Positions 1 to 64,000 of a stretch of DNA of 64,000 bases are shown piece by piece (within the stretch, counting starts at the first letter, position 1; the number at the start of each line of letters is the position of its first letter). This DNA is from Anaerolineae bacterium. GTDB taxonomy: Bacteria > Chloroflexota > Anaerolineae > B4-G1 > DUEL01. Where the stretch lies: positions 1 to 64,000 of the forward strand of contig JBDOIF010000118.1 of assembly GCA_041082215.1 (NCBI GenBank). The letters are read 5' to 3'. The notes beneath the pieces are model-generated. The model was given only the letters and a program-made list of their open reading frames with translations, did no database searches and was not told the origin of the DNA. The position numbers and the translations under genes are program-made.

Positions 1-1056
1 TTCCGCGTCCAGTTCCTCCAGTTTGGGCAGAATCTCATCCGGCAGGGGGATGATGCCGCCCATGCGGCCGTAGAAGCGGACGGGGCAGCGGCCCTCCACC
101 GCCAGCCGGACGTCCTCCAGCATCTGCCCGGCGTTCATCTCCACGACCAGCACCCCCCGCACCCGCGCGGCCAGTTCGGCGATGCGGGCCGAGGGGAACG
201 GCCAGACGGTGATGGGGCGCAGGAGGCCCGCCTTCAGCCCCTTCGCCCGCGCCTCCCGCACCACTGTCTGGCAGACCCGGCCGACAGTGCCGAAGGCCAC
301 CAGCAGGAGGTCAGCGTCCTCCGTGGAGTACTCCTTCCAGCGGACCTCGTTGGCGGCAATTTCGCGCAGTTTGGCCTGCAGGCGCAGATTGACTTTCTCC
401 AGTTCCTCCTCCACCAGGTAGAGGGAGGTGATGATGTTGGGCGGGCGGCCCTTCGCGCCGGTGAGCGCCCAGGAGGCCCGCTCCTCCGGCTTGCGGACGG
501 GGCGCATCGGGGGCATCTCGGCCGGCTCCATCATCTGGCCCAGCGAGCCATCAGCGATAATCATGGCGATGGTGCGGTACTTATCGGCCAGGTCGAAGGC
601 CAGCACCACCAGGTCAATGGCCTCCTGAATGTTGCCCGGGGCCAGGACGATGGGGTGGAAATCGCCGTGACCGGCCATCTTCACCGCCTGGAAGTAGTCC
701 CCCTGGGAGGGGGCCACGTTTCCCAGGCCCGGCCCGCCGCGCATAATATTGGCTACCACAACAGGGACCTCGGAACAGGCAATGTACGAAAGCCCCTCCT
801 GCATCAGGCTGATGCCAGGGCTGGAAGAAGAAGTCATCACCCGGGCTCCGGCACAGGCAGCGCCGTAGACCATATTGATGGACGCCACCTCGCTCTCAGC
901 CTGGAGAAAGACACGCCCCAGCTCCGGCAGTCGCTCGGAGAAATGCTCCAGAACCTCGGTCTGGGGTGTGATGGGATAACCGAAAAAGGCCTCCACACCC
1001 GCCCGAATGGCCGCTTCGGCGATCGCTGCATTCCCTTCCCAAAGCTCCTTTGCCAT
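1..1056 (-). CDS. vorB: 2-oxoacid:ferredoxin oxidoreductase alpha subunit (VorB/KorA-like), 3' end runs off window
   Basis: Manual minus-strand translation from ATG at 1056: [34 protein letters not shown]...QAESE...[10 protein letters not shown], the POR N-terminal signature; absent from ORF track because truncated. Confidence 0.9.
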
Positions 1057-1067
1057 CTTCTTCCCTC

Positions 1068-1316
1068 CTACGTTGTAGCCGGTGCCTGCTTTGGCTCTCG
1101 TTTCCGACGGTAGACAGTGAAAACCACGTCGGGACAGATGGTGGCACACATCGCGCAGCCGGTGCAGGCCTCCGGGTCGGTCACCTCGACAGGACGATAC
1201 CCTTTGGCATTAAACCGTTCCTTCGATAGCTGGAGGATGTGCACAGGACAAACAGAGACACACAACCCGCACCCCTTGCACCGGTCCTCGTTGATCAGCA
1301 CCAATCCTCTTGCCAT
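1068..1316 (-). CDS. 2x[4Fe-4S] ferredoxin-like delta subunit of the oxidoreductase
   Basis: [12 protein letters not shown] and [12 protein letters not shown] motifs; AGGAGGAG RBS before ATG at 1316; adjacent to vorB. Confidence 0.9.
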
Positions 1317-1417
1317 AGCCCTCCTCCTAGAAACTGCCAATTTCTGCAAACGGGTTCTCCCTAAATATACCTCTTTCCTGCTCAGTTGAAAAGTGAGGAG
1401 TGTCATCTTCGAAACCT

Positions 1418-2215
1418 TCAGACCTCCCCGGAGTGCTTCCTACAGGACAAGCTAAAGCTTGTCCTACAGCGCATCAGAAACATGGGCCGCAGCCGGACGA
1501 AACCCATTCCCTCATAGAGGCGCACTGCTGCGGCGCTGTCCTGAAACACCATCAGAAAGGTCCGCCGGCCCTCCGCTGCGTGCGCCCGCACCAACGCTGC
1601 CACCACTCGCCGGGCGTATCCACGGCGACGATGGGTGGTCCGTGTGGCGACGTTGCCGATCTCCGCTGCGCCCGGCACAACCAGATGGGTGGTCCCCATT
1701 GCCACCAGCAACCGGCCGCCGCTCCCGGCTTCCTCTCCCCACACCCCGAAGGCCGGGCCATGCCGGAAGGGATCCGCCTCCAGCGCCATCAGCCCCGCCT
1801 CCGCCGCCAGCTCCTGCATCTCCCCCAAATGCTCCGGCCCCAAAGGCGATATCTCACCTGGTTCCAGCCTCAGGGGGTCCCCTTCAAAGAGCATCTGCCA
1901 TTCCGGATGGACTGCCTCCACGGTGAAGGCCCGCTCCGCCACCCTGGCCTGCTGCTCGTTCACCAGCAGGTAGAACCCCTCGTCGGGGGCGACCAGACGG
2001 CACGCCAGAGCTGCAAGCACATCCGGGCTATCGCCCCAGAAGGCCAGAGCGGCGAAGGGCAGCCCATCATATCGGGCGACGATGGTCTTCCCGGCATAAG
2101 CAAGCCGGCATGCCCCTCGCAACGCCGTCAGGTCCGCCGCCAGAGTGAAATGGGCCAGCGCCCAGTTGAGGTCCTCCCGCGCTAGGGCTGCGATTCGACT
2201 GACCCCATCGGCCAT
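1418..2215 (-). CDS. GNAT family N-acetyltransferase (FR47-like)
   Basis: EIGNVAT...HRRRGYA acetyl-CoA motif and AVRLYEGMGF C-terminal motif. Confidence 0.85.
   Translation of the reverse strand: MADGVSRIAALAREDLNWALAHFTLAADLTALRGACRLAYAGKTIVARYDGLPFAALAFWGDSPDVLAALACRLVAPDEGFYLLVNEQQARVAERAFTVEAVHPEWQMLFEGDPLRLEPGEISPLGPEHLGEMQELAAEAGLMALEADPFRHGPAFGVWGEEAGSGGRLLVAMGTTHLVVPGAAEIGNVATRTTHRRRGYARRVVAALVRAHAAEGRRTFLMVFQDSAAAVRLYEGMGFVRLRPMFLMRCRTSFSLSCRKHSGEV
1444..1467. repeat. REP-like palindrome (GTAGGACAAGCT-TT-AGCTTGTCCT on minus strand), inside the 3' end of the GNAT gene
   Basis: Perfect 10-bp inverted repeat with 5' GTAG tetranucleotide; same arms recur at 55703-55714 and 55918-55927. 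Confidence 0.7.
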
Positions 2216-2727
2216 TGTAGCTTCCGCTCCACCTCCGCCAGTGTCGTCTCCAGCCGCCTCAGCAGATCGTCCAATCCCAACCGGGCCACCTCCAGGCGGA
2301 CCGGCACCTCTGCGTTCACCGTCACCGCCGTATTCACCTCCACGGTCTGACTGACAGGGACGGTCACCACCAGGTCCAGCGGCACCTCCGTGTTCACCGG
2401 CACGGAGAACTCGTACCGCCCCAGCACTGGAACCTGTATCGGCACCTGCACGACAGTGGAGAAGGGGACCGTTGTATGGATGGGAATGGTGAACTGCTGT
2501 TCCAGCGGCACCCTCGCTCGAATGGGGAGCGTGCCGCTGAAAGGGATGGAGGTCTCAATGGTCTCATTACTCAGCGCGGAGAGGGCCGCACGGACATCCT
2601 GCACCGCTGTCAGTCCGACCTGCCGGGCCCGCAACAACCCGCAGAGGGCGAGGCCGCTGGTGATCAACGAGACGACCGCCAGCAGCAAAGCCAGTCCCAG
2701 CGCGACCGGCCCAACGATACGCTTCAT
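2182..2727 (-). CDS. Hypothetical membrane-anchored protein with periodic Val/Ile-Pro beta-rich repeats
   Basis: N-terminal hydrophobic helix, repeated (V/I)P every 6-8 residues, C-terminal helix; GGAGG RBS. Confidence 0.75.
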   Translation of the reverse strand: MKRIVGPVALGLALLLAVVSLITSGLALCGLLRARQVGLTAVQDVRAALSALSNETIETSIPFSGTLPIRARVPLEQQFTIPIHTTVPFSTVVQVPIQVPVLGRYEFSVPVNTEVPLDLVVTVPVSQTVEVNTAVTVNAEVPVRLEVARLGLDDLLRRLETTLAEVERKLQWPMGSVESQP

Positions 2728-2822
2728 CGCTCACCTCCGGAATGACCTACCACAGAGACACAGAGGACGCAGAGCTTCTTCTGAAATTCCCCCTGCTGGG
2801 GGGAAGGGGTGAATTCCTGTCG

Positions 2823-5081
2823 TCATCCTTCCATAACCAGGGGGATCTGCACCCCTTCCCGCTCGACAATGGGGTCAAGCCCCAGCACCGTCTCAAAGAG
2901 CCTTCGGTCCAGCCGCTCGGTGATGAGCCGCCTCAGATGGCGGAATTTGATGAACTGCCAGCCCTGCTCTTCCGCGACCCGGGCCAATCTGGGGTCACGC
3001 CGGATTTTGTAGGCCAGGAGCTCCGCCCGTCCGCCGGGAAAGACCAGGCAGGGTCGGGCACCGCCAGGCACCGCCGGACCAGCCAGGAGATGCCGTCCCA
3101 CGGCCGCGGTCGGCAGGACCACGAAGACGTAGGCATCCCGCCCCTGCTCCTGCCACCGCACATCCCATCCCCGCCCTGACCGCGTCTGGAACCCCAACCG
3201 GGCGCCAAGCGCCTGAAGCTCCCGGCGCAATGCCTTTATCTCCTCCTCCCGCCAGCTCGCCGCGTCCTCCTCCCGCAGCCGCCACCCCTTCTCCCCGGCC
3301 ACACCGTAGGAGTCAAGACAAAGCAGGACCAGAGAGAGGGAAGGCGTGAGGGAGCCGTGGAATGCAGCGTAGACCGCCAGGGCCAATTCCTCCTTACTCC
3401 ACAAAGGGCGGGAGAGGAAAGCCTGGCAGACCCACTCCTCTACCCGGTCGGCCAGCGGATCGGCAAGCCGCTCCGCCTTCAACGTCGGAAGCCACCACAG
3501 GTCCTGCCCCTCATCCACCTGCTCCAGCCCCATTCCCTCCAACCCCCGCCGGACCCCCTCGACAACGGGGGCGACTGTGGGGGCAGACCACCCCTTCGCG
3601 GCAAGGCCCGCGTAGACGGCAGACTGGAGAAAGGGCCAGGGGGTCGGCTCAGCCCGCTCCCGCAGGCAGGTCTCCGCCAGGGAAGGGGCAAACCCCGCCG
3701 CCTCAGCCGCCACTTCCTCCGGCTCAGGGGCCGTTCCCTGTTCCGTCGGCCCTTCCCTTCTCCACTTCCGAACCTGCCAGACCGTCCGGCATCCGACCTC
3801 CGGACACCCCCCCCACCCTTCCAGCTCATAACCCGCGCCGACCCCCGCCAGAAAGGCCGAGGCGACCATCTCCTCTTCCAGCTCCGGGGTCAGGACAACC
3901 AGGTGGCCTTCGGGTGTCAGGAGGGAAGCGGCAGCGGTCAATGCTGTCCTCAACGCCCGCTGATGCCAGTCCCAATCGAAGCGACGGCGACGAAGGAAGG
4001 GCCGTAAGGCATGGGCGGGGGGAGAATCCCAGAGCCATCCGGACCAGAGGGCACAGAGCGCCCAGAAGACGCCGTCCGGGCGGGGTGGATCGGCCAGGAT
4101 CAGGGAGACGGAGCGCACGGGAAGCAGCCGCCCCACATCTCGTGCGGCACAGGGCACGAGCACATAGGCGGGGGTTCGATCCGCCAGGAGAGCGGAGAGG
4201 TTCGCCGCCCGGCGCACCGGCTCCCCCCTCGCCTGCCCGATGAGGCGATCCAGCCCTTCCTCCAGGAGCAGCCACACGTTTCGCTCCAGAAAGCGGGCGG
4301 GCAGGCGGAGGAGCCGCGGGCGGGTCCGCTCCTCTCCGTAAGGGTCCAGGCTGCTCCCCCGATCGAAGGCCTCCAGCAACAGCCCCTGCATCACTGCCCG
4401 CACCGACCGTTCCAGCTCCATCCCCTCCAGCCGCAGCAGCACATCCACCAGAGCGGACAGGTTGCGCGGAGTATAGAGGGCCACCAGCTCCGCCGCCCGT
4501 TCCCGGGCAGGGTGGCCCAGCGGTGCGACCCGGTTGAGGGCGTAGTGATAAGGCAGGCCCCTCGGTTCGAACCGCCGCCCTCCGGCGATGTCCTCTTCGT
4601 CCGCAGCGCCCTCCTGTGCTTTTGCGCATCGAGGGCAACGGACCCGCTTGGCGTAGGGATACCCGGCCTCCCGGTCCCAGGCAAACCATTCGGCGATCCC
4701 CTCCGCCCCACAGACAGGGCATCGGCTGCGGTAAAGGCCTTCTATATGAAGGTGGAGGGTGGCCGCCCCTTTACGGCTGTCCGCCAGTCGGGTGAAGGCG
4801 GCTTTGAGGACGGTGGGGTCAGGCAGCCCCTCCAGCCCCAGCCCGGCCACCAGCAGGCTGACCGGGTTGATATTGACCCCCACCGCCCGCCGCCCCGCAC
4901 AGACAGCTTCCCGCAGGAAGAGCGGCCCCTGGCAGAAGAGATGGAGCACCACATCGCCGGGCCCGGTCAGCCGGCGGACGTACTCCATTGCCACCCCGAC
5001 CGGCTGGGGCGAGCGATAGCGGGCCAGCACCCCTTCCGGCGGCGTCGGGCGCCCCGGGACAAACCAGACAGGCTGTTCCAA
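2823..5081 (-). CDS. DNA methyltransferase-like protein with zinc ribbon and degenerate catalytic motifs
   Basis: VVLHLFCQG (motif I-like), GVNINP, CPVC...CPRC, LILADPPRPD (DPPY-like); TTG start at 5081 after GGAGGAGAGG. Confidence 0.65.
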   Translation of the reverse strand: MEQPVWFVPGRPTPPEGVLARYRSPQPVGVAMEYVRRLTGPGDVVLHLFCQGPLFLREAVCAGRRAVGVNINPVSLLVAGLGLEGLPDPTVLKAAFTRLADSRKGAATLHLHIEGLYRSRCPVCGAEGIAEWFAWDREAGYPYAKRVRCPRCAKAQEGAADEEDIAGGRRFEPRGLPYHYALNRVAPLGHPARERAAELVALYTPRNLSALVDVLLRLEGMELERSVRAVMQGLLLEAFDRGSSLDPYGEERTRPRLLRLPARFLERNVWLLLEEGLDRLIGQARGEPVRRAANLSALLADRTPAYVLVPCAARDVGRLLPVRSVSLILADPPRPDGVFWALCALWSGWLWDSPPAHALRPFLRRRRFDWDWHQRALRTALTAAASLLTPEGHLVVLTPELEEEMVASAFLAGVGAGYELEGWGGCPEVGCRTVWQVRKWRREGPTEQGTAPEPEEVAAEAAGFAPSLAETCLRERAEPTPWPFLQSAVYAGLAAKGWSAPTVAPVVEGVRRGLEGMGLEQVDEGQDLWWLPTLKAERLADPLADRVEEWVCQAFLSRPLWSKEELALAVYAAFHGSLTPSLSLVLLCLDSYGVAGEKGWRLREEDAASWREEEIKALRRELQALGARLGFQTRSGRGWDVRWQEQGRDAYVFVVLPTAAVGRHLLAGPAVPGGARPCLVFPGGRAELLAYKIRRDPRLARVAEEQGWQFIKFRHLRRLITERLDRRLFETVLGLDPIVEREGVQIPLVMEG

Positions 5082-5161
5082 CGCGCCTCTCCTCCCTGCT
5101 CTCAGTATACCACCTACCTGCAGATGAGCAAAAGTCTTGGAGAAAAACCACACCGTCCCTG

Positions 5162-5376
5162 GGGCGTATTACGGATTAATTTTTCAAAGTTCATCAATTT
5201 CGGGGCGAGCGATCCTCTCGCTCGCCCGTGGATCGCGAATCCCCCGAATGGCCCGAATACAGCGAACAGGAAGGATACCTGCTCCACTCGCGGTATTCGT
5301 TTCCATTCGCGCCATTCCTGTTTCCCCAGGTCCGGCCCGGGCCAGGGACATCCCGCCCCCAAACTGAAACATGCCT
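5162..5376. mobile_element. MITE family 1, copy A (left TIR interrupted by a ~23 bp insert)
   Basis: Homologous to 14390-14581 and 24468-24658; flanked by direct repeat CCGTCCCTG (5153-5161, 5377-5385). Confidence 0.85.
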
Positions 5377-5507
5377 CCGTCCCTGCCTGTGGCACATAGA
5401 GATAAGGCGTGGTAGAATACGGACACATCCGCTATCGCAAAAACTGCGCCCTGAACTGAACCTGAAAACAAACCATGCATCCTCTACGCCTCTGCGGTGA
5501 GGTATCA

Positions 5508-6323
5508 GTGAATACCGACGAGATTCTATCCCAGATCGTCTCAATCGCCCACGAAGCGGGAGCGCTCATCCGCCAGGCATTTCCCCGCACCACCCTGCCC
5601 CACATCGGCCTCAAGGGGGCGGTCAACCCGGTCACCGAGACCGATACGGCTGTGGAGCAGTTGATCCTGGCCCGGCTGCGGACCGCCTTTCCTCAGCATC
5701 GTATCCTGGCCGAGGAGGGAGGCGGGGACGCCTGGCAGGAGCCTGGCCCCCCAATCTGGCTGGTGGACCCGCTGGATGGGACCAACAACTTCGCCCACGG
5801 CTTTCCTCACGTCGGCGTCTCCGCAGCCCTGGTGGCGGACGGGGAGCCGCTGGTAGGGGTGATCTACGACCCGCTGCGAGGGGAGACCTTCGCCGCAGCG
5901 GCCGGAAGGGGAGCGACGCTGAACGGAGAGCCGATCCACGTCACAGGAACAGCACGGCTGGCAGACAGTTTCCTCGCCACCGGCTTCCCCTATGACCGGC
6001 GCACCGCGGCGGACAACAACACGGCGCGACTGGACCATTTCCTGCGCCGTTCGATGGGAGTGCGGCGGGCGGGGGCGGCCTGCCTGGACCTGGCCTATGT
6101 GGCCTGCGGCCGGTTCGACGGCTTCTGGGAGATCCGGCTCAAACCGTGGGATGTGGCGGCGGGGGTGCTGCTGGTGCGGGAGGCGGGAGGACGGGCCACC
6201 GACTTTGCCGGAACCCCCAACTGCCTCTCAGGGGAGGAGATCGTCGCCTCCAACGGCCTCATCCACGAAGAGATGCTGCGGGTCATCCGGGAAGGAGCCG
6301 CTGCCCCCCTGCCCGACGTCTGA
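5508..6323 (+). CDS. suhB: Inositol monophosphatase family protein
   Basis: WLVDPLDGTNNF and WDVAAG motifs; GTG start after GAGG. Confidence 0.92.
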   Translation: MNTDEILSQIVSIAHEAGALIRQAFPRTTLPHIGLKGAVNPVTETDTAVEQLILARLRTAFPQHRILAEEGGGDAWQEPGPPIWLVDPLDGTNNFAHGFPHVGVSAALVADGEPLVGVIYDPLRGETFAAAAGRGATLNGEPIHVTGTARLADSFLATGFPYDRRTAADNNTARLDHFLRRSMGVRRAGAACLDLAYVACGRFDGFWEIRLKPWDVAAGVLLVREAGGRATDFAGTPNCLSGEEIVASNGLIHEEMLRVIREGAAAPLPDV

Positions 6324-6353
6324 CATTTGACGTTTTGACGCCTGACACCCCCA

Positions 6354-7571
6354 TCACTTCTCCATCGCCGCCAGCGCCTCGTAGGCGGGACGAAGATGGG
6401 TCTCCGGCCAGCCCGGCTCGGTGATCGCCCACCAGTACTGCTCATCCTCAGGGGTCCAGAAGGGGTTGGCGATGGAAAGGACGAACATCGGCCCGATCCA
6501 CGGCTGCCAGTGTTCCCGGGCGTAACGGAAGGCCCGCACCAGGTACTCTGCCTTCTGCTCCTCGGTGACAGCGAACCAGGCGTAATCACTGTTGTGGGGA
6601 TCGCTGGTCCACCCCATCTCCAGTATGGCCACCTGCTTGTCGCCGTCGCCGTAGCGGAGCATGATCTCCCGCATATCCTCGACGTGGCGGAAGCAGAAGA
6701 ACCGCTGCCCCCCATAATAGGGGTCGGAGGCTGCCTCTTCGGGGGAAAGCTCCGGCGGGGCGCGGAACCCGGCAGCGTGGACCCCCAGCAGGTCGAAATA
6801 GGGGGATGCGCCGGCCTCGTACATCCCGACCACGTAGTCGGTATCCGGCAGCGCTTCCGGCAGGCCGGTGCCAGTAGGGGCCATGCCGGCAGAGATGACC
6901 AGGGCGCTGGGGTCCGCCTGCTTGATGGCAACATAGCAGGCCCGCAGCAGCTCCACATAGCCGGCCGGGTTCGGCGGATTGCCCCCCCACTCCCGGGCAA
7001 GGTTGGGTTCGTTCCACACCTGGTAGGCCCGCACCCGTCCCCTATAACGGGCCGCCACTGCCCCGCAGAAGTGAGCGAAGTCGTCCGGCCGGATCGGAAA
7101 GGTGGGGTCATCGGAGGGGGAAACCCAATCCGGAAGCGGGAGGCCGTCCAGCCGGAAGAGGACGTTCAGGTTATGCGCCTCCGCCCGCTCGACGATAAAG
7201 TCGGCCTTGGGCCAGTCGAAACGGTCCCTCTGAATCCCCTCCAGGTCCCGCCAGGCGATCTTCTGCTTGACCCAGGTGAACCCCGCCTGCTCGATGAGGG
7301 AGAGGTCCCGCTCGGCGATGTTCCAATCCCACCAGAGGAAAGCCTGCATGCCGTAGTCAGGGGAAGGGAGGCGGGAGCGGGGCCAGGAAGTAGGGGTAGG
7401 AGGGAGCGGAGTGGAGGTAGCCGTCGGCGTGGGCAGGAGCCCCAATTCAGGGCCCTGCCACGCCAGGAGCATAAGCAGCCCCCCTACGACGAAGAGGCCG
7501 ACGATCCAGCCCCAGCGACGACCGCCCCCTCCTTCCCCCATGGCTCCACTGGTCATTGACCCATCGGTCAT
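6354..7571 (-). CDS. Membrane-anchored clan GH-A glycoside hydrolase (GH5/GH39-like)
   Basis: N-terminal TM, Pro/Thr linker, VWNEPN acid/base and ILEMGW nucleophile motifs. Confidence 0.85.
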   Translation of the reverse strand: MTDGSMTSGAMGEGGGGRRWGWIVGLFVVGGLLMLLAWQGPELGLLPTPTATSTPLPPTPTSWPRSRLPSPDYGMQAFLWWDWNIAERDLSLIEQAGFTWVKQKIAWRDLEGIQRDRFDWPKADFIVERAEAHNLNVLFRLDGLPLPDWVSPSDDPTFPIRPDDFAHFCGAVAARYRGRVRAYQVWNEPNLAREWGGNPPNPAGYVELLRACYVAIKQADPSALVISAGMAPTGTGLPEALPDTDYVVGMYEAGASPYFDLLGVHAAGFRAPPELSPEEAASDPYYGGQRFFCFRHVEDMREIMLRYGDGDKQVAILEMGWTSDPHNSDYAWFAVTEEQKAEYLVRAFRYAREHWQPWIGPMFVLSIANPFWTPEDEQYWWAITEPGWPETHLRPAYEALAAMEK

Positions 7572-8872
7572 TGCCCCTGGGGTTTCTCCATTGCTCTGAC
7601 CGCCTCGAAGGCCGGGCGGGCGGCGCCGTTAAAGTCCAGAATGCTGTAGGGAGCGTTGGGGTCGGTGGGGCCGATGCCGTCCTTTTGGGCGAAGTCCAGG
7701 TTCCAGAGGAAGGCCAGCCGCACGAAGCCCCACTCCCGCATCAACCGGTAGGCATACACGATGTAATCTGCCTGCTCCTGTTCGGTGTTATCCTGGGCAA
7801 ATCCGAAGCCCGTCGGGTAGGTCTCCCACCCTTCGGAGGAGGCCCAGCCGAACTCGGTCACGCAGAGGGGCTTGTTACTCCCCGCCGCTGCTACCTGGCT
7901 GTGATACCATTCCAGCGTGCTGCGGAAGGACCAACTGATGTCCGGATTATCCCAGAAGCCGCGGAAGACGGCCGTATCGTCTTCATAGGGCTCGTCGTAG
8001 GCCACGTCGGGGGGGATATTGTAGCCGTTGTGGTGGACCCCCACACAGTCGCAGTAGTTGAGGAGTCCGGCAGCGACCAGCGCCTGGAAGTAATCCCGGT
8101 CGTTCATGTAAATGATGCGGTTGGGATTGGCCGGGTCGGTGGCAGTAGCCCCCACGGGGGATAGCGCCCCACTGATGACGAGAATGTTCGGATCCCGCGC
8201 CTTGATCGTCTGATAAGCCAGCCGGAGCATCTCCACGTACCGGGTCGGGTTCACCCCTTCGGCGTTATCCCACTCCCGGTCCAGGTTCTCCTCGTTCCAG
8301 ACCTCGATGGCGTGGATACGGCCCCGGTACCGGTCCACCAGCCGGCCCAGGAAGTCGGCGAAGACGGCGAGATCGTCGGGGGGGGCTCCCTCCGGGTTGG
8401 CGTCCCTGTAGGAGCGGGCCCAATCGGGCGCGTCCACCACGCTGAGCATCACCCGCAGGCCGCGCCGGTTGGCGGCGTCTATCAGCGCATCGTATCCGCT
8501 CCAGTCCATCTCCCCCGGCGCCCGCTCGAAGTGGGCCCAGCGGACCTGCTGCTTGACCCATCCCAGACCGAGGCTCTCCACCTGCCCCATCGTATACTCG
8601 GGGTCGCCGACGACGCCGTGGGTCTGGATACCGTAGCCAAAGGTCTCCACCGGCTGAACGTTCGGCGGTTGAGTCGCTAGCGTTTCAATGGGAAGCGGGG
8701 TCAACCCGCCCGTTTCCGTAGCCGTGGGGGTGACCTCTTCTGCCGAAGGGGTGAGGAAGCCCCACCAGAGGCAGAGGAGGCCCAGCAGCAGCGTCAGCAC
8801 CCACACACCGACGGCGACAGCCAGCCGTCGCCCGCTGAGTTGATCGGGGTCCAAAAAGAATCCTCCAGACAC
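7568..8872 (-). CDS. Membrane-anchored clan GH-A glycoside hydrolase (GH5/GH39-like)
   Basis: GTG start at 8872 after GGGAGG; TM, Thr/Pro linker, VWNEEN and VTEFGW motifs. Confidence 0.85.
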   Translation of the reverse strand: MSGGFFLDPDQLSGRRLAVAVGVWVLTLLLGLLCLWWGFLTPSAEEVTPTATETGGLTPLPIETLATQPPNVQPVETFGYGIQTHGVVGDPEYTMGQVESLGLGWVKQQVRWAHFERAPGEMDWSGYDALIDAANRRGLRVMLSVVDAPDWARSYRDANPEGAPPDDLAVFADFLGRLVDRYRGRIHAIEVWNEENLDREWDNAEGVNPTRYVEMLRLAYQTIKARDPNILVISGALSPVGATATDPANPNRIIYMNDRDYFQALVAAGLLNYCDCVGVHHNGYNIPPDVAYDEPYEDDTAVFRGFWDNPDISWSFRSTLEWYHSQVAAAGSNKPLCVTEFGWASSEGWETYPTGFGFAQDNTEQEQADYIVYAYRLMREWGFVRLAFLWNLDFAQKDGIGPTDPNAPYSILDFNGAARPAFEAVRAMEKPQGQ

Positions 8873-8939
8873 GTTGACCTCCCTATCCAGCAGGGGCGCA
8901 GGAGGGGCAACACCCCACCAGCGCGCCGTCCAGCATCCG

Positions 8940-11900
8940 TCACCTTGTACCCAAGACGGCGTGCAGGGCATCGCACGCAGGGCAGGAGCCGCCAGGCCGG
9001 ACGATGGCATAGCCGTCCTGTGGGTCGTACCCGTAACGGACGAAGTCTATATTCCAGACGATGATGCAGCGCACCATTCCGGTGTTGATGCTGAGCTGGA
9101 CCGCCTCGGCCAGCCATGCGGCCTGCTCGCTGTTATCGTTCTCCCGCGCCCAGGCAAACATGTCGGAGAAGGTGGGCACTCCCTCCTGGGAGGCATACCC
9201 CATCTCGGTGTAGAAGAGCTGGCGGGTGCCGCGGAAGATGTTGTAGTACAGCTCGGTCTGGGGCAGGAAGTACCAGGAGTGGTGGTGGCCGCCGGCGTCG
9301 GCGGGGTGGCCGCTGCGGGCCGAGGGGGAGGTAGCGCCGGAGTTGTGGTGTGCGCCGATATAGTCCATACACTGGGCAGCGCCAGCGTTATACATCCCCT
9401 CCATCCAGGGCTTATCGTCGCAGCCGTTGGGGCTGCAGCCGCCGAAGTAGCCGGTAGGGGCTGGCGCTGCGCTGATGACCAGCGTGTTGGGGTTGGCTGC
9501 CTTGATCGCGCTGTAGGCGGTACAGAGAAGCCGGGTATAAGCGGCCGGATCAATGCGGCCGATCTGCCACTCCCGGTCTATGTTCGGCTCGTTCCATACC
9601 TCGATAGCGTCTGCTCCAGAAGCAGCCAGGCTGGCTACCCAGCTGGCGAAGTTCTGCTCAAAGCCCGCCTGTGTCACCATCGAAGGGCTGCCCAGCGCGC
9701 TGAGCTGAATCTTGAACCCCCGCGCGTGGGCGGCCTGGATGATGCCAGCAGCGTTCTCGGCATAGTGGACCTGGACTTTGGCCCAGTTCATACCGGCGTA
9801 GTGCATCAGATTAGCGTAAGGGAAGTTCAGGTCCCGCACATGCCCACCCAGCTCAAAGGAGCCCCGGGCGCCAGGGGCCGGAGCAGGCGGCGCAGCGGCC
9901 ACATTGCCGGCCCGGATCACCACGGTGACCTTGCCGCCGGGGATCTCCGCTCCTCCGGCCTTCAGCACCCACATGCCGGTGAAGTTGCCCGATTCAGCCG
10001 GTGCCACCAGATTCACGCTGATCTCCACCGACTGACCAGCCTTCACCGCGCCTACCTGCACGGAGTCGGGCCCGCCCATCTTCGACCCGCTGACAAAGGC
10101 CAGGACGGTCCCCTCAGGCCAGTCGCAGGTGCCGTTGTTGCGCAGCCGCCAGGTTTTGACAAACGACTCTCCATTATCGAAGTGGGTGCCATCCGGGACC
10201 GTCACATCCGCCTCGAAGGCAGCCGAGAGGCAGGCCGCGGCTCCTCCGCCGCCGATGCCAGCCGTTCCGGCGGTCGGCCCTGGGGTGGGGGTGGGGGTCG
10301 GCTGGGCCACTGTCAGCCGGACAGACCCCCGGCTCAGCCCTGCAACGGCCGCCGAAACGGTGTACTCCCCTGGTTCGGAGGGGGCGACCCAGCGGAAATC
10401 GGGCTGGCTCAGGGAGACCACCTGCTGCTCGGCCGATGCTCCCGGCCCCTCCACACTCCAGGTTACCTCCAGTTCGGTCGGCTGGGTGAGGTCGGCGGCC
10501 GCGCGGTAGCCCCGAACCGCGTCCAGCATGCCGGGCATGTTCCCCTCGGCGGTCAGGTCGCTCACCACCACCCCACCCAGGTGGTAGCGGAGCACCCAAT
10601 CCAGCCTCCGGGCCAGCAGGGAGGGGGTCCCCAGCCAGACGGTATGGTCGGCCCCATCGCCCGCCTTATAGTTGATGGCGTAAGTGCCGGCTGCCTCTTC
10701 CCGCACAATACTGGTGACCTGACCCGCCAGCGTGAAGACCACCTCCTGGCCAGGCTCCAGCGACGTCTCCCCAGGGGGCTGGATCTGCCCGAAGGGGGCC
10801 AGCGCCTCTTCCAGACCCACATAGCGGACCCCATCCGGCCCTTTATCCAGGCTGAGGGAGGGGACGAGGGCGCGGAGCCTGTACCGGTTGACCTGGCCGA
10901 CGGCCCAGGTGAGGAGGGAGGCCGTCTCCCCGCCCTCGACATAGGCGGTGGGGTCGTCGGGGAGGGGGAACAGCAGGGCATCGGCCGCCACGCCCAGCGC
11001 GGCCCAGTCGTATCCTCCGGTATCCCAGCCCGCCTCGGTGCGCACAGGGGACGGCACAACTACCTCCAGCCGGACCCCCTGCTGGTGCAGCGCCTCGGCC
11101 AGTGCGGCGACGAAAGTGGAGAAGGCTTCCCGCTGCTCCGGGAGCACGCCCCTGTAATCGAGCGCCACCCCGGCATAGTCCCCAGCCGCGGCGACGATGT
11201 TCCCGATATGGGCTTCCTGAACCTGGGGGACGCCGAGCACATCGGCCAGCAACGCCTCATTCAGGGGCTGGTCAGCCTGCCAGTTGCGGATGAGAAGGAC
11301 CGGCTCCGGAGAGCCTGTCCCCACCACTGGCGCGTTCCCCAGGAGCATCCCGTCGGTGCCCAGGTAGAGGTCCGGGAGGAGGGCTTCGGTAAGGAGCTCC
11401 GCCGCCTCCCCCTGTGGGGGCTGATCGGCCACAGCCCCGACGGATGGAACGACGGGAACGGTCTGCATCACCACTACCGACGAAGGGAGGTGGTCAACCC
11501 GCGCCACCAGCATCTCTCGCCCGACGTCCAGCGTCCCACCGACCCACTCCCAGCTCGTGCCGGTCCAGGTATACAGGTCCAGCGTCTCCCACGGCTCGGC
11601 GTCGTTGGGGATGACCACCTCCAGGGTGGCCGGCCCGTCGGAGCGGGAGCGGACGTGGATCTGGTAGTAAGGGCTTTTGACCTGAAGGACCTGTGGCAGC
11701 GCCTCCACCGCCGTCCGGAGTCCCGCTCCGGCCACGCCCTCCAGGAAGTCCACCATTGGAACCGAATCCAGCCTCACGCGCAGGCTGCTGGCCGCTTCGG
11801 GGTCAACGCGGACGGTGATCCCGTCCGGGTGGCTGACGGAGGGGTTATCGGCGTTGAGGCGGGTGTATCCCACCAGGCCCAGCCGCTGCGGCAGGGAGAT

Positions 11901-12077
11901 GGGGGGCAGGAGCAGGGCGACGACGACGAACACGGCGATGAGGCCATAGACCCAGCCGCCGCCCGACAGCCCTTCACGCAGTCGCTCCCGGACGGGGCCG
12001 AAGGTCGCCGCCAGCCGTTGACGGAAAGGCGATCGGGGCTTTTCCACCCCTTCGATCCCGGTGTTGCCTTCTTCCAT
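8940..12077 (-). CDS. Multidomain membrane-anchored protein: GH18-like domain, NBR1-Ig-like domain and GH-A hydrolase
   Basis: YAGVALDY...LGGVVV (GH18-like), DVTVPDGT...FVKTWRLRNNGTCDW (NBR1/FW Ig-like), IEVWNEPN and YTEMGY. Confidence 0.8.
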   Translation of the reverse strand: MEEGNTGIEGVEKPRSPFRQRLAATFGPVRERLREGLSGGGWVYGLIAVFVVVALLLPPISLPQRLGLVGYTRLNADNPSVSHPDGITVRVDPEAASSLRVRLDSVPMVDFLEGVAGAGLRTAVEALPQVLQVKSPYYQIHVRSRSDGPATLEVVIPNDAEPWETLDLYTWTGTSWEWVGGTLDVGREMLVARVDHLPSSVVVMQTVPVVPSVGAVADQPPQGEAAELLTEALLPDLYLGTDGMLLGNAPVVGTGSPEPVLLIRNWQADQPLNEALLADVLGVPQVQEAHIGNIVAAAGDYAGVALDYRGVLPEQREAFSTFVAALAEALHQQGVRLEVVVPSPVRTEAGWDTGGYDWAALGVAADALLFPLPDDPTAYVEGGETASLLTWAVGQVNRYRLRALVPSLSLDKGPDGVRYVGLEEALAPFGQIQPPGETSLEPGQEVVFTLAGQVTSIVREEAAGTYAINYKAGDGADHTVWLGTPSLLARRLDWVLRYHLGGVVVSDLTAEGNMPGMLDAVRGYRAAADLTQPTELEVTWSVEGPGASAEQQVVSLSQPDFRWVAPSEPGEYTVSAAVAGLSRGSVRLTVAQPTPTPTPGPTAGTAGIGGGGAAACLSAAFEADVTVPDGTHFDNGESFVKTWRLRNNGTCDWPEGTVLAFVSGSKMGGPDSVQVGAVKAGQSVEISVNLVAPAESGNFTGMWVLKAGGAEIPGGKVTVVIRAGNVAAAPPAPAPGARGSFELGGHVRDLNFPYANLMHYAGMNWAKVQVHYAENAAGIIQAAHARGFKIQLSALGSPSMVTQAGFEQNFASWVASLAASGADAIEVWNEPNIDREWQIGRIDPAAYTRLLCTAYSAIKAANPNTLVISAAPAPTGYFGGCSPNGCDDKPWMEGMYNAGAAQCMDYIGAHHNSGATSPSARSGHPADAGGHHHSWYFLPQTELYYNIFRGTRQLFYTEMGYASQEGVPTFSDMFAWARENDNSEQAAWLAEAVQLSINTGMVRCIIVWNIDFVRYGYDPQDGYAIVRPGGSCPACDALHAVLGTR

Positions 12078-12258
12078 AATGCGACCTCCACCTCAGATTG
12101 GGGATCACATCCCACCAGCAACAAAATACGGCCCGAAGGCCGCCTGAAAGCGCCTTCCTCACCCGGAGAACACAGGGGACGGGAAAGCGGAGGGTATTCT
12201 GTACATTCAATGGGGTCTATTTTAGCACAAGGGGAAAGATATGGCAACCCGGAGCTGC

Positions 12259-12407
12259 TGAGGTTCGGACGCGAGTTCGGACACAGGCGCTCATCGGCCG
12301 CTTATGACCCCACCCCATCCCCCTCACCCCACCCCCTGGCCCCCTCCCGGTAGGGGGAAGGGTGAGGGATGCTCTCCCAGCCTGTCCGAACTCTTGTCCG
12401 AACCCCA
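12259..12407. mobile_element. MITE family 3 (TG...CA ends)
   Basis: TIRs TGAGGTTCGGACGCGAGTTCGGACA and reverse complement TGGGGTTCGGACAAGAGTTCGGACA; flanking direct repeat CGGAGCTG at 12250-12257 and 12408-12415. Confidence 0.7.
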
Positions 12408-12517
12408 CGGAGCTGGAATTGCCTCAGCTCCTGGTGTCTTCGTGCCTTTGTGGTGATTTTCTAAACACCCTCAGCAGGGAGGGGAAGGGGGCAGAGAGGT
12501 AGGGGCGAGGTCGTAGC

Positions 12518-13522
12518 TCACCGGGGAAAGGCCCGGAGCACCCGAAGCGCCCGCAGGGTGACCCATTTGCTCGGCTTTCCCTTTTCCTCCACGTCGGCCC
12601 ACATCTTGCCGTTGTAGCTGTATTCCATCTTCCACCGGCCCCTCTCGTCCTGCCTGGAGAGCACCAGCTCAACGGCCGCCTTCAGCCGGGGGTCGGCCCC
12701 GCAGCCGGCCTCCACCAGCGCCTCCAGGTTGAGCAGCACGTCGGTGACGTAACCCAGAGGGTAACCGAACCTGAACCAGCTTGAGCTGATCCGCTCGCGG
12801 TAGGGATAATCAGCCCTGGCTACGTCGTAGCGGAGGAGAAATTCGACGGCAACCTCAACGGCTGTCTCCACGGCAGGGGTTCGAAGCGCTGGCGGCACGC
12901 GGTTCAGCGCCCACAGCACCCGCACCGCGCCCCACCCGCAGGGCAGCCCGTAGTTGGCAGCACAGACGAAGCCAGGGGCCTGGATGCCGGAGCGGCAGTA
13001 CCACCGGTAGCCGTCGCCGGTAACGGAGCGGGCCAGCCCTTCGACCGATCGGGCCAGCCGCTCGTCGCCCGCATAACCCAGCTCCAGCAGCGCCCGCACC
13101 ACATTGCCCCAGAGGCAGTGGATCGCACCACTGGGCCGGCCGTTAGCGGAGAAGGCCGAGCTCTCCGCCTGGGCGTGGGCAAAGACGTGCTCCACCCCCC
13201 GGCGGACCCGCTCGTCCCGTCCATCGGCCCCCAGTTGCGCCAGAAAGAGGACCTGCCACAGGGTGGCCCGGTACTTGGGTGAATAGCCGGGGCCGGGCTT
13301 GACCCAGTAGCCCTGAGGGTACTGGGCATCCAGGATCAGAGGGACCGGTCCGCTGCGCATCACGGCGGCCCGGGCAGCGACCACCTCCGGATCGTCGGCG
13401 GGCCGGTCCAGCAGGTCGCGCAGGGCGAAGTACCGCACGCCGGGATTGGCCGCATCCTCCTCCAGAAGCCATGGGAGGGGATCGGCCCGAAGGCCCGGGT
13501 GAATCAACTCAGGTCTGTTCAT
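12518..13522 (-). CDS. Prenyltransferase/squalene-cyclase-like alpha-barrel protein of unknown function
   Basis: QW-type motifs (AQYPQGYW, RQDERGRW), GKPSKWVTLRAL C-terminus. Confidence 0.65.
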   Translation of the reverse strand: MNRPELIHPGLRADPLPWLLEEDAANPGVRYFALRDLLDRPADDPEVVAARAAVMRSGPVPLILDAQYPQGYWVKPGPGYSPKYRATLWQVLFLAQLGADGRDERVRRGVEHVFAHAQAESSAFSANGRPSGAIHCLWGNVVRALLELGYAGDERLARSVEGLARSVTGDGYRWYCRSGIQAPGFVCAANYGLPCGWGAVRVLWALNRVPPALRTPAVETAVEVAVEFLLRYDVARADYPYRERISSSWFRFGYPLGYVTDVLLNLEALVEAGCGADPRLKAAVELVLSRQDERGRWKMEYSYNGKMWADVEEKGKPSKWVTLRALRVLRAFPR

Positions 13523-14330
13523 CTATTCCTCCCCTCGCGCCGGAAAGGGTCACATCTCCCGCCAGCAGCCGGTGGAGGCGGCTGTCGGACGTGCGCAGGA
13601 GCAGGGCGCCCCCCTCATCCACCGACTCCGCCAGCCCCACAAGCACCTCATCACCGGTATGGACCTCTACGAACTGGCCGATGGTCGTCAGGCGGGCAGC
13701 CCATTCGGGATGGGGGCTTTCCCCTGCCCGCAGCCGCCCGTAGCGGGCCTCCACCCCGGCCAGAATCGCCGCCAGCAACGTTGCCCGGTCCACCGCCCGG
13801 CCCGTCTCCGCCAGGATGCTGGTAGCCTGGGGGGCGAGGGATGGAAGCCGCTCCGGTTCCACGTTCACGTTGATCCCGATACCGACCACAGCGAAGGCCG
13901 CCTGCTCCCCTATCACACCTGTCTCCGTAAGCACTCCGGCCAGCTTTCGCCAGCCAGCCCGCGAAGCCACGACCAGGTCGTTGGGCCACTTCAGCCCTAC
14001 TTCCAGCCCGGCGACCATTTCCACCGCATCCGCCGTCGCCAGGGAGCAGAGCATCGTCAACTGCGGGACGGCAGAAAGCGGCAGGTCGGGGCAGAAGAGG
14101 ATGGAGAAAAGGAGGCAGGTGGACGGGGGGGCCACCCAGCGGCGGCCCAGCCGCCCTCGTCCGGCGGTCTGCTCGTCGGCCACCACGACCGTGCCCTCCG
14201 GGGCCCCCTGCCCGGCCAGCTCCTTCGCCACGTCGTTGGTGGAGCCGGTCCGTGAAAGCACCACCAGGTTTCGCCCGAACAGCCGGGTGGTCAGCGCCGC
14301 CTCGATCTCAGAACGGGTGATCCGGCCCAT
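13509..14330 (-). CDS. birA: Biotin--[acetyl-CoA-carboxylase] ligase (no HTH domain)
   Basis: GSTND, QTAGRGRLGR, KWPND, KLAGVL, GIGINV motifs; the longer ORF start lies inside MITE copy B. Confidence 0.93.
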   Translation of the reverse strand: MGRITRSEIEAALTTRLFGRNLVVLSRTGSTNDVAKELAGQGAPEGTVVVADEQTAGRGRLGRRWVAPPSTCLLFSILFCPDLPLSAVPQLTMLCSLATADAVEMVAGLEVGLKWPNDLVVASRAGWRKLAGVLTETGVIGEQAAFAVVGIGINVNVEPERLPSLAPQATSILAETGRAVDRATLLAAILAGVEARYGRLRAGESPHPEWAARLTTIGQFVEVHTGDEVLVGLAESVDEGGALLLRTSDSRLHRLLAGDVTLSGARGGIDEQT

Positions 14331-14389
14331 GCTCCCCTCTGAGGATTCTACCACCCTCAAGCTCCCTGCACAATCGCCCTCGAGCCGCC

Positions 14390-14581
14390 GGGCGTACTTC
14401 AATTTCGGGGCGAGTGGCCCTCTCCCGCGCCAGTGGATTGCGAATCCCACGAATGGCCCGAATACCGCGAACAGGAGGGATCCCTGCCCCATTCGCGATA
14501 TTCGTTCCCATTCGCGTCATTCGTGTTTGCCCAGGTCCGGCCCGGGCCAGGGACATCTCGCCCCCAAACTGAAATACACCT
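14390..14581. mobile_element. MITE family 1, copy B
   Basis: ~25 bp TIRs GGGCGTACTTCAATTTCGGGGCGAG / CTCGCCCCCAAACTGAAATACACCT; flanks GAGCCGCC / GAGCCGCT. Confidence 0.85.
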
Positions 14582-14596
14582 GAGCCGCTCTGGTAA

Positions 14597-14625
14597 TTGC
14601 CCCCTCAGGAAATTCGGTGTACAAT
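14597..14625 (+). promoter_or_regulatory. Sigma70-like promoter for the HIT-thiolase-hbd genes
   Basis: TTGCCC-17 bp-TACAAT. Confidence 0.55.
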
Positions 14626-14633
14626 CAGGGGCG

Positions 14634-15128
14634 ATGGACTATCTATGGACCCCCTGGCGAATGGCGTATCTTCGAGGCGACGAACCCTTGCCGGAAGAGT
14701 GCCTGTTCTGTCTCAAACCCCGGTCGGAGGATGCGGAGGCCCATATCCTCCATCGGGGTCGGCTTTGTTATGTTATCCTCAATCGGTTCCCCTACAATAA
14801 CGGCCACCTGATGGTGGTCCCCTACGCCCATGCCGCCAGCCTTGAGGACCTGGACCCCGCGACGCTTTCCGAAATGATGGAGCTGACGCAGCTCAGCCTG
14901 CGGGTGCTCCGGTCGGCCTACAGCCCCCAGGGTTTCAACATAGGGCTGAACATCGGCGGTGTGGCCGGAGCAGGGGTGGCCGACCACGTCCATCTCCACG
15001 TCGTCCCCCGGTGGGGAGGGGACACCAATTATCTGACCGTTGTAGGGGAAACGCGGACGATCCCGGAGTGGCTGGACCAGACCTATCAGCGGCTGCGGCC
15101 GCTATTTGAGCAACTAAGCAACCAGTAA
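14634..15128 (+). CDS. HIT family hydrolase (Ap4A phosphorylase-like)
   Basis: LWTPWRMAY start, CLFC, NRFPYNNGHLM, HVHLHVVPRW histidine triad. Confidence 0.9.
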   Translation: MDYLWTPWRMAYLRGDEPLPEECLFCLKPRSEDAEAHILHRGRLCYVILNRFPYNNGHLMVVPYAHAASLEDLDPATLSEMMELTQLSLRVLRSAYSPQGFNIGLNIGGVAGAGVADHVHLHVVPRWGGDTNYLTVVGETRTIPEWLDQTYQRLRPLFEQLSNQ

Positions 15129-15164
15129 CCAGCAACCAGCAACCATTCACAGGAGGAGATACTT

Positions 15165-16361
15165 ATGTCCACCCATCCTCGCGAGGCTGTCATTGTCTCG
15201 GCAGTGCGCACGCCCATCGGCAAATTCGACGGCACCCTGGCCCCCCTTTCTGCCTCCGATCTGGGTGCTGTGGCGATCCGGGCTGCGGTAGAACGGGCCG
15301 GGATCGCCCCCACCTCCGTGGACGAAGTGCTGATGGGGAACGTGGTCCAGGCCGGCCAGGGGCAGGCTCCGGCGCGGCAGGCAGCGATCAAGGCGGGGCT
15401 TCCCCCCACCGTTGGCGCCACCACCGTCAACAAGATCTGCGGCTCCGGCCTGAAGACGATCATGCTGGCTGCGGCCATGATCGCCGCTGGCGACGGCGAC
15501 ATCTTCGTCGCCGGGGGTATGGAAAGCATGAACAACGGCCCCTACCTTCTCCACCAGGCCCGCTTCGGCTATCGGCTGGGGGACAGCAAGCTGATAGACG
15601 CGATGGTCTATGACGGGCTGTGGTGTCCTTTCCAGAACTGGCATATGGGGAACGCCGCCGAATGGATCGCCCGCGAGTACGGGCTGACACGGGAAGAGCT
15701 GGACGAGTATGCCTACAACAGCCATATGAAGGCCATCGCCGCCATTGACGAGGGCCGGTTCAAGGAGGAGATTGTGCCGGTGGAAATCCCCCAGCGCAAG
15801 GGCCCGCCGATCCTGTTCGACACCGACGAGGTGCCGCGGCGGGACACCAGCCTGGAGGCGCTGGCGCGGCTGAAGCCGGCGTTCCAGGCCGACGGCATTG
15901 TCACCGCCGGCAACTCCCCTGGCATCACCGACGGGGCAGCCGCTGTGGTGGTGATGAGCCGGGCGAAGGCAGAAGTGCTGGGCATCCGGCCACTGGCCCG
16001 CATCCTGGCCTACGACCAGGCGGCGGTGGAGCCGCTGAAAATCTTCACCGCTCCCATCTTCGCCGTGCGGAAGCTCTGGGCCAAGACCGGCACCACGGTG
16101 GACGACTACGACCTCTACGAGGTCAATGAGGCCTTCGCCGCCCAGGTCCTGGCCGATGGACGGGACCTGAACCTGCCGTGGGAGCGGGTCAACGTCAACG
16201 GCGGGGCGATCGCCCTGGGCCACCCCATCGGCTGCTCCGGCGCCCGCATCCTGGTCACGCTGATCTATGCCCTTCGTCAGCGGGGGCTTAAGCGCGGCCT
16301 GGCCACCCTCTGCCTGGGCGGTGGAGAGGCGGTGGCGATGGCGATTGAGCTGGAGGAGTAA
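15165..16361 (+). CDS. Acetyl-CoA C-acetyltransferase (thiolase)
   Basis: NKICGSG, NEAF, GHPIG, CLGGG motifs. Confidence 0.95.
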
Positions 16362-16415
16362 CGGAATACGCAATACACATTCGCATTTCGCACTCCGTGT
16401 TCCGCAGGAGGTCCA

Positions 16416-17264
16416 ATGGAGATCACGCATATCGCCGTTGTGGGCGCGGGGACGATGGGGCACGGGATCGCCCAGGTCTGTGCCACCTATGGCTACCGGG
16501 TCATGCTCATTGACGTCGTCCCGGAGCAGCTGGAACGAGCAGTAGAGGCGATCCGGGGGTCGGTTGAAAAGCTGCACAGCAAGGGCCGGCTGAGCGATGA
16601 GCAGCGGGAAGCAGCCCTTTCCAACATCACTACGGCCACCGAGCTGGAGGCCGCCTCCGGGGCCGACTTCGTGGTCGAGGCGGTGGTGGAACGGGTGGAG
16701 GTGAAACGGGAGGTCTTCTCCCGGCTGGACGAACTGACCCGGCCGGAGGTCATCCTGGCCAGCAACACCTCCTCCATCTCCATCACCGAACTGGGGGCCG
16801 CCACAAACCGGCCGGACCGGGTCGTCGGCATGCACTTTATGAATCCGGTCCCCCTGATGAAGCTGGTGGAGGTGATCCGGGGTCTGGCGACCTCCGATGA
16901 GACGACGGCCATGGTGGTTGATCTGGCCCGGCGACTGGACAAGACCCCCGTCGAGGCCAGAGACTTCCCCGGCTTCATCTCCAACCGCATCCTCTGCCCG
17001 ATGATCAACGAGGCCATCTACGCCCTGATGGAGGGGGTCGGCACCGTCGAGGCCATAGACACGGTGATGAAACTGGGGATGAACCACCCGATGGGCCCCC
17101 TGGAACTGGCCGACCTGATCGGGCTGGATGTGGTCCTCAACATTCTGGAAGTGCTCCACAAGGGGCTGGGGGACGACAAGTATCGGCCCTGTCCGCTGCT
17201 CAGGCAGATGGTGGCCGCCGGCTATCTGGGCAGGAAGACGGGGAGGGGGTTCTATACTTACTGA
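16416..17264 (+). CDS. hbd: 3-hydroxybutyryl-CoA dehydrogenase
   Basis: GAGTMGHG, SNTSS, GMHFMNP, HPMGPL, LGRKTGRGFY. Confidence 0.92.
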   Translation: MEITHIAVVGAGTMGHGIAQVCATYGYRVMLIDVVPEQLERAVEAIRGSVEKLHSKGRLSDEQREAALSNITTATELEAASGADFVVEAVVERVEVKREVFSRLDELTRPEVILASNTSSISITELGAATNRPDRVVGMHFMNPVPLMKLVEVIRGLATSDETTAMVVDLARRLDKTPVEARDFPGFISNRILCPMINEAIYALMEGVGTVEAIDTVMKLGMNHPMGPLELADLIGLDVVLNILEVLHKGLGDDKYRPCPLLRQMVAAGYLGRKTGRGFYTY

Positions 17265-17424
17265 ACTTAAGTTTAAGGAAGCCCTCACCCATCCCCGTGC
17301 CCGCCGCAGGCAGGCGGGGGTGGGGTAAGGGCCGGACAGATTGACAAACTGCAAGAGTTTGTCTTACAGAACAGCGGCGGTTGGTCGCCACATCTCACAC
17401 TGAAGACCAGCTTATGGAGGCAGC

Positions 17425-19659
17425 GTGACACCGTTCTGGCAGTATGTCGCTGGCGCAGGCGTGATCGCTGGCTTTGGCCATCTGATCCTGTTCCTGATCC
17501 TGCTGTTCCGACGCAACAAGCCGCTGGAAGAGCGGCTGGCTCTTCTGTACCTGGGCCTCAGCCTCCTGTGGGGCGCGGCCGTACCCCTGGCCGATCTGCA
17601 GGTCCTTTTCCTCCCTATCGTCACAGAGCCAGCTCACCAGTTGATCCCCGTCTTCGCCACGGCTCTGGTTTCCGTCCTGCTCCTGCTCATCTGTGCTTTC
17701 CTGGAATATCCCTTCCTCCCCATCCTGGCAACCGCAGGCGGCACGTGGACAGCCGTCCTGTTTCTGGCCACCCTTTACTTTCTCCTGATACCCCCCTTCC
17801 TCATCCCCATCCATCAGATCGCCCAGGGTGGATGGGCGGCGCTGGCGGCCCTCTCGATCGGGCTGATGGTACATGCCCTCTTCCGCAGCCGACTGGCCCT
17901 CCACCGCAACCGCGCCCTCTACTGGATGCTGTCCGCCGTCCCTCTGATCGGCGGGCAGGCCATCAGCCTCCTGCCAGCCGGCCCCCTGCGGACCCTCGGC
18001 CCCCTGTTCCACATGCTGGGAGCGGTCGCCCTGACGCGGGGGGCGGTCAGCTACTGGCTCCCGAACGTCAAGGCAGTGCTCCGTTCCATCCTCCGCTTCC
18101 TCCTCCTTGCTGCCGTCACGGCCGCCCTGCTCCTGGGCACGGTCCTGGCAGCCGAGCAGCTCACGGACCGGCTCTCCCTCCCCCACACCGTCATCATCTC
18201 CGCCCTGGCCGTCGTCGCTGCCCTCCTCTACCTCCCCCTGTACCGGCTGCTCCAGCGGGTGGTGGACCGCTTCCTGGAAGGGGTGGGGTTCGACCCCGCG
18301 CAGGCGCTGCGGGATTACAGCCAGACCATCGGCGCGATCCTGGACCTGAAGCAGTTGGCGGAGACGGCGGTGCAGACGGTGGCCGAGGTGCTGGATGTGC
18401 GGCGGGGAGCTCTGCTGGTGGTCAAAGAGACAGAGCGGGGCGGGCTTCAGCTCCAGCCCATCCCAGGCCTGGGCCATGTTCCGGAGGACCCCCTGGAACT
18501 GGAGCCGATCAGCCCTATCCTGGTCCGCATCCGCGAGGACGAGCATCCCCTTTTCCAGTACGAGGTGGACCATCACCCGACGCTCCGGGAGGCGGCGCGG
18601 GAGGAGCGAAAGGGGTTGCGGACGCTGGAAATGGAGGTCTATCTGCCCATTCGCTCCCAGAAAGGGCTGGTGGGGCTTCTGGCTCTGGGGCCACAGGGGA
18701 CCGGGGAGCCGTATACCTCCCGTCAACTGGAGTTTCTCTCCACCCTTGCCCACCAGACCGGCGTGGCGCTCCAGAATGCCCGCCTGTTCGAGGAACTGCG
18801 GGAGGCGAATGAGAAAAACACCGAACTCAACGAAAGCCTCCGCACCGCCTACGAACGGCTGGAACGGCTGGACCGGGCCAAGACGGATTTCCTCACCATC
18901 GCCTCCCACGAGCTGCGGACCCCGCTGACCCAGGTGCGAGGGTATGTGGATATCCTGGCCGAACTGGCCGAGACGGAGACGCTCACCTCCGAGCAGGTCC
19001 TCCGCATCGCCGAGAGCATCTCCCGTCCCACCCGCCGTCTGGAGAACATCATCAACGCGATGCTGGATGCTTCTCAGATCGACACCGAAGGGCTGGTCCT
19101 CCGGTTCGTCCCCACGACGCTGGGTTCAACGATCCGGATGGCGGTCGAGCCGTGGCGGTCGGCGCTGGAAGAGCGGAACATCCAGTTGGAGATCCGTGGG
19201 GTAGATGGCATCCGCCCCATCCATGCCGATATGGAACGGCTGCGTCAGGCCTTCAGCAACCTGGTCTCCAACGCCATCAAGTTCACCCCCGACGGGGGGA
19301 AGATCACCATCGAGGCTCATCCGCTCGATGAGGAACACTTCGAGGTGACGGTCTCCGACACCGGCATCGGCATCAGCCAGGCGGATCAGGAGTTGATTTT
19401 CGAGAAGTTCTACCGGGTAGGGAGCGTGCTGCTCCACTCGTCGGGGGATTTCAAATTCAAGGGAGCCGGGCCAGGGCTGGGGCTACCCATCGCCCGGGGG
19501 GTCATCGAGGGACACGGAGGATGTATCTGGGTGGAAAGCGAAGGGTATGACGAGCAACGCTGCCCTGGCAGCACGTTCCATATCGTTCTGCCGTACCAGG
19601 CCCACCGGGGTCCGTGCCGCTGGGATAGGCAACAGGTCTCTGAAAAACCTGAGAAATAG
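17425..19659 (+). CDS. Multi-TM GAF-domain sensor histidine kinase
   Basis: Long hydrophobic N-terminus, GAF region, IASHELRTPL H-box, NAIKF, GPGLGL. Confidence 0.9.
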   Translation: MTPFWQYVAGAGVIAGFGHLILFLILLFRRNKPLEERLALLYLGLSLLWGAAVPLADLQVLFLPIVTEPAHQLIPVFATALVSVLLLLICAFLEYPFLPILATAGGTWTAVLFLATLYFLLIPPFLIPIHQIAQGGWAALAALSIGLMVHALFRSRLALHRNRALYWMLSAVPLIGGQAISLLPAGPLRTLGPLFHMLGAVALTRGAVSYWLPNVKAVLRSILRFLLLAAVTAALLLGTVLAAEQLTDRLSLPHTVIISALAVVAALLYLPLYRLLQRVVDRFLEGVGFDPAQALRDYSQTIGAILDLKQLAETAVQTVAEVLDVRRGALLVVKETERGGLQLQPIPGLGHVPEDPLELEPISPILVRIREDEHPLFQYEVDHHPTLREAAREERKGLRTLEMEVYLPIRSQKGLVGLLALGPQGTGEPYTSRQLEFLSTLAHQTGVALQNARLFEELREANEKNTELNESLRTAYERLERLDRAKTDFLTIASHELRTPLTQVRGYVDILAELAETETLTSEQVLRIAESISRPTRRLENIINAMLDASQIDTEGLVLRFVPTTLGSTIRMAVEPWRSALEERNIQLEIRGVDGIRPIHADMERLRQAFSNLVSNAIKFTPDGGKITIEAHPLDEEHFEVTVSDTGIGISQADQELIFEKFYRVGSVLLHSSGDFKFKGAGPGLGLPIARGVIEGHGGCIWVESEGYDEQRCPGSTFHIVLPYQAHRGPCRWDRQQVSEKPEK

Positions 19660-19674
19660 GGACAACCCTCGCCC

Positions 19675-20976
19675 CTACCGCCGACGGACCTTCAGGCGGA
19701 ACCCCTCCACCTGGAGGACCTCCACCTCTTCGCCCATCTCCACCGGCCCTTCCTCGGCGACGGCCTGCCAGCGCTCCCCTGCCACCAGCACCATCCCCTC
19801 CGGGTCCAGGCGGCTTTTGGCCACCCCCACTCGCCCGATCAGCCCCTCCTTGCCGGTGACGGAAGGGGGCTTTTGCGCTCTCAGCGCTTTGGCGACGACG
19901 AAGGCGAAGAAGAGGGCCGTCAGCACCGCCACGGTCACCACCAGCGGAATGGAGATCCGGCCGTAGGGAGAAGCGACAGGGGCGTTGAAGAGGATCAGCG
20001 CGCCCGCGACCAGGGTCCCGATGCCGGCCGCGGTGAGAGCCCCATGGGTGGGGGCTTTGATGTCCAGCACGAAAAGGACGAAGGCCGCGCCGATCAGCAC
20101 CAGCCCCAGCCAGTTGAAAGGGAGGACGCCCATCGCATAGGCAGCGAGGGCCAGACAGATCACGCCGATGAAACCGGCCACCCATCCGCCCGGGGAGGAA
20201 AGCTCGATCAGGATAGCCTGTACCCCGATGGTCAGCAACACAAAAGCCACGTTGGGGTTGATCAGCACCTGCAGGAGCTGCTCGATGGGGGACATGGGGA
20301 CCCGTCGTGTTTCCGCCCCTGCGGTCTGGAGCTGCACTTCGGTTCCATCCCCCAGCGTGACCGTCCGCCCGTCGAACTCCCTCAGCAGCTCATCCAGGTC
20401 GTCGGCGACCAGGTCAATCACCCCCAGCTCCAGCGCCTCCTCGGGCCCGGCGGTGGCGCTCTCCCGGATGGCCCGCTCGGCCCACTCCACCGCTGCCTCC
20501 CCCCTGCGCCGGGCGAAAAGAGCGGCGTGTTCCACGATGACGTTCGTCGTCTTCTCGATGGCCGCTTCGTCCACCTCCCCTGCGCCGGGGAGGGTGACCG
20601 GATGGGCTGCGCCAATGGTCGTGCGGGGAGCCATCGCTGCACCGTGGGCGGCCAGGAGGATCAGAGTCCCTGCCGAGGCCGCCATCCCCCCCCGCGGCCA
20701 TACGTAGACGATGACCGGGACCCGGGCGTTCTCCAGTTGTTCCATGATCCGCGTCGTCGTCGCCAGATCTCCGCCTGGGGTATTCAACTCGATCACCAGG
20801 GCTCCAGCCCCCTCTGTCTCCGCCAGCCGGATCCCCCGCTCGAAATACTCGCCTACTGCGGCGGTGATCGCCCCGTCTACAGTGAGCACATAAACCGCCC
20901 CCGTCCCCTGGGCCATCGCCCCTGTCCACCCCACCGCCAGCCAGAACACCATAGCCAGAAGAACCCACCTTCTCAT
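19675..20976 (-). CDS. nfeD: NfeD family membrane-bound serine protease (long form)
   Basis: LNTPGG, AASAG, IGAAHP ClpP-like domain, TM region, C-terminal OB-fold GERWQA. Confidence 0.92.
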   Translation of the reverse strand: MRRWVLLAMVFWLAVGWTGAMAQGTGAVYVLTVDGAITAAVGEYFERGIRLAETEGAGALVIELNTPGGDLATTTRIMEQLENARVPVIVYVWPRGGMAASAGTLILLAAHGAAMAPRTTIGAAHPVTLPGAGEVDEAAIEKTTNVIVEHAALFARRRGEAAVEWAERAIRESATAGPEEALELGVIDLVADDLDELLREFDGRTVTLGDGTEVQLQTAGAETRRVPMSPIEQLLQVLINPNVAFVLLTIGVQAILIELSSPGGWVAGFIGVICLALAAYAMGVLPFNWLGLVLIGAAFVLFVLDIKAPTHGALTAAGIGTLVAGALILFNAPVASPYGRISIPLVVTVAVLTALFFAFVVAKALRAQKPPSVTGKEGLIGRVGVAKSRLDPEGMVLVAGERWQAVAEEGPVEMGEEVEVLQVEGFRLKVRRR

Positions 20977-21078
20977 TTCCCCTCCTCTCTCTCACCCTCT
21001 CCCCCTATTATAAACCACCAACGAGCAACCAGCAATCAACTACCCAACTCTCCCCATTCGTTGTACAATGATCCTGCT

Positions 21079-21831
21079 ATGCCGACCCCCATCAATCACC
21101 TGATTATGGCCAGAGAGACGGTCGAGGCCGGGCAGCTCGCCTCCCCAGCCCGTCGGCTGCTGCGGGCCGGATACGGCCCCTTCCTGCTGGGGCACACTGC
21201 GCCGGACGTGCAGACGGTCAGTGGACGGCCCCGCCACGACACCCATTTCTACACCATCCCTCCCAGCAGTGAGGAGCCTGCATACCGAATGCTCCTCTCC
21301 CTCTACCCCGATCTGTCCAGGCCGGACCGGCTGTCCCCTTTCCATGCGGCCTTCCTCGCCGGCTACCTGGCCCATCTGCTGGTGGACGAGCTGTGGTGGC
21401 GAGAGGTCTTCCACCCCTACTTTGGCCCGCAGGCAGGGTGGGCCACCTGGGAGGAGCGGCTGTTCCTGCACAACGTCCTCCGCACCTGGCTGGACTGGCA
21501 GGACCAGGCACGGCTGGACGGGGGGGAGGCGGAGGCGCTGGCCAGCGCGGAGCCGGAAAACTGGCTCCCCTTCGTCCACGATGAGGAACTGCGGGCCTGG
21601 CGGGACCTGCTGGTGGAGCAGTTGCAGCCGGGGCGGACCATCCGCACCGCCGAGGTGTTCGCTTCCCGGATGCAGGTGGAACCGGAAGCCATCGAGACAG
21701 CGGCCCGTTCCCCCGAGCAGATGGCCCGCATCTTCCGGCAGGCCCCTCTCTCCCTGATCCAGGCCTATCGGGCCGAGGCGCTGCAACGCAGCGTGGAGCT
21801 GCTCAACCAGTACCTTTCCACCGGCGTCTGA
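21079..21831 (+). CDS. Zinc-dependent phospholipase C family protein
   Basis: MPTPINH, LGHTAPD, THFY, GYLAHLLVD zinc ligands. Confidence 0.8.
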   Translation: MPTPINHLIMARETVEAGQLASPARRLLRAGYGPFLLGHTAPDVQTVSGRPRHDTHFYTIPPSSEEPAYRMLLSLYPDLSRPDRLSPFHAAFLAGYLAHLLVDELWWREVFHPYFGPQAGWATWEERLFLHNVLRTWLDWQDQARLDGGEAEALASAEPENWLPFVHDEELRAWRDLLVEQLQPGRTIRTAEVFASRMQVEPEAIETAARSPEQMARIFRQAPLSLIQAYRAEALQRSVELLNQYLSTGV

Positions 21832-21891
21832 CGTTTGACGCTTGACGTTCGACACCTGACCACAGATCACTGCGAGGAAGGAGAATCCCCT

Positions 21892-22875
21892 ATGAACATC
21901 CTGGTCACCGGAGGTGCAGGCTATATCGGCAGCATCGTCGTCGAGGAGCTGATCCGGGAAGGAGAGAGGGTCATCGTGCTGGATAACCTCTCCCAGGGAC
22001 ACCGGGCCGCCGTCCATCCAGGTGCGGTCTTCGTCTACGGAGACCTGGCCGATCGGGCGGCGGTCAAAGCTCTTTTCGACACCTATGAGATCGGCGCAGT
22101 GATGCACTTCGCATCCAACACACTGGTGGGTGAGTCCATGGAACAGCCCTTCAAGTACCTGGGGGAGAACGTCACCAATGGCCTCAACCTGCTCCAGGAG
22201 GCGATCGCCCACGGGGTGCGTCGCTTCATCCTCTCTTCCACCGCCAATCTCTTCGATGATCCCCAGCGGATGCCCATTGACGAGAGGGAGCGGATCATCC
22301 CCGGCAGCCCCTACGGCGAATCGAAGCATATCCTGGAGCGGATCCTGCACTGGATGGACCGTGTCTATGGGATGCGGTACGCGGCGCTCCGCTACTTCAA
22401 CGCGGCGGGAGCCTCCCCCACAGGCGAGCGGGGGGAGGACCACGACCCGGAGACCCACCTGATCCCGCGCGTGCTGCAGGTGGCGCTGGGCCAGCGGGAG
22501 AAGATCACCATCTTCGGCGACGATTATCCCACCCACGACGGGACCTGCGTGCGGGATTACATCCACGTCACCGACCTGGCCCAGGCCCACATCCTGGCCC
22601 TGCGCGCCCTCGACCAGGGCAGCCGCACCTATAATCTGGGCAACGGACAGGGGTTCACCGTAAAGGAGGTCATCCAAACCTGCCGGGAGATAACCGGGCA
22701 CCCGATCCCGGCGGAAGTCGGTCCCCGACGGCCCGGCGACCCCGCCGTGCTGGTGGCCAGCAGTGAGAAGATCCGCCGTGAGCTGGGGTGGAAACCCCGA
22801 TACCCCGACCTGCGCACGATTGTCGAGCATGCCTGGGAGTGGCATCGGACCCACCCCCACGGCTACGGAGAGTAG
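21892..22875 (+). CDS. galE: UDP-glucose 4-epimerase
   Basis: [35 protein letters not shown]. Confidence 0.95.
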
Positions 22876-22906
22876 CCGCGATCGAGACAGTTGAGGAGAA
22901 AGAACA

Positions 22907-23290
22907 ATGGCACGGACCATCAACAAAGCGGATGACTATCTCTCCCGGGTGCTGAAGCACATCCCGTCGGAGATCGTGATGGCCTACGTCGCGATTGACG
23001 GCGTGCTACGCACCAGCTACAACCCCAATATATCGAACGAACGACAAACGCTGAGCACTCTGCTATGGATCGTCACGACGATCCTCACCCTGCTCACCCC
23101 GTTCTGGCTGTGGCGCGTGATGCACGTGCGGCGGCCCTCCCAGCTCTTCATCTCCACCCTCTCCGTGCCCGTGTGGCTCTTCGCCCTGGGGGGACCCTTC
23201 GCATTGACGAACTGGTACGAGCCTGCATTTGGGGCCATCGTTCTCCCTATCTACACCCTCGTTGTCCCGATCATCGTCCGTTCCGCCTGA
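22907..23290 (+). CDS. Small integral membrane protein of unknown function
   Basis: GAGGAG RBS, 3-4 hydrophobic segments, N-terminal DDYLSRVLKHIPSEIVMAY. Confidence 0.75.
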   Translation: MARTINKADDYLSRVLKHIPSEIVMAYVAIDGVLRTSYNPNISNERQTLSTLLWIVTTILTLLTPFWLWRVMHVRRPSQLFISTLSVPVWLFALGGPFALTNWYEPAFGAIVLPIYTLVVPIIVRSA

Positions 23291-23309
23291 CGGTCGAACC
23301 CACGCTGGG

Positions 23310-24440
23310 ATGCGCGTTCTGGTCAACGGCTGGTTCTGGGAGCAGCCCCATACCGGCAGCGGTCAGTACACCCGCCGGCTGGTAGAGCACATGGTCGCCC
23401 CGGAGCCGGGCCTCGATGTAACGCTGGCCGGGCCGGGGAGGGGTTTCGGGTTTCAGGCTTTCCGGCTTCAAGATGCGGAGCGCCCGAAGCCTGCAGCCTC
23501 CAACCTGACCAAACTGCTCTTCGAACAGGTCACCTTTCCCCGCGCCTGCCGCCATCTGAGAGCCGATGTGGCCCACGTTCCCTACTGGGCACCGCCACTG
23601 GTCCCATCGGTCCCCACAGTCGTCACCATCCACGACATCATCCCGATGGTCCTCCGGGAGTATCGGGGGGGGCCGCTGGTGCGGGCCTATACTGCCCTGG
23701 TCGCCACCGCTGCCCAGAGCGCAGCACTGATCCTGACCGACTCGGAGGCTTCCCGACAGGACATTCTGGCCCGCCTGCGCCTGCCGCCGGAGCGGGTGCG
23801 GGTAGTCTACCTGGCAGCCGACGACCGTTTCCGGCCCGGGCCTGCCGCAGGCGACGGAGCGGTTCGGGCCCGCTACGGCCTTCCCCCCCGCTACGTCCTC
23901 TACCTGGGCGGTTTCGACGTGCGCAAGAACGTTCGCGCAGCCCTGGCGGCTTACGGATGGGCGGGGCAGGTGCTGGGGGAAGAGTGCCCGCTGGTCGTAG
24001 CGGGACGGCTGCCGGAGCGGGACACCCCTTTCACGCCTGACCCGCGCCGACTGGCCCGCGAGCTGGAACTGGCTCCAGGATGGGTGCGGTTTATCGGCCC
24101 GACGGCGGAGGAGGACAAGCCGGCCCTCTACCGGGGCGCGGTGGCCTTGCTTTACCCCTCCCGCTATGAGGGTTTCGGCCTCCCCCCTCTGGAGGCGATG
24201 GCCTGCGGCGTGCCGGTGGTGGGGAGCAGCGCGGCCTCCATCCCCGAGGTGGTCGGTGACGCTGGCGTGCTCCTGCCCCCCGACGACGCGGCAGGGATGG
24301 CCGGGGCCGTGATCCAGCTGGCGACGGACGAAGCCTTCCGGGCCGAACTCAGCCGTCGGGCGCTGACCCGGGCCGCCCTCTTTTCGTGGGAACAGACCGC
24401 CCGCCAGACGCTCGCCGCCTACCGGGAAGTAGCGGAATAA
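23310..24440 (+). CDS. Glycosyltransferase family 4
   Basis: VVTIHD, RKN, YEGFGLPPLEAMACG. Confidence 0.92.
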   Translation: MRVLVNGWFWEQPHTGSGQYTRRLVEHMVAPEPGLDVTLAGPGRGFGFQAFRLQDAERPKPAASNLTKLLFEQVTFPRACRHLRADVAHVPYWAPPLVPSVPTVVTIHDIIPMVLREYRGGPLVRAYTALVATAAQSAALILTDSEASRQDILARLRLPPERVRVVYLAADDRFRPGPAAGDGAVRARYGLPPRYVLYLGGFDVRKNVRAALAAYGWAGQVLGEECPLVVAGRLPERDTPFTPDPRRLARELELAPGWVRFIGPTAEEDKPALYRGAVALLYPSRYEGFGLPPLEAMACGVPVVGSSAASIPEVVGDAGVLLPPDDAAGMAGAVIQLATDEAFRAELSRRALTRAALFSWEQTARQTLAAYREVAE

Positions 24441-24467
24441 GGCGGCCAATGTGCGGGGAGAGCAGAC

Positions 24468-24658
24468 GGGCGTATTTCAATTTCGGGGCGAGTGGGCCTC
24501 TCGCTCGCCGGTGGATCGCAAATCCCGCCAACGGCCCGAATACAGCGAACAGCAGGGATACCTGCTCCATTCGCAGTATTCGTTTCCATTCGCGCCATTC
24601 GTGTTTCCCAGGTCCGGCCCGGGCGGGGGACATCTCGCCCCCAAATTGAAATACACCT
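24468..24658. mobile_element. MITE family 1, copy C
   Basis: TIRs GGGCGTATTTCAATTTCGGGGCGAG / CTCGCCCCCAAATTGAAATACACCT; perfect 8 bp direct repeat GAGCAGAC (24460-24467, 24659-24666). Confidence 0.9.
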
Positions 24659-24746
24659 GAGCAGACCTCAAACTTCCGCTTTCAATCATTTACGGCTATA
24701 ATCTATATGGATAGGGAATGATTGGGTGGGGAAAGGTGAGCAGTCT

Positions 24747-25886
24747 ATGAAGAAAGGGGAGAAAAAGGAACTGGCCCGACTGATCGAGCGGGGTGTCGAA
24801 GCGGCCCGAGCAGGGTATAAGGAAGAAGCCGAGGAGCTTCTGAGCCAGGCCGTGGCGATTGATCCTGAGAACGAGCGAGCCTGGCTCTGGCTCAGCGCGG
24901 TGGTCGAAGGGATCGAGGCCCAGCGGGAATGCCTGAACCGGGTTCTGGAGATCAACCCCACCAACTCCTTCGCCCGAGCCGGCCTCTCCTTTCTCAACCA
25001 CCTCCAGGTGGGATATGAGTATATGGCGGCACGTGCACCGTGGATGGCGGGCGTGGAGGAGCAGGAAAGAGGAGTGCAGCTCAACATCCCGGACCAGCGG
25101 TGTCCCCAGTGCGGAGCAATCAACCCCGGCTGGGCCTATCTGTGCAGCCGCTGTTCGGCCATCCTCGAGCCAGTTGACATAACAAAGATCATGCGACAGG
25201 AGATCCGCAGGCGCCAGAGGTCGTTGCTTCGACCATGGGCCGGAGCCGCCGTTCTCGACGCCGAGCGAGCCTTCGCCCCGGAAGTAGAGCTGGCCTCCCC
25301 CCTCCGGGCGCTCCTATCCATCCTGCTTGGCGCACTCGCCCTCAACCTGCTGCGGACGATCGGGTTCATGGGGTTGGCGACCCTGGCCGCTGCCCGCTGG
25401 CCAAAAGGCCTGACAGACCGTCTGGCGGCAGCCTTTCTTGCCGACCAGGTGTGGCTGCTGCTCGGCGGCCTGGCGGTATGGCTCCTGCTATCCGTCCTGA
25501 CCTACAGGCTCGCCCGCTCAAGGGGCGGGCAGGGCAGTCCACGGGTCCACTACTACCTCACGGCCGTGGCGGTCTCGGCGTGGATGTCCATCGCGGGGAT
25601 CGTGGACGTGCTCTGGTGGGCCGGAGCGATGCTGGGCCCGGCCTCGCTTACGCCGCTGGTGGCCTCGATAGCCTGGGGAGTCCTCTTCTTCTACGGGGTA
25701 ACCCTGCTGGTGCAAGCTATCCACACCACCCACCGGCTGGAGCCGCTCCGGGAGACGCTGGCCACAGGCCTGCTGCTGACACTGGGCACCGTAGCTTACG
25801 TCGGCATCCTCGCCCTCCTCCCCTCCCCCCTTCGGGCCCCGGCCCTGGGCTTTGCCTGGCTCGTCCTGCTGCCCCCCTGGCCCTGA
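24747..25886 (+). CDS. TPR + zinc-ribbon + Yip1-like membrane protein
   Basis: DPENERAWLWLS TPR, CPQC...CSRC, about 5 TM C-terminal domain. Confidence 0.7.
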   Translation: MKKGEKKELARLIERGVEAARAGYKEEAEELLSQAVAIDPENERAWLWLSAVVEGIEAQRECLNRVLEINPTNSFARAGLSFLNHLQVGYEYMAARAPWMAGVEEQERGVQLNIPDQRCPQCGAINPGWAYLCSRCSAILEPVDITKIMRQEIRRRQRSLLRPWAGAAVLDAERAFAPEVELASPLRALLSILLGALALNLLRTIGFMGLATLAAARWPKGLTDRLAAAFLADQVWLLLGGLAVWLLLSVLTYRLARSRGGQGSPRVHYYLTAVAVSAWMSIAGIVDVLWWAGAMLGPASLTPLVASIAWGVLFFYGVTLLVQAIHTTHRLEPLRETLATGLLLTLGTVAYVGILALLPSPLRAPALGFAWLVLLPPWP

Positions 25887-25924
25887 CGGCAGGCTGGCAA
25901 AGCCGCCTTGAGTTGAAAAAAGAA

Positions 25925-25950
25925 TACGGGCGAGGCATGCCTCGCCCGTA
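25925..25950. repeat. Perfect palindrome (REP-like or bidirectional terminator) between convergent genes
   Basis: TACGGGCGAGGC-AT-GCCTCGCCCGTA. Confidence 0.7.
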
Positions 25951-25962
25951 CTCCCCCTCTAT

Positions 25963-27399
25963 TTACCAGGATCCCCCTTCGGTCAGGAAACGGTGGATGT
26001 CGGCGGCGGCCCGCTTGCCGGCCCCCATCGCGCTCACTACCGTCGCCGCACCGGTGACCACATCGCCGCCCGCCCAGACCCGGGGCATCGTCGTCCGGCC
26101 CGTCTCCTCGTCCTTCACCACCACCGTCCCGTGCTTCGTCCGCTCCAGACCCTCCGCGTCCACGAAGACCAGCGGGTTGGGGCTGGTGCCCAGGGCAAAG
26201 ATGACCGTATCCACATCCATATCGAACTCGGAGCCTTCGACCGGGACGGGCCGCCGGCGACCGGAGGCGTCCGGCTCCCCCAGCTCCATCCGAATGCACC
26301 GCATCCCGCGGACGCTGCCCTTCTCGTCCCCCAGGATTTCCACCGGATTGGTCAGGAAGTCGAAAATGACTCCCTCCTCTTCGGCGTGGTGGACCTCTTC
26401 GGCGCGCGCTGGCACCTCATCCCGAGAGCGGCGGTAAACGATATGGACCTCTCCGTCCTGTCCGTGGAGGGTCTGGAGACGGAGGGCGCAGCGGGCGGCG
26501 TCCATCGCCACGTTCCCGGCCCCGATCACCGCCACCTTCCTGCCCACCTTCACCGGCGTGTCGTATTCGGGGAAGAGATACCCCTTCATCAGGTTGACAC
26601 GGGTGAGGAACTCGTTGGCGCTCATGACGCCGTTATAATTGATGCCGGGGATGCGCATAAAGGAGGGAAGCCCGGCCCCTGTCCCCAGAAAGACGCCATC
26701 GTACTCCGCCAGCAGTTCGTCCAGTTTGAGGGTGCGCCCGATGACGTGGTCGGTGCAGATCTCGATCCCCAGGCACTCCACGGCGTAGTCAATCTCGGCG
26801 TGGACGACGCTCTTGGGAAGGCGGAACTCGGGGATGCCGTAGATGAGGACACCGCCGGGGGAGTGGAGGGATTCGAATATCGTCACACTGTGCCCTTCCC
26901 GCGCCACATCCACCGCGCAGGTCAGCCCCGCCGGGCCGGAACCGACGACGGCCACCTTCTTGCCGGTTAAAGGAGCCTGCTCCAGCGGACAGGTCCGTTG
27001 GGCCAGCTCGAAATCCCCCACGAACCGCTCCAGCCGCCCAATGGCGACTGGCTGCCCTTTCTGACCCAGCACGCACCGGGCCTCGCACTGCACCTCCTGC
27101 GGGCAGACCCGGCCGCAGATGGCGGGGAGGCCGTTTTTGACCTTCATCACCCGCACCGCCTCGACCATATCCCCTTCCCGCAACGCGCGGATGAACTGGG
27201 GGATCAGCACCCCCACGGGGCACCCCTCGATGCAGTGAGGCCGGGCGCATTGAAGGCACCGGTCCGCTTCCTGGCGGGCCAGTTCCTCTGTGAAGCCCAG
27301 AGCAACCTCGTTGAAGTTCCCCCGCCGGGCCTGGGGGTCCTGGGCCGGCATCGGCTGACGGGGGATCTGAAGTCGTTGACGTTGCGTGAGAGCGGACAC
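25963..27399 (-). CDS. nfnB: NfnB/SudA-like large subunit (GltD-like) of electron-bifurcating transhydrogenase
   Basis: RCLQC...CIEGCP, CGRVCPQE, GSGPAG, YGIPEFRLP, GAGNVAMD; paired with nfnA. Confidence 0.85.
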   Translation of the reverse strand: MSALTQRQRLQIPRQPMPAQDPQARRGNFNEVALGFTEELARQEADRCLQCARPHCIEGCPVGVLIPQFIRALREGDMVEAVRVMKVKNGLPAICGRVCPQEVQCEARCVLGQKGQPVAIGRLERFVGDFELAQRTCPLEQAPLTGKKVAVVGSGPAGLTCAVDVAREGHSVTIFESLHSPGGVLIYGIPEFRLPKSVVHAEIDYAVECLGIEICTDHVIGRTLKLDELLAEYDGVFLGTGAGLPSFMRIPGINYNGVMSANEFLTRVNLMKGYLFPEYDTPVKVGRKVAVIGAGNVAMDAARCALRLQTLHGQDGEVHIVYRRSRDEVPARAEEVHHAEEEGVIFDFLTNPVEILGDEKGSVRGMRCIRMELGEPDASGRRRPVPVEGSEFDMDVDTVIFALGTSPNPLVFVDAEGLERTKHGTVVVKDEETGRTTMPRVWAGGDVVTGAATVVSAMGAGKRAAADIHRFLTEGGSW

Positions 27400-28263
27400 T
27401 TACGCACCTCCCTCTTTGAGCACCCCTTCGAGACGACACTCGTGCTCCCACCGTTCGACGGCCAGTCGTTCCTCCTCCCGGTAGAACTGCTGGCGGGCCA
27501 GGAGGTTATCCCAATCCACCTTATGGCCGTCGAACTCCGGGCCATCCACACAGACAAACTGGGCTCCCTCCTCCAGGAGCACGCGGCAGCCGCCGCACAT
27601 GCCGGTGCCGTCAATCATAATCGTGTTCAGGCTGACGATGGTCGGCACCCTGTACGGCTTGGTGGTCAGTGAGACAAACTTCATCATAATGGCCGGGCCA
27701 ATCGCCCAGACGCGGGCGATCTTCCCGGCCCGTTCCTCCAGCAGCTCCTTCAGCGGCTCGGTGACCAGCGCCTTGCGTCCATAGGAACCGTCGTCGGTGC
27801 AGACGATCAGCTCGTCGGAGACCGCCCGCATCCTATCCTCCCAGAAGAGAAGCCCCCGGGTGCGGGCGCCGATAATGGAGATGACGTGGTTCCCCGCCTG
27901 CTTGAGCGCGCGGGCGATGGGGAAGATGGGGGCAATGCCCACCCCGCCCCCCACACAGACCACCGTGCCGTAGTTCTCGATCTCCGTCGGGTGGCCCAGG
28001 GGGCCGACAAAGGTGGCCAGTTCATCCCCAGGCTCCAGGGTTCCCAACTGCATCGTGGTCTTCCCCACCTCCTGGAAGATGAGCGTGACCGTCCCCGCTT
28101 CCCGGTCGTAGTCGGCGATGGTGAGGGGGATCCGCTCACCATGCTCATCAATGCGCAGGATGATGAACTGCCCTGCCTGCGCCTTCTGGGCAACCTGCGG
28201 GGCTTTCACCACCAACAATTTGGTGACATCGCTGAAGACCTGTTTTTCCAGAATTGGATACAC
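27400..28263 (-). CDS. nfnA: NfnA/SudB-like FAD/[2Fe-2S] small subunit
   Basis: GERIPLTIAD, GGGVG, DGTGMCGGCR...CVDGPEF. Confidence 0.88.
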   Translation of the reverse strand: MYPILEKQVFSDVTKLLVVKAPQVAQKAQAGQFIILRIDEHGERIPLTIADYDREAGTVTLIFQEVGKTTMQLGTLEPGDELATFVGPLGHPTEIENYGTVVCVGGGVGIAPIFPIARALKQAGNHVISIIGARTRGLLFWEDRMRAVSDELIVCTDDGSYGRKALVTEPLKELLEERAGKIARVWAIGPAIMMKFVSLTTKPYRVPTIVSLNTIMIDGTGMCGGCRVLLEEGAQFVCVDGPEFDGHKVDWDNLLARQQFYREEERLAVERWEHECRLEGVLKEGGA

Positions 28264-28402
28264 CGCCGACCTCCTTCGTGCGTTTACAGGGCAAAACCAC
28301 CCCTGGAAGGATAGTGCAAAACCGCGTCCCCGTCAAGTGACACCCTTCCCCAGAGAAAATGACATCCTGCCAGCCCCCCCTATCTCTGCGTTCCCCCAAC
28401 CC

Positions 28403-30184
28403 TCACGGCTCCGGCGGCTGGTAACCGGGACCGTAGTGGTAGGCGGCGCGGCGGGGAGCGTAGCGGCTCACGAAGATGTTATGATAGAGCAGCCTTCCCT
28501 CCGCATTGTAGACCCACCGCTCCACCGTGGCGGTGAGGCCGTTCTGGGCCGCCTGCCACTCGACCACCGTTCCCGGCGAGAGGCTCTCGTCCAGCTGATA
28601 GATCGGCGGCCCCGGCGTCGTCTCATCGGTGACCACCGGCCCCTCCACCTCCACTCGCCGGCCATCGTCGGTGGAGTAGAAGCGGAAGATCAACCGATGG
28701 GTGGCCTCCTCGATCTCCGTCTCGATCAGCAGCGCGGTCTCCCGGTCATTGGTGAACTTGAAATCCACAAGCGGGGAGTAGACAGTGGCGTCGAACCCCG
28801 GACCGTAGCCCCGCAGCTCGTAGTAGCCCACCCGGTGGTGGTGGAACCATCGCTCGACGATGGGGTAGCCCCCCCAGAGAGCGGCGCGGAAGGCAGTGGT
28901 GGAGACCTGACAGATGCCCCCCCCCACCTCGACGGCCAACTGCTCTCCGGCGGTGATGTAGGCCTCGTCGTACCCCGCCTCGGCGCTCACCTCCCCAAGG
29001 TAATGGTTGAAGGAGAAGGTTTCCCCCGGCCCGATGACCAATCCGTCGAACTTGCTCGCTGCCAGCCGGATATTGTGATCCCGCCCGGAAGGAGAGCCGA
29101 TAAAGTAGGAATCCCCCTCCGCCACCAGCTCACGGATCCCCAGCTCCTCGGCGGTGGCGGTGTCGGGGTAGCGGGGAGGGACCGACCGCAGGACCAGCGG
29201 GGCGGCATGGTGGCCCGCCTCCACCGCCGCCAGGATGTTCTGGGTGCTGGCCTCCACATCCAGCGCCCGCCCTTCCACCGACGAGGCAATGGGTACAAGC
29301 TTCCCCGTCGCTTCGTCGAAATGAAAGCGGGCATCCACCGGTTCGACAGCAAGTTCAGGGGCCACACGTTCCTGCAGGTAGGCCCGCAGCCGCTCTACGT
29401 CGAGCGTGACGTGGAGCTCCTCTCCGTTGACAAAACTGGAGAGCATCCCCGCCAGCTCTTCCGGAGATAGATACCACGGCCCGGGGTCTCCCTCCCGCGG
29501 GTTCGGCAGCACCAGCGTCAGCGGTCCGGCCAGGATGGAGGCGGCCTGTGCCCGGGCCGATTCCGCGTCCGCCACCTGCGGGGGAAGCTCCTGCACCACC
29601 AGCTCCACCCCACCCTGCCCCAGTCCGGGCAGCGCCTCCCGCACCGCCGCCAGCGTCGCCTCCATATCCAGCCGCTGGCCCGGACGGGCGGGGGAGGCCA
29701 CAGGGGTCAGTCCTTCGAAAGTGAGGGTGGCATCCACCGGCGGCCGGTCTATCTCCTCTGCCAGCGTCATCAGGTATAGACGGGCCGTCGCCTCGTCAAA
29801 GGAAAGGATAGGGGAAAGGGTCCGCCCTGCCAGCAGGAGCCAGAGGTGGGCCAGCAACCCCTCCCCTGGCCCCCGACCGACGCGGAAGGCGGCCCGGGCG
29901 GTTGCCTCTGCCGCCAGCCGCACCCCCAGGTCCACAGGGCGGACGCCCCAGGAACGGCCCGGCCCGCGGAGGATGAAGACCGGTTGCCTCAGCATGGCAA
30001 AATGCTCCTCCAGCGCCGCTGTCGCCTTAGCCAGCCGCATCCCACCGACCGGCAGGTCCCATACCCGCACCCCCGGGTAGATGCGGTCGGCACACCAGGC
30101 CTCGTAGCCCTGCGCCATCGCCAGGAGGCCCAGGAGGAAAAGGGGTGCTACCAGCAGGACCACCAGCCGTCGCTCACCCCGCAT
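28403..30184 (-). CDS. VanW family protein with peptidoglycan-binding-4 domains
   Basis: FSFN, GGGICQVSTT, DATVY, DFKFTN; N-terminal TM. Confidence 0.88.
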   Translation of the reverse strand: MRGERRLVVLLVAPLFLLGLLAMAQGYEAWCADRIYPGVRVWDLPVGGMRLAKATAALEEHFAMLRQPVFILRGPGRSWGVRPVDLGVRLAAEATARAAFRVGRGPGEGLLAHLWLLLAGRTLSPILSFDEATARLYLMTLAEEIDRPPVDATLTFEGLTPVASPARPGQRLDMEATLAAVREALPGLGQGGVELVVQELPPQVADAESARAQAASILAGPLTLVLPNPREGDPGPWYLSPEELAGMLSSFVNGEELHVTLDVERLRAYLQERVAPELAVEPVDARFHFDEATGKLVPIASSVEGRALDVEASTQNILAAVEAGHHAAPLVLRSVPPRYPDTATAEELGIRELVAEGDSYFIGSPSGRDHNIRLAASKFDGLVIGPGETFSFNHYLGEVSAEAGYDEAYITAGEQLAVEVGGGICQVSTTAFRAALWGGYPIVERWFHHHRVGYYELRGYGPGFDATVYSPLVDFKFTNDRETALLIETEIEEATHRLIFRFYSTDDGRRVEVEGPVVTDETTPGPPIYQLDESLSPGTVVEWQAAQNGLTATVERWVYNAEGRLLYHNIFVSRYAPRRAAYHYGPGYQPPEP

Positions 30185-30208
30185 CACCGCGCCCCCGCGT
30201 CTCCGCGT

Positions 30209-32707
30209 CTATTCCCCTCCCCCCTCATAAGCAGGAAGGGTAAGCTGCCCACCTTCCTCCGTCTCAACCTCCCAGACCGGCACCCAGGCCAGCCCGCAGA
30301 AATCAACCACCACATCCTGGCGGCGAGGGGCCACCTCCACCTGCTCGATCTCCTCCAGAACCGCCGCCCAGCGTTCGTTGATCGCCTCGACCTGCTCCTC
30401 CCACCGGGCTGCCAGCTCCTTCAATTGCTCCTCCAGGTCGGCGATCGCCGCTTCCGATTCCTTCACCTCTGCCTCTGCCTGCTGGGTGAGCCGCCGTTTA
30501 CGGCTGGCAGTGGAGAGCATCCGGGACGAACGGCGGCCGGTGAGCAGTCCGAGGGCCGATTCACCCACGCTGAGCAGCTCCTCCCTCTTGCGGGCCTCCA
30601 GCTCCGCCTGGTCCGCCGCTAGCTCCCGCTTCTCCCGTCGGAGCTTCTCCTGGAGCTGTTCCATTTTCTTCTCAATGGCAGCGCGGGCCCCAGCCGCCTC
30701 CGCATCCCGGCGGGCGCGGGCCTCCTGCTCGCACCGCACCCGGAAATCCCGCCGCGTCTCCCCTGCCTTCCCGTACAGCTTCAGGGCAGGGCTGTACCAG
30801 ACAGAGAGACGGACGGCGCGATAGAGGTACTCGGAGAAGGACTTGCTCCACGGGGCAAAATGGGCCGGCCTGGAAAGATGGGGAGGTGGAGGCAGGTAGA
30901 CCCCTTCCCCCGTCGGCCGGTTGGAGAGGGCGCTGGCGGAAAGGGAGGCCTCTCCCTGGCCCCAGTCCACCGGCGCCGGGGGCGGTGGGGGCTCCAGCAG
31001 TCGGGCCACGTGCTCCTCATGCCGCACCCCCTTCGGCTCATCGGTCAGATAGACGGTCCCCATCGCCAGGAGCCGGGGATGATAGACCAGCCGGTGGGAC
31101 TTAACCCGTATCTCCCTTCCTGTGCGTTCTTCATGCTGCCGGATTGCCCATTCGAAGGTGCGGGCGGCGGGGAGATAGACCTGGGGGATGGCATCGGAAA
31201 GGGACGGTGGCCCTTTCAGCTCTTCGGCCCGGATGGGAGCTGGCGCGGCGGCCTCCGGGGCGGGCGAAGGGGCAGCCTTTGGCCCGGCCGCCTGGCCCTC
31301 GGCCACGAGGCTCCGGATCTGGGCCCGCGTCAGGGGGCCGCGCAGGTAGGACATAGCCCAGCGGGTGTGGAAAAAGAGCGGCGCATCGGCGCGGACGTCC
31401 TGGAGGAGGAAGACGCGGGGTTTGAGGCCCCCGATCGCCCGATCCATATTCTTGCGGTCGAAGCCAGCGCCTGCCGCAGCCGCCGCTCCCTCCAGTCCCT
31501 CCAGCACCCGCTCCTTATCCCGCTCCGTCCGCAGCGTGCCGATGGCCCAGGTCCCGGCGTTGGTCAGCCCCTTGTAGTCCACATCAACCGGGTTCTGCGT
31601 GGCGAGGATCACCCCCAGCCCGGCCGCCCGTCCCTGCTTGATGAGGGCCATCAGCGGCTCCTTGGTGGGCGGATTGGCCGGATGGGGCGGGAAGAAGCCG
31701 AAGACCTCGTCGAAGTAGAGGATCACCCGCAGGTCGGACGTGCCGCTCTGGGCAGCCATCCAGTCGCGGACGGCTTCGAGGAGCAGGGTGATGAAGAAGG
31801 CCCGCTGGGCATCGTTCAGGTGGGAAAGATAGAAGATGCTGGCGCGGGGGCGGCCGTCGGGGGTGCGGAGGAGCTCCCCCACCTCCAGGGGGGTTCCCTC
31901 CCGCCAGGTCTCGAAGCCCGGCGAGGCGAAAATGTTATTGAGGGCCAGAGCCAGGGCGCGGCGGTCCTTCTGGGTGATGAAGCTCTCCAGGTCGAAGACG
32001 CCGATCTGCCGGATGGGCGGGTCCTGGATGAGCCGGATCAGCGTCGGCAGGTCCAGGGATTGGCCGGCCCGCCAGACATGCTCGACAAGGTGGGAAAGGA
32101 AAACGTGCTCAGCGCTCTGGAGGGGGTCGGTCTCCCGGCCTGCCAGCCCCAGGAGGGCGGTCACCAGCCCTTCGATCCGCTCTCGCAGCACCTCCCCGTA
32201 AGTTTCCCAGTCCAGGCCCGGATTCTTGAAACGATGGAGGACGTTCACAGGGACTCCGGCGTCGGAGCCCGGGGTGAAGAGGGTCATCTCGGCCGACTGC
32301 CGGAGCCGGGCGATCCGTTCCGGGCCGATGCCGGAGTCGGCCAGCCCCTTTCGCCAGAGGCTGGCCGCCTTCTCCGCTGCTTCCTGGACAGAGAGCCCCT
32401 CCCTTGCGGCCTGGTCAGCATCCACCCACGGGGCGAAGTCCTCGGGGGCCAGGCGGGGGAAGGTGAGAAGGAGATTCGTCAAATCCCCTTTGGGGTCCAC
32501 TGCCAGGACAGGGATCCCCTGAAGCAACGCCTCTTCCAGGACAATCAGCCCCAGGCCGGTCTTGCCGGAGCCGGTCATCCCCAGGAGAACAGCGTGGGTG
32601 GTGAGATGACGGACGGGGTAAAAGACGGGCCGGTCGGTAACGGAGGCTGTCTTCAGGTCGAACTCCCGGCCCAGGTAGAACTTGCCCTGCTGGTCTATGT
32701 CGCTCAT
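30209..32707 (-). CDS. HerA/FtsK-like (DUF87-type) ATPase with C-terminal coiled coil
   Basis: HAVLLGMTGSGKT Walker A, DPKGD, YFDEVFG Walker B, ATQNP. Confidence 0.85.
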   Translation of the reverse strand: MSDIDQQGKFYLGREFDLKTASVTDRPVFYPVRHLTTHAVLLGMTGSGKTGLGLIVLEEALLQGIPVLAVDPKGDLTNLLLTFPRLAPEDFAPWVDADQAAREGLSVQEAAEKAASLWRKGLADSGIGPERIARLRQSAEMTLFTPGSDAGVPVNVLHRFKNPGLDWETYGEVLRERIEGLVTALLGLAGRETDPLQSAEHVFLSHLVEHVWRAGQSLDLPTLIRLIQDPPIRQIGVFDLESFITQKDRRALALALNNIFASPGFETWREGTPLEVGELLRTPDGRPRASIFYLSHLNDAQRAFFITLLLEAVRDWMAAQSGTSDLRVILYFDEVFGFFPPHPANPPTKEPLMALIKQGRAAGLGVILATQNPVDVDYKGLTNAGTWAIGTLRTERDKERVLEGLEGAAAAAGAGFDRKNMDRAIGGLKPRVFLLQDVRADAPLFFHTRWAMSYLRGPLTRAQIRSLVAEGQAAGPKAAPSPAPEAAAPAPIRAEELKGPPSLSDAIPQVYLPAARTFEWAIRQHEERTGREIRVKSHRLVYHPRLLAMGTVYLTDEPKGVRHEEHVARLLEPPPPPAPVDWGQGEASLSASALSNRPTGEGVYLPPPPHLSRPAHFAPWSKSFSEYLYRAVRLSVWYSPALKLYGKAGETRRDFRVRCEQEARARRDAEAAGARAAIEKKMEQLQEKLRREKRELAADQAELEARKREELLSVGESALGLLTGRRSSRMLSTASRKRRLTQQAEAEVKESEAAIADLEEQLKELAARWEEQVEAINERWAAVLEEIEQVEVAPRRQDVVVDFCGLAWVPVWEVETEEGGQLTLPAYEGGGE

Positions 32708-32904
32708 TGTACCCTCCTTTGAGACTCAGGGAACGCGGGGGAGAGGAACGGAAAGTCCTGGAGTCTCCGAACCCGAAAGCAAACCGATTTGACGCGTTTT
32801 GTCTTTGATTGTACACGGAGGAGGGAGAAGGCGCAAGCAAAGGATTCCGGCCTTGCCAGGAGCGCCCCTCCCGGTTATAATGGCTCCGACGGAGCGATGG
32901 AGAG

Positions 32905-34314
32905 ATGAGATTCGGTTGGGTATGGGAGATCGGTCGGGTACTTGGCACCATAACTCCCCTGTTCCACTTTATCCACGGCCTGGTTTTCCTTATCCTGGGC
33001 CTTGTCCTCCTCTTCACCCATCCCAGAGCCCAGCGACTGGAGCTTGCCCGCCGCCTCCCCCTCCTGGCTGTTTTTGCCTTCTGTGAGGCCACGGCGGCCT
33101 GGGAGCGCGCTCTGGCCCCTGCGCTCTCGATGGGGAGCCTCCTGCCCCCCCTGCTCCGCACCGCCCTTCTGGGCACAGGCTATGGGGCCTTGCTGGCCTT
33201 TGGCCTTCTGGCCCGCCTTCCGCCCGGCCGGCGGGCCCGGTTCCGGACGGGCCTGGCCCCCGCTCTGGTGATCGCCTGGCTGACCGTCCTCCTCATCCTC
33301 ACACTGGAGGGCATGCCAGCGGATGAGATCGCTTTCGCGGGAGAGATCGCCATCCGCTGCGGTCTGGCGCTCCCGGGCGGCATCCTGGCCCTGCTGAGCA
33401 TGCGCCACCAGAGCTACCGGGGCATCGAGCTACAGGTGCAGAACGCCATCAGAGGCCCCCGCCGCGTCGCCGGAGTCGGTCTGGGCCTCTTCGGCCTCCT
33501 GGCCGGTCTGCTCCTCCCTTCCCTGCTCATCACAGAAAGCATTGGCCTCATCCCACTCCCACCCCGGCTCGTCCAGGTCACGACCTCCACCCTCATCAGC
33601 CTCTGTGGGGTCAGCATCACCTACGGCCTGATGCGGACGCTGAGCCTCATCCAGCGGGAAGTGGAGCGCTGGATCGAAGGGGTGGAGCAGAGCCTGGCCC
33701 TGGCAGCCGAGCGGGAACGGATCGGGCGGGAGCTTCACGACGGCATCATCCAGTCCATTTACGCCGCCGGATTGATGCTGGAGGGGGTCCGGCAGACCAT
33801 TGAGGAGGATCCCCCAGCGGCCCGGGTGCAGCTCTCCCGCGCCATGGTCAGCCTGAACCAGACCATACAGGACATCCGTCGCTACATCTTTGACCTGCGG
33901 GGCGGGGTGCCGGAGGCCGATCTGGTCAGCGGGCTGGAGGAGCTGCTGCGGGACTTCCGGGTCAACACGCTGCTGGAGACAAAGCTGATTGTTGAAGGAG
34001 AGGACGCCCGCCCGCTGGGAGTGGAGCGGCGGCGGCATATTTTCCAGATCGCGCGCGAGGCGCTGAGCAACGTCGCCCGCCACGCCCAGGCCCGACGGGT
34101 GGAGGTCCGGCTCCTCTACGGGCCGGACACCCTCCAGCTACAGATCGCCGACGACGGGGTTGGGCTGACTGCCATTCCTACGACCAGCGGTCAGGGTCTG
34201 CGCAACATCCGGGAGCGAGCCCGCCTGCTGGAGGGGACGCTGGACATAGATAGCGCCCCCGGTCAGGGGGTCACGCTGACCCTCACCGTCCCTTATCTCA
34301 AGGGGGAGGTATGA
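32905..34314 (+). CDS. Membrane sensor histidine kinase (HisKA_3)
   Basis: [33 protein letters not shown]. Confidence 0.9.
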
Positions 34315-34976
34315 CGCTGCGAATCCTGATTGTGGACGACCACGAGGTGGTGCGGCTGGGGCTGCGCGCCCTCCTGGAGCGCCATCCAGGGTTCACCGTG
34401 GTGGACGAGGCCGGCACTGCCCGCGAGGCCCTGCAGAAAGCCCTCCTCCACCATCCGGACGTCGTGGTAATGGACATCCGCCTGCCCGGCCGGAGCGGGA
34501 TCGAGGCTTGCCAGGATATTATGGAAAAGCTGCCGGACACGAAGGTGATCATGCTGACCTCCTACGCCGAGGACGAGCTGCTCTTCGATGCCATCTCCGC
34601 TGGGGCGTGCGGCTACGTCCTCAAGCAGATCGGCTCCGACGACCTGATCCGGGCCATCGAGACAGTGGGGCGCGGAGAGGCGCTGCTCGATCCGGCGGTG
34701 ACCCAGCGGGTGTTCGAGCGGGTACGGGAGGCAGCTCGCCAGGAGAGCGCTACCGCCTTCGCCAGCCTCACCGAACAGGAGCTGAAAGTGCTGGCCCAGG
34801 TCTCAGAAGGAAAGACCAACCGGGAGATCGCCGAGGCCCTCTACCTGGGCGAGGGGACAGTCCGCAACTACGTCAGCAGCATCCTGAGCAAACTGGGCCT
34901 CACCAACCGGGCCGAGGCCGCCGCCTACGCCGTCCAGCACAACCTGAAAGAGTACCTGCGCTCCACCTATGGGTGA
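34311..34976 (+). CDS. NarL/LuxR family response regulator
   Basis: IVDDH, VMDIRLP, Lux[12 protein letters not shown]...[13 protein letters not shown]. Confidence 0.95.
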
Positions 34977-34991
34977 AAGAACAGGGAACCC

Positions 34992-37187
34992 ATGGATCTG
35001 TTGAGAGAGCTGAACCCCCAGCAGAAAGCCGCCGTCACCGCACCGGACGGCCCGGTACTGGTGCTGGCCGGCCCCGGATCGGGTAAGACCCGCGTCCTTA
35101 CCCACCGGGTGGCCTGGCTGGTCCTGGAACGGTCCGTCCCTCCTCAGCGCGTGATGGCGGTCACCTTTACCAACAAAGCGGCCCGTGAGATGTGGGAGCG
35201 GCTGGAGGGAGGGGGAGGGCGGGAGCCGCTCCTGGGCCACGCCCGCACAGCCGGGCTTACCCTGGGCACCTTCCACGCCACCTGCGCCCGCATCCTCCGC
35301 CGGGACGGGGAGGCTATCGGCATCCCCCGCGATTACGTTATCTTCGACGCTGACGATCAGATCGCCCTCATCCGACAGGTCCTCCAGGAACTGAACATCA
35401 ACGACAAGCAGTACAGCCCCCCCTCGGTCCACGGCGCGATCTCCCGGGCCAAGAACGAGCTGATCCCGCCGGAGGCATACCAGCCTGGCTCCTACTTCGG
35501 CGAGATCGTCCGCCGCGTATATGAGCAGTACCAGCGGCGACTGCGGGAGAACGGCGGCCTGGACTTCGACGACCTGCTGACGGAGACGGTCCGCCTCTTT
35601 CGGGAATGTCCTCAGATCGCTGCCCGCTATCAGGAGCGGTACCTCCACGTCCTGGTGGACGAGTTTCAGGACACCAACATGGCTCAGTACATCCTCCTGC
35701 GCCACCTCACCGCCCGCCACCGCAACCTGTTCGTCGTCGCCGACGAGGACCAATCCATCTACCGCTGGCGCGGAGCGGACTACCGCAATATCGCCCGCCT
35801 GCGGGAGGACTACCCCGACCTGAGGACCTACCTCCTGGAGCAGAACTACCGCTCCACCCAGACCATCCTGGACGCAGCCCATTCGGTCATCCGCCACAAC
35901 CCCGGCCGGACCGAGAAGCGGCTGTTCACCCACCGGGGGAAAGGGCTGAAGGTGGTGGTCCACGAGGCATATGACCAGGAGGACGAGGCCCAGTTCGTCC
36001 TGGAGACCATCGTCGAGCTGGTGGCCCGGGGGGAGGCCCGCCCCGGCGACTGCGCGGTGATGTATCGGACCAATGCTCAGTCCCGCGCTCTGGAGGATGC
36101 CTTCATCCGCGCTGGCCTCCCCTACCGGCTGGTGGGGGCCACCCGGTTCTACGCCCGAAGGGAGATCAAGGACCTGATCGGCTTCCTGCGGCTCATCCAC
36201 AACCCTGCCGACAACGCCAGCCTGGCCCGGGTGCTCAACGTCCCACCCCGTGGCATCGGCAGGCAGACGCTCCTGGCACTGGAGAAGGCCGCCCGTGACC
36301 ACAACCTCCCCCTCTGGTGGGTGGTGGAAGCGGTCGCCACCGGCCAGGAGAAAGCCCCCCCGCTGGAAGGCCGCGCCCGCGCCGCGGTGACCTCCTTCTA
36401 CCGGATGGTGCGGGGCTGGATCGAGGCACGGGAGCAGACGACGGTCCTCCAGTTGATGGACCGGGTGCTCGCCGATACCCGGTACGAAGCCTACCTGCGC
36501 GATGGGACCGAGGAGGGGGAGGACCGGTGGGATAACGTCCAGGAGCTGCGGTCGGTCGCTGCGGAATACGCCCTCCCCACCGCTCCATCGGACCCGGACA
36601 GCACCGGTACGCTGACCGACTTCCTGGCCGACGTCGCCCTCGTCTCCGACGTGGACAACCTGGCCGAGGGGGTAGACGCCCCCACTCTGCTCACCCTCCA
36701 CAGCGCCAAAGGGCTGGAGTTCCCGGTCGTCTTCATCACCGGGCTGGAGGAGGGGCTACTCCCCCACAGCCGTTCCCTGGAGGACCCGGAAGCGCTGGCG
36801 GAGGAGCGACGGCTGATGTACGTGGGGATGACGCGGGCCAGGGACAGGCTCTACCTCCTTCACGCCTTCCGCCGCAGCCACTATGGCGGCTACGAACCCA
36901 ACCTGCCCAGCCGCTTCCTGGAAGAGATCCCCGGCCCGCTGATCGAGAACCTGCGCGTCGGGAAGGGAAGGCAGGAAAGGGCAACGATGTGGACCTCCAC
37001 CTGGGAAGAGCCGGTGCGGACTGCGGAGACCCGCTTTCGCACGGGCGACCGGGTCGTCCACCGCTTCTTCGGCGAGGGCACGGTGCTGGAAAGCCGGGCC
37101 GATGGGAACGACGAGCAGGTGACGGTGGTGTTTGAGACCGCCGGGCTGAAGCGGATTATGGGCAGCTATCTCACCCCTGCTAAGTAA
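34992..37187 (+). CDS. pcrA: ATP-dependent DNA helicase PcrA/UvrD
   Basis: AGPGSGKT, VDEFQD, QSIYRWRGA, NYRS, HSAKGLEF, YVGMTRA, C-terminal Tudor-like domain. Confidence 0.95.
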   Translation: MDLLRELNPQQKAAVTAPDGPVLVLAGPGSGKTRVLTHRVAWLVLERSVPPQRVMAVTFTNKAAREMWERLEGGGGREPLLGHARTAGLTLGTFHATCARILRRDGEAIGIPRDYVIFDADDQIALIRQVLQELNINDKQYSPPSVHGAISRAKNELIPPEAYQPGSYFGEIVRRVYEQYQRRLRENGGLDFDDLLTETVRLFRECPQIAARYQERYLHVLVDEFQDTNMAQYILLRHLTARHRNLFVVADEDQSIYRWRGADYRNIARLREDYPDLRTYLLEQNYRSTQTILDAAHSVIRHNPGRTEKRLFTHRGKGLKVVVHEAYDQEDEAQFVLETIVELVARGEARPGDCAVMYRTNAQSRALEDAFIRAGLPYRLVGATRFYARREIKDLIGFLRLIHNPADNASLARVLNVPPRGIGRQTLLALEKAARDHNLPLWWVVEAVATGQEKAPPLEGRARAAVTSFYRMVRGWIEAREQTTVLQLMDRVLADTRYEAYLRDGTEEGEDRWDNVQELRSVAAEYALPTAPSDPDSTGTLTDFLADVALVSDVDNLAEGVDAPTLLTLHSAKGLEFPVVFITGLEEGLLPHSRSLEDPEALAEERRLMYVGMTRARDRLYLLHAFRRSHYGGYEPNLPSRFLEEIPGPLIENLRVGKGRQERATMWTSTWEEPVRTAETRFRTGDRVVHRFFGEGTVLESRADGNDEQVTVVFETAGLKRIMGSYLTPAK

Positions 37188-37198
37188 CGGAAGTTTGG

Positions 37199-37227
37199 TT
37201 GACAAACCCTGCTCCCTGTGTTACCAT
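37199..37227 (+). promoter_or_regulatory. Sigma70-like promoter upstream of mtnA
   Basis: TTGACA-17 bp-TACCAT with extended TG. Confidence 0.6.
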
Positions 37228-37253
37228 ACTCCCCGCCGGGCGGCAGGGGCTGC

Positions 37254-37283
37254 ACGCTCTCCCTGGTGAGAGCGTTCTTTTTT
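37254..37283 (+). terminator. Intrinsic terminator-like hairpin just upstream of mtnA
   Basis: ACGCTCTC-CCTGGT-GAGAGCGT followed by TCTTTTTT. Confidence 0.7.
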
Positions 37284-37299
37284 GGGAGATAGGGAGTCC

Positions 37300-38347
<1,048 letters not shown>

Positions 38348-38358
<11 letters not shown>

Positions 38359-39130
38359 GCGCATCCCTGTCGTCCTGCTCTGCGGGGGAATGGGCATCCG
38401 CATGGGAGACGACCGCCCCAAGCCGCTGGTGGATGTCGGCGGCCGGCCCATCCTCTGGCACGTGATGAAGATTTACGCTGCCCAGGGCTTCACCGACTTC
38501 GTCCTCGCCCTGGGCTACCGGGGAGAGGACATCAAGCGGTACTTCCTGGAGTACGACGCGCTGAGCCGGGATTTCACCCTCACGCTGGGGACGAACCCCA
38601 CCATCGAGTATCACGATCCCAGCCCGGAGGAGGGCTGGCGGATCACTTTCGCCGATACCGGCCTGCATGCCCAGACCGGGGCCCGCATCCGCAAGGCCCT
38701 CCGTTATGTGCAGGGGCGGACCTTCTTTGCCAACTACGGAGACGGCGTGGCCGACATTGACCTCCATGCGCTCCTGGCCTTCCACCGCCGAATGGGGCGC
38801 ATCGCCACCGTCACCGGCGCCCGTTCCTTCTCCCGCTTCGGTGTGCTGAAGACAGACGGACAGGGGCTGGTCATCGGCTTCGAGGAGAAGCCGCTGGTGG
38901 ATGCGCTCATCAACGGCGGCTTCTTCGTCTTCGAGCGGGAGGTGCTGGATTATCTGGGGGAGGGGGATGATGTCGTGCTGGAGAGGGAGCCCCTCCAGCG
39001 GCTGGCCGCTGATGGACAACTGGCCGTCTATGAGCACCGCGGCTTCTGGCGGGCAATGGATACATTTAAGGATGCGCAGGAGATGAACGCCATCTGGTAT
39101 TCAAGCGCACCCTGGAAAATATGGGAGTAA
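38348..39130 (+). CDS. rfbF: Glucose-1-phosphate cytidylyltransferase
   Basis: [39 protein letters not shown]. Confidence 0.88.
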
Positions 39131-40158
39131 GGACCTTGACAGATTATACCCCGCTATTCTCAACCTATGCTCCACAACCTTTCTGGCTCGACCGCCCGGT
39201 TTTGATCACCGGCTGCGCCGGCCTCCTGGGGTCATGGCTCACCATAGCCCTGACCAACGCTGGTGCCCAGGTGGTGGGTTTGATCCGGGACGAGGTGCCC
39301 CATTCCCACCTCTACCGCTCCGGCTACCTGAACCGCATCTCCATCGTCCGGGGGGATGTGACTGACTACGAGCTGATGGAACGGACACTCAACGAGTACG
39401 AGATCGAAGCGGTCTTCCACCTGGCTGCCCAGACCATCGTCGCCATCGCCAACCGCGCCCCCCTCTCCACTTTCGAGACCAACATCAAGGGCACCTGGAC
39501 CGTGCTGGAAGCTGCCCGCCGCTCCCCCACCGTCCGCCGCATCCTTATCGCCTCCAGCGATAAGGCCTATGGCCCCCTGCCCACTCTCCCATATACAGAA
39601 GAGATGCCCCTCCACGCCTGCTACCCCTACGACGCCTCCAAAGCCTGCGCCGACCTGCTCGCCCAGACCTACACCGTCACCTACGGCCTGCCGGTAGGCA
39701 TCACCCGCTGCGCCAACCTCTACGGCGGCGGCGATCTGAACTGGAACCGCATCATCCCCGGCACCATCCGCTCCGTCCTCCGCGGCGAACCCCCCATCGT
39801 CCGCTCCGACGGCTCCCCCCTCCGGGATTACCTATACGTCAAAGACGGGGTGCGCGCCTATCTCACCCTGGCAGAACAACTGGACCGGCCCGAGGTCCGG
39901 GGACAGGCCTTCAACTTCGGCACGGACCACCCCTGCTCGGTGCTGGAGATCGTCGAGACGATCATCGCCCAATCCGGTAACCCTGGCCTGAAGCCAGTCG
40001 TCCTGGGCACGGCATCCCACGAACTCCAGGACCAGTATATGGACAGCACCAAAGCCCGCCAGACGCTTGGATGGGAACCGGTCTATTCCCTGGAAGAGGG
40101 GTTGAGGGAGACGGTGGAGTGGTATAGGGAGTTTCTGGGTGACGCGGTGACTGGGTGA
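39121..40158 (+). CDS. NDP(CDP)-glucose 4,6-dehydratase-like SDR
   Basis: GCAGLLG, FHLAAQ, SSDKAY, YDASK; start may be TTG at 39136. Confidence 0.8.
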   Translation: MGVRTLTDYTPLFSTYAPQPFWLDRPVLITGCAGLLGSWLTIALTNAGAQVVGLIRDEVPHSHLYRSGYLNRISIVRGDVTDYELMERTLNEYEIEAVFHLAAQTIVAIANRAPLSTFETNIKGTWTVLEAARRSPTVRRILIASSDKAYGPLPTLPYTEEMPLHACYPYDASKACADLLAQTYTVTYGLPVGITRCANLYGGGDLNWNRIIPGTIRSVLRGEPPIVRSDGSPLRDYLYVKDGVRAYLTLAEQLDRPEVRGQAFNFGTDHPCSVLEIVETIIAQSGNPGLKPVVLGTASHELQDQYMDSTKARQTLGWEPVYSLEEGLRETVEWYREFLGDAVTG

Positions 40159-40162
40159 CTCG

Positions 40163-41128
40163 GTGGCTGGGACCTTGCAACCTGCAACTCGTATTCTGAT
40201 CACCGGTGCGACGGGGTTCATCGGCCAGCACCTGACCCGACGGCTGGTCGAAGCTGGGGCGGAGGTCCGGGCAGGGGTGTTCCCGGAAGAGCCGCCGGAA
40301 CGGGCCAACCGGCTGCCCGAGGGAGCCGTTCCCATCCCTCTGGATGTGCGGGACCCCCAGAGCGTAGCCGGGGCTGTGCGCAGCAGCTCGCCAGAGGTGG
40401 TCTTCCACCTGGCCGCCGTGGGCGCTACCGAGCCGGGCATTCCCCCCCTCCCCGCCCTGCGGGTGAACGTCGAGGGGACGGTCCATCTGCTGGAGGCCCT
40501 GCACAGACAGGGGGTGCAGCGGGTCGTGCTGGTGGGGACCTGCCACGAGTACGGCGCCCGGGAGGCCCGGGAGGGGCTTGACCCCTTCAACTTCTACGCC
40601 GCCTCCAAGGCTGCCGCCTGGGCTTTCGCGCGGGCCTACTGGCGGGCCTGCGGCCTGCCCGTTGTGACCGTCCGCCTCTTCCAGGTCTACGGCCCCGGCC
40701 AGCCGGCCCAGACGTTGATCCCCTCCGCCATCCGGGCCGCCCTCTCCGGAGCGGACTTCCGGATGACGCCGGGGGAGCAACAGCGGGATTTCATCTATGT
40801 GGAAGATGTAGTGGAAGGGCTGATGGCCGCGGCCACCGCACCCTCCATCGAAGGGGAGAGCCTGGACCTGGGGACAGGGCGGGCCTGCTCCATCCTCCAG
40901 GCGGTGGAACGCATCTGGGAACTGACAGGGGCCAGGGGCCGCATTCTGGCCGGCGCCATCCCTTACCGGCCCGGCGAGGTGATGCGCTTCGTCGCCGACG
41001 CCGACCACACTGCCCGGCTCACCGGCTGGCGGGCTGCCGTTGATCTGGAGGAAGGGCTGCGGAGGACGATCTATGAGATTCGGAGACACGGGGACGCGGA
41101 GACACGGAGACGCGGGGATTCAGGATGA
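40163..41128 (+). CDS. NAD-dependent epimerase/4-reductase (abequose/paratose synthase-like)
   Basis: GATGFIG, YAASK, RDFIYVED; context between rfbG-like gene and rfbH. Confidence 0.75.
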   Translation: MAGTLQPATRILITGATGFIGQHLTRRLVEAGAEVRAGVFPEEPPERANRLPEGAVPIPLDVRDPQSVAGAVRSSSPEVVFHLAAVGATEPGIPPLPALRVNVEGTVHLLEALHRQGVQRVVLVGTCHEYGAREAREGLDPFNFYAASKAAAWAFARAYWRACGLPVVTVRLFQVYGPGQPAQTLIPSAIRAALSGADFRMTPGEQQRDFIYVEDVVEGLMAAATAPSIEGESLDLGTGRACSILQAVERIWELTGARGRILAGAIPYRPGEVMRFVADADHTARLTGWRAAVDLEEGLRRTIYEIRRHGDAETRRRGDSG

Positions 41129-42468
41129 ACCACAACCTTGAATCGCAGACCTCGGACCCACAGGAGTTGCGCCAGCGGATTCGGGAGCTGGTGGCCGAAT
41201 ACTACCGCGCGGTCCATGCCTCCGTCCCCTTCACACCCGGTCGGACCCGCGTCCAATACGCCGGCCGCGTCTACGACGAGCGGGAGCTGATCGCTATTGT
41301 GGAAGCCGCCCTCGACTTCTGGCTCAGCGCCGGCCCCCGGGCCGAGGCCTTCGAGGACGGTCTGGCCCGCTTCCTGGGCCTCCATCACGCGCTGGCGGTC
41401 AACTCCGGCTCCTCGGCCAACCTGGTCGCCATCGCCGCCCTCCGTTCCCCCCGTCTGGCACGCCCCCTCCAGCCCGGCGACGAGGTCATCACCGCGGCCG
41501 CTGGCTTCCCCACCACCGTCGCCCCCATCCTCCAGAACGGGCTGGTGCCGGTGTTCGTGGATTGCGAGCTGGGGACCTACAACCTGGACCCCAACCAGTT
41601 GGAGGCCGCCCTGTCGGAGCGGACCCGGGCCATCTTCCTGGCCCATACGCTGGGCAACCCGGTCCATATGGAGCCGGTGATGGCCTTTGCCCGCCAGCAC
41701 GGGCTGTACGTTATCGAGGATGCCTGTGACGCGCTCGGCTCCCTCTACGATGGACGAATGGTGGGCACCTTCGGGGACCTGGCCACTCTGAGTTTCTATC
41801 CCGCCCACCACATCACCACCGGCGAGGGAGGGGCCGTCGTCACCGACGACCCGACACTGGCCCGCATCGTCCAGAGCATCCGGGATTGGGGCCGGGATTG
41901 CCATTGCCGTCACAACAGCCCTCCTACCGGCGCCTGCGGCCGCCGCTTTGAATGGAGGATTCCCGGCCTGGATGAACCCTACGACCACCGCTACCTCTTC
42001 GTGGAGGTCGGCTATAACCTGAAGATGACCGACCTTCAGGCCGCCGTCGGGCTGGCCCAACTGGAAAAGCTGCCCTCTTTCATCGCCGCCCGCCGCCGCA
42101 ACTTCGAGCGGCTGTACGACGGGCTGAAACCCTACGAGGAGTTCCTGCTCCTCCCCACCTGGAGCCAGCGGGCCGAGCCTTCCTGGTTTGCCCTCCCCAT
42201 TACCGTCCGTCCCACCGCCCCCTTCTCCCGCCGCGACCTCACCACCTTCCTGGAGGCCCACAACATCGAGACCCGGCTCCTCTTCGCCGGCAACATCGTC
42301 CGCCAGCCCGGCTATCGGGACATCCCCCACCGCGCCGTCGGCGACCTCCCCAACTCCGACCAGGTCCTCCGCTCTTCCTTCTTCATCGGCGTTTACCCCG
42401 GACTGGACGAGGAACGTATCGCCTACGTGCTGGGGGTTTTTGAGGATTTCTTCAGACGTGAAGCGTGA
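41125..42468 (+). CDS. rfbH: CDP-4-keto-6-deoxyglucose 3-dehydratase (E1, RfbH/DdhC)
   Basis: NSGSSAN, HTLGNP, EDACDALG, SFYPAHHITTGEGG (His replacing the PLP Lys), RDWGRDCHC. Confidence 0.92.
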   Translation: MNHNLESQTSDPQELRQRIRELVAEYYRAVHASVPFTPGRTRVQYAGRVYDERELIAIVEAALDFWLSAGPRAEAFEDGLARFLGLHHALAVNSGSSANLVAIAALRSPRLARPLQPGDEVITAAAGFPTTVAPILQNGLVPVFVDCELGTYNLDPNQLEAALSERTRAIFLAHTLGNPVHMEPVMAFARQHGLYVIEDACDALGSLYDGRMVGTFGDLATLSFYPAHHITTGEGGAVVTDDPTLARIVQSIRDWGRDCHCRHNSPPTGACGRRFEWRIPGLDEPYDHRYLFVEVGYNLKMTDLQAAVGLAQLEKLPSFIAARRRNFERLYDGLKPYEEFLLLPTWSQRAEPSWFALPITVRPTAPFSRRDLTTFLEAHNIETRLLFAGNIVRQPGYRDIPHRAVGDLPNSDQVLRSSFFIGVYPGLDEERIAYVLGVFEDFFRREA

Positions 42469-42534
42469 AGCGTGAAACGTCAAACGTCAAACGTCAAACG
42501 TCAAACGTCAAACGTCAAACGTCAAACGTCAAAC
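42457..42534. repeat. Heptamer tandem repeat (CGTGAAG)2 followed by (AAACGTC)8
   Basis: Eight perfect AAACGTC copies at 42475-42530. Confidence 0.95.
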
Positions 42535-42549
42535 ACTGGACACAGGACC

Positions 42550-43269
42550 ATGAAACTTTCCGTCATCATCTGCGTCTATAACGAACGGGAAACGATCCAG
42601 ACCGTCCTGGAGCGGGTCCGGGAGGTGGAGCTGGGAGCGGGGTGGGAAAAGGAAATCATTGTCGTAGATAACTTCTCCACTGACGGGACGCGGGAGCTTC
42701 TGCAGGGGCTGGGCCTGCCGGATGTGCGGGTCATTTTCCATCCCCGCAACCTGGGGAAAGGGACCTCAGTCCGCACCGGGCTGGCCAGCGCCACCGGCGA
42801 CTACGCCATTATCCAGGACGCCGATCTGGAGTACGACCCGGCCGAGTACCACCTGTTCCTGGAACGGGTCGGCCCGGAGCGGCCCGCCGCCATCTACGGC
42901 TCCCGCACCCTCGGCGGGCGGGCGGTCTACAAGTACGTGACCAACTATCTGGGGGTCCGCTTCCTCACCTGGCTCACCAACTTTCTCTACGGCGCCCACC
43001 TCACCGATGTGGCGACCGGAGCCAAGATGGTGCGGCTGGACGTGGCCCGCTCCCTCAACCTCACCGGCTCCGGCTTCGACCTGGACTTCGAACTGACCGA
43101 CAAGCTCCTCCGCGCCGGCCACCGTATCGTCGAGGTCCCCATCACCTACCGCCCCCGCACCATCGCCGAGGGGAAGAAGATCCGCCCCTGGGACGGCCTC
43201 TGGGCGCTGAAGGTCATCATCCGGGATCGGCTTCTGCCGATGAACAGGGTTGTGCGGAGGGAAGGATGA
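42550..43269 (+). CDS. GT2 glycosyltransferase (DPM1-like, probable polyprenol-phosphate sugar synthase)
   Basis: VYNE, VDNFSTDGT, NLGKG, IQDADLEYDP, EGKKI. Confidence 0.88.
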   Translation: MKLSVIICVYNERETIQTVLERVREVELGAGWEKEIIVVDNFSTDGTRELLQGLGLPDVRVIFHPRNLGKGTSVRTGLASATGDYAIIQDADLEYDPAEYHLFLERVGPERPAAIYGSRTLGGRAVYKYVTNYLGVRFLTWLTNFLYGAHLTDVATGAKMVRLDVARSLNLTGSGFDLDFELTDKLLRAGHRIVEVPITYRPRTIAEGKKIRPWDGLWALKVIIRDRLLPMNRVVRREG

Positions 43270-44267
43270 ACATCGTTGTGACCGGTTCCATCGCCTACGA
43301 CTATCTGATGCGGTTTCCAGGCCGCTTTGCAGAGCACTTTCTGCCCGACCAGCTCCATCGCGTCTCCCTCAGCTTTCTGGTAGACGAGATGCGACGGCAG
43401 TGGGGAGGATGCGCCGCCAATATCGCCTACAACCTGGCCCTCCTGGGAGAACGGCCCCGCCTGATGGGCACCGTGGGCCAGGACTTTGGCGAATACCGGG
43501 AGCGGCTGGAACGGTGCGGGGTGGATACCTCCCTCACCCGCGAGGAACCAGACCTGTTCACCGCTTCCTTTTTCGCCAACACCGATATGGATGGCAATCA
43601 AATCTGCAGCTTTTATACCGGGGCGATGGCCCGGGCGCGGGAGCTTTCGTTCCACGGACTGGACGCGGGGGAGATCGAGCTGGTGGTCATTTCTCCCAAC
43701 GACCCGGAGGCGATGGTGAGGTATGCCGCCGAGTGCCGGGAGCTGGGCATTCCCTATCTCTACGATCCCAGCCAGCAGATCGTCCGTCTCTCCGGCGAAG
43801 CGCTGCGGGAGGGGCTGGAGGGATGCGATCTGCTGGTGGTCAACGAGTACGAGTTTGAGCTTTTGCAGAAAAAGACAGGACTCAGCGCCGAGGCAGTCCA
43901 ATCCGCTCCCGCCCGCGCCTGTGTGGTGACCCGGAGTGAAGAGGGGTCCCGCATCTGGGCAGCGGGCGTTGTTTACGACATCCCTGCCGTCCCTCCGGAG
44001 CGGGCAGCCGACCCCACCGGCGTCGGCGATGCCTTCCGGGCCGGCCTGATCAAGGGGCTGGCGCTGGGCCTCCCCTGGGAGCTGGCGGGGCGGATGGGGA
44101 GCCTGGCCGCCACCTACGCCCTGGAGGCCCCTGGTCCTCAAAGCCACCGCTACTCGCTCAGAGAGTTCGTCGCCCGCTTCCGCCGCCACTTCGACGACCG
44201 GGGAGCGCTGGCGGCTCTGGCAGAGGAAGAACAGACCCGATCACCCAGTCACCCAATCACCCAATAA
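43266..44267 (+). CDS. PfkB family kinase, actinobacterial-type adenosine kinase
   Basis: VTGSIAYDYLMRFPGRF N-terminus, FYTGAM, DPSQQ, DPTGVGDAFRAG; adjacent to ahcY. Confidence 0.85.
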   Translation: MNIVVTGSIAYDYLMRFPGRFAEHFLPDQLHRVSLSFLVDEMRRQWGGCAANIAYNLALLGERPRLMGTVGQDFGEYRERLERCGVDTSLTREEPDLFTASFFANTDMDGNQICSFYTGAMARARELSFHGLDAGEIELVVISPNDPEAMVRYAAECRELGIPYLYDPSQQIVRLSGEALREGLEGCDLLVVNEYEFELLQKKTGLSAEAVQSAPARACVVTRSEEGSRIWAAGVVYDIPAVPPERAADPTGVGDAFRAGLIKGLALGLPWELAGRMGSLAATYALEAPGPQSHRYSLREFVARFRRHFDDRGALAALAEEEQTRSPSHPITQ

Positions 44268-44275
44268 CCCGGTGA

Positions 44276-45565
<1,290 letters not shown>

Positions 45566-45573
45566 GAACACGA

Positions 45574-47118
45574 ATGGCACAGGATGGCAGGCTCCGAAGC
45601 CCCCATGTCCTGTCGGTAGCGGCGCTGGTCCTGATCGCACTGGCTGCCCGCCTGCTTCCGGGTCCCCGTACTGTGGACGACGCCTACATCACCTTTCGCT
45701 ACGCCCGCAACCTGACGGAGGGGCTGGGCTTCGTCTATAACCCCGGCGAGCGCGTGCTGGGAACGACGACGCCCCTCTACACGCTTCTCCTGAGCGGGAT
45801 CGGGCTGGTCACCGGAGGGCGGGATTTCCCCACAATGGCGATGGTCGTTAACGCGGCGGCGGGGGCTATCTCGGTCCTTCTCCTCTACCTCCTGGGCAGC
45901 CGCTTCTCAGGAGAACGGGGAGTGGGACTGGCAGCAGCCCTCCTGTGGGCCCTGGCCCCCTATTCCGTCACCTTCGCCATCGGCGGGATGGAAACCGACC
46001 TGACTATCGCCCTCATCCTGGCCGCTTTCCTTTCCCACCTGGCAGGCCGGACCTGCCCGATGGCCATCTTTGCCGCGCTGGCCTTTCTGGCGCGGCCCGA
46101 CACCCTCATCGCCGCCGCTCCCCTTTTTCTCGACCTGTGGCTGGCCCGGCGCCGGTTCCCCTGGCGGGAGGCCGGCCTCGCGCTGGGCCTGCTCTCCCCG
46201 TGGCTGATCTTCGCCACGCTTTACTTCGGCAACCCCTTCCCCCTCTCCGTCGCCGCCAAGTCGGCCGCCTACCGTCTTCCCCCCACTGCCGACCTCATCC
46301 GCCTCCTCCAGCACTACGCTACCCCGTTCCACGAATCCCTCGTCCTGCCTCCCCTGGGAGTGGTGCTGGCCTTCGGCTTCTACGTGGGGTTCTCGGCGAT
46401 GGGGGGACTGGTCGCATTCCGCAACAACCGGCGCTCCTGGCCCGTGTCCGCCTACCCTCTGCTCTATGCCGCCGTCTTCGCCGCAGCCAACCCGCTGCTC
46501 TTCCGCTGGTATCTCTCCCCTCCGCTCCCGTCCTATTTCCTCCTCATCCTCACCGGCGTCTGGACCCTGTCCCGCGATGTCGGCCGATGGTGGAAAAGCA
46601 GACGGGGAGAGGATAACCCGGATTCCCCAAAGATGTACCTGCTCCTTCTGCTCTTCACCCTCGCCGCCCTGGGCCTCACGCTGAACGCCTGGACCCTCCG
46701 GCCGGACCACGGGCCGGACCGTCCGGCACCGGAGATGGCCTGGTTCCGGCTGGAGCTGCTCTACCGGCAGGCGGCAGAAACGGTGCGGACATACGCCCGG
46801 GAGGGAGATACGCTGTGCGCGGGGGACATCGGGGTGCTGGGGTACGACACAGGGCTACGGATTCTGGACACGGTGGGGCTGGTGACACCCCAAACGCTGG
46901 ACTACTACCCCACCGACCCCAACATCTACGTCATCAACTACGCCATCCCGGCGGACCTGGTGCTGGGCCTTGACCCCGATTATATCGTCATCCTGGAGGT
47001 CTACGGACAGCGGGGGCTGCTGCCCGATCCCCGCTTCCAGGCCCGCTACCGGCTGCTGGAGAAGATCGAGACCGACATCTACGGCTCAGACGGGCTGCTC
47101 ATCTTTGCCCGGCAGTGA
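45574..47118 (+). CDS. GT-C fold membrane glycosyltransferase-like protein
   Basis: DDAYITFRYARN first-loop acidic motif, GTTTPLY, GMET, RPD, many TMs. Confidence 0.75.
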   Translation: MAQDGRLRSPHVLSVAALVLIALAARLLPGPRTVDDAYITFRYARNLTEGLGFVYNPGERVLGTTTPLYTLLLSGIGLVTGGRDFPTMAMVVNAAAGAISVLLLYLLGSRFSGERGVGLAAALLWALAPYSVTFAIGGMETDLTIALILAAFLSHLAGRTCPMAIFAALAFLARPDTLIAAAPLFLDLWLARRRFPWREAGLALGLLSPWLIFATLYFGNPFPLSVAAKSAAYRLPPTADLIRLLQHYATPFHESLVLPPLGVVLAFGFYVGFSAMGGLVAFRNNRRSWPVSAYPLLYAAVFAAANPLLFRWYLSPPLPSYFLLILTGVWTLSRDVGRWWKSRRGEDNPDSPKMYLLLLLFTLAALGLTLNAWTLRPDHGPDRPAPEMAWFRLELLYRQAAETVRTYAREGDTLCAGDIGVLGYDTGLRILDTVGLVTPQTLDYYPTDPNIYVINYAIPADLVLGLDPDYIVILEVYGQRGLLPDPRFQARYRLLEKIETDIYGSDGLLIFARQ

Positions 47119-48027
47119 CTCACCCCTGTACGCATAGGCCGTACACAGGTCCCCCAGATTGACCGCCACCGGCACTCCCCGCAGCCGCAGTCGGGTGACC
47201 AGCCGCTCCGCTGGGCGGCCCAGCCAGGGGATCAACGCCCCCACCCGGTTCATCAGATACCCCAGCCGCAGATACCGCCCCTGGGCCTGGATGCGCAGCA
47301 CCGAGAAGCCTGCCTTCTCCAGCATCAACCGCAATGTACGGCGGTTAAAATAGTAGAGGTGCATTTCCATCAGCCAGGGCCAGCGTGCTCCCATCAGCCG
47401 GGCGAAAAGGCTCCCGATATCTATAGTGTGGACAATCAGAAGACCCCCCGGCCTGAGGAGGCCATAGACCCTCCGCAGCTCTCCCAGCGGGTCGGTGAGA
47501 TGCTCGATCACATCCCACATCGTCACCACGTCGAAGCCCCCTTCCGGCAGCTCCGCTGTCTCCGTGGTGCCCTGGACCACCTGGAGACCCCGCTTCCGGG
47601 CCTCCTCCACCGCCCAGTGGGAGGGTTCCACCCCCCAGGCGTCCCATCCGTGCCGGGCGGCGATCTCCACGAATACGCCGGTGTAGGCCCCGATGTCCAG
47701 CAGCCGCCGGCCATCCGGCGGGCCGGTGAGCCGCTCCAGCGGCCGCAGGTGATGCTCAAAGGTGAGCACCCGCCCCTCCCGCTCCTCGATGTAGAGGGGG
47801 TCCTTTACCGCCTCGTAGGTCTCCAATATCGTCGCCCCCTCCTGCCGCGGGTTGGCGTAGACCAGCCCGCAACGGCGACACCGGACGATGGTGGGATGCA
47901 CTCCATAGCCGCTATAGGTGCAGCGGTAGGCGGTCCAATCGGCAAGAGAGGGATTGGGTGGAAGGGTGCTGGGGAAACGGACCGCCGCGTCGTCGGCGCC
48001 GCAGAGGTTGCAGGCCACCCGCTCCAT
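47086..48027 (-). CDS. Class I SAM-dependent methyltransferase with N-terminal Zn motif
   Basis: CNLC...CRRCGLVY, LLDIGAYTG, WDVIEHL, HLYYF. Confidence 0.9.
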   Translation of the reverse strand: MERVACNLCGADDAAVRFPSTLPPNPSLADWTAYRCTYSGYGVHPTIVRCRRCGLVYANPRQEGATILETYEAVKDPLYIEEREGRVLTFEHHLRPLERLTGPPDGRRLLDIGAYTGVFVEIAARHGWDAWGVEPSHWAVEEARKRGLQVVQGTTETAELPEGGFDVVTMWDVIEHLTDPLGELRRVYGLLRPGGLLIVHTIDIGSLFARLMGARWPWLMEMHLYYFNRRTLRLMLEKAGFSVLRIQAQGRYLRLGYLMNRVGALIPWLGRPAERLVTRLRLRGVPVAVNLGDLCTAYAYRGESLPGKDEQPV

Positions 48028-48749
48028 CAGCCGTCCTTCCCCCGCAGCCGCGCCCAGGCCAGCCGGAGCACCGTCTGCAGGGCGCGGAGGATCTCCGCCC
48101 GCGAGATCTTCGATCTCCCCAGACGGCGGTTGTCGAAGAGGATGGGCACCTCCCCCACCCGCCAGCCTCGCCGCTGGACGCGATAGAGCATCTCGATCAG
48201 GAAGGAATAGCCGCTGGAACGGATCTCCTCCAGCCCTACCGACTCCAGCACTTCCCGCCGGTAGCAGCGAAACCCTGCCGTGGCATCCCTGGCCTGCAAT
48301 CCCAAAAGCGCCCGTGCGAAGCCGTTGGCCCCCCAGCTCAGGAGGATGCGGGGCCAGGTGCAGTTCCGCGCCCCGCCACCGGGGACATACCGGGAGCCGA
48401 TGACCAGATCGTATCCCGTCTCTGCCTTCTCCACCATCGCCGGGATGTAGCGCGGGTTGTGGGAGAAATCGGCGTCCATCGTGAAGACGTAGTCGGCCCC
48501 TTCCTCCATAGCCCGCCGGAAACCAGCGATGTAGGCGGTCCCCAGCCCCAGCTTTCCCGGCCTGTGGATCACCGACACCCGCCCGTCGCTCTCTGCCGCT
48601 AGCCCCTCTGCCAGCTCGCCAGTACCGTCCGGTGAGTTGTCGTCCACCACGATCACCCGCAGCCCCACCGGCAACCCCAGCAACTGACGCACCAGCAGCT
48701 CGATGTTCTCCCGTTCGTTGTAGGTTGGAATAACAACAACGATGTCCAA
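48027..48749 (-). CDS. Polyprenol monophosphomannose synthase (Ppm1/DPM1-like GT2)
   Basis: PTYNERENI, DDNSPDGT, KLGLGTAY, MDADFSH, DATAGFRC; TTG start at 48749. Confidence 0.9.
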   Translation of the reverse strand: MDIVVVIPTYNERENIELLVRQLLGLPVGLRVIVVDDNSPDGTGELAEGLAAESDGRVSVIHRPGKLGLGTAYIAGFRRAMEEGADYVFTMDADFSHNPRYIPAMVEKAETGYDLVIGSRYVPGGGARNCTWPRILLSWGANGFARALLGLQARDATAGFRCYRREVLESVGLEEIRSSGYSFLIEMLYRVQRRGWRVGEVPILFDNRRLGRSKISRAEILRALQTVLRLAWARLRGKDG

Positions 48750-48832
48750 GAATCCTGCTCCTCTATACAATAAGGAATACGCAATACGGAATACGGGCCA
48801 CTGGCTACGTATTGCGTATTGCGTACTCCGTA

Positions 48833-49930
48833 CTATGCCGGCAACACCCCCTCGTTCAACACCAGCGCCAGCGTCGCCAGCCACACCGTGCTCCAGCGCA
48901 GGACCCGTCTGGAGCGGCGCAGCCCGCCGTAAAGGAGAGTAGCCGCCACCAGGCCGCTCGCCAGCCGGGCCATCGCCAGCGGCTCCCGCCAGGTGGAGTG
49001 GGGCAGGAAGGGCAACACCGCTGCCTGGGCCAGGAGGACCGTTACCCACGGATGTCGCAGCCCCTGCACCAGGTCCCGCAGCGGGGCGACCACCCCCCAC
49101 ACCGCCGGCAGGACGAACAGCGGCCCCTCAATGGCCAGCAGCAGCCAGAAGGCCGGCAGACTGACGGCCGCCACCCGTATCAATCCCCCGAAAGGGATCG
49201 GTTCGAAAGGAGTGGCCATCTCCCCGCCGGACCCCACCCCGGGTTGCCCCAGCCAGGCCCAGAGAACCCCCTGCCAGATAGCGAAGGGGACTCCCACGGT
49301 CAACCCCATCTCTATCCCCTGCCGCCAGCGACGTTCCAGCGCAAGGTACAGCAGCAACCCCACCGCCGCCACCAGTGCTGTCTCCTTCGCCAGCGCCGCC
49401 AGGGCCAGCAGGCCCCCCGTCAGCTTCCAGCGCCGCGCCTCCCACGCCAGCAGCCCCCCCTGAACCAGACCCACCGCCAGCGGCTCCGTCAGGTCCAGCC
49501 GCAGCCCGGCCACCAGGCCGCCGTAGAAGCCGTAGATCAGCGCATACCACGGGGAGACACCCCGCGCCGCCAGCAACCGCTCCGTCGCCCAGGTCCCTCC
49601 CGCCAGCGCCGCCAGGTTGACCGCTATCAGCGTCCAGCCCACCCCCTCCGGGCAGCCCAGCGCCAGCATCCAGGCCAGCAGTGGGAGAAGGACCCGCTGG
49701 TAACGGTAGGCCGGTGCGTCGCAGTGCCGCCAGCCACCCAGCGGATCGCGGGCGATGAAGTAGGCAAACTGGCCGTCATAGCCCGGTGTCCCCTGGGGGT
49801 TCCCTTCTCCATACCGGGTCCCCACCAGCGCAAAGGCCAGCGGGTCTCCCCCGAAGCGGGCAAGGGTGATCCCCACGTAGGCCAGCCCTGCCAGGAGGAC
49901 CACTATCCAGGGCCGCAGCCATCTCCTCAT
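48833..49930 (-). CDS. Membrane protein, putative GT-C-like cell-surface glycopolymer protein
   Basis: GYDGQFAYFIARDP...AYRYQRVL, LTEPLA, AKE motifs, multiple TMs. Confidence 0.65.
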   Translation of the reverse strand: MRRWLRPWIVVLLAGLAYVGITLARFGGDPLAFALVGTRYGEGNPQGTPGYDGQFAYFIARDPLGGWRHCDAPAYRYQRVLLPLLAWMLALGCPEGVGWTLIAVNLAALAGGTWATERLLAARGVSPWYALIYGFYGGLVAGLRLDLTEPLAVGLVQGGLLAWEARRWKLTGGLLALAALAKETALVAAVGLLLYLALERRWRQGIEMGLTVGVPFAIWQGVLWAWLGQPGVGSGGEMATPFEPIPFGGLIRVAAVSLPAFWLLLAIEGPLFVLPAVWGVVAPLRDLVQGLRHPWVTVLLAQAAVLPFLPHSTWREPLAMARLASGLVAATLLYGGLRRSRRVLRWSTVWLATLALVLNEGVLPA

Positions 49931-52233
49931 CCCCGTTTCCCTCGCTCCCGCGTCCAGATCAGCCCGACCACCAGCCCTGCCAGCGCAGCCAGGCTCACTC
50001 CACCCCCGATCCGCACCAGGAGAGGGCGATAGACCATCTCCACCACGTGCTCTCCCGCTTCCAGATAAACGGCGCGGAAGGCGTGGTTGGCCCGCAGGAG
50101 GGGCGCAGGCTCCCCGTCCACCGCCGCCTCCCAACCGGGATACCAGGTGTCAGCCAGGACCAGGTAGCCAGGCCGGTCCAGCACGGCGCGTATTGTAACG
50201 CGGTTGAGGCCATCCTGCAAGACGATGGAGTGCTCGTTGCTGGTTGCCTGTTGCTGGTCGCTGGTTGCTCGTTGCTGGTGACCGATGACGTATGACGTAT
50301 GACGTATGACGTATGACACAGCTGACTGCCGGGACCCGGTTAGGAGGACCTCGGCAGCAGGGTCGAAGGAGGGGGAAGTGAGGGCAGCCAGGACCTGATC
50401 GGGCGGGAGGACACGGGCGGCAGGGACGACCCAGGCGCGGCCCAGGGGGGCAGAAAGGGGGGCCACATAGACCCCCGATTCAGCGGTGGCGGTGACCAGG
50501 TGGGTGACTCCCATCACGCGGGCCAGGTCCGGCGCATCGTCCGCGGCGCGGATCAGGTCGTCGTACCAGCCCACCCGCAGCGGCTCGAAGTTGTTGGCCG
50601 ACGCCACCCCGTCCAGCATCCCCAGGTTGGGGAGCAGCGTTTCCCGGAGCGGCCGCCAGAAGGAGAGGTCGCGCGGGCCGAAGGTATCAAAGCGGAAGAA
50701 GCGGCCAAACTTCAGCTCGTATCCCGGCTCAGGCTTGTCCCCAGCGGGCCAGAAAATCCGCCCGACGGCAGGGTCGGCTGCCAGCGCTGCCCCCACGTCG
50801 CTTCGGCCCTCATAGAAGGCCCGGTCCACCGACGGCACCAGTCCCCAACCGAAGGCCGCCAGGTCAACCAGCACCACTCCCACCACCATCCACCCCCACC
50901 CGCAGGGGCGACCCCTGTGGTCACCCCACAGCGCTAGCCCGCCCGCTACTGCCAGGATCAGCCCTGCCCGCGCCGTCGCCGGGCCGAAGCTGGCGGGGAT
51001 GCCGGGGAGCCGGGCAGCGACCAGCCCCCCCAGCGCAGCCGCTACCCCCACCACCACACCCCACGCCCCACGCCGTCGGGCCGCCCGCCCCCATCCCCAG
51101 CTCTGGGCGCCGATCCCCGCCAGCGCCGTCAACGCCACCGTGGTCACCGCCAGCCATCGGGCAGGGGCCTGGAACCAGTCGAAGGTGGGGACGTGCTCGA
51201 AGAGCCACAGAAAGGCCGGATTGTTCCGCCCCATCGCCAGGAACAGCGAGCAGCCGGCCACCAGCAGCCAGAAGAGCGTCATTTCCCGCCAGGGATGTCT
51301 GCGCCGCAGACCCGCAATCGTCTCCAGGGCCAGCAGGAGCGGCAGGAGGCCGATGTAGGCTGCGTCCTCCCAGTAGTTACCATAGCCCCAGTAATCGCCC
51401 CAGGCCGGATTGCCGAAGAGGTCCGGCGCGATGAGGGTAAGCAGTCGCCAGGGCCAGAGGGAGTAGGTCAATCCCAGTTCCCGGTCCACCCCGGTCGCTC
51501 GCTGGGAAAAGCGGAGAAGCTCGGCGGTGGGCAGGAGCTGCACAGCGGCCAGGGCCAGGCCAACGACGAACGCGCCGCCGGCGAGGAGAAGCGCCCGCCC
51601 GTTTGCCCGTCGCGGAGGAAGACGGAAGAACAGGTAGGCTGTCAGGAGCAGAAGGCCGTAGAAAGCGGTCTGCGCATGGCCTGCCAGCAATCCCATCCCC
51701 AGCGCGCCGCCCAGCCAGAGCCCGTCCCGCAGCCGCCGGGTCTGGCTCAACCGCTCCGCCCGCCAGAGCCAGATGGGGAGCCAGGGAAAGGTGACGGCGA
51801 TGCTGGGGAAGAGGCCGGCCCGGGCCGCCAGGAAGCCGCTTCCCTCCAGGGCAAGCCCCGCCAGCAGCGCCGGGAAGCGGCTCAGTCCTGTCGTCCTTGC
51901 CCAGCCGTACATCCCCATCCCGGCCAGCGCCAGATGGAGCGCCACCGTCCATCCCAGAGCTACCTCTACCGGGAGGAGCAGGGCCAGGCCGTAGAGGGGA
52001 TAGAAAGCGCCGGTCTGATAGTTGGCCGCCAGGGGCGCGCCGCACCCCAGGAGGGGGTTCCAGAGCGGCAGGTGGCCCGCCCGCCACATCTCGGCCGCCA
52101 TCCGCTGCCAGGGAACGAACTGGAGGGCCGGCGTGCCCCAGAAGAGCGCCTCCCCGGCAAGCAGGGAGCGTCGAAGAAGGAGCAGAGGGAGGACAATCAG
52201 CACAACCAGATCACCCAATACCCCGGTCACCAT
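49927..52233 (-). CDS. YfhO family (GT-C) membrane protein
   Basis: PLWNPLLGCGAP, FYP, GHAQ, C-terminal LVLADTWYPGWEAAVDG..RANHAFRAV. Confidence 0.85.
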   Translation of the reverse strand: MVTGVLGDLVVLIVLPLLLLRRSLLAGEALFWGTPALQFVPWQRMAAEMWRAGHLPLWNPLLGCGAPLAANYQTGAFYPLYGLALLLPVEVALGWTVALHLALAGMGMYGWARTTGLSRFPALLAGLALEGSGFLAARAGLFPSIAVTFPWLPIWLWRAERLSQTRRLRDGLWLGGALGMGLLAGHAQTAFYGLLLLTAYLFFRLPPRRANGRALLLAGGAFVVGLALAAVQLLPTAELLRFSQRATGVDRELGLTYSLWPWRLLTLIAPDLFGNPAWGDYWGYGNYWEDAAYIGLLPLLLALETIAGLRRRHPWREMTLFWLLVAGCSLFLAMGRNNPAFLWLFEHVPTFDWFQAPARWLAVTTVALTALAGIGAQSWGWGRAARRRGAWGVVVGVAAALGGLVAARLPGIPASFGPATARAGLILAVAGGLALWGDHRGRPCGWGWMVVGVVLVDLAAFGWGLVPSVDRAFYEGRSDVGAALAADPAVGRIFWPAGDKPEPGYELKFGRFFRFDTFGPRDLSFWRPLRETLLPNLGMLDGVASANNFEPLRVGWYDDLIRAADDAPDLARVMGVTHLVTATAESGVYVAPLSAPLGRAWVVPAARVLPPDQVLAALTSPSFDPAAEVLLTGSRQSAVSYVIRHTSYVIGHQQRATSDQQQATSNEHSIVLQDGLNRVTIRAVLDRPGYLVLADTWYPGWEAAVDGEPAPLLRANHAFRAVYLEAGEHVVEMVYRPLLVRIGGGVSLAALAGLVVGLIWTRERGKRG

Positions 52234-53825
52234 ATCACCTCAAACACCCCATACCCCCCCGACCAGTACACCCGCCGGAGGTAGGGGACGGTGAAGGGGT
52301 CGAACCCCCCCAGCGCCCGTTCCGCCGGCCCCCAGAAGAGCCAGTCCACCCCGTACTCCGCAAGCAACGCCCGTCGCCACTCGTCATCGGTGGAGGGGTC
52401 GAAGAAACGGCTTACCAGCTCCCGCTTCTCATCGAAGCGGACCGTCTCCGGGCCGTGGCCGACAAAAGCCCGCGCCCCCACCCGGGCGGGGAGGTAGTTG
52501 CCGGTCTCGTAGGTCGCCAGCACCACATCGTCTGGCCGGACCCGCCCGCTCAGCCAGTCCAGCGCCGCCACTTCCCCCGCCTCCCGGAAGACCGGAGCGG
52601 GGCGGGGCAGGAGCGCCAGAGAGTTTCCCACCACAAGAAGGAGGCTGACAGGCAGGAGCATGGACAGCATCCCCACCATCAGCCCTCTCCTCAGGCCCTC
52701 AGAGCGGGGAAGCTCGACCGCCGCCCGGGCTGCCAGGAGGCTTAAGGGGACCTGCACCCCTTCCACCAGCCGCCGCTGGAGGTTGAAGGGGAGGTAAACC
52801 AGGAGCGGAACCACGCTAACCCAGGCCAGAAGCGCCCACATCGGCCCCCTCTCCCGCCACACCCGGGGGGCAATCGGGGCAGCCAGCAGCAACGGCAGGC
52901 CAAAGGCGAGCAGGTAGTGGGCCGGGTGCGGGGAAAGGATGCGGTTCTGGGCCGACCAGGCCGCGTAGACCGGGTCGGTGGTGAAGACCCAGGCGCTGTA
53001 GAGGACGACGGGGGCGGATAGGAAGCCGACCAGGGCCGTCGGTCCCAGCCCCCGCCAGGGGAGACGGCGCTGGCGCACGGCCAGCGCCACCCCTATTCCG
53101 CCCGCCGCCGCCCACGCCACCAGGACGTAGAAAGGGACGATCATACCCATCCCCAGCCAGGCCAGGCCGGCCAGGAGGGCAGGCCGCGAGAAGCGAGGTA
53201 CATCCGTTTCCACTTCCCAGGCTTGCAGGATGAAGAGCAGGCCGAGCAGCAGAAGCGTCCGCGCCAGAGCGATGTGGGGGAAGCCGTAGAGGACCAGGAA
53301 GGTGAACCCCTCCGGCAGAATGAGGTCGAGGGGGAGGCTGCCCAGCCAGTCGGGCCGGCCCAGCGCCATCGGCAGCCAGCCCAGCCCCCCACCGAAAGCG
53401 ACCAGCAGGAAGGCCAGCCGCCGCACCCGCAGGTCGGCGGTGAAGGCAGTCAGGAAGCGGTAAACGGTGAGCAAAAGCCCCATCCCGAAAAGCAACCGCG
53501 CGCCGTGATAGGTCCAGACCAGCCTGGCCGTCAGGTCGGCCCCGGGCAGGAGAGCCGCCAGTTTCCCCAGAAGGAGATGGAAGAGGAAGAAAAGGGTCCC
53601 CGGATGGGGTTCGGGAGTGTATGCGATATGGAAGAGCCAGGCCCCCTCCGCCCCCTCCCGCATCTTGGTCAGGTAGGAGTAGCCGTCCTCGACGGCGTAG
53701 ACGAAGCCGCCGAACCGTCGCTCCGGAGTCTGGAGGGCCAGCCCCAGGAGATAGGGGGCCGAGGCCAGCGCCAGCGCCGCCGCGCCAGTCAGGAGGACCC
53801 ACTTCCACTCACGCTCTGTCATCAT
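52227..53825 (-). CDS. Multi-TM GT-C-like membrane protein
   Basis: EDGYSYLTKMREG, YTPEPH, C-terminal GNYLPA..FVGHGPET; paralog of 53972-55483. Confidence 0.65.
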   Translation of the reverse strand: MMTEREWKWVLLTGAAALALASAPYLLGLALQTPERRFGGFVYAVEDGYSYLTKMREGAEGAWLFHIAYTPEPHPGTLFFLFHLLLGKLAALLPGADLTARLVWTYHGARLLFGMGLLLTVYRFLTAFTADLRVRRLAFLLVAFGGGLGWLPMALGRPDWLGSLPLDLILPEGFTFLVLYGFPHIALARTLLLLGLLFILQAWEVETDVPRFSRPALLAGLAWLGMGMIVPFYVLVAWAAAGGIGVALAVRQRRLPWRGLGPTALVGFLSAPVVLYSAWVFTTDPVYAAWSAQNRILSPHPAHYLLAFGLPLLLAAPIAPRVWRERGPMWALLAWVSVVPLLVYLPFNLQRRLVEGVQVPLSLLAARAAVELPRSEGLRRGLMVGMLSMLLPVSLLLVVGNSLALLPRPAPVFREAGEVAALDWLSGRVRPDDVVLATYETGNYLPARVGARAFVGHGPETVRFDEKRELVSRFFDPSTDDEWRRALLAEYGVDWLFWGPAERALGGFDPFTVPYLRRVYWSGGYGVFEVIW

Positions 53826-53841
53826 CGGCCCATGACAAGAT

Positions 53842-53954
53842 CACGAATCCAACGAATAAGGCAAATAACGCAAATTCCGGTTGGACACAGGCTCGAACAA
53901 AGCCGGGGTCGCCCGGAAACATTCGTGAGATTCGGCCTGTTTGCGCCATTCGCG
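53842..53954. repeat. 9-mer periodic inverted repeat (CGAAT x4 ... ATTCG x4), stand-alone version of the MITE-1 interior
   Basis: CGAAT/CAAAT at 53844, 53853, 53862, 53871; ATTCG/GTTTG at 53921, 53930, 53939, 53948. Confidence 0.75.
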
Positions 53955-53971
53955 GAGAATTCCGCGCATTG

Positions 53972-55483
53972 TTAACGACGGTAAATAGCTGCATTCCCGG
54001 CCTCAAAGAGGGGTTCGCCCGCTGGAGGCGGGCCTAACGCCTGCTCCCGCGGCCCGTAGAACAGGTACTCCACCCCCATCTCCTCCAGCCAGGTCGGGTC
54101 GCGCTCACCCCGCCAGAACCGCTCTACCTGCGCCCGCCGCGTCTCCGCCTCCACCGTCTCAAAGGGATGGCCATAGACCACCCGCTGCCCGGCCCAGGCG
54201 GGTATGAAGATGCCCATCTCCGGCGCGCAGAGGACCACCTCCTCGTGGGAAACATGTTCCCGCAGCCAGTCCAGCACCGCCCACTCCCCATCGCTCAGAT
54301 AGAGGAGGGGGTGGCCCCCCACCGCTGCACCGACCCCCAGGGCAAGGAGAAAAAGGGGGGTCAGGACACAGAAGCCCACCAGGGCGACCTGCAGGGAAGC
54401 CCTCCACTGGCCCCTCCGCAGCCTCCACCAGCCCATCCCGGCCAGCAATCCCACCGGCACGCCCAGCCCCAGGCTGAGGCGACGGGCCAGGGTCAGAGGA
54501 AGCGCCAGCCCCACAGCGGTCGCCAGCGCCCAGCCCAGAAGCAGCCCGTCCTCCCCCCGTCGCCGCCGGAGGGCCACTGCCACCCCCACAGCCGCCAGAG
54601 GGGCCAGCAGCCCGAAGGCCAGAAGCCACTCCAGAAGGGAAGGAGAGGGGGTCGCGTTCTGCGCGTTCCAGGCCGCAAGGACCGGGTCGGCATGGATCGC
54701 CCAGAGGGTGTAGAGGGGGTATGGAAGGGAGAACGCCGCCGCCAGCATCATCCAGGCTATGAAACGGCAGGGAACCGACCTCTGGAGCACAGCCCGGACC
54801 CCAGCCGCTCCCGCCAGCCCTCCCAGCAGGGGGACCAGGCCGAAGGGCTGGATGGCCCCCAGTGCTACCGCTGCTGCCGTCATCGCCGCGCCGGCGCAGG
54901 AGGAGCGATCCGCCCGCAGCCCCCAGTGGGCCGCCCAGACCAGCAGCGCCAAGGCGGTGGGGAAATGAGCGTTGGTCAGCAGGGCAAGGAAAGGAAACGC
55001 CTCCGCCACCCACAGGTCGGGGGTTTCCCGCCCCAGTGGAGCGGCCAGCCACCCCAGGCCGGCCCCCATCGCCGCCAGGAGGAAGAGCAGACGGCGTTCC
55101 TTCAGCCCGTCGCTCAGGTGAGCCGCCAGCCGGTAGAGGCCGAAGAGGAGCGCCAGCCCTCCCACCGTCCGCACCGCGTGGTAGACCACCAGGAGCGGCA
55201 GGCGGGTCCAGCGAGCCAGGTGCCCCAGAAACAGGTAGAAAAGGTAGATCGGCGCCCCCTTTTGAGGCTCTGACGTGTAGGTAAGGCGGAAGAGCCAGGA
55301 ACCCTCAGCTCCCAGGCGCATCTTCGCGATGTACGTATAACCGTCCAGCGGATTGTAGACCAGGCCGGTGAAGTGGACGCCCGGGGAGGCGGCCGCCCAG
55401 CCTGCCAGATAGGGCAGCCAGGCAAGCGCAAGCAGGCCCAAAGCGACCCCCGTCACCCACCGCCACTCCCGCCGTTCCACCAT
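53972..55483 (-). CDS. Multi-TM GT-C-like membrane protein
   Basis: LDGYTYIAKMRLG, YTSEPQ, C-terminal GIFIPA..VYGHPFET; paralog of 52227-53825. Confidence 0.65.
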   Translation of the reverse strand: MVERREWRWVTGVALGLLALAWLPYLAGWAAASPGVHFTGLVYNPLDGYTYIAKMRLGAEGSWLFRLTYTSEPQKGAPIYLFYLFLGHLARWTRLPLLVVYHAVRTVGGLALLFGLYRLAAHLSDGLKERRLLFLLAAMGAGLGWLAAPLGRETPDLWVAEAFPFLALLTNAHFPTALALLVWAAHWGLRADRSSCAGAAMTAAAVALGAIQPFGLVPLLGGLAGAAGVRAVLQRSVPCRFIAWMMLAAAFSLPYPLYTLWAIHADPVLAAWNAQNATPSPSLLEWLLAFGLLAPLAAVGVAVALRRRRGEDGLLLGWALATAVGLALPLTLARRLSLGLGVPVGLLAGMGWWRLRRGQWRASLQVALVGFCVLTPLFLLALGVGAAVGGHPLLYLSDGEWAVLDWLREHVSHEEVVLCAPEMGIFIPAWAGQRVVYGHPFETVEAETRRAQVERFWRGERDPTWLEEMGVEYLFYGPREQALGPPPAGEPLFEAGNAAIYRR

Positions 55484-55540
55484 CCTCCCTTTTCCACCTC
55501 CTGCCTCCTGCCTCCCTGCCTATTTTAGCACAGAGACCAC

Positions 55541-55569
55541 TTGCCAAAAAGCCCAGGCTCTGCTATAAT
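55541..55569 (+). promoter_or_regulatory. Sigma70 promoter of tRNA-Pro
   Basis: TTGCCA-17 bp-TATAAT with extended TG. Confidence 0.8.
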
Positions 55570-55577
55570 CCCATTCG

Positions 55578-55652
55578 CGGGGCGTAGCGCAGTCCGGCTA
55601 GCGCGCTACAATGGGGTTGTAGAAGTCGACGGTTCAAATCCGTCCGCCCCGA
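55578..55652 (+). tRNA. tRNA-Pro(GGG), CCA not encoded (CCT follows)
   Basis: Acceptor CGGGGCG/CGCCCCG, anticodon stem CTACA/TGTAG with loop ATGGGGT, GGTTCAAATCC T-arm. Confidence 0.95.
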
Positions 55653-55664
55653 CCTGATACCGCC

Positions 55665-55702
55665 AAAGTTGAGACGTCGCTGACGCGACGCCTCAACTTT
55701 TT
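55665..55702 (+). terminator. Intrinsic terminator after the tRNA
   Basis: AAAGTTGAGACGTCGC-TGAC-GCGACGCCTCAACTTTTT. Confidence 0.8.
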
Positions 55703-55715
55703 GTAGGACAAGCTT

Positions 55716-55916
55716 ATGAGTTCTAACAAATTAATCCGGCCATAATCCTGCGCGGCTCTTGTGGAAAAAGCGTGGCGCAGGCCGCCAGGCCTGCAGGGAC
55801 AGGCTAACAGCCTGCGCTACGCCCGGCCATTCTTGTGGGTATAGTGCTCCCCGACCACGCAAATTCCCGGAGAACCTCCTGCACCATTGTGCACGGATCA
55901 ATTTTTCAAAGTTCAT
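55716..55916. mobile_element. MITE family 2, inserted in a REP-like palindrome
   Basis: 23 bp imperfect TIRs (17/23) ATGAGTTCTAACAAATTAATCCG / CGGATCAATTTTTCAAAGTTCAT; flanked by the two arms AGGACAAGCT and AGCTTGTCCT. Confidence 0.65.
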
Positions 55917-56002
55917 CAGCTTGTCCTGCGCTTGCCCTACAGAAGCCCTTGCCCTAAAGGGGAGTTCCGCCTATAATCTCCTTAAACCGCCAGGGAGGAA
56001 CG

Positions 56003-58018
56003 ATGGAGAAAGCAGACCTGATCCTGACCGGTGGCGTTGTGGTGACGATGAACGAGCAGTCCGACCTGTTCGAGCCGGGGGCGGTGGCGGTACGGGACGG
56101 GGTCATCGTCGCCATAGGGCCCGCCGGGGAGATCGAGGCTGCATGGGAGGCGGCAGAGGTGGTGGACTGCCGGGGGTGTGCGGTGATCCCCGGCCTGATC
56201 AACGCCCACACCCATGCCCCGATGACGCTGGTGCGCGGCCTGGCCGACGACCTCCGGCTCGATGTCTGGCTGATGGGGTACATGATGCCGGTCGAGCGGG
56301 CCTTTGTCCGCCCCGACTTCTGCTGGCTGGGAACCCAACTGGCCTGCGCGGAGATGATCCGCTCCGGAGTCACCTGCTTTGGCGACATGTACTACTACGA
56401 GGAAGCGGTGGCCGACGCGGCGGCCCAGGTGGGCATACGTTCAGTCTGTGCTCAATCCATCCTCAAATTCCCCACCCCCGATGCGACCAGCTACGACGAG
56501 GGGCTTCGGCTGGCTCAGGATTTTGTCGGTCGCTGGAAGGGGCACCGCCTGATCGTGCCGGCCCTGGGCCCTCACGCTGCCTACACCGCCACGGCCGAGC
56601 TGCTGCAGGAGTGCGCCCGGCTGGCGCTGGAATACGACGTACCCCTCCATATCCACCTGGGGGAGACAGCCCAGGAGGTGGAGGAACATCGGGCCGAGTA
56701 CGGCATGCCGGTCGTCCCCTGGGTCAAAAAGCAGGGGGTTTTCGAGGCCAAAGTCACCGCCATGCACTGCGTCCATCTGGACGAGGGGGAGCTTCGCACG
56801 CTGCTGCACCACAATGTGGGGGTGGCCCATAACCCCAGCAGCAACCTGAAGCTGGCCAGCGGCATCGCGCCGGTGGTGCGGATGCTGGAGCTGGGACTAG
56901 CCGTGGGGATCGGCACCGACGGGCCGGCCAGCAACAACGATCTGGATATGTTCGAGGAAATGCGGCTGACAGCGCTGCTGGCCAAGGGGGCCACCGCCGA
57001 TCCCACAGCGGTCCCCGCCAGGCTGGCAATGAGGATGGCGACGATCCTTTCGGCACGGGCACTCCACATCGCCGACCTGGCTGGCTCGCTGGAAGTGGGG
57101 AAGCGGGCGGACATCACCGTGATTGACCTGGAGCAAATCCACCTCACCCCCCGTTTCCACCGGGACGAGGACAGCATCTACTCCCTTCTGGTCTATGCAG
57201 CCAAGAGCAGTGACGTCCGCCACGTCCTCTGCGATGGCCGCTGGCTGATGCGCGACCAGGAACTGCTCACGGTTGACGTGGAGGCGTTGAGAGCGCAGGC
57301 TGCTCAGGTAGCACGGAAGATTGACCAGTTCCTGATCGAACGGGAAGAGAGCGTGCTGAGCAAGCTGCTGGCCATCGGCGGGGTTGCACAGGAGAGGACG
57401 TTCGAGGTGCAGGTGAAGGTGCACCTGCTGGATGCGTCCCCGGTGGAGAAGGCTCTGGGCAGCGACGATCTCCCCATCGTCCAGTCCTCCTGGCGTCGGC
57501 AATATGACACCTACTTCCTGTTCGAGGATGCGGAGCACAGCCGGCTGCGGTATCGGGAGGACGAGGTCCTGGACCAGGGGGGAGAGGTCAAAGACGTCCT
57601 CTACCGGCTGACCCTTGTGGGCGAGGTCAAAGAACGGGAATTTGCCCGCTCCGTGGTCCTCTCCCGGTCCCGCTTCGATGCGCCGGCCACCCGCAGCCTC
57701 CGCTTCTACCGCGAGTACTTCAAGCCGAATGAGGTGTGGGAAGTGCATAAAGAACGCCGCCGGTATCACGTCCGATACGGCGGGACCGATTTCGCCGTCA
57801 ATCTGGATCGGGTGATGAAGCCCGAGCTGCCCGGGACTTTCCTGGAGATCAAGAGCCGCACCTGGTCAGCCCAGGATGCGGAGCGGAAGGCGGAGCTGAT
57901 CGGCGAACTGCTGGCCCTTTTCGGCGTGGAGGATCGGCAGCTGGTGCGGCAGGAGTACCTGGAGCTGGCGAAAGAGGCGGCCCGCCTGGAGATGACCAGG
58001 TCGGGTGGTCAACCCTGA
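56003..58018 (+). CDS. mtaD: MTA/SAH deaminase-like amidohydrolase fused to a C-terminal CYTH domain
   Basis: INAHTH, HIHLGET, HCVH, GTDGPASNN; C-terminal FEVQVK...QYDTYF...RLRYRE...KERRRY...FLEIK. Confidence 0.8.
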   Translation: MEKADLILTGGVVVTMNEQSDLFEPGAVAVRDGVIVAIGPAGEIEAAWEAAEVVDCRGCAVIPGLINAHTHAPMTLVRGLADDLRLDVWLMGYMMPVERAFVRPDFCWLGTQLACAEMIRSGVTCFGDMYYYEEAVADAAAQVGIRSVCAQSILKFPTPDATSYDEGLRLAQDFVGRWKGHRLIVPALGPHAAYTATAELLQECARLALEYDVPLHIHLGETAQEVEEHRAEYGMPVVPWVKKQGVFEAKVTAMHCVHLDEGELRTLLHHNVGVAHNPSSNLKLASGIAPVVRMLELGLAVGIGTDGPASNNDLDMFEEMRLTALLAKGATADPTAVPARLAMRMATILSARALHIADLAGSLEVGKRADITVIDLEQIHLTPRFHRDEDSIYSLLVYAAKSSDVRHVLCDGRWLMRDQELLTVDVEALRAQAAQVARKIDQFLIEREESVLSKLLAIGGVAQERTFEVQVKVHLLDASPVEKALGSDDLPIVQSSWRRQYDTYFLFEDAEHSRLRYREDEVLDQGGEVKDVLYRLTLVGEVKEREFARSVVLSRSRFDAPATRSLRFYREYFKPNEVWEVHKERRRYHVRYGGTDFAVNLDRVMKPELPGTFLEIKSRTWSAQDAERKAELIGELLALFGVEDRQLVRQEYLELAKEAARLEMTRSGGQP

Positions 58019-58040
58019 TGGGCCGTGACGGATAAGGGGG

Positions 58041-58976
58041 ATGGGAAAACACCGGATTGTAGGGAATGGGCTGCGCACCGTCGGGTGGGTGTTGCTGGTC
58101 CTGGCGGCGGGGGCGCTGGGACTGTGGGCGGGCTGCACGCTCCAACCGCCCCCCGAGGGACAGGAGACGGCAGAAGCCACATACATCATCGAGAACAAAG
58201 GGTCCGATACGCTGGTCAACCTCGCCCTGGCCTGGGCGGAAGCGTACATGCAGCTCCATCCAGAAGTGCGCATCTCCGTAACGGGTGGGGGGTCCGGCAC
58301 CGGCATCGCGGCGATGATCAACGGCACGGTGGACATCGCCAACGCCTCACGGGAGATGAAGCCGGAGGAGATCGCCGCCGCTGAGGCCAACGGTATCCAC
58401 CCTGTGGAGTTCACCGTCGCCATGGACGCCATCGCTGTCGTCGTTCATCCCTCCAACCCGGTGGACCGGTTAACCCTGGAGCAGATCTCCGACATCTATA
58501 CCGGCAGGATCACCAACTGGAGCCAGGTGGGTGGTGAGGATCGGCCCATCGTCCTCCTTTCCCGCGAATCCAACTCCGGCACGTATCTCTATTTCCTCGA
58601 GCACGTGATCCGGCTGGGGGGCGAGGAGAGCGACCTCCTGTTCTCTCCCGACACGCTTCTGATGCCCTCTTCGGAGGGGATCAGCACCGAAGTGCGGCAG
58701 AATCCCAATGCCATCGGTTACGACGGCCTGGGGTATGTGACGCCGGAACAGAAAGTGATCGCCGTAGCCCTCGGCCCCGAGGGTCCCTACGTGCTCCCGT
58801 CGGTCGAGACGGTCAACGACGGCACCTACCCCATCGCCCGCGCACTCTACATGTACACCGCGGGTGAGCCGAGCGGAGCGATCAGAGCGTACCTGGATTG
58901 GATACTGACCGAGGGGCAGGCGCTGGTGCCGGAGCTGGGTTTTGTACCTCTCGCGGTGGAGAGTTCGGCGGATTAG
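58041..58976 (+). CDS. pstS: Phosphate ABC transporter substrate-binding protein
   Basis: KGSDT, GGGSGTG, ANASR, RESNSGT, YPIAR. Confidence 0.93.
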   Translation: MGKHRIVGNGLRTVGWVLLVLAAGALGLWAGCTLQPPPEGQETAEATYIIENKGSDTLVNLALAWAEAYMQLHPEVRISVTGGGSGTGIAAMINGTVDIANASREMKPEEIAAAEANGIHPVEFTVAMDAIAVVVHPSNPVDRLTLEQISDIYTGRITNWSQVGGEDRPIVLLSRESNSGTYLYFLEHVIRLGGEESDLLFSPDTLLMPSSEGISTEVRQNPNAIGYDGLGYVTPEQKVIAVALGPEGPYVLPSVETVNDGTYPIARALYMYTAGEPSGAIRAYLDWILTEGQALVPELGFVPLAVESSAD

Positions 58977-58985
58977 GTCAAAGCA

Positions 58986-59870
58986 ATGAGCACGCGCTGG
59001 AAGGAATTTGCGGTCGAATCCATGATCCGTGTGCTGGGCCTCTCCAGCATTGGGTTCGTCATCCTCATCTTCTTCTTCCTGCTCAAGGAGGGAGTGCCCG
59101 CCTTCCTGCAGGTAGCGCCTGGCAACCTCTTCAGCACCCGATGGTACCCCATTTTCGATCTTTACGGCACCCTCCCCCTGATCCTCGGCTCCATCGTGGT
59201 CACCCTCACCGCCATCGGCATTGCCCTCCCGCTGGGGGTGGCGACGGCCGTTTTCGTGCGGGAGGTAGCCCCGGGGTGGGCGCGTGAGGTCCTCAAGCCG
59301 ATGATCGAGGTCCTGGCAGGCATCCCTTCCGTCGTCCTGGGCTTCTTTGGTATGACGGTGCTGGCCCCCCTGGTGCGGGAGACGCTGGGGGCCCCCACCG
59401 GTCTGACCGCCTTCACCGGTGGGCTGGTCCTGGCCTACATGTCCCTCCCTACCATCATCAGCGTGGCAGAGGATGCGCTGGACGCAGTGCCCAAGAGCTA
59501 CCGGGACGCGGGGCTGGCGATGGGGGCCACCCAATGGCAGACCATCTGGCGGGTGGTGGTGCCCGCTGCCCGTTCCGGCATTGTGACGGCGGTGATGCTG
59601 GGGATGGGGCGGGCCATTGGGGAGACGATGGCGGTGATGATGGTGACCGGCAACGCTACTCGAATGCCCCTCACCCTCGACTCCCTCTTCCGCCCTGTCC
59701 GCACGATGACCGCCACCATCGCCGCCGAGATGGGAGAGGTGGCCCAGGGCAGCACCCATTACCACGTCCTCTTCGCCATCGGCCTCATCCTTTTCCTGAT
59801 CACCTTTCTCATCAACCTGGCGGCTGCCGCGACGATCTTCAAGAAGCGGCGGCGGGGAGGGCTGCGATGA
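58986..59870 (+). CDS. pstC: Phosphate ABC transporter permease
   Basis: LAGIPSVVLG, GMGRAIGETMAV. Confidence 0.95.
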   Translation: MSTRWKEFAVESMIRVLGLSSIGFVILIFFFLLKEGVPAFLQVAPGNLFSTRWYPIFDLYGTLPLILGSIVVTLTAIGIALPLGVATAVFVREVAPGWAREVLKPMIEVLAGIPSVVLGFFGMTVLAPLVRETLGAPTGLTAFTGGLVLAYMSLPTIISVAEDALDAVPKSYRDAGLAMGATQWQTIWRVVVPAARSGIVTAVMLGMGRAIGETMAVMMVTGNATRMPLTLDSLFRPVRTMTATIAAEMGEVAQGSTHYHVLFAIGLILFLITFLINLAAAATIFKKRRRGGLR

Positions 59871-60715
59871 GGAGACGTTACCTGATCCAGCGGGTCGGTT
59901 TTCTCCTCCTGGGTCTGGCGGCCCTGCTGGTCGTCATCCCCATCCTCTTCGTCGTCGGCACCATTATCGTCCGGGGAGCGCGGGCGATCAGTTGGGAGTT
60001 CCTCACGGCGATGCCACGGGACGGGATGAAGGCCGGCGGCATCTTGCCCGCCATCGTCGGCACACTCCTGCTCACCCTGGGCACCGGCCTGGCGGCCATC
60101 CCTGTGGGGGTGGGCGGCGCCATTTACCTGGCCGAGTACGCCCGGGACACCTGGCCCACGCGCCTCATCCGGCTGGCGATCATCAATCTGGCCGGCATCC
60201 CCTCCGTCGTCTACGGCCTTTTCGGCCTGGGGCTGTTCGTGCTCTTCCTTCACTTCGGCACCTCCATCCTCGCCGGATCGCTCACCCTGGCTATCATGAC
60301 CCTCCCCGTCATCATCAGCACCGCCGAGGAGGCCCTGCGCGCCGTCCCGACAGAGTTCCGCACCGTCATCTTCAGCCTGGGGGGTACCCGCTGGCAGGCG
60401 GTCCGCGAAGTCGTCCTCCCCCAGGCGATGCCAGGCATTGTCACCGGCATTCTCCTGGGATTGCTGCGAGCAGCGGGGGAGACCGCCCCCATTCTCTTCA
60501 CCGTCGCTGCCTTCTACCTCCCCCGCCTCCCCCGCTCCCCTTTCGACCAGACCATGGCCCTCCCTTACCACCTCTACGTCATCAGCACCCAGGTTCCGGG
60601 AATGCCCCCGAAAATCCAGTATGGAACCGCCCTGGTGCTTCTGGCGCTGGTCCTCTCAATGAACGTCGTCGCTACCCTCATCCGCAGGTACTACCGGCGC
60701 AGGAGAGAATGGTAA
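59867..60715 (+). CDS. pstA: Phosphate ABC transporter permease
   Basis: GGILPAIVGT, NLAGIPSVVYG, RAAGETAP. Confidence 0.95.
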   Translation: MRRRYLIQRVGFLLLGLAALLVVIPILFVVGTIIVRGARAISWEFLTAMPRDGMKAGGILPAIVGTLLLTLGTGLAAIPVGVGGAIYLAEYARDTWPTRLIRLAIINLAGIPSVVYGLFGLGLFVLFLHFGTSILAGSLTLAIMTLPVIISTAEEALRAVPTEFRTVIFSLGGTRWQAVREVVLPQAMPGIVTGILLGLLRAAGETAPILFTVAAFYLPRLPRSPFDQTMALPYHLYVISTQVPGMPPKIQYGTALVLLALVLSMNVVATLIRRYYRRRREW

Positions 60716-60735
60716 CCCCAATCACCAAATGAACA

Positions 60736-61506
60736 ATGACCAATGAACCGATACCCATAAAAGTCCGCATCGAACACCTCACCTATGCCTACGGGGACAA
60801 GGTGGCCCTGCGGGACATTACGCTGGATATTCCGGCCAATGCCATCACCGTCCTCTTCGGCCCGGCTGGCGGCGGGAAGACAACCCTGCTGCGGCTCATC
60901 AACCGGCTGAACGATCTGGTGGAAGGGACTCACCTGGAGGGGCGGGTCCTCCTCGATGGGCAGGACATCTACGGGCCGGAGGCAGACATCACCACGCTGC
61001 GACGGCGGGTGGGAATGGTGTTCGCCCTCCCGCTCCCCCTCCCTGGCTCGATCCGCCAGAACGTGGAGTGCGGCCCCCGCCTGGCCGGCATCCGCGACCC
61101 GGCCCGTCTGGACGAGCTGGTGGTCCGTAGCCTCACCCTGGCTGCCCTGTGGGATGAGGTGAAAGATCGGCTGGACAGCCCCGCCAGCGCCCTCTCCGGC
61201 GGCCAGCAGCAACGGCTCTGCCTGGCCCGCAGCCTGGCCCTTGAGCCGGAGGTCCTCCTGCTGGATGAACCCACCTCCGGCCTGGACCCCATCTCCACCA
61301 ACCGGATCGAGGAGACGCTTTTCGAGCTAAAAAAGCAGTACACCATCGTCCTGGTGCCCCACAGCATCCAGCAGGCGGCCCGCGTGGCGGACTACGCCGC
61401 CTTCTTCCTGATGGGAGAACTGGTGGAATGTCAACCCGGCAGCCAGCTCTTCACCACCCCACGGGACCGGAGGACAGAAGACTACATCACAGGGCGGTTC
61501 GGGTAA
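60736..61506 (+). CDS. pstB: Phosphate ABC transporter ATPase, copy 1 (divergent Q-loop)
   Basis: [33 protein letters not shown]. Confidence 0.88.
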
Positions 61507-61525
61507 CGAGCAACGAGCGACAAGT

Positions 61526-62284
61526 ATGACTAACGCCAAAATCCAGGTCGAACACCTCTCGTTTTTCTACGGGGCGAAGCAGGCCCTGTCGGACATCTCG
61601 ATGGTGATCCGCGACCGGCAGATCACGGCGCTGATCGGCCCCTCCGGTTGTGGGAAGTCCACCTTCCTGCGCTGCCTCAACCGGATGAACGACACCATCC
61701 ACGGCGCGCGGGTCGAGGGCCGGGTGCTGCTGGACGGGCAGGATATTTACGCCCCGGGCACGGACGTGGTTGACCTGCGCCGCCGGGTCGGGATGGTGTT
61801 CCAGCGGCCCAACCCCTTCCCCCAATCTGTCTTCGACAACGTGGCCTTCGGCCCACGGGTGCTGGGCCTGCACCACAAGAACGACCTGGAAGAGATCGTG
61901 GAACGGAGCCTGCGGGATGCGGGGCTGTGGGACGAGGTGAAAGATGATCTGCGGCAGGACGCCCTGGGCCTTTCCCTGGGCCAACAGCAGCGGCTGTGCA
62001 TCGCCCGTGTCGTCGCTGTCCGCCCCGAAGTGATCCTGATGGACGAACCCTGTTCGGCCCTCGATCCCATCGTCACCCTGGAGATCGAGGAACTGATGAA
62101 ACGGCTGCGCGAGGAATACTGTATCGTCATTGTCACCCATAATATGCAGCAGGCAGCCAGGGTGTCGGATTGGACCGGTTTCTTCTGGTTGGGGAAACTG
62201 GTGGAGTTTGGCGCCACCGGCGACCTCTTCACCCATCCGCGGGAGAAGCTGACCGAGGATTACATCACCGGCCGGGCAGGATAG
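61526..62284 (+). CDS. pstB: Phosphate ABC transporter ATPase, copy 2 (LSLGQ signature)
   Basis: [33 protein letters not shown]. Confidence 0.92.
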
Positions 62285-62301
62285 AGAACAGGAGGTCGGT
62301 T

Positions 62302-62964
62302 ATGCCAAGAGAGACCTTCGATCGGGAACTCCAGCAGTTGCAGGACAGGCTGTTGAAGCTGGGAAGTCTGGTGGAAGAGGCGCTCAGCGCCTCGGTGGAG
62401 GCCCTGCGTCGCAGGGACCACGAGGCTGCGCGGGCGATCATCGCCCAGGACGAGGAGATCAACCGGCATCGCTTCGCTCTGGAAAAAGACACCCTGATCC
62501 TGATCGCCACCCAGCAGCCGATGGCCAGCGACCTGCGCACGCTGGCCGCTATCCTGGAGATCACCACCGAGCTGGAACGGATGGGGGACTACGCCAAGGG
62601 GATCGCCAAGATTGATCTGTTGATCGGGGACGAGCCTCTCATCAAGCCGCTGATTGACATACCCCGAATGGCGCAAAAGGCGCGGGACATGCTCCACCGG
62701 GCGCTGACAGCCTTCGTGCATGGGGATATAGAACTGGCACAGGCCATCCCTCCCGAAGATGACGAGGTGGATGCCCTCTACCAGCAGGTCTATCGGGAAT
62801 TGATCACCTACATCCTGGCCGACCCCCACAACATCGAACAGGCCAACTACCTGCTGTGGGCAGCCCACAACCTGGAACGGACCGCCGATCGGGTGGTCAA
62901 CATCTGCGAACGGGTGGTGTTCACCGTCACCGGGAAGCTGATGGAGTTCGAGGACGCAGAGTAG
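62302..62964 (+). CDS. phoU: Phosphate signaling complex protein PhoU
   Basis: QQPMASDLR, LERMGDYA, DDEVD, LERTAD. Confidence 0.95.
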   Translation: MPRETFDRELQQLQDRLLKLGSLVEEALSASVEALRRRDHEAARAIIAQDEEINRHRFALEKDTLILIATQQPMASDLRTLAAILEITTELERMGDYAKGIAKIDLLIGDEPLIKPLIDIPRMAQKARDMLHRALTAFVHGDIELAQAIPPEDDEVDALYQQVYRELITYILADPHNIEQANYLLWAAHNLERTADRVVNICERVVFTVTGKLMEFEDAE

Positions 62965-63007
62965 ATACCAGGCCCATCTGCCGACCACACGGGCAACCGT
63001 CTGATCC

Positions 63008-64000
63008 CTACCAGGGGGCCGTAACCCTCAATGCCGCTTCCAGCACCCTCTGCCCCACCATCGCTGCCCGATAGGGGTCGGTGGGATGTTCCAGAAGGAC
63101 CGCCACGGCGTACCGGGGGGCAACTGCCGGAGCCACTCCGAGGAACCAGGCATGGGGCGGCCGGCCCTCTCCCGCCACTGCCGTCCCCAGATGCCCCAGC
63201 ACATCGGGGCTGTAGGGCTGCCACGCCGCCAGGAGCACCCTCGCCAGCTCCGGCGCCATCACCTCCTGCGGGCGACCTTGAGGCTCCAGTTCGCGCCATC
63301 CCCCATCCGGCTCCTGCACCCGCTCCACGAGCCGCAGGATAGGGATCGCCCCATCGTTGGCCAGTGCCGCCGCCACCCGGGCCATCGCCAGCGGTGAGAG
63401 GGTGAGGCTCCCCTGCCCCACCGCCTCCATCGCTGGCCCCTTCGGCGCCCAGGTCCCCGCTTCCGTGGGGAGCTCCAGCTCCGGCGGCTCTGTCAGCCCC
63501 CACCGCTCCACGGCCGCAGTAAGCCCGTCCGTCCCCAGCAGTTCCCCCAGCGCAGCGAAGGGGGCCGGACAGGCGGACCGGTAGGCCGCCGCCAGATCGG
63601 CCAGCGGCGGAGGCTCCTCCCGACAACCCATCTCCACGCCGTCTACCCACACCGTGTCGGTGATCCCCTGAGCGGGATCCGTCGGGTAGGCCAGCTCCCG
63701 GCCCACCGCCTCGGCCAGCACCACCGTCTCCAGCGCGGCCCCCGGCTGGTACAGTCCCTGCGTGGCCCGGTTGACCAGCGGCGCAGCCGGGTTCTCCCGG
63801 AGCTGATCCCATTCCTCATCCAGCCGGGCCGGGTCGAAGGTGGGCGCAGAGGCCATAGCCAGCACATCGCCTGTCTGAGCGTCCAGCAACACCACCGCCC
63901 CGCTCTGCCCCGCCAGCGCCCTCTGAGCCGCCCGCTGCAGCTCCGCATCCAGCGTAAGCTGCACATCCCGGCCCCGGGGCGGGCGGTGGAGGAGGCCCGC
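63008..64000 (-). CDS. Penicillin-binding transpeptidase-domain protein with degenerate active site (5' part outside window)
   Basis: LTLDAELQ, GDVLAMASAPTFDP, LVNRATQGLY.PG, GQG, HAWF. Confidence 0.8.
   Translation of the reverse strand, partial: AGLLHRPPRGRDVQLTLDAELQRAAQRALAGQSGAVVLLDAQTGDVLAMASAPTFDPARLDEEWDQLRENPAAPLVNRATQGLYQPGAALETVVLAEAVGRELAYPTDPAQGITDTVWVDGVEMGCREEPPPLADLAAAYRSACPAPFAALGELLGTDGLTAAVERWGLTEPPELELPTEAGTWAPKGPAMEAVGQGSLTLSPLAMARVAAALANDGAIPILRLVERVQEPDGGWRELEPQGRPQEVMAPELARVLLAAWQPYSPDVLGHLGTAVAGEGRPPHAWFLGVAPAVAPRYAVAVLLEHPTDPYRAAMVGQRVLEAALRVTAPW

Follow-up and report, generated by a model that had tools for sequence, protein, structure and literature searches.

Hairpin repeats nested in three unrelated MITE families of a hot-spring Chloroflexota genome

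Introduction

Why do short hairpin repeats recur inside mobile elements that are themselves unrelated? The question is raised by a 64,000-nucleotide stretch of DNA, here called the window, from a Thermoflexales-like Chloroflexota of a hot spring, whose genome is represented by a bin of 174 contigs. Three unrelated MITE families (M1, M2 and M3) occupy gene-free spaces of this genome; they are non-coding, and their interiors hold other hairpin repeats, referred to below as cargo. The original prediction saw the MITEs as shells derived from IS ends, in which independent repeat families land or are captured. We find that the mobile DNA is layered, and that each layer is of an already known kind (MITEs, REP/RAYT and REP-targeting IS110).

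Results

The shells are multi-copy MITEs

The shells are not single-copy chance inverted repeats: blastn searches against the genome gave 105-160 matches for the M1 copies, 36 for M2 and 81 for M3, and each family has a candidate parent. The parents fall into three transposase families (ISKra4-type DDE, IS110-type and IS4-like DDE), in agreement with an origin from unrelated IS ends; as had also been predicted, none of the mobilising enzymes lies in the window. All MITE and repeat copies of the window are intergenic (Table 1). Single-strand folding was compared with that of shuffled sequences, giving z scores of -5.7 for M1, -5.0 for M2 and -5.3 for M3, with 0/200 shuffles equally good in each case.

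Table 1 Repeat elements of the window and their immediate context
Feature	Position	Strand	Remarks
M1 copy a	5162..5376		9-bp duplication CCGTCCCTG at 5153-5161 and 5377-5385
M3 copy	12258..12407		TIR GGTTCGGAC..GTTCGGACA; 8-bp duplication CGGAGCTG at 12250-12257 and 12408-12415
Cargo-3 in M3	12308..12369		nested G/C hairpin CCCTCACCCC...GGGTGAGGG
G-rich stretch	12478..12510		half-site, no complementary arm
M1 copy b	14390..14581		between biotin-ligase-like gene and HIT-family gene
Free-standing cargo-3-type hairpin	17282..17331		directly after 3-hydroxyacyl-CoA dehydrogenase gene
M1 copy c	24468..24658		between GT4 glycosyltransferase gene and TPR gene
Degenerate M4 member (CGAAT inverted array)	53838..53954		M4 TIR unrecognisable
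tRNA-Pro(GGG)	55578..55654	+	context; followed by hairpin plus T-run, then REP holding M2
REP-A hairpin, left half GTAGGACAAGCTT	55703..55715		split by M2
M2	55716..55916		~25-nt TIRs (ATGAG...TTCAT); right end matches IS110-family IS on contig C172
Cargo-2 (GTAG-tagged REP doublet) in M2	55772..55820		traced through blast loci and in relatives
REP-A hairpin, right half CAGCTTGTCCTGC	55917..55929		joined with left half, identical to free REP-A copies

M1 and the CGAAT array

Genome-wide, M1 is represented by 76 TIR pairs and 37 unpaired TIR matches. The 9-bp flanks agree at a minimum of 8/9 positions in 36 of the 76 pairs, compared with 0/76 in a shifted control. In window copy a, the left TIR is broken by 23 nt (5171-5193) that copy the right end of M2. 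Matches to the ISKra4-type transposase model NF033572 were found on contigs C82 (208 bits) and C169 (162 bits). On C169, an M1-type tip adjoins the end of the transposase gene, with 14 of the first 15 bases in agreement, and the TIR of the IS on C82 (265-1711) is identical to the M1 TIR at 20/25 positions, both comparisons being read by eye. The M1 TIR tip thus has counterparts in ISKra4-type IS fragments within the source genome, which makes M1 a candidate ISKra4-type MITE and the ISKra4-type IS its candidate parent.

At least five CGAAY/RTTCG units are present in 70 of the 76 M1 pairs. Five short M1 copies, of 104-120 nt, do not represent empty shells: one arm of the hairpin is missing from each. 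The array at 53842-53954 had been taken for free M1 cargo without TIRs, but it is a decayed copy of another element: the interval listed in Table 1 belongs to an 11-copy family and is 74-78% identical to 5-6 copies that have a TIR of their own as well as 9-bp duplications and so identify the family as a fourth MITE, M4. As a single strand, the window copy folds weakly (z -2.05, 6/200 shuffles equally good), and it resembles the M1 core over no more than ~20-40 nt (local alignment z of 2-4.5, and of 3-9 for intact M4 copies). The array was seen only within M1, M4 and decayed copies of these and shows no sign of independent spread; it behaves as a module common to two MITE families, not as a self-spreading repeat. 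Nor did the parent pass it on as a transposase-binding feature, because the ISKra4-type IS copies have no CGAAT array beside their TIRs. M1, M4 and the array were not found in 60 relatives.

M3 surrounds different cargo in different genomes

M3 is present as 13 complete pairs (90-171 nt) among 59 TIR matches in the genome, with 8-bp duplications, and the length of the cargo varies among the complete copies. Cargo-3 hairpins, from which the terminal GTAG tag is absent, occur at 90 loci, 10 of them in complete M3 shells and 22 at most 150 nt from any M3-type TIR. Two free copies had been proposed in the window. The hairpin behind the dehydrogenase gene is indeed a family member (23 blast matches), while the G-rich stretch, with its single arm and four weak blast matches, is not a hairpin.

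Beyond the source genome, the M3 TIR was found at 46 loci in other genome records and at 72 metagenome loci, and together with 8-bp duplications it surrounds different cargo in relatives as well as in MAGs titled as other phyla. Metagenome contigs contain 19 short M3-TIR pairs with at least five unrelated cargo classes (read by eye), as well as nine loci with 1.25-1.29-kb elements bounded by the M3 TIR. Two of these longer elements were translated, and gave an IS4-like DDE protein that scores 72-87 bits with NF033591 (NCBIfam cut-off 152) and 34 bits with PF01609 (cut-off 23). A tblastn search for such a parent in the source genome returned nothing at E 0.01 or better; there, M3 is either orphaned or its parent is missing from the bin.

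M2 occupies the centre of REP hairpins

Copies of M2 in the genome comprise five with both ends, one without the right end and two partial ones. Over its final 40 nt, M2 shares 87.5% identity with the end of one IS110-family element, located on C172, whose ORF scores 132 bits with NF033542 over the C-terminal 249 aa. A paralogue on C59 (~90% over the overlap, read by eye) scores 170 bits (cut-off 140) and has no M2-like left end. The link between M2 and IS110 runs through one end, at ~35/40 bases, the left end of the C172 IS being unassembled. This IS directly adjoins a REP-B half, and the point of contact is that seen in the M2 copies. When flanks were joined, 5/5 complete M2 copies gave a REP-type palindrome with M2 at the exact hairpin centre, and no target duplication was seen at these five. 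The joined flanks on C46 and C83 are free REP-A copies letter for letter; those on C150 are two letters off, those on C141 have one extra T in a REP-C loop, and those on C24 form a REP-E-like palindrome, so that the hosts span four REP subfamilies. In contigs of four public runs the M2 junctions are present and no empty site was seen, although contigs cannot reveal rare variants. The full M2 shell was found in none of 60 relatives, leaving the source genome as the only one among 61 with M2. We infer that M2 is moved by an IS110-family recombinase.

Cargo-2 is more widespread than its shells

The M2 cargo also occurs free-standing, as predicted: it has 29 blast loci, 8 within M2 and 21 outside. 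It lies in the centre of 3-4 M4 copies too, and thus in two different shells of the source genome, and again in a palindromic element of C97, G012 and G017. It was matched in 13/14 genomes of a sister genus, where the M2 shell was not found, and cargo-2-type REPs flank the RAYT of one of these (G015). The source genome has one RAYT (NF047646, 87.5 bits; cut-off 80), on another contig, with GTAG REPs on both sides that form GTAGGGCAACTCC...-type hairpins; the association with RAYT genes, which had been proposed, is therefore present in both genomes. The GTAG-headed palindromes are 20-30 nt long, with tens of copies per family, and some are arranged as doublets or in tandem. They fall into at least six GTAG subfamilies, alongside which the genome has the one intact REP-flanked RAYT.

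All M2 copies have one common cargo junction and the cargo-2-bearing M4 copies have another, and we count each junction as one capture. As copies within one MITE family share one ancestor, an enrichment of cargo in shells would reflect few independent events. Complementarity between the directly flanking sequences did not exceed that of controls, either for cargo-2 (50 loci; mean of 8.3 vs 8.4 of 20) or for cargo-3 (90 loci; 8.0 vs 8.2). These figures give no support to a precise landing at palindrome centres, and no general cargo preference for such centres was found.

Discussion

A layered origin

We consider it probable that the window samples layered non-autonomous mobile DNA, comprising GTAG REPs and then TIR-bounded MITEs trans-mobilised by three transposase families. 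The first layer would consist of palindromic REPs headed by GTAG, together with REP doublets, all of one superfamily and most likely spread by RAYT (HUH/Y1 enzymes acting on single-stranded hairpins). The second would consist of TIR-bounded MITEs mobilised in trans by unrelated enzymes: M1 (9-bp duplications) by an ISKra4-type DDE enzyme, M3 (8-bp duplications) by a DDE enzyme of IS4-like type, and M2 by an IS110-family recombinase that would enter the exact centre of REP hairpins with no duplication. Because MITE movement requires the ends alone, the interior tolerates foreign DNA, and hairpin repeats may have landed or been captured there and afterwards been copied together with the shell. 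Positions 55703-55929 would then hold four nested levels, namely a REP doublet within a palindromic-element remnant, within an IS110-type MITE, within a REP hairpin. The families with their copy numbers, the duplications and insertion points, the IS end matches and the broader distribution of cargo are observed, whereas the pairing of enzymes with elements and the succession of steps are what we infer. The original prediction stands for cargo-2 and cargo-3, which are older or broader than their shells, and is not supported for the CGAAT array as an independent family; the layering that it described is seen, and runs in the reverse direction too, with M2 itself sitting in REP hairpins.

Alternative explanations

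The inner hairpins could instead be original, needed parts of the MITEs, which would, for instance, bring the ends together by single-strand folding or act as binding arrays, with free look-alikes being decayed MITEs. We hold this to be rather unlikely overall. It fits the CGAAT array, considering its presence in most M1 pairs, the short copies that miss one arm without being empty, the M4 identity of the supposedly free copy, and the finding of M1, M4 and array in none of the relatives. G-rich CCCCTCCCC-type hairpins are also present in MITEs of the M3 type from MAGs with Planctomycetes and Chloroflexia in their titles, which could be an old association. However, the ISKra4-type IS copies have no array next to their TIRs, cargo-2 is abundant in the sister genus with no detected M2 shell, flanks a RAYT there and occupies both M2 and M4 shells here, the M3 TIR surrounds unrelated cargo classes elsewhere, and 68/90 cargo-3 loci have no M3-type TIR within 150 nt.

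It is less probable still that the repeats are retained for host use and that nesting reflects crowding into few permissive intergenic sites. REPs have been credited with roles such as terminators, mRNA stabilisers and promoter-proximal elements (PMC3733652), every window copy is intergenic, and M2 with its host REP comes after a tRNA and a hairpin plus T-run. Yet the duplications, the exact insertion at REP centres and the IS end matches show transposition, regardless of any later use of the copies, and an Rfam search of the window and of four IS contigs had the tRNA as its sole match at the gathering score, with no family matching any MITE or repeat.

That the shells are chance inverted repeats or assembly artefacts is conceivable for a 174-contig bin in which many contigs end within repeat arrays or M3-type ends, but is refuted by dozens of copies with differing flanks and target duplications, by M2 junctions that recur in several public runs, and by the M3 TIR loci in other genome records and metagenomes.

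Comparison with known systems

The layered arrangement of REPs and MITEs that we favour has parallels for each of its parts. M1 resembles ISKra4-group IS and MITEs in its 9-bp duplications and in its TIR tip, and differs from the ISKra4-type IS copies in carrying a 4+4-unit CGAAT inverted array, part of which is common to M4. The 1.25-1.29-kb M3-TIR elements resemble the IS4 family in encoding a DDE_Tnp_1 protein, with NF033591 as the nearest model, although they score below its NCBIfam cut-off and no copy was found in the source genome. IS1397 and ISKpn1 (IS3 family) are DDE elements that insert in the loops of enterobacterial REPs and leave short duplications; M2 likewise occupies the apical part of REP hairpins, but has no duplication and an IS110-family end match.

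A closer parallel to M2 is MITEPpu9, related to ISPpu9 (IS110 family) and described as inserted in REPs of Pseudomonas putida KT2440 (PMC12288879). As far as that description goes, both are short, non-coding elements with IS110-family IS end sequences, site-specific in REPs or REP pairs, with the IS enzyme presumed to act in trans. M2 differs in having ~25-nt TIRs of which only the right end is matched to an IS, in carrying a REP doublet instead of an sRNA gene, and in its position at the exact hairpin centre of four REP subfamilies. The same source describes IS110-family enzymes as choosing targets via base pairing with a guide RNA (PMC12288879); the insertion of M2 in four REP subfamilies with differing flanks is not obviously compatible with a single guide RNA.

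GTAG-tagged REPs with RAYT genes are described as REPtrons (Di Nocera et al. 2013, PMC3733652; Bertels and Rainey 2011, PMC3116915). In keeping with those accounts, we see GTAG-headed 20-30-nt palindromes, one RAYT with REPs on both sides, doublets and tandem arrays. Unlike the REPtrons described there, at least six subfamilies stand beside just one intact RAYT with flanking REPs, the palindrome of the REPs includes the tag (GTAG...CTAC), and cargo-2 combines two small hairpins that differ from each other, where a REP doublet would have one REP in two inverted copies. Longer palindromes that enclose REP dimers are described in Anabaena variabilis (GTAG-15) and Halothiobacillus neapolitanus (CGTC-1) (PMC3733652), and this regular enclosure of doublets by long inverted arms recalls cargo-2 in M2, M4 and the palindromic element of C97, G012 and G017. 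The account of these dimers goes no further, and mentions neither target duplications nor a parent IS nor an exchange of shells and cargo (PMC3733652); in contrast, the shells here are MITEs of named IS families.

The shells are multi-copy elements

The window is positions 1-64000 of contig C46 in G000, the genome under study (3.53 Mb in 174 contigs, 65% G+C), and all of the elements discussed from it are intergenic. The original prediction held that hairpin-repeat cargo, which also occurs free-standing, lands in or is captured by IS-end shells; the observation largely stands, and the picture of shell and cargo holds in part. The three MITE shells, M1, M2 and M3, are not chance repeats, as each is present in several copies (76 pairs of M1, 13 of M3 and five complete copies of M2). 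M1 contains a CGAAT array (cargo-1), M2 a GTAG-REP doublet (cargo-2) and M3 a G-rich hairpin (cargo-3), and a fourth MITE family, M4, also has a CGAAT array inside.

MITE copies in the window and interiors of M3-TIR elements found elsewhere
Feature	Position in window	Detail
M1, copy a	5162-5376	repeat search
M1	14390-14581	repeat search
M1	24468-24658	repeat search
M3	12258-12407	8-bp duplication CGGAGCTG
M2	55716-55916	window copy, on contig C46
M3-TIR interior elsewhere		CACAGAGG-periodic hairpin
M3-TIR interior elsewhere		GTAGGGGCGCAG-type REP
M3-TIR interior elsewhere		CCCCTCCCC hairpins
M3-TIR interior elsewhere		CATCCCATGCC-type array
M3-TIR interior elsewhere		core without repeats

M2 splits REP hairpins

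M2 has a TIR of ~25 nt and a length of ~200 nt, below transposase-coding size. The complete copies lie on C46, C83, C24, C150 and C141, while the copy on C160 lacks its right end and those on C101 and C97 are partial. The flanks are inverted rather than direct: each pair is a GTAG REP hairpin cut in two. The hosts belong to subfamilies REP-A (C46, C83, C150 and C160), REP-B (C97 and C101) and REP-C (C141), with a REP-E-like palindrome on C24. Seven left and seven right ends lie at insertion sites, and 13 of them adjoin a REP-type half at its centre; on C101 the right flank is a REP-B half in degenerate form. When the flanks of a complete copy are joined, a REP palindrome results in all five cases. 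For C46 and C83 the joined sequence is the same as free REP-A copies (e.g. GTAGGACAAGCTT joined to CAGCTTGTCCTAC), for C150 it is two letters off, and for C141 there is one extra T in the loop. M2 shows no target duplication, as is expected for an IS110-type element.

Five IS110-family matches were found in G000. The transposase gene on C172 has ~300 nt after it. This stretch ends in 40 nt with 87.5% identity to the M2 right end, and a REP-B half comes directly next. The left end of this IS lies beyond the contig end, and its paralogue on C59 has no M2-like left end. A second, unrelated IS110-family element, on C106, has an end against a REP-A-like half. Because of the REP-half flanks and the right-end match on C172, M2 is best read, from one matched end, as related to an IS110-family IS that targets REPs, without being autonomous. 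A single guide RNA does not fit easily with four target subfamilies; on a rather doubtful reading, the REP apex would be recognised by shape or by several guides, not as one fixed target. With one element and four REP subfamilies, M2 is well suited to the study of how the RNA-guided recombinases of the IS110 family choose targets. In M1 copy a, the left TIR contains 23 nt copied from the M2 right end (5171-5193); apart from the IS on C172, no other solitary M2 end was found.

M1, M4 and the CGAAT array

The M1 TIR is 24-25 nt long, and a fuzzy search of G000 gave 189 matches, forming 76 pairs and leaving 37 unpaired. Pair length is 190-199 nt in 56 of the 76, and the typical ~190 nt is below transposase-coding size. 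The 9-bp flanks are identical at eight or nine positions in 36 pairs (15 perfect), whereas a control with a 12-nt shift gave none among 76; the 35 pairs with a flank match below 7/9 may reflect imprecise end calls. Copy a has the perfect duplication CCGTCCCTG. At least five CGAAY/RTTCG units are found in the proper arms in 70 of the 76 pairs. Five short copies (104-120 nt) are without one hairpin arm; they are no empty shells.

In G000 the ISKra4-type model NF033572 has four matches, among them one on C82 (208 bits) and one on C169 (162 bits). By reading, an M1-type tip adjoins the transposase gene end on C169 (14/15 bases identical), and a TIR related to that of M1 (20/25 identical) bounds the IS at C82:265-1711. 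With a TIR tip common to IS that encode ISKra4-family transposases, M1 qualifies as an ISKra4-type MITE. A search of 60 relatives did not find M1. At C82:265-3113, two different ISKra4-type IS copies stand 9 nt apart, without matching duplications at either.

M4 has a TIR of ~19 nt and 9-bp duplications on C26, C29 and C5; a full-length IS with M4-type ends was not found. Cargo-2 sits at the centre of the M4 copies on C7, C62 and C80, and in part at C156. The CGAAT array is confined to M1, M4 and decayed M4 copies, including 53838-53954, so the array at 53842-53954, which had been taken for a free copy without TIRs, is instead a decayed M4. M1 and M4 have no more of the array in common than its outer 20-40 nt. 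Other tandem or inverted arrays with 7-8-nt units, e.g. GAATACG/CGTATTC, were seen at 48771-48832, 42452-42548, 44235-44277 and 15120-15145 of the window.

M3 and its IS4-like relatives

M3 has a TIR of 22-26 nt, with 59 matches in G000 and 13 complete pairs of 90-171 nt, below transposase-coding size; 8-bp duplications flank the window copy and others. The cargo arrays cause breaks in the assembly, so that many unpaired ends lie no more than ~160 nt from the end of a contig. Among copies the shell is constant, and the G/C-rich hairpin inside it comes in different lengths and with different inner modules. As predicted, this hairpin is also free-standing: of 90 loci, which include a few chance matches in coding DNA, 10 are inside complete M3 shells and 22 are within 150 nt of an M3-type TIR. 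Base composition predicts 27 occurrences of CCCTCACCCC or its complement, and 165 were counted.

The exact M3 TIR was found at 46 loci in other genome records and 72 metagenome loci, where it bounds MITEs with 8-bp duplications and interiors quite unlike one another (Table), including 19 short pairs listed. At nine metagenome loci it bounds elements of 1.25-1.29 kb. Two of these, when translated, gave a DDE protein with IS4-family models nearest, scoring below the NCBIfam cut-off and, for one of the two, above the Pfam cut-off. A gene for this protein had no match in G000 by tblastn. On a rather doubtful reading, an IS4-like TIR shell seen in MAGs titled with several phyla would pick up any local hairpin repeat, and could take REP-like repeats from genome to genome with no need of an enzyme of their own.

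Several candidate parents were rejected. The sole long TIR pair in G000 that might have been an autonomous partner of M1, M2 or M3 is two neighbouring M1 copies. In the same genome, Transposase_mut and DDE_Tnp_ISL3 gave no match, the rve matches are weak and on contigs without MITE ends, and the sole DDE_Tnp_1 match, an IS5-family fragment of 1 kb on C166, has no M1, M2 or M3 end by reading. Among other genome records, an apparent 1.6-kb TIR pair (L068) consists of two MITEs with a gene of the lactate/malate dehydrogenase family between them, and a 1.9-kb pair (L082) considered as an M3 parent proved to be an M3-type MITE into which an IS110-family element has inserted. In this last locus (G062:C2:88800-91700, ~499-2394, from a Chloroflexia-titled MAG), the IS110-family element of ~1.6 kb lies in the M3-type cargo hairpin. 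In the relative G027, 27 contig ends have an M3-type TIR and 69 identical nt, with an open frame running into them; these probably mark an IS present in many copies, the body of which is absent from the assembly. An exact-pattern scan of metagenome contigs did not find this putative IS.

REP cargo, RAYT genes and nesting

G000 contains 218 GTAG hairpins, 95 of them 20-29 nt long, and the four commonest GTAG-headed 11-mers occur 43-56 times. Cargo-2 is a doublet bounded by GTAG...CTAC. It was found at 29 loci by blastn-short, eight within M2 and 21 outside, and at 50 by a looser regex. The full M2 shell is confined to G000 among 61 genomes, whereas the cargo-2 part has matches in 13 of 14 sister-genus genomes, with up to 92 per genome among the matches listed, in tandem arrays. 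Cargo-2 is more widespread than its shell.

The suggested link of REPs to RAYT (REP-associated tyrosine transposase) genes is borne out in two genomes. The sole intact RAYT of G000, on C135, is a 214-aa ORF (NF047646, 87.5 bits against a cut-off of 80) whose translation reads with the HUH motif NNHVHLL and the tyrosine motif ESYDHIV. REP hairpins lie directly up- and downstream of it, of the GTAGGGCAAC... subfamily, differing from cargo-2. In G015, a relative's genome, the RAYT is flanked by a cargo-2-type repeat. Two further RAYT-like (Y1/HUH) frames, at C22:3-389 and at C95:139572-140207 with C141:26233-26745, have in-frame REPs between the HUH and tyrosine motifs. One holds a single GTAGGGGCGCAG-type REP, and the other a 27-nt REP array that is read as VDDRQVAPA repeats and breaks the assembly. 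A C-terminal RAYT/IS200-like remnant at C78:97312-97503 stands directly upstream of a long open frame, with no flanking REPs seen.

In G012, G017 and C97 of G000, cargo-2 is enclosed by a palindromic element, to which ~55 nt of the M2 interior next to the cargo are similar; four nested levels are therefore seen at 55703-55929. The C97 element has no other copy in G000 by blastn-short. Flank complementarity of the cargo loci showed no excess over controls. As copies of a MITE family share ancestry, the high cargo density in shells corresponds to few independent events, and we estimate ~8-10 independent combinations of shell and cargo over all genomes examined.

Public metagenomes and assembly breaks

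The region is present in public hot-spring metagenome runs and is covered by contigs of four of them, with breaks inside M2 and the repeat arrays. The joints listed from these contigs include none across M2, and the long-range ones, with short sides of 20-23 nt, are probably repeat artefacts. No empty sites were found in contigs of the four runs, in which rare empty sites would be invisible. The array at 44220-44298 shows small insertions and deletions between runs. Contig-end clustering places the ends of G000 contigs in hairpin arrays, not IS bodies, and such repeats account for many contig breaks in Anaerolineae bins. Loci in other records with one of the G000 repeats come from MAGs titled Anaerolineae, Thermoflexales and Chloroflexia. 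At gathering score, the sole Rfam match in the window and the four IS110 contigs was a tRNA.

Nesting and known systems

The individual parts are ordinary, and their nesting, as documented here, is a new variation on known kinds. It gives a worked example of intergenic 'mosaic' repeats built by nesting of elements that need four enzymes, not by one mechanism. We put forward as rather doubtful the wider proposal that recursive hairpin nesting in this lineage comes from two joint properties, namely the targeting of REP apices of multiple subfamilies by an IS110-type element and its MITE, and an IS4-like shell that serves as vehicle.

In the literature searched, nothing printed on the nested arrangement was found beyond section 7 of PMC3733652. 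That paper has an aside on REP dimers inside long palindromes, which would here become a defined case with named parent families. A REPIN comprises two inverted copies of one REP with a short spacer, making one long hairpin; cargo-2 is bounded by GTAG...CTAC and consists of two different small hairpins. Read from its one matched end, M2 resembles MITEPpu9, a short element with the ends of an IS110-family IS that inserts in REPs (PMC12288879).
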